A model generated the notes under the pieces. It did not search any database. It worked only from the letters and a program-made list of their open reading frames with translations, and was not told where the DNA came from. A stretch of DNA of 27,597 nt from a virus. Its lineage: Duplodnaviria; Caudoviricetes. Below, one piece after another: positions 1 to 27,597 of the stretch. The position numbers and the translations under genes were made by a program. Position 1 is the first letter of the stretch. The number at the start of each line of letters is the position of its first letter. The stretch lies in the IMG/VR virus record IMGVR_UViG_3300048033_000639, positions 1-27,597 of that record, one strand, 5' to 3'.

Positions 1-3000
1 ACCATAATTGATAGGAAAGTTTAATTCTTCATAGCCAAACGCATTCTGTGTTACTGGTAGGAAGTCTAGTGTAATAATTTCATTGCTTGAGTCAGGTGAC
101 AAACTTCTGTAGCGCACTCTTATGCCTTGATACACACCGTCATTGTCGTCAAACAATATGTTGGGGAAAAAGTGAAACAGTTGTTTACCATATAGATCCT
201 TGATTGGAAACTGTGTCATGTTTCTTGGAACAATAACAAAATCTCTTGGATCATCCACAGGTGGATCACGTGGTTCTTCATCTGTAATCAACACAGGGAA
301 GTTGCCCACAAGTGATTTGCCTCCTTGACGCATTTGCTTGCCTTCAAAAGGATTAAAGTCATAGGTTATACCACCATCTGGTGTTTCAACATCACAGCTT
401 TGTAATATACCTTCATATTTGCTTTCTGTGTTGTCAACATACAGTACGCGGAATACAAAGTCATATTCATCATCAGTACCACTGGCACCCAGTGTTTCTG
501 GTAGTGTAAATGTATAAGGCACACCTTGAATGTAGTCATTTCTAAATACATGTGTGCTTTTGTAGAAGTAGGTGTTGTCTGATGGCTTGTAGTAGATGTT
601 AACGCCATAGATAACATCATTTACTTCTTCATCAAGACTTTGTGTTATAGTTACTTCCATTTCACGTGGATCACGTGGCAACCCACCTGTTAGTAGTGTT
701 TGCCCTACAATGGTTTTTAGATAATTGTTGCGTTTGTTAGTAAGAATAGCAATTGGCAAGTTGATGCCATCTTGGTTTATTTCTTCTACTTCGTCAACAT
801 CACCACTTTCACCTGGCACAGGAACAAGATAACTGGTGGTTCTTACTTCAGAACTGTCACCAGTTGTGTAGTAGACTCTTGCAATAAATTCATACTGTTT
901 ATTTGGCAATAAAGTTTCAATTGTAAAACTTAATTCAGCACCTGACGCTTGTTTGTTATCAAATTGCATGTGTCTGTAGGTTGTAAATTCATTTGAATTT
1001 AATTTCCAATACACGTCAATACCAGCATACTGTGGATGATCTGGTTGAGCAAATGTAAGTGTTGCACTTACAGCATTTGTACCTGGTGTTGTTGAGTATG
1101 TAACATTTGTAAAGTCAATTGCATCATCAAATGTATACACAATAGGTGGATCAGGTGGATTATCATTTTCACCTTTGTCATTGATATCTCCATCTCCATC
1201 TCCTACACCGCCGCCATCGCCGCCACCTGGATTTGTTGGATCTTCACCTGGTATAATAATAATTGGATCTGGATCATCATAGTCTGGTGGAGGTGTTGGC
1301 TCAGGTTTAATGCCTGGGTGTGGCGAACGTGTTGGTGGTATAATACCAATTGGAATTGGACGTGGATTGCCAGGATAGTAAATTTTTGCACCTCTTGGAA
1401 TGTAAGGTGGTATAACTATGTCTGGTTCATCAGCTTTTACGTGTGGATAGATAAAGTCTGGGTTTCTAACAGCACCAATGTCAAATGTCATGTCATTGTT
1501 TGCTTTTATACTAACAATACGCCATGGTATATCATCATCTGTAATTTTACCAGTTCCACTAAACTTTAGTATATTGGCATTTACATGCACAATATCACCA
1601 ACTTCTAAATCAAAACCAGTTGAATCCATTTTAAAACTTAAACTGTCTTGATAGCGTGACTTTAAACAAATAGTTCTTGCCATCATGAATGCAATAGCAG
1701 GGTTTGTTACGCCTGGAAATGTAATCTCAGCTTCATTTTTTCTGCCACCATCTGCTTGAATCCACTCTTGTTCTTGTGCAACAGAACTGTCGTCACCATA
1801 TGGATAATACATTTCTTGTACAGTCCATTTGTCTTCAGGATTTACATACTTGACTTTTACACGAGTATACTTTGATCCTCTGTCAATGCCTGTGTATGTG
1901 ATGTTGCCCACAAGATTGTCACGTGTGATAGTTTTTACAATAGTAGCTGATCCACTGAGAATATCTGTTGGGTTACCAGCATCTTCAATCTTAAGTTTAT
2001 AGCGTCCTTCAATGTATGGCAAATAACCACGCATGTTGGTAAGCAGTGTTTTTGTGTTTGCAAACAGTGTAGTACCTGTATCAACTACAAAGTTAGTTGT
2101 TAGTATTGGACCTCTATAGCTTTGTCCTGAATAGTATTGCACTTCTTGGTTACATTTTGCTGCTGCTACCCTAAAACTACTCCAGTTGATTTCATTGTTA
2201 GCAAGCCCTTTACCATAGTGTGGATTGCGTAGATAGTCCAACAGTATTTCTGCTGGGTTTGTTGAATAACGTTCTGAATAACCTGCACCTTTGTATGCAG
2301 CAAATTCACTGGAATTGTTTGTAAGCGTTGCAACACGTCTACCCAACACACTTGCTTGTACAACAGGTATGTTGCCTGTAAATGGATTGTTGTCAGCATC
2401 TTCTTGTGTTTTGATTTCTTTCCATTCATAACGTGCAAGCAATACAGCAACACCATTGTATATCATGTTGTCGTCCCAACTGGGCGCATTCATACAAATA
2501 TTGTTGCGTCTCATTGGATGATTTTGTAAGTTTCTGTAGTAGTAACCTTTGTTGATAAACTGTAGTTTGACTCTGTCTTTGTATTTGCCTGTGCTAACAT
2601 TTACTGAGCTGCCTGCGTTTAGATTTCTCACAACATCACTGTCTAATTGGTGATCGTCTATGAATAGTTCATATAATCCTTCAATTGGACCTTCACACAG
2701 TGAGTATGCAACCCAAAGATATTTGTTGTTTTCTTCACCTGTTTCTGAAAATGTAACAATGCCGCCTATTTTTCTAAATCCATACACAACTGGTATGTCT
2801 ACATTAGATCCTTGGCGTTGTAGTAGTACACCTTGTTGTCGTTGAGCTTCCGCAGCATCACTTGGAGCATCAGGTACACCAAACAGACCCATAAATGGAG
2901 ATAGTACAAAATCAACAACTGCTGATACAATGTTGCCTACTGCTTTGATAACACCTTTTACAATGTTACCTACTGCTTTTACAATACCTTTGACTGCCTT

Positions 3001-3015
3001 TACAACAAAACTCAT
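1..3015 (-). CDS. Tail tip / host-specificity protein (lambda J-like), truncated by the left window edge
   Basis: Missing from the ORF track, presumably because it runs off the window without a stop. ATG at 3015 overlaps the GNAT stop (ATGA); 1005 codons to position 1, open where spot-checked. N-terminus MSFVVKAVKGIVKAVG...IPVVYGFRKIGG...LCEGPIEG is typical of J-like tips, followed by a Pro/Gly/Asp linker and FN3-like modules. Confidence 0.85.
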   Translation of the reverse strand, partial: MSFVVKAVKGIVKAVGNIVKGVIKAVGNIVSAVVDFVLSPFMGLFGVPDAPSDAAEAQRQQGVLLQRQGSNVDIPVVYGFRKIGGIVTFSETGEENNKYLWVAYSLCEGPIEGLYELFIDDHQLDSDVVRNLNAGSSVNVSTGKYKDRVKLQFINKGYYYRNLQNHPMRRNNICMNAPSWDDNMIYNGVAVLLARYEWKEIKTQEDADNNPFTGNIPVVQASVLGRRVATLTNNSSEFAAYKGAGYSERYSTNPAEILLDYLRNPHYGKGLANNEINWSSFRVAAAKCNQEVQYYSGQSYRGPILTTNFVVDTGTTLFANTKTLLTNMRGYLPYIEGRYKLKIEDAGNPTDILSGSATIVKTITRDNLVGNITYTGIDRGSKYTRVKVKYVNPEDKWTVQEMYYPYGDDSSVAQEQEWIQADGGRKNEAEITFPGVTNPAIAFMMARTICLKSRYQDSLSFKMDSTGFDLEVGDIVHVNANILKFSGTGKITDDDIPWRIVSIKANNDMTFDIGAVRNPDFIYPHVKADEPDIVIPPYIPRGAKIYYPGNPRPIPIGIIPPTRSPHPGIKPEPTPPPDYDDPDPIIIIPGEDPTNPGGGDGGGVGDGDGDINDKGENDNPPDPPIVYTFDDAIDFTNVTYSTTPGTNAVSATLTFAQPDHPQYAGIDVYWKLNSNEFTTYRHMQFDNKQASGAELSFTIETLLPNKQYEFIARVYYTTGDSSEVRTTSYLVPVPGESGDVDEVEEINQDGINLPIAILTNKRNNYLKTIVGQTLLTGGLPRDPREMEVTITQSLDEEVNDVIYGVNIYYKPSDNTYFYKSTHVFRNDYIQGVPYTFTLPETLGASGTDDEYDFVFRVLYVDNTESKYEGILQSCDVETPDGGITYDFNPFEGKQMRQGGKSLVGNFPVLITDEEPRDPPVDDPRDFVIVPRNMTQFPIKDLYGKQLFHFFPNILFDDNDGVYQGIRVRYRSLSPDSSNEIITLDFLPVTQNAFGYEELNFPINYG

Positions 3016-3476
3016 TCGTCAAACTCCTTAATCATAAAGACACCAGGAGTAAACCCAAGTGACTCGTATATCTTACGTGTTCTATCTGGATTGATACCTA
3101 TATCACCAGCTGTTACTTTTACACATTTGCATGTAAGTGCCCATTCTTCAAAGGTATTGTATAATTGTCTTAGATTGTTTGTGTTTCTATGACTTTCTAG
3201 CATATAAATCATGTCTATGTGTGCTACTAATAAATCTCTGTTCCATGGTAGTGCAGTTATACATCCTGCAATTAATCCTACAGGACGTTGTCCTTCATAG
3301 GCATTAAACCAAATGTATTCATTATAGGTATTGTAAGTTCTAATTGTATTGATTACTGAGTCTTCGTCATATTGATATTCTATTTCAGGAATGCTTTCTA
3401 TAGCTTCCATCTTATAGTAGTTAAACAGATTGACAGTAATATCAAATTCAGTTGGTTGCATACGTCTAACTATCAT
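3012..3476 (-). CDS. GNAT-family acetyltransferase-like protein in the tail module
   Basis: GNAT-like pattern: V-G-L-I-A-G strand, IYMLESHRNT (motif A-like), RKIYESLGF (motif B). Start moved to ATG 3476, which overlaps the upstream stop (ATGA). Confidence 0.75.
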   Translation of the reverse strand: MIVRRMQPTEFDITVNLFNYYKMEAIESIPEIEYQYDEDSVINTIRTYNTYNEYIWFNAYEGQRPVGLIAGCITALPWNRDLLVAHIDMIYMLESHRNTNNLRQLYNTFEEWALTCKCVKVTAGDIGINPDRTRKIYESLGFTPGVFMIKEFDE

Positions 3477-4045
3477 TCGCGCCCCCATTTAAATTCTGTA
3501 TTACCAACATAACCTGCTTGTTTAAATGCTTGATCGTAGGTGTTGTTTTGAAAAGCGTGATTAGATCCATTGTTTGTTTTTCTGCCTGCTCTGCGTTCAA
3601 AATCAGCAAATAATGTAACACAATCAACGTTAATACTGGCTGTGCTTGCACCTTCTACAATTGAAATATTTGATATTTGTCCATCAAATACCAGTACTGG
3701 TGCAAGTATAATATCAAGTGTAAATGGTTCTATTTCTAAAAATGCCTTTGATACTACAACTCTGCGTCCTTCAATGTCTTGATCCACAAAGTAATCAAGT
3801 ATACCTGAAGTAAGCGCACTTAGATAGATTGTAAACTTGCCAACTTTAACATCAAAGTCTTCGTTTACATTTGAAAATCCAATAAATTCGCCTTGGGCTG
3901 AATATGTAACACCGTCATGTTCTAAATCAAAACCACCAGTACAAAAGTTAAGTGTGCCTGCAGGCAAGTACAAGCTGACTAAATTGACAACAATAAAATT
4001 CTTTCTGTTATATTCTTCTTGTATTGCCGCTGGATAACTTTTCAT
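3473..4045 (-). CDS. Minor tail / baseplate hub-like protein (DUF2163-like)
   Basis: 190 aa after the Dit-like gene; GVTYSAQGEFIGFSNVNE, VFDGQI and C-terminal KWGR match this tail family as I recall it. Confidence 0.65.
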   Translation of the reverse strand: MKSYPAAIQEEYNRKNFIVVNLVSLYLPAGTLNFCTGGFDLEHDGVTYSAQGEFIGFSNVNEDFDVKVGKFTIYLSALTSGILDYFVDQDIEGRRVVVSKAFLEIEPFTLDIILAPVLVFDGQISNISIVEGASTASINVDCVTLFADFERRAGRKTNNGSNHAFQNNTYDQAFKQAGYVGNTEFKWGRE

Positions 4046-4642
4046 TTACCAAATCTCTCTCAAGTCAAGACTCATTGTAGTTTGTCCACCTAATCCTACA
4101 TCATACTGTTGTATTTCATTGTCTAACATAACAGTAAATGGTGTAGCTGTATAGGTTATATTTGTACCACTTGGCACATCTTCAACTAAGCCACCACTAA
4201 AGTAAAGTGTGTTGCCTGGTTGATAATCAACTGTACACATGTACACTTTTGAATGATTGTCAAACTTAAAAAAGTCTCCTGCAACCATAAATGTGTTTTC
4301 TACAGTTACGCCATCAATGTCTACACTTTGATCGCCTCTGCTTGCACTTGCATTTGTAGTTGCTGTGATGTCAGTGTCCAAGAATGCATTCTTTGAATAA
4401 CTTATTTCTGGTAGTACAATTTGAAAACTGCCCAAAGGACCATACTGTGCTCCTAAGAATCCAATTACTGGACCCATGTCATAACTTGTTACGCTTGGAT
4501 AACGCACTGTAAATGTATAGAATTGATGTCCTTGTCCAACACGTTGACGTTTGCCACTGATAGTTTCAGTAACAAGTGTAGGAGCATTTATGCTAAAGTT
4601 TACACTTGTAAATCCTGGATAGCTAGGAAAAGTACCACTCAT
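4046..4642 (-). CDS. Distal tail protein (Dit-like)
   Basis: 198 aa directly after the tape measure; TLVTETISGKRQR, FLGAQYG, GDFFKF and C-terminal LDLREIW. Confidence 0.65.
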   Translation of the reverse strand: MSGTFPSYPGFTSVNFSINAPTLVTETISGKRQRVGQGHQFYTFTVRYPSVTSYDMGPVIGFLGAQYGPLGSFQIVLPEISYSKNAFLDTDITATTNASASRGDQSVDIDGVTVENTFMVAGDFFKFDNHSKVYMCTVDYQPGNTLYFSGGLVEDVPSGTNITYTATPFTVMLDNEIQQYDVGLGGQTTMSLDLREIW

Positions 4643-7128
4643 TATATCATACTCCTTTGTCCACGTTCTGTCATTGCATCACTAATCATCTGCGTAATTA
4701 ATCCACGTCTTTGAATCAGTAAATCATCAAAACCTTCTGCATCATTTGCTTGTATATTGAAGTTGATGTTTACTGGCTCTCCTCTATTTAAATCACCATT
4801 CCTTGTGATGCTGCCATTAGTGGTTGGTGTAAACATTTCTGGACCATTTTCACCAACTATGTAACTGCTGTTGCCCATAACAGGACCACCCAATACTCTT
4901 CCTGAGTACTGTTGACTTCTAATGCTTGCAACTTGTGCTAAACCACTAGCAACAACTGCTGCCGCAGCAATAAAGTTAAAGGGTGGCGGATAAGTTGCAA
5001 GTGCTTTGGTTGCACCCATATAGGTGTTCATGATAGCGTTTGCAATGTTGAATGCTTTGGCTGCTTCAAATGCTTTTTTGTTTTGTGCTCCTAGTGCATC
5101 AAACACTGTGCCCAATTGTTGTACAGCGAATTGAGTTTTTTCAAGTTCTGATTTCTTTTCAAAGTCAATTCTATCACGCTGCATTTCTTCAAGTCTATCA
5201 TAAGTGCCTTGTCTTTGCAAATAACTTTGATTTTCTAAATTTCCAAGAACTCTATATTTTTGTGCAGCTAATGCAACTTCTTCGTTGGTTCTCTGAGCTT
5301 CTAATGATGCTCTCATGTCTATAGTTTTTCTTGCCCAATTTTTTGCTATTTGATATTTTTCAACTTCCATAGCCTGTTGAATGCCTATTAAATCAGCAGC
5401 ATAATTTTCTTCTGAAATAACACCAGCAGCTAATCTATCATCTAAGATTTGACGTGCAACTTCAGCAGATTCTTCAAGAGCACGTTGTTGAGATCTGAGA
5501 GTTCCTAAAGTTGTATCAGCTAATTTTTCTGCATAAGAATTTACCTGTGCTTGATATTTTAACTGTTCTTGGGCTATACGTCTTTGAGAATAAGAAAGTT
5601 CTAAGCGTTCACGTTCTTGTTCTGTAAGTACTCTACCAAGTTCAACTTCTTGTTGTTTTTGTAGTACACCAAGTTCACCTTGCTCAACACGTATACGCAT
5701 GATGCTTGTTTCTTCACCGTACTTGTCAAGCAGTTGTGTAAATGCATCAGCTTCTGCTTGTTTTCTAGCAGCTAGTGCATCCTGTGTTAATGCATTACGT
5801 GCTGTGGCTGCTTCTGCTTCACTCATTGCGTCTGCTGCTTCTTGTGCTGCATCTGCATACTGTTCAGCATCAACTGCTATGCTGGCTAAGTCTGCTTGTA
5901 GTTTGTCTAAACCTTCAATACCTAGTGCTTCAAATGCACCTGAAAATGCATCACCCATTATGCCAGCTGATTCTTCTGTAGCTTCAGCAGTTTCTTTTGT
6001 TTCACCACGTAACCAAGCCCATGCAGCACCCAGTGCTGAAATACCTGCTAGTACAATTCTACCTACTCTACCAGCTGGTGTAAGCATTATCAAGAACTTG
6101 CCTACATTGAGTATTTGTTTACCAAATCCAATTAAAGCTGGTAAAATACCCAATACAGCTTTGCCTAGTGCAAACATACCTTTGGCGGCACTTATTGCAA
6201 ACAACGCCAGTTTAATTTTAAGTATGATTATCATGGCTTTACCAATCAAACCTAGGTTTTTAATTAAAAATTCACCAACTGCTGTAACAGCAAGGAATGC
6301 TTTGGTTAGGTTAACACCAATTTGTCTTACTAGTGGTTTGTTGTTTTCAAGAACATCTGTGATTCGTTTTGCAACATCACTTAATGCCATTGCAAACCCA
6401 CTTTCACCTAGTGCTGTTGTAGCTTCAAATACAGCGCCTCTAAGGTTTGAAAGTGCTTGTGTAAGTGGTCCAACTGTAACTGAGCCAAAACGTCCACCTT
6501 CTTCACCTAGTGCTCTAAGTTGATCCACTAGTTGTTTACTTGAGTTAGCAACAGCTACTTGTTGATCCCCAATCTTAGCAGTATACTTGCCGTTTTCAGT
6601 GGTTACTTTGATACCAAATTCTTTAAGACGTTCAAACTCACCTGTAACAGCATCAGCAACAGCTTCAGCAAACTGTGTAACACTCTTACCATTGGCTGCT
6701 GCAATGTTAGCAAATGCTTTCATTGATTCAGTTGAAGTGTCAACACCTGTACGTTGGAAGATTACAAATGCAGCAGTAAGTTCATTTACGTCTTGTGGTA
6801 AACTCTTGGCTAAGTCACTTAGGCGTTTGATTTCAGCGTTGGCTAGACGTTGATCCCCAAGGTATGTGGTTAGCTGTGTGCGGAACTGTTCCATTTGCAG
6901 TGTTGCATCTATAATGCCACTTACTGCACGTTGAGTACCAAACGCAAGCAGAGCAGCACCCGCAGCCCTAAGAGCTGAGTTTACTGCGCCTGCTGCACGT
7001 TCCATACCTTTAAGACTACCAGCACTGGTGCGAGCAACACGCTGCATTCTTTCTAGGCGATCGTTTACTCTTTCAATACCACGCAGGGCCTGTTTAACGT
7101 CTGCGCCTATACTAATTGTTGCGTCCAC
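4642..7128 (-). CDS. Tail tape measure protein
   Basis: 828 aa, Ala-rich and helical with a central hydrophobic segment; C-terminal GGPV...YIVGENGPEMFTP motif; follows the tail chaperones. Confidence 0.92.
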   Translation of the reverse strand: MDATISIGADVKQALRGIERVNDRLERMQRVARTSAGSLKGMERAAGAVNSALRAAGAALLAFGTQRAVSGIIDATLQMEQFRTQLTTYLGDQRLANAEIKRLSDLAKSLPQDVNELTAAFVIFQRTGVDTSTESMKAFANIAAANGKSVTQFAEAVADAVTGEFERLKEFGIKVTTENGKYTAKIGDQQVAVANSSKQLVDQLRALGEEGGRFGSVTVGPLTQALSNLRGAVFEATTALGESGFAMALSDVAKRITDVLENNKPLVRQIGVNLTKAFLAVTAVGEFLIKNLGLIGKAMIIILKIKLALFAISAAKGMFALGKAVLGILPALIGFGKQILNVGKFLIMLTPAGRVGRIVLAGISALGAAWAWLRGETKETAEATEESAGIMGDAFSGAFEALGIEGLDKLQADLASIAVDAEQYADAAQEAADAMSEAEAATARNALTQDALAARKQAEADAFTQLLDKYGEETSIMRIRVEQGELGVLQKQQEVELGRVLTEQERERLELSYSQRRIAQEQLKYQAQVNSYAEKLADTTLGTLRSQQRALEESAEVARQILDDRLAAGVISEENYAADLIGIQQAMEVEKYQIAKNWARKTIDMRASLEAQRTNEEVALAAQKYRVLGNLENQSYLQRQGTYDRLEEMQRDRIDFEKKSELEKTQFAVQQLGTVFDALGAQNKKAFEAAKAFNIANAIMNTYMGATKALATYPPPFNFIAAAAVVASGLAQVASIRSQQYSGRVLGGPVMGNSSYIVGENGPEMFTPTTNGSITRNGDLNRGEPVNINFNIQANDAEGFDDLLIQRRGLITQMISDAMTERGQRSMI

Positions 7129-7130
7129 TG

Positions 7131-7304
7131 CTATCTCCTCGTGTTAGCCTTATTCATGGCTTTCTTGGTTTCTTCGTGTTCTATTTTGTAGAACGCTGCC
7201 CAACCAACAAATTCAGCGTTTGTCATCTTCATAACATCTGCTACTTTGAGACCCAAATCCTTAGCCAACTTGTACATAAAGATTAGATCTGGATCTCCTC
7301 TTAG
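7131..7304 (-). CDS. Tail assembly chaperone -1 frameshift extension (gpT-like part of a gpGT fusion)
   Basis: The -1 frame after A AAA AAC reads LRGDPDLIFMYKLAKDLGLKVADVMKMTNAEFVGWAAFYKIEHEETKKAMNKANTRR to TAG at 7131-7133, filling the gap before the tape measure gene. Confidence 0.8.
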   Translation of the reverse strand, partial: LRGDPDLIFMYKLAKDLGLKVADVMKMTNAEFVGWAAFYKIEHEETKKAMNKANTRR

Positions 7305-7654
7305 TTTTTTTCAGCTTCCTCAACGTCTATATCAAGTACAGCATTCATATCGCCTACTGCTTTGATTAGTGTAGTTGGATCAACTTCATTTAAAAATATA
7401 GTTTTGTCAGCTGGCTTAAACATTTTAGTACCATCTTCATTACGTGCTTTGATGATTAATGTTTCAACCAGTGCTTCAACTGTTTTATTTTTTTGTGCAA
7501 GCTCAATCAATTTTGATTCTTCTTGCAGTGTATTAGAATTCTTGTAGTGGATTTTTAAATCCCACTCCTCAACGTAGATACTTGACATTTCACCTGATAT
7601 CTTGTTGCGGAAGTGACCTGTAATTTTGTCCATTGGACTTAGTTGTTTTGTCAT
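7301..7654 (-). CDS. Tail assembly chaperone (gpG-like)
   Basis: 117 aa between the tail tube region and the tape measure, ending in a slippery site. Confidence 0.8.
   Translation of the reverse strand: MTKQLSPMDKITGHFRNKISGEMSSIYVEEWDLKIHYKNSNTLQEESKLIELAQKNKTVEALVETLIIKARNEDGTKMFKPADKTIFLNEVDPTTLIKAVGDMNAVLDIDVEEAEKN
7304..7310 (-). other. Programmed -1 frameshift slippery site A AAA AAC
   Basis: GCT GAA AAA AAC TAA at the chaperone 3' end; X XXY YYZ heptamer at the canonical G/GT position. Confidence 0.8.
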
Positions 7655-7941
7655 TTTACTTTTCCTTTAAGTTCACGTAGTGTAGGCCCAATAATACCCC
7701 TTGGTGCCTGTTTACTTGCCCCCGCTTCTAAACGTTCTATCCATGGCACTCTGTTAGCCACTTCAAAGTCAGTTTTAGATACTTTTTTCTTCCATTGTGT
7801 TTTTGTATAGCCAGTTCTTACAGGAGTTTTGGATTTGGCAGTTTTAAATGTCTCATCCGCCACCTGTCGCATAGTCATTGTCAAAGTTTTTGCTAACTTT
7901 GCATTAATAACATCTGCGCCTGTAAGAACTATTTTAGCCAT
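7651..7941 (-). CDS. HK97 gp10-like tail completion / neck protein
   Basis: Basic 96 aa with TPVRTG...W, N.VPWIERLEAG.SKQAP.G motifs. Confidence 0.8.
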   Translation of the reverse strand: MAKIVLTGADVINAKLAKTLTMTMRQVADETFKTAKSKTPVRTGYTKTQWKKKVSKTDFEVANRVPWIERLEAGASKQAPRGIIGPTLRELKGKVK

Positions 7942-7949
7942 ACTATACC

Positions 7950-8360
7950 TTAGGTTGCACTGTAAGCCAGTTGTCCATCACCCTGGAAGCTAACTGATGC
8001 TTCAATCAATCCGTCCATAGACGCAGTAATTGAATAACCAGTAACAACAATGTTACCAGCCCAGTTTGCACCAGTACCCTCTGGATACACAATCAATGCA
8101 ACACTGCTTGCACCCACTGCACCATTTACTAATCCATCTAAATCAGCAGTTGTGAAGTGATCCGCATCCCAGTATACATCTGCTGTACCTGAGAAAGTGC
8201 TTAAACCTTTTACATAGGTTCTACCACTGTTTGCAGCACCCATTGTTGTTGTTTCAATTGTGTCTGCTGTCATTTCTATACTGTAATTACGGACCTCTGC
8301 TACTGCACTACCATCAACAGAGATGACACCCGCATTACCTACTAAAGCTGAATTACTCAT
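7950..8360 (-). CDS. Major tail tube protein
   Basis: ADTIETT, RTYVKGLSTFSGT, ASVSFQGDG motifs of siphovirus tube proteins; ATG 8360 has GAGGAG at 7-nt spacing. Confidence 0.85.
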   Translation of the reverse strand: MSNSALVGNAGVISVDGSAVAEVRNYSIEMTADTIETTTMGAANSGRTYVKGLSTFSGTADVYWDADHFTTADLDGLVNGAVGASSVALIVYPEGTGANWAGNIVVTGYSITASMDGLIEASVSFQGDGQLAYSAT

Positions 8361-8565
8361 TCTCATTCTCCTCTAAGTTTGCTTTATCATCATCACCTTG
8401 TTCTGAAGAATCTTCAACGGCAGGTGTTTCGTCCGCATTCTTTTTGACTGGACGTAGAACGGCGCTTACTTCGCCTTCGCCTAGTGTCCATCCATTCTTT
8501 TGTTGTCCCTTAACATCATGTTCTGGAACTTGTTTGGTTTTTGTACCTTTGTACATTGTTATCAT
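8353..8565 (-). CDS. Small hypothetical protein with acidic C-terminus
   Basis: GAGGAG RBS before ATG 8565; packed between the terminator-like gene and the tube gene. Confidence 0.6.
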   Translation of the reverse strand: MITMYKGTKTKQVPEHDVKGQQKNGWTLGEGEVSAVLRPVKKNADETPAVEDSSEQGDDDKANLEENENE

Positions 8566-8584
8566 ATTCTTACTCCTCACACTC

Positions 8585-9019
8585 TTATGGGTTTAAACGC
8601 CTGTAGGTGTAACCCACCTCAAGCGTGACTAGTATTTCTGCTAGTGGTGCTAGTCTTTCAACTACTGCAATACTAGTAATTTGACTGTCTCTTACACCAC
8701 GTGCATAGTTTTCTCTGTACCTGTCACTTTCCAGCGTGGTTTCAATAGCAGTAATCAAATCATTACGTGCTTTGTCTAGTTCTTTGCCTCTAACAAATCC
8801 TCTGATGTTGAATGTTAAACTACCACTCTTGATGCCTGAAGCGCCCATAGTGAGTAGTTCACGTGACTCAGTGTCAAATGTTACAAGTATTGCTGGAAAT
8901 TGGGTAATTGCTAGTTTTTCAGGTTCAAATGGTTCTCTAGTAACTAGGATAGGACGTGGGTCCTCCATTTGCTTTAGACTTTCAATAATATGGACTACAA
9001 TATCTTCTCTTAGGCTCAT
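8585..9019 (-). CDS. Putative tail terminator protein
   Basis: 144 aa; S.RE.I start and FPAILV motif; position upstream of the tail tube gene. Confidence 0.6.
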   Translation of the reverse strand: MSLREDIVVHIIESLKQMEDPRPILVTREPFEPEKLAITQFPAILVTFDTESRELLTMGASGIKSGSLTFNIRGFVRGKELDKARNDLITAIETTLESDRYRENYARGVRDSQITSIAVVERLAPLAEILVTLEVGYTYRRLNP

Positions 9020-9444
9020 CTACGCAGCCTCAAACTTACAACTGGTGTTTTTTCGTTTCTTTCAACGGTGCCGTCATCGTCTAAATCATAAAGTACACCT
9101 TCTCTGAGAATAAGATCCATTTCATGCTCAAATCTACCACCATAGTACTTCATCATCACAGTAAACTTGTCGTCTTCTGGTGAAAACTGTGTTAGTTTAG
9201 GACAAATGTGATAAGCAAGTGCGTGGTAAATTGTTGCTTGTGTGAATTGCGAATCTGTTAATAGTGTTGGATCAAATTCTGCAGTTGTGCTTTGTGTTTT
9301 TGCGTATGGCAAATACCAGCGAACTTTGAGTACGCGATTTATTTCTGCCTCTGATCGTGCTAGTTCTGCATCCCAGTCTAGTACGCCATAATCTGTTATT
9401 GTTGGTTCAACGACGAGTAAATCGTCTATTGTTGCATAAGCCAT
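9016..9444 (-). CDS. Head-tail adaptor / connector protein
   Basis: MAYATIDDL start typical of adaptors; first gene after the capsid; start set at ATG 9444 behind AAGGA. Confidence 0.65.
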   Translation of the reverse strand: MAYATIDDLLVVEPTITDYGVLDWDAELARSEAEINRVLKVRWYLPYAKTQSTTAEFDPTLLTDSQFTQATIYHALAYHICPKLTQFSPEDDKFTVMMKYYGGRFEHEMDLILREGVLYDLDDDGTVERNEKTPVVSLRLRR

Positions 9445-9492
9445 ATCAAGTCCTTCTTGAATTTCAAAGTTCGCTAGTCCTTCTAGCACACT

Positions 9493-9499
9493 TATTTAG
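9493..9499 (-). promoter_or_regulatory. Late-promoter variant CTAAATA heading the neck/tail genes
   Basis: Lies just after the capsid terminator, where re-initiation is needed; no -35 seen. Confidence 0.55.
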
Positions 9500-9506
9500 C
9501 CAATAT

Positions 9507-9545
9507 AAAAAAGAGCCCCTAGAAACTTGTAGTAACTAAGGGCTC
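9507..9545 (-). terminator. Intrinsic terminator after the major capsid gene
   Basis: Minus strand GAGCCCTTAG-13 nt-CTAGGGGCTC followed by a T run. Confidence 0.75.
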
Positions 9546-9593
9546 AATCAGGAATTGTAGTATGTCAGTAACTACAATTTTATTTATTAGATA

Positions 9594-10448
9594 TTAGTCT
9601 GAGTCAGAACCAATAATCTTCACACCATGTGCGTTCTGCAGTATGCCTTGTCCACATACAGCAGTCATCATGATGTCTTCTGCTCTTGCAGCAGCCTGAC
9701 GCTGTGTTTCCATTGCGATACCGCCACGCATTGCGTGTCCAATAGCAGTTGGGCTGAATACAGCGCCTACTGCGTTTAGTTCTGTATCAGTGTCAGTGTC
9801 TAAATCACGCTTAACTAAGCTAGATTCAAAGATTTGGCAACCAGCAACTGATCCAATGTAGAAGCCACGTAATACGTCACTGCCAATTTCGCTAGCAGTT
9901 AGGTTTGCACCACCTGCTGTAGCAAGTTCTTTCTTCAACTGAAGAGCTTGACGTGGTGAAACAACAGCACTTAATGGTCCAACAACTTTGTTGTTGCGCA
10001 GTGTAGCAACTGCTTCAAAGATGTTGTCAACAGTGATTGCTGAGTCTTCTGTGCCTACTGAGTTAGTAAAGCTGTTGAATAGAGCAAACACGTCTGTGTC
10101 CATCTTTTCAGCAATAGCTCTACCAGCTTGTGCGCCTAAGTCAGCGATAACGTCACGCTGTGCTGAGTCACGTAGCATGTCAGTAACTTGGAAGTATGTA
10201 CCAATTTCAGCAAGTGTAATATCTACACTAGTAGTATTAGTGTCTGCTGCACTTGGTGCACTACCTTCAGTTAAGCCAGCTGCTGTTACAGCTGAGTATA
10301 CTGGTACTTGTAGTACTTTACCTGCATTTGATGGTACATCAAATGGAGTAACGATTGAGCGAGCAACTGATTGCTCATACATGGCGAACTGGGCTTCTGC
10401 AAGCAGTTTAGTAAACAGTTCGCTATTGATTGTGGTGTTATTAGCCAT
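9594..10448 (-). CDS. Major capsid protein (HK97 fold, scaffold-dependent type)
   Basis: 284 aa after the scaffold; GKVLQVPVY, LTEG, AIAEKMDTD, AVVSPRQ, IGSVAGCQIFES; AAGGAG RBS and a downstream terminator. Confidence 0.9.
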   Translation of the reverse strand: MANNTTINSELFTKLLAEAQFAMYEQSVARSIVTPFDVPSNAGKVLQVPVYSAVTAAGLTEGSAPSAADTNTTSVDITLAEIGTYFQVTDMLRDSAQRDVIADLGAQAGRAIAEKMDTDVFALFNSFTNSVGTEDSAITVDNIFEAVATLRNNKVVGPLSAVVSPRQALQLKKELATAGGANLTASEIGSDVLRGFYIGSVAGCQIFESSLVKRDLDTDTDTELNAVGAVFSPTAIGHAMRGGIAMETQRQAAARAEDIMMTAVCGQGILQNAHGVKIIGSDSD

Positions 10449-10475
10449 AATAATAGTCTCCTTAAAGTGTTAGGC

Positions 10476-11153
10476 TTATCTACGCCTTTGTTGTGCGTAG
10501 ACTTTTCTATGTTCTGGATTTGACATATCCAGTTTGCTTACGTCCAAGGGCTCTTTGCTATTATTAATAGAACTCTTTGTATTAGTAGTTGATGGTGTTG
10601 CTTGTACAAAGTGCGGGTTTGAATCTAGGAATTCCTTGACTAAATCGTCTACTCCTAGTGCTTCGCCTGCATCATTGTAGCGCACACTTCCGTCACTACC
10701 TACAACTTCAACGGATCCCTCTTCACCTAAACGCACATTGTTTTTAAGCAATGATTTAACCTGTTCTGGTTGTACTGAGCGATACTTTGCTGCTGCATTC
10801 AACAAAGGTGTATCCACCTTGTATTCTTTAATAATTGCATCACGCTTTTGGATTTCAGCGTCTTTTTTAGCAGCCATTTCCTGTAGAGTCTTTTCAAATT
10901 CACCACGCTTTAGTTGCTCTTCTTGACGTTGCGCTTCCGCCTTTGTTTTGAGCTCGCGTAATTCCTCTGGATCTCCCAAGTCTTGGTACGGCTTAACTGC
11001 TTTCTGAGTTACAGCATGGCGCATTTTTGCCATTGCATCATCAAACTCTTGCTGCGTATAAGTCTTTTCTACTGGTGCCTGAGCTTCAACTGTTTGTGAC
11101 TGGGTGTCAGTTACCTCTGTGTCTACCGTGGTTTGTTGGTCCATCGTTACCAT
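10476..11153 (-). CDS. Capsid scaffolding protein
   Basis: KTYTQQEFD motif, coiled coil, NPHFV, basic C-terminal helix; directly upstream of the capsid gene. Start may be ATG 11144. Confidence 0.8.
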   Translation of the reverse strand: MVTMDQQTTVDTEVTDTQSQTVEAQAPVEKTYTQQEFDDAMAKMRHAVTQKAVKPYQDLGDPEELRELKTKAEAQRQEEQLKRGEFEKTLQEMAAKKDAEIQKRDAIIKEYKVDTPLLNAAAKYRSVQPEQVKSLLKNNVRLGEEGSVEVVGSDGSVRYNDAGEALGVDDLVKEFLDSNPHFVQATPSTTNTKSSINNSKEPLDVSKLDMSNPEHRKVYAQQRRR

Positions 11154-11180
11154 ACCTCCTAATGAGTAATTTTTGTAATG

Positions 11181-11546
11181 TTATTTATGTTCAATGCGTT
11201 TTCTTATGGAATTTAAGTGATTTCTTTCCTGTTGTATGATTACTGGTACAGGAGTACTATCACCTTTGTATCTTGGATGACTCCATAAAAATTCATATTG
11301 AGGATACTGCACATTCAGCTTGTCAGCCCATTTGTTTAGCAGTCTAGGTGATGCATTTACATGCACATAAACTCTTGCACTGTAGCCATCTAAATCTTCT
11401 ACGGTGCCCAGCCACGCTGCAATGTCTATGGTATCTTTTTTCCAAGCAGCCAAACTCCAAGGGCAAACGCCTTGAATCTGTTGGAAATAGTCGCACCAAT
11501 TAACCTCTGCGTGACTTTTTCTTTTTGTTTTTCTTTTTCTTACCAC
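11181..11546 (-). CDS. Hypothetical protein with W..YF..I..VCPWS motif; start uncertain
   Basis: Open frame with a folded-looking core; the GTG start lies inside the upstream basic micro-ORF. Confidence 0.6.
   Translation of the reverse strand: MVRKRKTKRKSHAEVNWCDYFQQIQGVCPWSLAAWKKDTIDIAAWLGTVEDLDGYSARVYVHVNASPRLLNKWADKLNVQYPQYEFLWSHPRYKGDSTPVPVIIQQERNHLNSIRKRIEHK
11182..11189 (-). promoter_or_regulatory. Late-promoter variant CATAAATA before scaffold and capsid
   Basis: Same core motif at a gene junction. Confidence 0.55.
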
Positions 11547-11559
11547 GAGCCATTGCCAT
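11500..11559 (-). CDS. 19-aa Lys/Arg-rich micropeptide MAMARGKKKKNKKKKSRRG
   Basis: GAGGAG RBS 7 nt before ATG 11559; TAA at 11500-11502; below the ORF-track size cut-off. Confidence 0.6.
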   Translation of the reverse strand: MAMARGKKKKNKKKKSRRG

Positions 11560-11570
11560 GTGTTTTCTCC

Positions 11571-11765
11571 TCATTTACTTTTTTTAGTTATTGACAAGCG
11601 TGTGCGTTTGCCACGCTTTTTAGCACTGCCCTGTGCTATACGCATGCCTTTGTTAAAGCTGGAGCTGCTACGTGTTAGACTTCTCCCACCACGTCTAAAG
11701 TAGCTAGCTCCTGCTTTGTGCCCCCCGCAATCAGTTTTACACTGACTTCCTCTGTATGTTGCCAT
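11571..11765 (-). CDS. Small highly basic protein (64 aa)
   Basis: GAGGAG RBS; K/R/S/G-rich with C-x3-C-GGH. Confidence 0.65.
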   Translation of the reverse strand: MATYRGSQCKTDCGGHKAGASYFRRGGRSLTRSSSSFNKGMRIAQGSAKKRGKRTRLSITKKSK

Positions 11766-11787
11766 AATGGCTCCTCACGCTCTGCTT

Positions 11788-11856
11788 TTAATTTACCACT
11801 TGCCATAGTAGTATTCCTACTACTACTAATATGTATGCATGTACAATATTAATCAT
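11788..11856 (-). CDS. Possible 22-aa hydrophobic peptide MINIVHAYILVVVGILLWQVVN
   Basis: ATG overlaps the portal 3' end and the ORF fills most of the gap; no clear RBS. Confidence 0.3.
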   Translation of the reverse strand: MINIVHAYILVVVGILLWQVVN

Positions 11857-13330
11857 CACTAGATGTTAACAGTGCAGCTTTTGCTGTGTCAATGTCTGCT
11901 TGATTGATTTCATTGTGCATTGCTAATATTTGTGCATCAGTATAACCTTCCATAATCATTTGTTGAATATGTGCAGTTCTGTTAGCACCTGATGTTGTTA
12001 CTGGATGCTTCATTTCTTCGTCATAGTCTACATCCATCCATTGTGCAACCTGTTCGTCAATTTCTCTCAACAGTCTTGGATCAGTTACAGTTTCTTTGGC
12101 AATGCGCAACTGAGTAATTTCATTTGCTGTGTCTCTAATGTTGAAGCTGCCTGGATATTCAAGTGTGCCATCCCAGGTGTATCCTTGATAAAAAGCATAC
12201 AGTCTCCAAATTTGCTCTTCTGCTAATTCTAAGTTGTCTGCTTTTTCACTTAGTTTAGCATTTAACAGAGCAAACTCTGTTTCCATTGCAACGCCACTCA
12301 TTGTTTTTGATTCTGTTGCTCTTACAGCACCTGTGTTTGCCATCTTGTCAATAGCACTAACACTTGCTGTGATTGAATTGTATATTGAATTAATGTCAGT
12401 GCTTACATCCAGTAAATATGGTTTTAGTCCAGGATCTAAATCGTCTGGCATTGATACTACAGCACCTGCACCACCAACAGCTTCTACTGTGGGTGTTTTA
12501 ACCAATGCTGGGTGTCCATTTAATCTAATTGATTGTTCTACTTCTGAATATTCATTGTAGATTTTCTTTTGGTGATCCGCAATGTCTGCAATGTCTGAAA
12601 TGCCAAGTCCACGCACAACAGCACGTTGGTTATAAGCAATAACAACTGGAACCATACCTAGTTCATTTTGCTCTTGGTAGCTTTCAATTACTTCACGCTT
12701 GCCAGTGTTGACTTTGGTTGTAGTAATAGTGTCATTGGTCCATTCTTTGATTACAGTTTCATCACCATTTACATCTTCAATGTATTTGATGTAGTCAAGT
12801 GTGTACTTGCCATTGCGGCTTCTGTTCCAACTCCAGTCTGTTACTACTAGAGGTGATAGTATGCTTAGATAAGGACGTACACCTTGGGCTATTTCTTCTG
12901 CTCTATTGGCTGCACCTATGTTTGGTTTTGTTACCATTACAAATGCATGTCCAAATATACTTGCGTAAGTGCTTACTTCTTTCATAAATGCATCAAGACT
13001 TCTGCCATCATAATCAGCGTCTCTGAGGAAATCATTTAATGCTGGGTCATTTTCAATGCTTCCTAGGTCTCTGTATGGCTTATTACGGAATAAGAAACTG
13101 ATGTAAACACTTATTACACTTTTACAATGGTTATCCAATGGTGTTGCATCAAGCCTTGCTTGGTATTCATCACCTGTTTCCAGTTGGTACTGTGTTAGGT
13201 GTGCAGCACGACGATAGTCTTCTCCACCCACATAACTTTCTAATAGGTACTCCCAGCGTTGCTGGTACCTTTCATATGTTTCATTTGCCGCTATGGCATA
13301 TACGTAAGCATCTTCTAATAGTCTTTGCAT
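11849..13330 (-). CDS. Portal protein
   Basis: 493 aa right after TerL; Y..RL..T..DNHCK, DADYDGRSLD, FGHAFVMV, N.LG.VPVV, GISDI.DIA, SGVA...EF..LN..L motifs. Confidence 0.9.
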   Translation of the reverse strand: MQRLLEDAYVYAIAANETYERYQQRWEYLLESYVGGEDYRRAAHLTQYQLETGDEYQARLDATPLDNHCKSVISVYISFLFRNKPYRDLGSIENDPALNDFLRDADYDGRSLDAFMKEVSTYASIFGHAFVMVTKPNIGAANRAEEIAQGVRPYLSILSPLVVTDWSWNRSRNGKYTLDYIKYIEDVNGDETVIKEWTNDTITTTKVNTGKREVIESYQEQNELGMVPVVIAYNQRAVVRGLGISDIADIADHQKKIYNEYSEVEQSIRLNGHPALVKTPTVEAVGGAGAVVSMPDDLDPGLKPYLLDVSTDINSIYNSITASVSAIDKMANTGAVRATESKTMSGVAMETEFALLNAKLSEKADNLELAEEQIWRLYAFYQGYTWDGTLEYPGSFNIRDTANEITQLRIAKETVTDPRLLREIDEQVAQWMDVDYDEEMKHPVTTSGANRTAHIQQMIMEGYTDAQILAMHNEINQADIDTAKAALLTSSDD

Positions 13331-13334
13331 TTTC

Positions 13335-14567
13335 TTACCCCAGTTTGTGTCCCCATCTAGTGGGTTGTTCTATTTCTCCGTAGTCGCGTTTGATTGGGAA
13401 CAATCCATCAACGCAGTATCCTAGTGCGTCCATCATGTGATCCAAACCACTTGACTTGTCAGGTTGAGTTGTTCCTTCTCTATACACCTGCTTTTCTAAA
13501 CCTTCAATTGTGTGTTTGCACGTTGGTGCAATCAAAAGATTTATTGCACCTGCGTCATTTGACAGTCTTGAATTGACTGCATTAATTCTGTCTCTCACAG
13601 GTGTGTGTGCTTTGTTGGCTTTTACTATCCAGCCTGCATTTTGCAGTATGCGTATGTCAGTAACACCGCCTGCACTTGTTTTGCGTTGGCGTCCTGCAGG
13701 ATCTGGAAATGCCATTATTCTAGCTCTTGGATAGCGTGTGGTTACTTCGTCTACTAATTCGTTTGTGTTTGATCCAAATATTCTTATTTCATCAAATGCA
13801 TGCAGTGTGTCACCTTCACGTGCAAACAGCACAGCACTCATTGGATCAATGTTAAAGTCACAACCTAAATAGATTGTGTGTGGTGTTTTACCCACATATT
13901 CATGCACATGACGTTTTCTATCAAATGCATAGTATACTCTACCAGCATATTCTTCAAATGTAGCAAGAAACTCTTGACGGAAACTGCGTTCGTCTAGGTC
14001 CTGTCTTGCTGATTCTATTTCTTCTAGTGGTACATTGCCGCCGTCAATGGTTGTGTATTGAAAACTGCACCATGATTTTGATGTTTCTTCCATTAGGTAC
14101 ATGTCATGTGCCCAGTTTGAGAAACCTTTGGGTGTGCCTATAAACAGTGCGCCACCTTGTCTGTCTGCTAGTGTTGGACGCAGTACTTCTGCCCATGCAG
14201 TTTTGTCCATTTCAGCAAATTCATCCAACACAAGAAAGTCTAAGCCTACACCACGTAAGCTGTCTGCATTGTCTGCGCCTTTGAGTGATATAATTGACGA
14301 GTTTTTAAGATGTACAGTTAGTTCGCTTTCATTGATTTTGCTAACCCAGCGTAGTTTTAACAGTTTGGCTTTGAGTTTTTGCCATGCAATCAACTTGGCT
14401 TGACGGTATGTGGGTGCTACGTACCATACTGTCTTGTTGGGCTCTTTTGCATGTTTGCATAATTCTCTAATAGCAAGGTGTGTTTTACCAAAGCGGCGTC
14501 CTGCCACTACCACCTTAAAGCGGTGTGGTGCAGCAACTATTTCTTGTTGTGCCCAACGCAATGCCAT
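13335..14567 (-). CDS. terL: Terminase large subunit
   Basis: Walker A VVAGRRFGKT, YVAPTYRQAK, Walker B LRGVGLDFLVLDE, motif III GTPKG, nuclease GCDFN and DHMMDALGY. Confidence 0.97.
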   Translation of the reverse strand: MALRWAQQEIVAAPHRFKVVVAGRRFGKTHLAIRELCKHAKEPNKTVWYVAPTYRQAKLIAWQKLKAKLLKLRWVSKINESELTVHLKNSSIISLKGADNADSLRGVGLDFLVLDEFAEMDKTAWAEVLRPTLADRQGGALFIGTPKGFSNWAHDMYLMEETSKSWCSFQYTTIDGGNVPLEEIESARQDLDERSFRQEFLATFEEYAGRVYYAFDRKRHVHEYVGKTPHTIYLGCDFNIDPMSAVLFAREGDTLHAFDEIRIFGSNTNELVDEVTTRYPRARIMAFPDPAGRQRKTSAGGVTDIRILQNAGWIVKANKAHTPVRDRINAVNSRLSNDAGAINLLIAPTCKHTIEGLEKQVYREGTTQPDKSSGLDHMMDALGYCVDGLFPIKRDYGEIEQPTRWGHKLG

Positions 14568-14905
14568 TATGCGAATCTCTCCTCACACTTGATTCTAAAG
14601 CGTCTTGCTTCAGTTATACCGTCTACTGTGGTAATTGTACATGTAACAGTATAGATGTTTTTGTCTGAGCCGCCACTTAGTTCTACGTAGGCAAGCAATC
14701 CATCTCCTGTTATACCAGAACTTTCAATTGCAAGTGGTGCACTGTCACCTGTGATGGTTTCTACAGTGTAAACTGCACTTGCAAGTTGATCTGAATCAGG
14801 CATCCAATCAGTGGTCCAATCCATTTGGTACACCAATTGTGCCGCTGGATCTTTGGAAATATAACTTCCTTTGTGATCCTGTTTGTATCCTGTTATTGTT
14901 GTCAT
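14567..14905 (-). CDS. Small structural protein, probable fibre adaptor
   Basis: KDP.A.L.Y..DW...W motif and beta-rich sequence; coupled to the 1380-aa fibre-like gene. Confidence 0.5.
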   Translation of the reverse strand: MTTITGYKQDHKGSYISKDPAAQLVYQMDWTTDWMPDSDQLASAVYTVETITGDSAPLAIESSGITGDGLLAYVELSGGSDKNIYTVTCTITTVDGITEARRFRIKCEERFA

Positions 14906-17900
14906 ATTTCTAGCACCCTTGTTTCTTGTTCAACAGTTAAATCTCTATCCTCATCAAGTATTTTAATACTTCTTGTTTCTTGTGGTATCAACAGTGTCCT
15001 AAATGGATCAATTGCTATCACATCACCAGCTGTTACAGTTACTACAAATAGATCTAATTCTACTAGACCCTGTACAACCCTGTAGGCGTTTGCATAGAAT
15101 GGTGCAAACTGTGCCTCAAGCTCAGCTTGACTAAATCTAATTCTATCACCAACAACTGTTAAACTTGCAGCTGTATTTAACCCTGAGCCCGCTGGCTGTA
15201 TTCTTGTTACGGAACTAGCAAGTGTAAACTCAGCATCTGTTACAAGTTCAAAGCCTTTGGTTTGTGTTACAGTAACTTCATCTATAGTTGCTGCTGCACT
15301 TATTGCGCTTGTACCAGGACGTATTCTATCAACATCAACTGCAAGCGTGGCTAGTGTGCTGATGCTAGATTCAAAGCTAACAGTGTTGAATGCTTGTGCT
15401 GTTAGTGTGGTTGTGTTGTTGAGTATAGCTGCTACTACAGCAGTAAGGCTTGGTGTAGCTGCAATAGTTGCACTAGCTGCAAGCTGTGTTTCTGCTGTGC
15501 GTTTTGCATTTACAACAGCTGCAAAGCTCATTACACCGTCAATGTCTACAGTTGTTCTAGTAGTCTTTGCTGCTGTTACACTCATTGTTGCAGTTACACT
15601 TGGTGTAATTGCGCCTGGCGATCTCAGTCTCTCTGCAGAACTGTTAAATACAGCAGACGCATCTAGCACAAATTCATTGTCTCTTGTGCGTAGTGCTGTG
15701 ACACTCATTGTTGCACTTGCACTTGCGTCAATCTGGGCAGGACGTAACAATCCACCTGTGGCACTTAGTGTAGCAGCTACACCTAGTGTGGTGTCTGCAA
15801 AGCGTATTCTATCACCTGATGTTGACAGTGCAGCACTTGCACTTAGTGTAGTGTCAGCAAAGCGGACTCTGTTGCCGTCTATAGTTTGAGTTGCTGTTAC
15901 TATGTTATCCTGTGACGTACCTGTAATAAGTCTTGCAAGTACAGTCCAAGTAAAACTAGTGTCACTAGAACTGGTAGTAAAACTACTGTTGGTAAGAAAT
16001 TGTGCGTTGCTTGTACTGCTCAGTGTGGTTGGTGTAACTGCTAGTGTAGCTGTTGTTACTGTAACTGTGCTGGTTTCATATGTAAAGACGCCATCACTGC
16101 CAGCATAATCTTCTGGAGCATAAATTGGGTTTTCATTATCTTCAATTAGAGTCTGACTTAACCAAATATTTCTAACTTGATCATAATCGCTTGAGTCAGG
16201 AAAAGCGTTCCAATATCCATTACCTGCGGTTAAGTACCATTGGTCCTTGGTTTGTATATCAATACTGCCAAGAAGCTCTGTTGATCCAGTTTCAACGTAG
16301 TAATTTGCTATCTTTGTGCCTGTGTCATCAATTACAACAACTTTACCTGTTTCTGCATTCAACACCAATACATTATCGTCTGCGTCAACTGCAATTTTAA
16401 CTGAATCTGTGCCATCTTCGTCAGTTTCAATTTGACGTATCCAATTTAAGTCTAGACTTGAATCAAATTGTGCAATGCCTTGATTGCCCAATGAATTGCT
16501 GCTTATGTAAACTAAGAATCGTCCTTGACTGTCTAGTTCTGCATCCAGTGGTAGTACACTACTACCAGTATAATCAATAAGTTTACTGATGAGTACACTG
16601 CCATCTGTGTCTAGTTTTTGTAGTACGGTTACTCTTTCAGTACCACCTGAGGTTTGAGCATGTGTGGCTAGATACATTTCACCACTTGAGTTTGCATCTA
16701 TGTAGGTGTCAAAGTAGTCAAGACTTGCGCCATCATCAACGTCAATGCTCAAATCATTTGTAGTTAAATCACTCAAGTCAATGCGTATGACTCTTGTTTC
16801 ATATGATTCAGTGCTTGAAAAACCTGCAATATACAAATAGCCATTTCTAATACGTGCATTTCTTAGGCTTGCTTGTAGTATCTGTCTAGACTGTGCTACA
16901 CTACCATCAAATACATTGATTTTAACAATATAAACTCTGTCGTCTGTTTCACCACTGGTTGTGCTTCTACTGCCAAGTACTACATATATGTGTTCATCAT
17001 AATATTGTATCTCAGCAACTTCTGCATAGTCAATAAAGTTTGTGTAAGATTTCTGCCACTGTATATCACCAATAGTATTGGCTTTTACAAGTACAAAATC
17101 ACTTCCAGTGCCCACTTCCAAACCTAAACCATAGAAGTTGTTGTAGGCATCATAAACAGTCTTAGTGCCACTATAGGTATTATTAGTGTTTAACCAAGCA
17201 GCTAGGCGCATTCTTTCTGGTAACAGTGTTGTTGTAACACTTAGTGCAAATTGGGCTGACAGTGCGCTTGCTGCAGGTTTTATATTACCTGGTGTAGCTG
17301 CAAGTGTAGCAGTGCTAGAAAGGTTGCAGTCAGCTGCAACAGCTTTGATTGCATCTACAGCTAGTGTAGCTGTAGTGTTGACGTCAACAGCTGTTGCTCT
17401 TGTTCTTTGCGCAGTTGCACCTAGTGTGGCACTAGCTGTTGCTGTAACAGTACCGCCTACTTGTTTGATACTGTCAGCACTTAGTGTTGCAAATGTTTCT
17501 AGATAAGCATCACCTGGATTTATAGCAATAGTAGCGACAGAGAAACTTGCCGCACCTGATATATCAACAGTTGCACTCACAGTCTTTGCTGCTGTTGTGC
17601 TTAGTGCAGCCTGTGTGTTTAGGTTTATTGTGCCCTGTTCTATCTCAGCAACTGCTGCAACAACTGTTGCACTCGCTGCGAGTGTGCATTGTGCCAGCAC
17701 AGTTTTAGCAGCATCAGCACTTAGTGTTAGTGCGCTGTCAAGGCTTGCAGCACCCAACAAGTATTCACTTACATCATCTGAGAAGTCAGTGTCAAAGTGT
17801 GCAAGTAGTATGGTGTTGGCTTGTTGTGCAGCTGTGAGTGTGTATGCACTAGTTGGCGTTGTAAAACTGGTGGTGTTGGTTGGAACTAATAAACTGGTGC

Positions 17901-19044
17901 TAGCATATAATTCATCTAGGTAACCAATGCCATCAGCGTTTGAATCAAAGTTTCTACCTAGATCCAAACTGTTGTTGATGTTTGGATATGCCCCAGTTGA
18001 AGTGTCACTTGTGGGTGTGTCAATACCACCATCTACCCATAGATAGTAGGCATCGTCTATTTCAACTCGTATGTGTTTGAAGTCTGTCCAGTTTAGGTAT
18101 GTGTCTGACACATACTGTTCAGTTGTGCCACCAATGGTAGATTTTACAATCACTCTCCATTGGGTGTCACTGCCTGAATCTGCTAATCTATTGATTTTAA
18201 CAAGGAAAAAGTCGTCAGTGGTTACATCATCTTGTTGTAGGTACACCACACAGTTTTGATTGGTGCTGACAGTGTCAGGTTTAAACCAGAAATCAATGGT
18301 TTGTACACCTTTGTAGTCTGCACTATCATAGTATTGTACTTGTTTATTGGCGCCAATCCTTGCACTAGCACCACCAAACTTAGAATTTGAAGTGTCTATG
18401 GTTGGTGTATTTTGAGTAACAAATGGACGTGGACGTTGATTAGCAACTTGTGCTGAGATAGCTAATTCAACAGTGCTGTTTAGCGTAGCTTGTGCAAGTT
18501 TAGCTTCAGTTGCGTCAACAGTTAAACCAAAAGATGCTGAAAGACTGGTGTCAAACCCAGTCACTTTTGCCGCTTGAAGGCTTAAATTAACAATATTTGA
18601 CAGTGTTATTGAGGTTCTAGCTGTTATGTCTGCTGCTACACTAACTGTTGATTGCGAATCTAGTATAGCTGTGTGATTTTTAAGTGCAGCCGCAGCTGCT
18701 GAGAACGTCATTGCACTATCTATTGCAATGTTAGCTTGTTTTGTTGTGCCTGCTGTTGCTGTTGCTGTTGCTGCTACCGCAAGACTTGCTGTGGCAGGTT
18801 GTATACGTTCGCCACTCACAGTTAAACTTGCAGCTGCGCTAAGTGCAGCACTTGCTTCTTGTACTACGCCTGCTACAAAATAACCTGAATCAATGTAATC
18901 AGGAATAAAATAACCAGTTGTACTTGCTATGTCACCTGAGCATGACAGTGAAGCACTAGCACTTACACTTGCACCAGCGTCAGCTACATAGGCAAAATAA
19001 TTGTCATCAATGTAGCCATCTTCAAAATAGTACTGGTCCGCCAC
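14902..19044 (-). CDS. 1380-aa fibre-like protein: 20-aa Ala/Thr/Ser repeats with a LamG/ConA-like domain and a probable beta-propeller
   Basis: 20-aa periodicity (RVRFADTTLSASAALSTSGD / RIRFADTTLGVAATLSATGG); SKFGGAS...TIDFWFKP...GYLDEL; propeller-like G.IQWQKS and LNWIRQI blades; AAGGAG before GTG. Confidence 0.75.
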   Translation of the reverse strand: MADQYYFEDGYIDDNYFAYVADAGASVSASASLSCSGDIASTTGYFIPDYIDSGYFVAGVVQEASAALSAAASLTVSGERIQPATASLAVAATATATAGTTKQANIAIDSAMTFSAAAAALKNHTAILDSQSTVSVAADITARTSITLSNIVNLSLQAAKVTGFDTSLSASFGLTVDATEAKLAQATLNSTVELAISAQVANQRPRPFVTQNTPTIDTSNSKFGGASARIGANKQVQYYDSADYKGVQTIDFWFKPDTVSTNQNCVVYLQQDDVTTDDFFLVKINRLADSGSDTQWRVIVKSTIGGTTEQYVSDTYLNWTDFKHIRVEIDDAYYLWVDGGIDTPTSDTSTGAYPNINNSLDLGRNFDSNADGIGYLDELYASTSLLVPTNTTSFTTPTSAYTLTAAQQANTILLAHFDTDFSDDVSEYLLGAASLDSALTLSADAAKTVLAQCTLAASATVVAAVAEIEQGTINLNTQAALSTTAAKTVSATVDISGAASFSVATIAINPGDAYLETFATLSADSIKQVGGTVTATASATLGATAQRTRATAVDVNTTATLAVDAIKAVAADCNLSSTATLAATPGNIKPAASALSAQFALSVTTTLLPERMRLAAWLNTNNTYSGTKTVYDAYNNFYGLGLEVGTGSDFVLVKANTIGDIQWQKSYTNFIDYAEVAEIQYYDEHIYVVLGSRSTTSGETDDRVYIVKINVFDGSVAQSRQILQASLRNARIRNGYLYIAGFSSTESYETRVIRIDLSDLTTNDLSIDVDDGASLDYFDTYIDANSSGEMYLATHAQTSGGTERVTVLQKLDTDGSVLISKLIDYTGSSVLPLDAELDSQGRFLVYISSNSLGNQGIAQFDSSLDLNWIRQIETDEDGTDSVKIAVDADDNVLVLNAETGKVVVIDDTGTKIANYYVETGSTELLGSIDIQTKDQWYLTAGNGYWNAFPDSSDYDQVRNIWLSQTLIEDNENPIYAPEDYAGSDGVFTYETSTVTVTTATLAVTPTTLSSTSNAQFLTNSSFTTSSSDTSFTWTVLARLITGTSQDNIVTATQTIDGNRVRFADTTLSASAALSTSGDRIRFADTTLGVAATLSATGGLLRPAQIDASASATMSVTALRTRDNEFVLDASAVFNSSAERLRSPGAITPSVTATMSVTAAKTTRTTVDIDGVMSFAAVVNAKRTAETQLAASATIAATPSLTAVVAAILNNTTTLTAQAFNTVSFESSISTLATLAVDVDRIRPGTSAISAAATIDEVTVTQTKGFELVTDAEFTLASSVTRIQPAGSGLNTAASLTVVGDRIRFSQAELEAQFAPFYANAYRVVQGLVELDLFVVTVTAGDVIAIDPFRTLLIPQETRSIKILDEDRDLTVEQETRVLEI

Positions 19045-19058
19045 AGGCTCAGTCTCCT

Positions 19059-19760
19059 TTAATTAACGTCATCTTCAAATGTAGTTGAAGCATCTGCTCC
19101 ATCACAGTGACACAACAGTATAGTATCATCATCATTAGTAAATGCACTGGTGCTTGGTGTAAAGCTACCTGTATACCTTGCAATATTACTTACTCTTAGT
19201 TCATCCAACCATCCATTTAGTGGTTGTATTGGAGTTGCTCCATTGAATCCTGAAAACTGTATGTTTCTGCCACCGCCAATTGAATCACTGTCTGTAAACG
19301 TGCCTGCACTTGATCCATTCCACCAAAATGTTACTGTGTCACTACCGTTTCTTGTGAGTGCCCAGTGATACCATGTACCTGTGCTTACTGAGGTGTAACC
19401 AGTTGACACACCACCAAAGAATGCTCTAACACCGCCATTGGTTGAATGATGCTGTATAAATGCTTCGCCTGTTTGGAAACTTGCGTCATTGTTCCACGCC
19501 ATTATAACTTGGTTGACAGCAGTTGTATTGAATCTTACCCAACCTTCTACTGTGAAAGTTGTCAATCCATTCATGTCTAAGTCTGTGGTTAGTGTATCAC
19601 CTGTGCCATCAAATAGCGCACTTGCACCACCAAACTTTGATTGTGCTGTGTCTACTTGTGCATCTGCAACAGCTGTGAATGTAACAGCATCACGGCTAGG
19701 TGGCCCAGCGGCTGCTGCTGCTTTTGCTAAACTGTTTAATCTAAATGCTCCTAGTGGCAT
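19059..19760 (-). CDS. LamG / concanavalin A-like lectin-domain virion protein
   Basis: DTAQSKFGGASALFDG, FTVEGWV, TWYHWALTRNG, GWLDELRVSNIARY, FTPSTSAF. Confidence 0.85.
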   Translation of the reverse strand: MPLGAFRLNSLAKAAAAAGPPSRDAVTFTAVADAQVDTAQSKFGGASALFDGTGDTLTTDLDMNGLTTFTVEGWVRFNTTAVNQVIMAWNNDASFQTGEAFIQHHSTNGGVRAFFGGVSTGYTSVSTGTWYHWALTRNGSDTVTFWWNGSSAGTFTDSDSIGGGRNIQFSGFNGATPIQPLNGWLDELRVSNIARYTGSFTPSTSAFTNDDDTILLCHCDGADASTTFEDDVN

Positions 19761-19769
19761 ACTGTCTCC

Positions 19770-20390
19770 TTAACCAAAGTTAGTTGCTAGTGATGCATAA
19801 TAGGTTGTTCCATCATAGAACACGCTGAGCACGTCAATGTTGTTTGCACCTGTTGACAGTGTGTTTGTGCCATCTGCAAACAGCATAGTTGATGTAAGTT
19901 CTTCACCACCTGTTGCACTCTGTTTGATGATTAGTGTCATTGACTGTCCTGCTTCTGGGTTTGCAAAAGCATTGAATGTGATATTGCCAGTGAGTGTGAT
20001 TGACTGTACGTTACCATTTGCTACATCTGGTGTAATTGTGCCTGTGGTGCTTCCACCTGTGTACACAGTTTCTTTGTAGTCTTTGAAGTTGACATTGCTT
20101 ACTGTGTTGCCCTGCCCATCTAGTTCACCACCCAACTGTGGAGTAGTGTCATCTACAACATCTTGTAGCCCACCTGTGGGCTTTGGTCCAACTTCAAAAT
20201 TGCCTGAAGATGAATTGTAAATTAAAATATATTCGTTTGCGTTGCCAGTGAGATCTACATCACTCAAATCACCAATTGATTCACTGGTGATGTTCTCTAG
20301 CTTGTCTGTGTTTAGGTTATCAAAGTTAGCATCGCCCTCAGCAAATGTTAGGGCGCTGCCTTTGACGCTTCTTAATACTATTGTGCTCAT
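19770..20390 (-). CDS. Virion fibre/decoration-like protein
   Basis: N-terminal R..KGS.LT..E.D.NF.NL, SIGDLSDV, DTTPQLGG.LD, C-terminal G.SMTLIIKQ...D.LS..YDGT.YY. Confidence 0.6.
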   Translation of the reverse strand: MSTIVLRSVKGSALTFAEGDANFDNLNTDKLENITSESIGDLSDVDLTGNANEYILIYNSSSGNFEVGPKPTGGLQDVVDDTTPQLGGELDGQGNTVSNVNFKDYKETVYTGGSTTGTITPDVANGNVQSITLTGNITFNAFANPEAGQSMTLIIKQSATGGEELTSTMLFADGTNTLSTGANNIDVLSVFYDGTTYYASLATNFG

Positions 20391-20415
20391 GGGCGTGTTT
20401 CTCCTTGTAAAGTGA

Positions 20416-20442
20416 ATGAGGGTGCCACTAGGACACCCTCAT
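20416..20442 (-). terminator. Stem-loop after the 130-aa gene (weak terminator or stabiliser)
   Basis: ATGAGGGTGTC-CTAGT-GGCACCCTCAT on the minus strand; poor U tract. Confidence 0.5.
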
Positions 20443-20450
20443 AGTGTGTA

Positions 20451-20843
20451 TTAGTCTAGGCTAATAGTTAGGTTACCACTTGAAATTTGGAAAGTGTCCC
20501 CATCTTCAATAGTTTTTGAAGTTGTTACTGCACCGTGGAACAGTAAGTTGCCAGTTGTTAGTGCATCATAGATACCAATGTGTGAAATAGTACCCCAGTT
20601 GCCACCTGACGCTGCATCAAAAGTGATGGTTGCGTTGGTTGACGCTGAGCCTGCACTTGCTGCTGCAAATGTAGCTTCTTTACGTGCATATCCGTTGCCT
20701 GATACTTCACCGCCACCACTAGCATCATCTAATGGGCTAGTTGTGTGTAAGCCTACATATACGTTGGTTGGTGCTGTAAAAGCTGTGGTAGCTAGAGCAT
20801 GGTCCAGTACCTTGTTTTCTAAATAGTCGCTTGCTGCGCTCAT
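20451..20843 (-). CDS. Small Ala/Thr/Gly-rich structural (fibre subunit-like) protein
   Basis: SDYLENKVLD, EVSGNGYAR, WGTISHIGIYDA...GNLLF motifs of a common phage structural family; own promoter motif, AAGGAG RBS and 3' hairpin suggest high expression. Confidence 0.7.
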   Translation of the reverse strand: MSAASDYLENKVLDHALATTAFTAPTNVYVGLHTTSPLDDASGGGEVSGNGYARKEATFAAASAGSASTNATITFDAASGGNWGTISHIGIYDALTTGNLLFHGAVTTSKTIEDGDTFQISSGNLTISLD

Positions 20844-20888
20844 GTTGTTTCTCCTTTAAAGGTTTTTTGCTATTGCGATTCGCACTGT

Positions 20889-20896
20889 TATTTATA
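20889..20896 (-). promoter_or_regulatory. T4-type late promoter TATAAATA heading the fibre-terL-portal gene run
   Basis: Exact match, intergenic, coding strand. Confidence 0.65.
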
Positions 20897-20907
20897 CATT
20901 TCTAAAA

Positions 20908-21600
20908 TTAGTGCAAATCATTCCAGGTTGTTCCGTCATAGCCTTGGAACTTGCTGGTAGTTTCATTAAAAATTAATGTGCCTGCTGTTGGTGACAGTGC
21001 ATTTCTTTCAGTAGTGGTATAGTTGCCTAGTTCTAGCACACTTTCACTTTGTGTTGCACCATCATTGTAGCGCAGGCTTACTGTGTCTGCTGCTAGGTTG
21101 ATAGTGCCATCATATGTGCCTGATGCAGTGCTGGTTTCAAGCAATAGTTCGCCTGCATCATCCATAAACAGTCTTACCTTGCCGTTGTACACTCTTAGAT
21201 TGAGGTTTTCTCCACCTTCAAATGTGGTTACACCTGTGATGTTTAATTTAAATGTGTCAGTTTGAAACTGTACATCTTTGGTAGCATAACCTGAAGGAGG
21301 TTCAAACACAATGTCATCAGTGGTTTCATCACCTATCTGTATTAGATCTGAATTGAGTGTACCTGCGCCAAATGAGTTGGTAATTGTAACAGTTTTGGCT
21401 GTGTTGTCACCAGCTATTGTGACGCCACTGCCTGCAACGAGTGTGATTGTGCCATTCAGTTCTGCAACTACGTTGGTGCCTGATGTGTCCGCTTGCAGTG
21501 TAACAGTAGCGTCACGGAGATTTTCAAAGTTTGTGTCCATTTCATCATTGGTAAGAGGTGACCCTTTGGTATCTCTAATTGTTAGTACTGGTTTTGTCAT
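20908..21600 (-). CDS. Virion fibre-like protein
   Basis: N-terminal RDTKGSPLTNDEMDTNFENL; C-terminal YTTTERNAL...G.LIFN.TT.KFQGYDG..W; start set at ATG 21600 (GGAG RBS). Confidence 0.6.
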   Translation of the reverse strand: MTKPVLTIRDTKGSPLTNDEMDTNFENLRDATVTLQADTSGTNVVAELNGTITLVAGSGVTIAGDNTAKTVTITNSFGAGTLNSDLIQIGDETTDDIVFEPPSGYATKDVQFQTDTFKLNITGVTTFEGGENLNLRVYNGKVRLFMDDAGELLLETSTASGTYDGTINLAADTVSLRYNDGATQSESVLELGNYTTTERNALSPTAGTLIFNETTSKFQGYDGTTWNDLH

Positions 21601-21805
21601 TGTGTTCTCCAAGTGTATTTAATGTTCTAAGCATATGCACTTGATCTCTCTGAATTTGATTAACTGCTTTGCCAATGTTGTCTACATGCTCTGTAGTAAT
21701 TTTAAGGTGATGCACTATTTCATTGTTCATAGTTTCTAGTGTTTCTATTCTTGTCTGCATGATTTGTAACATTTCCCAGGGGTCCAAGTCGTCAAACATA
21801 TTCAT
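21575..21805 (-). CDS. Small coiled-coil hypothetical protein
   Basis: 76 aa with a heptad pattern; GAGGT RBS. Confidence 0.55.
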   Translation of the reverse strand: MNMFDDLDPWEMLQIMQTRIETLETMNNEIVHHLKITTEHVDNIGKAVNQIQRDQVHMLRTLNTLGEHNDKTSTNN

Positions 21806-21811
21806 TGATAG

Positions 21812-22192
21812 TTACCTCTTTCTTTCCCAGTTTCTATCAGGCTGATAGTATTGTCCTTTGTCACGTTGACGACATATCACTACATTGTCTGAGCTCCAAG
21901 GTAAATCATTTGTGCGTCTGTACATGGTGTAGTTGTCCTTGAGTCTGCCACGCTGTAGCCATAGTTCTGTGGGCCACAACTGTTGCCAGTCTTCCCAAGT
22001 TAGCTCATACTCTTCGTTACGGAAACGTGCTTGTGCTTGGTGTTTCTTCCAACCATAGTACTTGTCATGTTCTATTGGGTCAGGACCACTCTTCCAATCA
22101 TGAGGTGAAGGAAGTCTACCTGGCAGTCCATCGCCTGGTGTTCTAGAGTAAGCATATTTTTTTGGAACATAGTATTTGTTTGTATAGTTCAT
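21812..22192 (-). CDS. Hypothetical protein resembling a degenerate His-Me (HNH-like) nuclease fold
   Basis: QA.FR.E.Y.LT.E.W..LW....RGR....Y.M.R.....W..DNV.I pattern; catalytic residues not evident. Confidence 0.4.
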   Translation of the reverse strand: MNYTNKYYVPKKYAYSRTPGDGLPGRLPSPHDWKSGPDPIEHDKYYGWKKHQAQARFRNEEYELTWEDWQQLWPTELWLQRGRLKDNYTMYRRTNDLPWSSDNVVICRQRDKGQYYQPDRNWERKR

Positions 22193-22635
22193 GTGCCAAA
22201 CTCCACTATGTTGTCTATGGGCTGTTGTTTACTACTGTCATCATTGGGCAAGTCAATTGACATAGCTCTACACCATATCTCTCTGCCTTGACAAATCATC
22301 TTCCACGCTGTGCCTTTGTAGTTGTGTGGATCTTTGCGTGTGCGGTATGGTGTAAGGTAGCTGCCTGAGGTTGAAATGTGTCCATAGCGTTCTAGCGCAC
22401 GTTCTAGTTCTAGCACTGTGGCTATCTCTGCTAGTTCTACAAAGTGTCCAAACTCTTTGTCAATCACTTTGATGCCTCTTAGATACATTGTCCATAAATC
22501 ATTGTCCATTGAGTGCAGCATGTCCCATATGGTTTTGTTGTTGCGTTGTAGTTTGCCGTGTGTGAGTATTTCTTTGTTGAGTGTTTCACTAACTTTGCGA
22601 AATACCATTAGGCAGTCATTGTCGTAGTTTGCCAT
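22189..22635 (-). CDS. Hypothetical protein (148 aa)
   Basis: GAGGAG RBS; TAATG and ATGA overlaps with its neighbours. Confidence 0.7.
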   Translation of the reverse strand: MANYDNDCLMVFRKVSETLNKEILTHGKLQRNNKTIWDMLHSMDNDLWTMYLRGIKVIDKEFGHFVELAEIATVLELERALERYGHISTSGSYLTPYRTRKDPHNYKGTAWKMICQGREIWCRAMSIDLPNDDSSKQQPIDNIVEFGT

Positions 22636-22763
22636 TAGTGGATCTCTCCTCGTGCTTTGAGTTCGTCCAGCACAGTGTTTTCATCACCTGGATATGCTCC
22701 TGCCATGATAGCGTTGTAGGTTTGCCATAGTTGTAGTACTGTAAGTTGTTTTAGATTTGCCAT
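22635..22763 (-). CDS. 42-aa hypothetical protein MANLKQLTVLQLWQTYNAIMAGAYPGDENTVLDELKARGEIH
   Basis: First ORF after a sigma70 promoter; AAGGAG RBS; TAATG coupling; not in the ORF track. Confidence 0.7.
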   Translation of the reverse strand: MANLKQLTVLQLWQTYNAIMAGAYPGDENTVLDELKARGEIH

Positions 22764-22788
22764 TTGTTTTTCTCCTTTGTATACTGTT

Positions 22789-22817
22789 AGTATATACTAT
22801 TATTTATCTAATGTCAA
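22789..22817 (-). promoter_or_regulatory. Sigma70 promoter TTGACA-17-TATACT with GATAAATA in the spacer
   Basis: Read directly; intergenic, just after a terminator and before an RBS. Confidence 0.85.
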
Positions 22818-22828
22818 CCATTTGTGGT

Positions 22829-22853
22829 AAAAAAAGGACCCTAAGGTCCTTTT
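22829..22853. terminator. Intrinsic terminator after terS, possibly bidirectional
   Basis: AAAAGGACC-CTAA-GGTCCTTTT with A/T tracts on both sides. Confidence 0.85.
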
Positions 22854-22904
22854 AATAGTTAGTTTACACAGGAGTTATTAGAATCACGTTCTAATACAAC
22901 TATA

Positions 22905-23378
22905 TTACTTGGTTTCTTCTGGGTTGTCAACCGTTTTTTCATACTCTTCTTGAATTTTTTCTTTGTGTTCCTCAGAAACAGTTGGGTCATCATCTTCATC
23001 ATCTGTCCAAGGTAGTGGTGAGTTGGCTTCTGTGTTGAGAGGTTGATCCGTCATAGCCAAGATGTTTTTAGCAAGGAATATCTGCACCGCTGCATTCATG
23101 TTTACACAAGCGTTCTTGAGCATGGCTCGTCTAAGAGTTATCTTTAACTCTTCTCTGCCCTTTGTGAGATATTCGCTAAAGTTGTAGCGTAGAGTTTGTT
23201 CAGTTACACCATAAAAGTTGGCAATGTCCGTGTTAGAGCAGCCAAGACTTGCAAGTTCTTTAACTTGATCAGGTGGTACTACTTGTTTGTTGTCGCCACG
23301 ACCCACTTCAAGTCCTACTATGGTAGCTTCTACTAGTTCTTTGGGTTTGGGTCCTGTTTTCTTTGGTTCTTCGCTCAT
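22905..23378 (-). CDS. terS: Terminase small subunit
   Basis: GPKPK N-terminus, HTH GCSNTDIANFYGVTEQTL, then LRRAMLKNA...AVQIFLAKN typical of TerS; acidic tail. Confidence 0.75.
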   Translation of the reverse strand: MSEEPKKTGPKPKELVEATIVGLEVGRGDNKQVVPPDQVKELASLGCSNTDIANFYGVTEQTLRYNFSEYLTKGREELKITLRRAMLKNACVNMNAAVQIFLAKNILAMTDQPLNTEANSPLPWTDDEDDDPTVSEEHKEKIQEEYEKTVDNPEETK

Positions 23379-23383
23379 GTGTA

Positions 23384-23391
23384 TATTTATA
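23384..23391 (-). promoter_or_regulatory. T4-type late promoter TATAAATA 5 nt before the terS ATG
   Basis: Exact match; no SD before terS. Confidence 0.65.
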
Positions 23392-23602
23392 GTTTGGCAG
23401 AGCCACTGGCAATTTTTCCCGCACTTGCATACATTTCTATGCCCAACATACCCATCACAGTGAATATTCTATCATCTTCTGTTTCTAGTACAAAGTAATA
23501 GTCTTCTGGATTGAATGCTTCTGTGTACTTGATGTTGAGTTTTTCCATCCATTCAAACAGTGTGTCATCTTCTTGATTGGTGGCGTAGTATTCAATTAGC
23601 AT
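23387..23602 (-). CDS. Small acidic hypothetical protein
   Basis: AGGAG RBS and an upstream TATAAATA. Confidence 0.65.
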   Translation of the reverse strand: MLIEYYATNQEDDTLFEWMEKLNIKYTEAFNPEDYYFVLETEDDRIFTVMGMLGIEMYASAGKIASGSAKL

Positions 23603-23619
23603 GGTTGTCTCCTGTTGTG

Positions 23620-23627
23620 TATTTATA
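23620..23627 (-). promoter_or_regulatory. T4-type late promoter TATAAATA
   Basis: Exact match overlapping a stop codon, ahead of the RBS of the 71-aa gene. Confidence 0.55.
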
Positions 23628-24054
23628 AGGCACTCATTCTGTACCTATATCCATCTTTTAGTGGGTATGCTTGGCTCATGTATTTGCGTTCACCATCAAG
23701 GATCATAACACATGAGAGAGGATCACCATACTGTGTTATTTCAAATAATTTACAGTTTTCATTTACTGCGGTTCTTGTTACACGTATGCCTTGGTACGTG
23801 CGATAATAATACTGTAGTTCTTCAAACATTCTATTTTCACACGCTCTACCACCTTGCCAAAAACCTCTGTCTGCATACACTTTAAACTGTGTGCCAAATT
23901 CTTCACGTGCTGTTACAAAGTATCTTTTTAGATTATTATTATATCTTGTGATTTGCCAACGCTCATGATTGCACATGCTAGGTGCATGGTGTGCGTGTTC
24001 AAGTTTTTGTGATTGTGCTGCTTCAAATGCACGATATTCTTCTTGACTTAACAT
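23623..24054 (-). CDS. Hypothetical protein (143 aa)
   Basis: TAATG coupling with the upstream gene. Confidence 0.7.
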   Translation of the reverse strand: MLSQEEYRAFEAAQSQKLEHAHHAPSMCNHERWQITRYNNNLKRYFVTAREEFGTQFKVYADRGFWQGGRACENRMFEELQYYYRTYQGIRVTRTAVNENCKLFEITQYGDPLSCVMILDGERKYMSQAYPLKDGYRYRMSAL

Positions 24055-24557
24055 TAAAACAAACTCCTTGTTCTGCGTCCTTCAACTTGTGTTAGAGGAT
24101 TTTGCCAGGTATAAATTCTATTGTACTGTGCGTTTTCAATTGTTTGCAGTTCAAACTCATGTGTCCATCCATCAATTGTAAACTTCATAGTAAGCTCTTG
24201 TGTGCTTCTATCTAATACAAGTAATGCAACACTAAATGGCACACGCTCCAGTGGTTGTGCGCCTTTGGCCCATTTTGTTCTGTGACTGAGCTTTCCAATC
24301 CATAGTTTATATTGTTGTCCATGTTCTTTGCGTATGTCTCGCCATGCCTGCACATATTCATCATATTGATTCCAGCCATCATCTTCTGCACCTTCAAGAC
24401 TATTGTATATCTCTCTGCGTTCTTGTGTAAGGCGCCAGGTAAACTTGGCTAATTTACCTTCACGATTTACAATGTCCATATTAACTTTGATGCGATCCTT
24501 TTCTTTGAATTCTCGCACATTTGCTTTAAAATAGTGTATCTGTTGCTGTGTAATCAT
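24054..24557 (-). CDS. Hypothetical protein (167 aa)
   Basis: GGAGGT RBS; ATGA overlap. Confidence 0.75.
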   Translation of the reverse strand: MITQQQIHYFKANVREFKEKDRIKVNMDIVNREGKLAKFTWRLTQERREIYNSLEGAEDDGWNQYDEYVQAWRDIRKEHGQQYKLWIGKLSHRTKWAKGAQPLERVPFSVALLVLDRSTQELTMKFTIDGWTHEFELQTIENAQYNRIYTWQNPLTQVEGRRTRSLF

Positions 24558-24802
24558 TGTACACCTCCGCAGATACTCAATACCCCTCTTCTGTCAAGAA
24601 ACAGTTCTCTTAGGCAATGCCTGCCAAGAGATAGGACGGAGTCCTGCAGGGCTTTAGCCAGGCGTGTGAGTGGACTTGGAGTCCGCGAAATTACACTACT
24701 AGTTTCCTTGTATACTTGTATTCTAATATACTTGTATACTAATATTATATTCGCGGTTTTTGCGTGATGATTTGCGTGCGTGTTTGCTTTGTTAATTGCC
24801 AT
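24554..24802 (-). CDS. 82-aa ORF overlying repeats and hairpins (possible origin region)
   Basis: AGGAG RBS after a consensus promoter and coupling to the next gene, but atypical protein composition. Confidence 0.5.
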   Translation of the reverse strand: MAINKANTHANHHAKTANIILVYKYIRIQVYKETSSVISRTPSPLTRLAKALQDSVLSLGRHCLRELFLDRRGVLSICGGVQ

Positions 24803-24843
24803 TTTATAGTCTCCTGTTAACCAAAAGTATTTATCACATTCTT

Positions 24844-24872
24844 ATTATAAGTGGTTTTTTTTGGTTTGTCAA
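24844..24872 (-). promoter_or_regulatory. Perfect consensus sigma70 promoter TTGACA-17-TATAAT, with GATAAATA downstream at 24828-24835
   Basis: Read directly; A tract upstream. Confidence 0.9.
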
Positions 24873-25017
24873 CCTTTTTAGCACATAGGCGTCTAAGACT
24901 GCGTCGTTGTACTACTCTGGGTGTACAACTAATGAAATTGTTTAACCTGCATTTGCGGGGTGTTTAAGCGCGGCGCAATTGGTGTTGTGTGGTGGTTTGA
25001 GTTTTTATGGCTCTTAA

Positions 25018-25056
25018 TAAGAAAAGCCCCCTACTAAAAATGCTAGTAGAGGGCTT
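25018..25056 (-). terminator. Intrinsic terminator ending the long structural gene run
   Basis: AAGCCCTCTACTA-GCATTTT-TAGTAGGGGGCTT followed by TTCTT. Confidence 0.8.
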
Positions 25057-25139
25057 AGTAGTGTGCAACTAGGTGATTAACATATCTAGGAGCTCTAATC
25101 AAAATGGCTTATAAAGATTAGATGTTGTTGCTCACTACA
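25018..25139 (-). ncRNA. Candidate structured small RNA (about 120 nt)
   Basis: Bounded by TAATAAATA and a terminator; outer stem GTAGTGAGCAAC/GTTGCACACTAC (11 of 12 pairs) and inner stem TCTAATC/GATTAGA. Confidence 0.45.
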
Positions 25140-25142
25140 CTT

Positions 25143-25466
25143 TTATTTATTATTTTTATAATTTTTGTAATAATTTTTGAACCACTCACTAGCTTGAGCC
25201 TGTGGTATGTCAAAGTCACCTGTGGTGGGATTTAAATAGTGTTGACAACTAGCACAATATCTGCGCCAGTGTGGTGTAGGCTGCTTATGCTGACGCACAT
25301 GCACATGTCTATCAACAACACTTGCGTCACAGTCATCACATTCAACTACACTATGATTGATTTTTTCAACATGCGGAAATTGCGCATGTTCTGAGTTGCG
25401 GCCAGTTTTGCAGGGCTTGCTCCATTCTAGCAAGTGTTGATGTTCTGGTGGTATTAAATGCTTCAT
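25143..25466 (-). CDS. Zinc-ribbon-like protein (CDDC...CASC)
   Basis: Two CxxC pairs; start set at ATG 25466, 4 nt after CTAAATA. Confidence 0.6.
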   Translation of the reverse strand: MKHLIPPEHQHLLEWSKPCKTGRNSEHAQFPHVEKINHSVVECDDCDASVVDRHVHVRQHKQPTPHWRRYCASCQHYLNPTTGDFDIPQAQASEWFKNYYKNYKNNK

Positions 25467-25473
25467 GCTGTAT

Positions 25474-25740
25474 TTAGAGCATGAGGGCAATGACTCCTAC
25501 AAAAGCGGCTATGATAGTTGCTGTAGCGCCTATAAGTGCAACAATAATATTGTTGTTGCCTTTTTTAAAGTCAGTTTCAATACGATCCATACGCTCGTCT
25601 ATTCTATCAAAGCGGTGATCTATTTTTTCAAACTGAGTGTCTATGTCTTCTAGTTTTTGTTTCATCTGTTCGTAGCGCAATTCGCACTTGTCTACATGCA
25701 CTTCAAGGTTTTCTCTTTCAAGTGCTGTAACTTCTGACAT
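25474..25740 (-). CDS. Coiled-coil protein with a C-terminal transmembrane helix (holin-like)
   Basis: Heptads FEKIDHRFDRIDERMDRIE then hydrophobic IIVALIGATATIIAAFVGVIALML; follows the tail genes. Confidence 0.55.
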   Translation of the reverse strand: MSEVTALERENLEVHVDKCELRYEQMKQKLEDIDTQFEKIDHRFDRIDERMDRIETDFKKGNNNIIVALIGATATIIAAFVGVIALML

Positions 25741-26216
25741 TAGACAACCTCAGTAAGATCCGCTGCTAGTGTTGCTGCTACACTTAGTGTAGCTTCACTG
25801 CCACCTAACACAGTCATTAGACGCACTACACGCCAAGCACTGCCATCATACACACTCAAACAGGGTGCGCCTGCATCTCCATCTGTTGAGTAAGCAACAT
25901 CACCCTGTGCAACACCCACAAGATCCGTGATTTGTTGTGTTGTTAGAGTTTGTAAACGCAGTACATTTTGTATTTTAACATAACCAGTTGTTGGTGCAAG
26001 TGTTAGGTTACCTGTTGGAGTTACAGTCAGAGGAACTTGACTACTACTAATAGTACCACTTGCATTTAATACGCAAACACCACTGGCAGTGTTGGCTTCG
26101 TCAATAATGGTATTGAGAGCAACCACAGCATTGTACAAATCAACCCTAGCTAGGCTTGGGCTATCTGCGTCTGAGTCTAAATTTGTTGTTTGTATCTGCG
26201 TATTTGGAAATGCCAT
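25740..26216 (-). CDS. Virion fibre-like protein (158 aa)
   Basis: Beta-rich; TLTT.QI..L....GD..Y...VYDGSAW module shared with the protein at 20908-21600. Confidence 0.55.
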   Translation of the reverse strand: MAFPNTQIQTTNLDSDADSPSLARVDLYNAVVALNTIIDEANTASGVCVLNASGTISSSQVPLTVTPTGNLTLAPTTGYVKIQNVLRLQTLTTQQITDLVGVAQGDVAYSTDGDAGAPCLSVYDGSAWRVVRLMTVLGGSEATLSVAATLAADLTEVV

Positions 26217-26235
26217 GTTTTTTTGTTCCTCTGTA

Positions 26236-26242
26236 TATTTAG
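26236..26242 (-). promoter_or_regulatory. Late-promoter variant CTAAATA
   Basis: Intergenic, ahead of the RBS of the 158-aa gene. Confidence 0.5.
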
Positions 26243-26248
26243 TTTAAC

Positions 26249-26971
26249 TTATCTTACCCTGAGATTATTTCCGTCCATGTACTGCTCTGGTAGTACTTCT
26301 GCAACTACGTCTATAACGCCATCTCTTGGCACATTATCAAGTCCTACAAGTGCAATAGTAGCAGCTGTTTTGTTTACAATGCGTGGTATTAGTGTGTTTG
26401 AAGTAGGATAATCAGTTGCATAACTTTCTAGTGTAAAATCTGTGACTTCTTTTACTGTTATTTGTATGTTGCGTATGCCACTGGTTGTTCTACCAAAGTC
26501 TAGCTCTCTAGCATCAACTGTGCCTGTGAGTGCTGAAGTGTCTACGTCTGCTAGTTTTAGTTTGGTACTTTTGTTTACTTGTGTGCTGGTGGTAAATTTT
26601 TCTAGTATAGGCAATGCTGTGTTGTTGGTTACAGTTGCAACAACAAAGAACCATCTGCCTGAAAAACTGTCTACACCTGTGTCACCTTGAGCAATTGAAG
26701 TTACAGTTTCTTCACCTGCAAAAGCGCCTGTGTCACTGGCATACACATCATAAGCTACAGTTCCTTGTGCTTGTGCTTCAACTACCATGTTTACAGTTTG
26801 CACACTGCTTAATTCAACAAGTTCTGATATCCACACAAAACTAGTAGCAGTGGGGTTCCATGTGTCACTGTCTGCCCATGTAGTGCCTAAATCAGTCCAG
26901 TCACCTGTGTTTTGTGGTTCAACAGTTGAATTTAAATGGTTTAATATGCCTGTTGGTGTTGGTAATGCCAT
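26249..26971 (-). CDS. Putative minor tail structural protein (240 aa)
   Basis: Thr/Val-rich beta protein with Trp-Asp-Thr N-terminal repeats; AAGGAG RBS. Confidence 0.55.
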   Translation of the reverse strand: MALPTPTGILNHLNSTVEPQNTGDWTDLGTTWADSDTWNPTATSFVWISELVELSSVQTVNMVVEAQAQGTVAYDVYASDTGAFAGEETVTSIAQGDTGVDSFSGRWFFVVATVTNNTALPILEKFTTSTQVNKSTKLKLADVDTSALTGTVDARELDFGRTTSGIRNIQITVKEVTDFTLESYATDYPTSNTLIPRIVNKTAATIALVGLDNVPRDGVIDVVAEVLPEQYMDGNNLRVR

Positions 26972-26980
26972 ACTTGCTCC

Positions 26981-27597
26981 TTACTTAACTGTTGTTCCTG
27001 TGGGTGTTGGATAACTCCATCCTGTTCTAGGCGAACCATCCAAATTGATTGTTTGATTTACTGGATACACACTGTCAGCTTGTGATATGTTTCTGTCAAC
27101 AGCACTAGGATAGTTGTCATACACACTGGTGTAATTTTCTATTTCTGTTGCAGGTGCTACTCTTGCAAACAAATCATAGAAGAAGTATGGATTACCTCTA
27201 TCATTTACTGCTCTTGCAGTACCACGCACATACACAGCAGTTGTTGAGTATGATCCATTTGCTTTGGCAACAAACAAGAATTCATCATAACTGTTGCTTC
27301 TTACAGGTTTTAGTGTGCTGTAGAATGCATTTACTTCACCGTTGGTACCAGTTATTGTAAACTCTTGGAATGAAATACCTCTACGCAAGTTTAGTACAAA
27401 TTGACTTGACGCATCTGTTGTTGTGTCTTCAATTTCTTCCCATCTACCAATACCAAAATAAGTTCCTTGAGTAACACCATCTCTAACAGTAGTTGAATCA
27501 GTACTCATTGTTCTACGATATATCTTAAGGCCCTCATATCCTGCGATTTGACTGTAATTAATAGTAAACTGATAGTAGAGCTTGCCTTGGTCCAATC
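26981..27597 (-). CDS. C-terminal fragment of a large tail protein, probably the J-like tip protein
   Basis: Frame is open to the right edge; YEGLKIYRR resembles the modules in 1..1050. Confidence 0.6.
   Translation of the reverse strand, partial: LDQGKLYYQFTINYSQIAGYEGLKIYRRTMSTDSTTVRDGVTQGTYFGIGRWEEIEDTTTDASSQFVLNLRRGISFQEFTITGTNGEVNAFYSTLKPVRSNSYDEFLFVAKANGSYSTTAVYVRGTARAVNDRGNPYFFYDLFARVAPATEIENYTSVYDNYPSAVDRNISQADSVYPVNQTINLDGSPRTGWSYPTPTGTTVK

What the first reader, a model, noticed from the sequence alone, without database searches (positions are those of the whole stretch)
9493..26242. T4-type late promoters throughout a small siphovirus with no recognisable late sigma factor: candidate satellite using a large phage's transcription machinery
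Seen: the core TAAATA lies on the coding strand at 12 junction or intergenic sites: 9493, 9581, 11182, 20889, 21616, 22801, 23384, 23620, 24828, 25144, 25471 and 26236. Three are exact TATAAATA. I noticed only one coding-strand copy deep inside a gene (about 15174), though my scan was by eye. Copies precede the scaffold/capsid, neck/tail, fibre/terL and terS units with no evident -35. Known: TATAAATA is the late promoter read by the T4 gp55 sigma with gp33 and the gp45 clamp, a system of large T4-like myoviruses. None of the unknown ORFs looks like gp55. Inference: virion genes are switched on by a co-infecting large phage, making this a capsid- and tail-autonomous, transcription-dependent satellite, unlike P4, PICI, PLE or cf-PICI elements, which borrow structural parts.
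Basis: partly seen in the sequence, partly recalled or inferred. Interest (0 to 1): 0.9.

Follow-up and report, generated by a model that had tools for sequence, protein, structure and literature searches.

The report
Small phage borrowing another phage's sigma
This 27.9-kb marine phage encodes a whole head and tail but no recognisable gene to copy its DNA, digest the cell wall or read the T4-type TAAATA box placed before its virion genes, so it likely builds particles only in cells where a large co-infecting phage supplies the late sigma factor, a predicted bacterial counterpart of virophages.

Summary
Observation confirmed; interpretation largely supported but untested. All 12 TAAATA sites are real. 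The total count is at chance level, but 10 of 14 coding-strand copies lie within 60 nt of a start codon, also after removing stop-codon overlaps. The genome closes as a 27,853-bp circle; the missing 256 nt lie inside the tail-tip gene. The box precedes 39 of 42 scaffold-gene orthologues, is depleted inside genes on both strands, and gives leaderless N4-5-ATG starts like gp55-encoding phages. Three sister phages with the same virion module lack this wiring; the two cultured ones carry their own lysin and regulators. No sigma, gp33, gp45, polymerase, primase, integrase or endolysin was found; two folded early proteins are not sigma-like, and no non-virion family was found in all five complete relatives. 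New here: a phased ~11-bp A/T signal upstream of the box, not found at comparable strength in sampled helper classes. Flanks fit uncultured jumbo phages with a CBB/GAP32-type sigma slightly best. No helper or host is identified. The scan reported this idea on at least eight other genomes before.

The parts
9493..9498 (-). TAAATA box before the head-tail adaptor/neck/tail unit (48 nt to ATG 9444), behind a terminator-like hairpin
   Evidence: 19 of 33 adaptor orthologues carry it
9581..9586 (-). TAAATA box just behind the major capsid gene
   Evidence: same place in G001, G002, G003, G006
11182..11187 (-). TAAATA box before scaffold and capsid genes (28 nt to ATG 11153)
   Evidence: 39 of 42 scaffold orthologues
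20889..20896 (-). TATAAATA box heading the gp80-like/fibre/gp77-like/terL/portal unit
   Evidence: same place in G001, G003, G004, DSL-LC06
21616..21621 (-). TAAATA box 15 nt before ORF 20908-21600
   Evidence: also in G001
22789..22817 (-). sigma70-type promoter (11 of 12) with the TAAATA box 22801-22806 nested in its spacer: likely dual early/late promoter for ORFs 22635-22763, 22189-22635, 21812-22192, 21575-21805
   Evidence: same nesting in G001
23384..23391 (-). TATAAATA box 5 nt before the terS ATG (23378): predicted leaderless start
23620..23627 (-). TATAAATA box before ORF 23387-23602
24828..24872 (-). perfect sigma70-type promoter (24872-24844) followed by TAAATA 24828-24833: likely dual early/late promoter for ORFs 24554-24802, 24054-24557, 23623-24054
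24803..25142 (-). largest non-coding stretch, with a terminator-like hairpin 25056-25024; candidate origin (not tested)
25144..25149 (-). TAAATA box at the end of the zinc-ribbon ORF, facing the non-coding stretch
   Evidence: same place in G001-G004, G006, G007
25471..25476 (-). TAAATA box 4 nt before the ATG (25466) of the zinc-ribbon ORF: predicted leaderless start
   Evidence: N4-5 spacing at the same gene in G001, G003, G006, G007
26236..26241 (-). TAAATA box before ORF 25740-26216 and the holin-like ORF
1..9444 (-). siphovirus-type tail and neck: tip (with 26981-27595), GNAT, hub, Dit, tape measure, chaperones, neck, tail tube, terminator, adaptor
   Evidence: PHROGs/Pfam
9594..14567 (-). 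head and packaging: capsid 9594-10448, scaffold 10476-11153, portal 11849-13330, terL 13335-14567
14567..21600 (-). fibre/appendage module: gp77-like, 1380-aa fibre, LamG protein, gp80-like
21812..22192 (-). HNH-like protein (phrog_16521), found in 8 of 10 clade genomes; candidate DNA-binding effector
22189..22635 (-). 148-aa helical protein of an unnamed family (157 representatives); 5 of 10 clade genomes; not matched to sigma or gp62
22905..23378 (-). terminase small subunit
   Evidence: phrog_309, E 6.8e-8
24054..24557 (-). 167-aa beta-barrel protein of unknown role behind the perfect sigma70 promoter; 2 of 10 clade genomes
25143..25466 (-). 107-aa zinc-ribbon protein, itself behind a TAAATA box; 7 of 10 clade genomes
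25474..25740 (-). holin-like (XhlA/haemolysin-like) membrane protein; no endolysin found beside it
   Evidence: phrog_1193, E 3.4e-7
26981..27595 (-). C-terminal part of the tail-tip gene; joins 1-3015 across a 256-nt gap in frame

Best explanation
This is a complete small siphovirus-type phage whose virion operons sit behind a T4-family late-promoter box that it has no recognisable gene to read, so it likely depends on the late sigma factor of a co-infecting large phage (gp55 family, perhaps a CBB/GAP32-type jumbo phage). Shown: full head, tail and packaging genes; the box, its position, conservation and selection; two canonical sigma70 promoters in the non-virion region; no detectable sigma, gp33, gp45, polymerase, primase, helicase, integrase or endolysin. 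Inferred steps: (1) after entry, host sigma70 transcribes about seven small early genes; (2) when a helper's late sigma appears, it redirects host RNA polymerase to the (A/C)TAAATA boxes, starting about 5 nt downstream, often on leaderless mRNAs; (3) the phased A/T tracts upstream would bend or wrap DNA on the polymerase and so stand in for the sliding-clamp activation that helper DNA enjoys; (4) DNA synthesis and cell lysis would also use helper functions, while the phage packages its own DNA into its own particle.
For: Positional enrichment survives stop-codon and composition controls. Box within 110 nt of 39 of 42 scaffold orthologues versus 2 of 42 for the capsid gene, 0 of 17 tail tube, 0 of 18 Dit, with no conserved -35. 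Depleted in coding DNA of 10 clade genomes on both strands (23 vs 98 expected, rank 5 of 4096; 31 vs 119, rank 2), as in gp55 phages (HTVC008M 41 vs 66 and 39 vs 76; DSL-LC03 antisense 13 vs 49, rank 1), but not in three sister phages (49 vs 52; 69 vs 53). Leaderless geometry: in-frame ATG 5 nt after the box in 8 of 21 clade cases (2 more at 4), 11 of 18 in HTVC008M, 45 of 58 in T4-like loci, 17 (plus 9 at 4) of 31 in two jumbo contigs, 0 of 7 in sisters. Genome closed, gap inside the tip gene. No gp55, CBB-type sigma or Sigma70_r2 match in six frames of the window and relatives; the PHROG library recognises real gp55, gp33, gp45, gp62 at E 1e-29 or better. No non-virion family was found in all five complete genomes (window, G003, G008, G010, DSL-LC06), while the box is enriched in all. 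Cultured sisters HTVC111P/112P carry HTH regulators and a lysozyme or M15 peptidase (HTVC111P also a DnaD-domain protein) and show no enrichment. Canonical TTGACA-17-TATAAT-type promoters across the clade show the host's housekeeping sigma is ordinary, so TAAATA is not its -10.
Against: No transcript, host, helper or co-infection data. About ten small ORFs remain unexplained and only two were folded; the HNH-like protein is in 4 of 5 complete genomes and the zinc-ribbon in 3 of 5, so a self-encoded, non-sigma reader is not excluded. The strong 11-bp A/T phasing is not shared by the helper classes sampled (HTVC008M 782 of 1000 nulls, CBB 928 of 1000, G014 250 and G015 56 of 1000), which could mean a different reader. 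Only a LamG domain is shared with the two jumbo contigs. T4 gp55 with gp33 needs the DNA-loaded clamp (PMC2988020, passages), which a satellite without helper-type origins might not get. No integrase, repressor or partition gene explains how the phage waits for a helper. G002 carries a 516-aa ORF with family-A-polymerase-like motifs by eye (no family hit), and the DSL paper states replication genes were present in all seven of its genomes although the DSL-LC06 record lists none.
Confidence: 0.62

Rival explanations
1. Autonomous phage with a self-encoded, unrecognised late factor (for example the HNH-like protein, the zinc-ribbon protein or the 148-aa helical protein) that reads TAAATA, replicating with host enzymes.
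For: Seven small ORFs lie behind sigma70 promoters; HNH-like protein in 8 of 10 and zinc-ribbon in 7 of 10 clade genomes and in neither of two sisters; clade-specific A/T phasing; a holin-like gene is present.
Against: No family found in all five complete genomes; the 148-aa protein is missing from DSL-LC06, G010 and near-complete G006 and has no sigma match; the 167-aa protein is a beta-barrel; the zinc-ribbon gene is itself behind the box; exact convergence on the gp55 core and N5 spacing would be needed; TAAATA does not fit a sigma70 -10, so an ordinary activator would not suffice.
Confidence: 0.15
2. The box is read by a host alternative sigma factor (or a gp55-like gene resident in the host), so the phage is host-state dependent rather than helper dependent.
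For: Host unknown; -10-only promoters with periodic A/T signals exist in Campylobacter and Mycoplasma (PMC3325076, passages); no integrated or helper-linked copy found in GTDB.
Against: The clade's early promoters have a canonical -35, unlike those hosts' housekeeping promoters; no conserved second element up- or downstream; I know no host sigma with a TAAATA core (recalled); replication and lysis genes are also missing.
Confidence: 0.11
3. Facultative parasite: the phage can replicate slowly alone by read-through from its sigma70 promoters and uses a helper's late sigma as a booster.
For: All genes lie on one strand of a circle, so read-through from the two sigma70 promoters could reach virion genes; dual early/late promoters are common in the clade.
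Against: Terminator-like hairpins break the circle (before 9493 and 22817 by eye); no endolysin or initiator found.
Confidence: 0.09
4. The hexamer is a by-product of TAA stop codons and AT-rich junctions or a translation signal, not a promoter.
For: Total count at chance level; 5 of 12 sites overlap a stop codon.
Against:: enrichment without stop overlap, operon-head specificity, avoidance on the antisense strand, absence in sisters.
Confidence: 0.03

Closest known systems
T4-family late transcription (gp55, gp33, gp45; T4 TATAAATA, cyanomyovirus NATAAATA, CBB/GAP32 ATAAATA; PMC2988020, PMC2984593, PMC5259590, passages read)
   Same: -10-only TAAATA core before virion operons, no -35, start about 5 nt downstream, nested early/late promoters as described for RB49 and S-PM2
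   Different: None of the reading genes is present; genome 28 kb instead of 150-380 kb; siphovirus-type tail; phased A/T tracts upstream
MiniFlayer and MulchRoom satellite phages of Streptomyces (PMC10690885, passages read); Ando (PMC13587820, passages read)
   Same: Own capsid and packaging genes, no primase or replicase, predicted parasite of a large virulent phage; MiniFlayer also lacks an integrase
   Different: This phage encodes a complete long tail with tape measure, Dit, hub and tip; those papers' main texts do not mention promoters or sigma factors (0 hits); they are cultured and shown to need a helper, this is not
Virophages Sputnik, Mavirus, Guarani (PMC6723459, passages read)
   Same: Own virion, genes behind the helper virus's late promoter
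   Different: Eukaryotic hosts and giant-virus factories; unrelated capsid lineage (recalled)
P4, PICIs, PLEs, cf-PICIs
   Same: Parasites of phages; P4 late promoters respond to the helper's activator Ogr (recalled)
   Different: They integrate, carry their own replicase and borrow capsid or tail parts (PMC10690885 passages); none of that holds here
Phage DSL-LC06 (OR003941; proposed 'Nanhuiviridae', PMC10611076 passages read)
   Same: Same virion gene order, terL 52% and capsid 40% identical, same boxes before scaffold, adaptor, gp80-like and terS genes
   Different: LC06 carries glycosyl- and methyltransferases; the paper's main text does not mention promoters, sigma or satellites
Pelagiphages HTVC111P/112P/026P/202P
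   Same: Related head and tail module (terL 49-51%, capsid 36-40%)
   Different: The two examined (HTVC111P, HTVC112P) have HTH regulators and a lysin, HTVC111P a DnaD-domain protein, and no TAAATA wiring

Membership tests
T4-family (gp55) late promoter | TAAATA core upstream of virion operons | tested here: met
T4-family (gp55) late promoter | no conserved -35 element | tested here: met
   position table of 69 sites; two window sites overlap separate sigma70 promoters
T4-family (gp55) late promoter | start site about 5 nt after the box | tested here: inconclusive
   indirect: leaderless N4-5-ATG peak; no RNA data
T4-family (gp55) late promoter | transcribed by a gp55 holoenzyme | not testable with these tools
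   needs in vitro or infection experiment
T4-like phage | encodes gp55, gp33, gp45, gp43, gp23-type capsid | tested here: not met
   controls
Satellite virus of MiniFlayer/MulchRoom type | own capsid and packaging genes | tested here: met
Satellite virus of MiniFlayer/MulchRoom type | no primase or replicase | tested here: met
   no hit among all ORFs of the closed genome; unknown ORFs remain
Satellite virus of MiniFlayer/MulchRoom type | propagation only with a helper | not testable with these tools
   uncultured
PICI / cf-PICI / P4 / PLE | integrase and own primase-replicase | tested here: not met
PICI / cf-PICI / P4 / PLE | borrows capsid or tail from the helper | tested here: not met
   complete head and tail gene set
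Virophage (Lavidaviridae) | helper late promoter before its genes | tested here: inconclusive
   box matches gp55-family promoters but the helper is unidentified
Virophage (Lavidaviridae) | eukaryotic host, non-tailed capsid lineage | tested here: not met
   tailed-phage capsid, portal, terminase, Shine-Dalgarno and sigma70 signals
Proposed 'Nanhuiviridae' (DSL-LC06 group) | gene-sharing cluster with DSL-LC06 | tested here: inconclusive
   shared order and 22-68% identity over most virion genes; no network analysis run
HTVC111P-type pelagiphage | own regulators, lysin and early module | tested here: not met
   versus 10, 11
Sigma factor (ORF 22189-22635) | sigma region-2 fold or profile match | tested here: inconclusive
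   no match by profile or fold search; absence from a fold list is not exclusion

The most novel reading that the evidence does not exclude
A widespread class of fully tailed 'bacterial virophages': virion-autonomous phages that lost replication, lysis and late-control genes, rewired their operons to the late sigma of large or jumbo phages, and evolved phased ~11-bp A/T tracts that let their promoters fire without the helper's sliding clamp and out-compete the helper's own late genes.
Probability: 0.35. Interest if true: 0.9.

Novelty: new variant of a known kind. Interest (0 to 1): 0.76.

Why it matters
If true, a common group of small aquatic tailed phages now counted as ordinary lytic viruses are parasites of large phages, which changes how virus-driven mortality and jumbo-phage abundance are modelled. 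It would add a satellite strategy not found in my literature searches for bacteria (whole virion of its own, borrowed late sigma) and gives a simple genomic test for it: promoter box without reader. The phased A/T signal makes a direct biochemical question: can a gp55-family sigma be driven hard without gp45?

Tried and rejected
Archaeal TATA box: rejected, since SD or ATG lies 4-20 nt behind the box and sigma70 promoters are present. Stop-codon artefact: rejected. Sigma in a missing segment: rejected, gap is 256 nt in the tip gene (the bridging run may be the window's source). ORF 22189-22635 as a gp62-like clamp-loader decoy: top VIA rows included clamp-loader collar domains (2gno Z 6.2, rmsd 3.4, 91 aligned; 7sgz Z 5.3; 8tw7 Z 4.3), within the range of chance for helical bundles; hhalign to gp62 gave probability 0.2% (two-sequence template); kept as a lead only. 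ORF 24054-24557: beta-barrel, best Z 6.2, only uncharacterised phage proteins in BFVD. Zinc-ribbon ORF: no homologue besides itself, Atlas scores under 0.9. Host search: GTDB scans found no capsid relative and three small portal contigs, no integrated prophage. One of them (L134, clade member) shares a fragmented Chitinophagaceae bin (G011) with a 2.8-kb contig bearing a CBB-type late sigma, but no gp23 and only that one contig of the jumbo region were found in the bin: anecdotal, could be mis-binning. Gene sharing with cultured large phages: none useful. gp45/gp33 in jumbo contigs G014, G015 not found, but they are 60-67% complete and the control rang nowhere. The 80 jumbo-sigma loci showed an 11-bp signal (0 of 1000 nulls, other phase) but are repeats of a few orthologous promoters; whole-contig tests gave power 0.008 versus 0.163 (45 of 1000). 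No RNA holder listed. No tRNA genes in the window. No complex prediction was sent. Not-in-print claim rests on paper searches; supplements (CBB Table S7, DSL Table S2) were not read.

Full report
Observation. The 12 sites are at the stated places on the coding (minus) strand, three as TATAAATA. The total of 20 is what shuffles give (mean 22.0), so only position carries the signal: 10 of 14 coding-strand copies fall within 60 nt of one of 38 curated starts (p 3.6e-9; third of all hexamers, after two Shine-Dalgarno words), 0 of 6 antisense copies do, and similar TAA-initial hexamers score 0-3. Holding stop codons fixed, 6 of 20,000 shuffles reach 10; without the five stop-overlapping sites 6 of 9 remain upstream (p 1.1e-5). 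Sites 22801 and 24828 are coupled to canonical sigma70 promoters.

The genome. All genes lie on one strand. PHROGs and Pfam on 37 ORFs plus two corrected small ORFs give a full siphovirus-type set: terS, terL, portal, scaffold, capsid, neck, tail tube, chaperone-like genes, tape measure, Dit, hub, tip, fibres, and a holin-like protein. No polymerase, primase, helicase, integrase, clear repressor, sigma or endolysin was found. An 11,488-nt contig of run X1 (possibly the window's source) covers 27455-27597 with its bases 1-143 and 1-11089 with its bases 400-11488: the genome is a 27,853-bp circle, the 256-nt gap keeps the tip gene in frame (86 codons) and matches the stretch missing against G001. 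The 'missing segment' cannot hold a sigma gene. Laid runs are seawater and estuary metagenomes.

Relatives. TerL and capsid scans returned 34 and 63 IMG/VR loci. I read nine clade genomes whole or nearly so: G001-G004, G006-G008, G010 and DSL-LC06; G003, G008 and G010 have terminal overlaps and DSL-LC06 is deposited as circular. All nine show upstream enrichment of the box (p 4e-11 to 6e-4; my own heuristic gene caller), including G008 and G010 whose tail or capsid genes belong to other lineages. After dereplication the box is within 110 nt of 39 of 42 scaffold orthologues (misses: L100, G005, HTVC112P) and 19 of 33 adaptor orthologues (misses mostly distant forms), against 2 of 42 capsid, 1 of 25 terL, 0 of 17 tail tube, 0 of 18 Dit and 0 of 8 tape-measure genes: it marks operon heads. 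The consensus is (A/C)TAAATA with no conserved -35. Sister phages with the same virion module, G005 and pelagiphage HTVC112P, show no enrichment; HTVC111P/112P are annotated with HTH regulators, a lysozyme or M15 peptidase and (111P) a DnaD-domain protein.

It behaves like a gp55-family promoter. Against synonymous-codon shuffles the hexamer is depleted in coding DNA of the 10 clade genomes on both strands (23 vs 98, rank 5 of 4096; 31 vs 119, rank 2; window alone 2 vs 11.8 and 5 vs 10.5), as in HTVC008M and, antisense, DSL-LC03, but not in the three sisters. An in-frame ATG follows the box at 5 nt in 8 of 21 clade cases (2 at 4 nt), 11 of 18 in HTVC008M, 0 of 7 in sisters, 45 of 58 in 80 T4-like gp55 loci and 17 (plus 9 at 4 nt) of 31 in two jumbo contigs. 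This fits a start about 5 nt after the box, and excludes an archaeal TATA box. Published consensus sequences are TATAAATA for T4 and NATAAATA for cyanomyoviruses (PMC2984593, passages), a/gC-variant for Aeh1 (PMC2988020, passages) and ATAAATA for CBB, in which no gp33 or gp45 homologue was detected (PMC5259590, passages).

No reader found. Six-frame searches with the gp55 profile (10 records), the CBB-type sigma profile (5) and Sigma70_r2 (5) gave 0 matches; the library detects true gp55, gp33, gp45 and gp62 easily. The best self-encoded candidate, ORF 22189-22635 behind a dual promoter, belongs to an unnamed family of 157 representatives, folds confidently (pLDDT 85) and matches no sigma by fold or profile; it is present in 5 of 10 genomes. 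ORF 24054-24557 is a beta-barrel found in 2 of 10. The HNH-like (8 of 10), zinc-ribbon (7 of 10) and coiled-coil (6 of 10) families are commoner but none was found in all five complete genomes; they were not folded from alignments, so a non-sigma reader stays possible. Canonical TTGACA-16/18-TATAAT-type promoters occur in all 10 genomes, several with the box nested, like the overlapping early/late promoters described for RB49 and S-PM2; the host's housekeeping sigma is therefore ordinary and TAAATA is not its -10.

A new feature. Upstream of the box, A/T content oscillates with a period of 11-11.5 bp, peaking about 5, 15, 26 and 37 nt before the first T (about -16, -26, -37, -48 if the start is 5 nt after the box). 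Power 0.163 over 80 sites, 0 of 2000 rotation nulls; 9 of 10 genomes at 27 or fewer of 500, G008 not (233 of 500); the window's 12 sites 0 of 2000; stronger where the upstream DNA is non-coding (33 sites) and repeated in 84 sites from other loci. Sham anchors give nothing (TAA stops 124 of 1000; starts 265 of 1000), deep in-gene copies a weak signal (31 of 1000). Sites are partly orthologous, so not fully independent. HTVC008M, DSL-LC03, CBB and the T4-like loci lack it (their non-coding subset 26 of 1000), the jumbo contigs are at most borderline. Periodic A/T signals replace the -35 in Campylobacter and Mycoplasma promoters (PMC3325076, passages), an 11-bp period is commonly tied to negatively supercoiled DNA (PMC4132750, abstract in listing), and clamp-free gp55 transcription needs supercoiled templates. 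My inference: these tracts let a borrowed sigma work on DNA that lacks the helper's clamp. No earlier scan note held these words.

Which helper. Unidentified. Flank bases fit two uncultured jumbo contigs with a CBB/GAP32-type sigma slightly best (mean log2 likelihood -11.34; DSL-LC03 -11.62, CBB -11.73, T4-like loci -12.04, HTVC008M -13.29), a small margin. That sigma type is abundant (about 2,500 stored stretches), TAAATA is the top upstream hexamer around it, and one clade contig shares a fragmented bin with such a sigma gene, which is anecdotal. Only a LamG domain is shared with the jumbo contigs. The host is unknown; sisters infect SAR11 and DSL-LC06 was predicted to infect Pseudomonadota.

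Comparison and verdict. It would work like a virophage (helper late promoter, own virion; PMC6723459, passages) and resembles MiniFlayer/MulchRoom (own capsid, no replicase), but encodes a whole long tail. It is not a T4-like phage, PICI, cf-PICI, P4, PLE or EPIP (PMC12822802, abstract). Searches listed no paper on a bacterial satellite wired to gp55-family promoters; most subscription journals are outside this library. The scan has proposed the same reading on at least eight other genomes; those notes are not independent support, and one (30,615 letters) has the length of my G010. Confidence in helper-sigma dependence 0.62; interest 0.76; new variant of a known kind.

Noticed in passing
G002 (L039:779-2326, +): 516-aa ORF on the opposite strand in a close clade member, with family-A-polymerase-like motifs by eye and no Pfam/PHROG hit; possible replication initiator that the window lacks.
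   Followed up: partly
window 11181-11546: 121-aa protein with CPWS and WLWSHP motifs between portal and scaffold, in 7 of 10 clade genomes, no family hit and no match in cultured phages; G006/G007 have a different CPY-type protein.
   Followed up: partly
window 24803-25142: 340-nt non-coding stretch with a TAAATA box at its 5' end and a strong hairpin 25056-25024; could yield a small RNA or hold the origin. In G008 and G010 the equivalent region holds several boxes.
   Followed up: no
window 22189-22635: Weak structural resemblance to clamp-loader collar domains (Z 6.2, 5.3, 4.3); if real it could recruit or jam the helper's clamp loader.
   Followed up: partly
window 11571-11765: 64-aa very basic protein (88% identical in G001, also G006, G007) behind the portal gene; possible DNA-condensing or core protein.
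   Followed up: no
G002 10038-10892 and G003 4122-4976 (coding-strand numbering): Capsid genes only 39% identical to the window's while adaptor is 88% and terL 78-80%: a capsid-gene swap; both also have two tail-tube genes.
   Followed up: no
L036 (DSL-LC06) 1732-9017; G008 10986-11930; G010 9379-9909: Clusters of glycosyl- and methyltransferases in otherwise minimal genomes, possibly for virion or DNA modification.
   Followed up: no
clade10 coding DNA: Words containing GTAC, TCGA and AAGCTT are as strongly avoided as TAAATA, pointing to restriction sites of the host; could help identify it.
   Followed up: no
window 14902-19044: 1380-aa fibre with long Ala/Thr/Ser repeats flanking variable domains; a candidate for binding host or helper particles.
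   Followed up: no
G015 1-9215: Jumbo contig with at least 28 tRNA genes; codon matching to the small phages was not tested.
   Followed up: no
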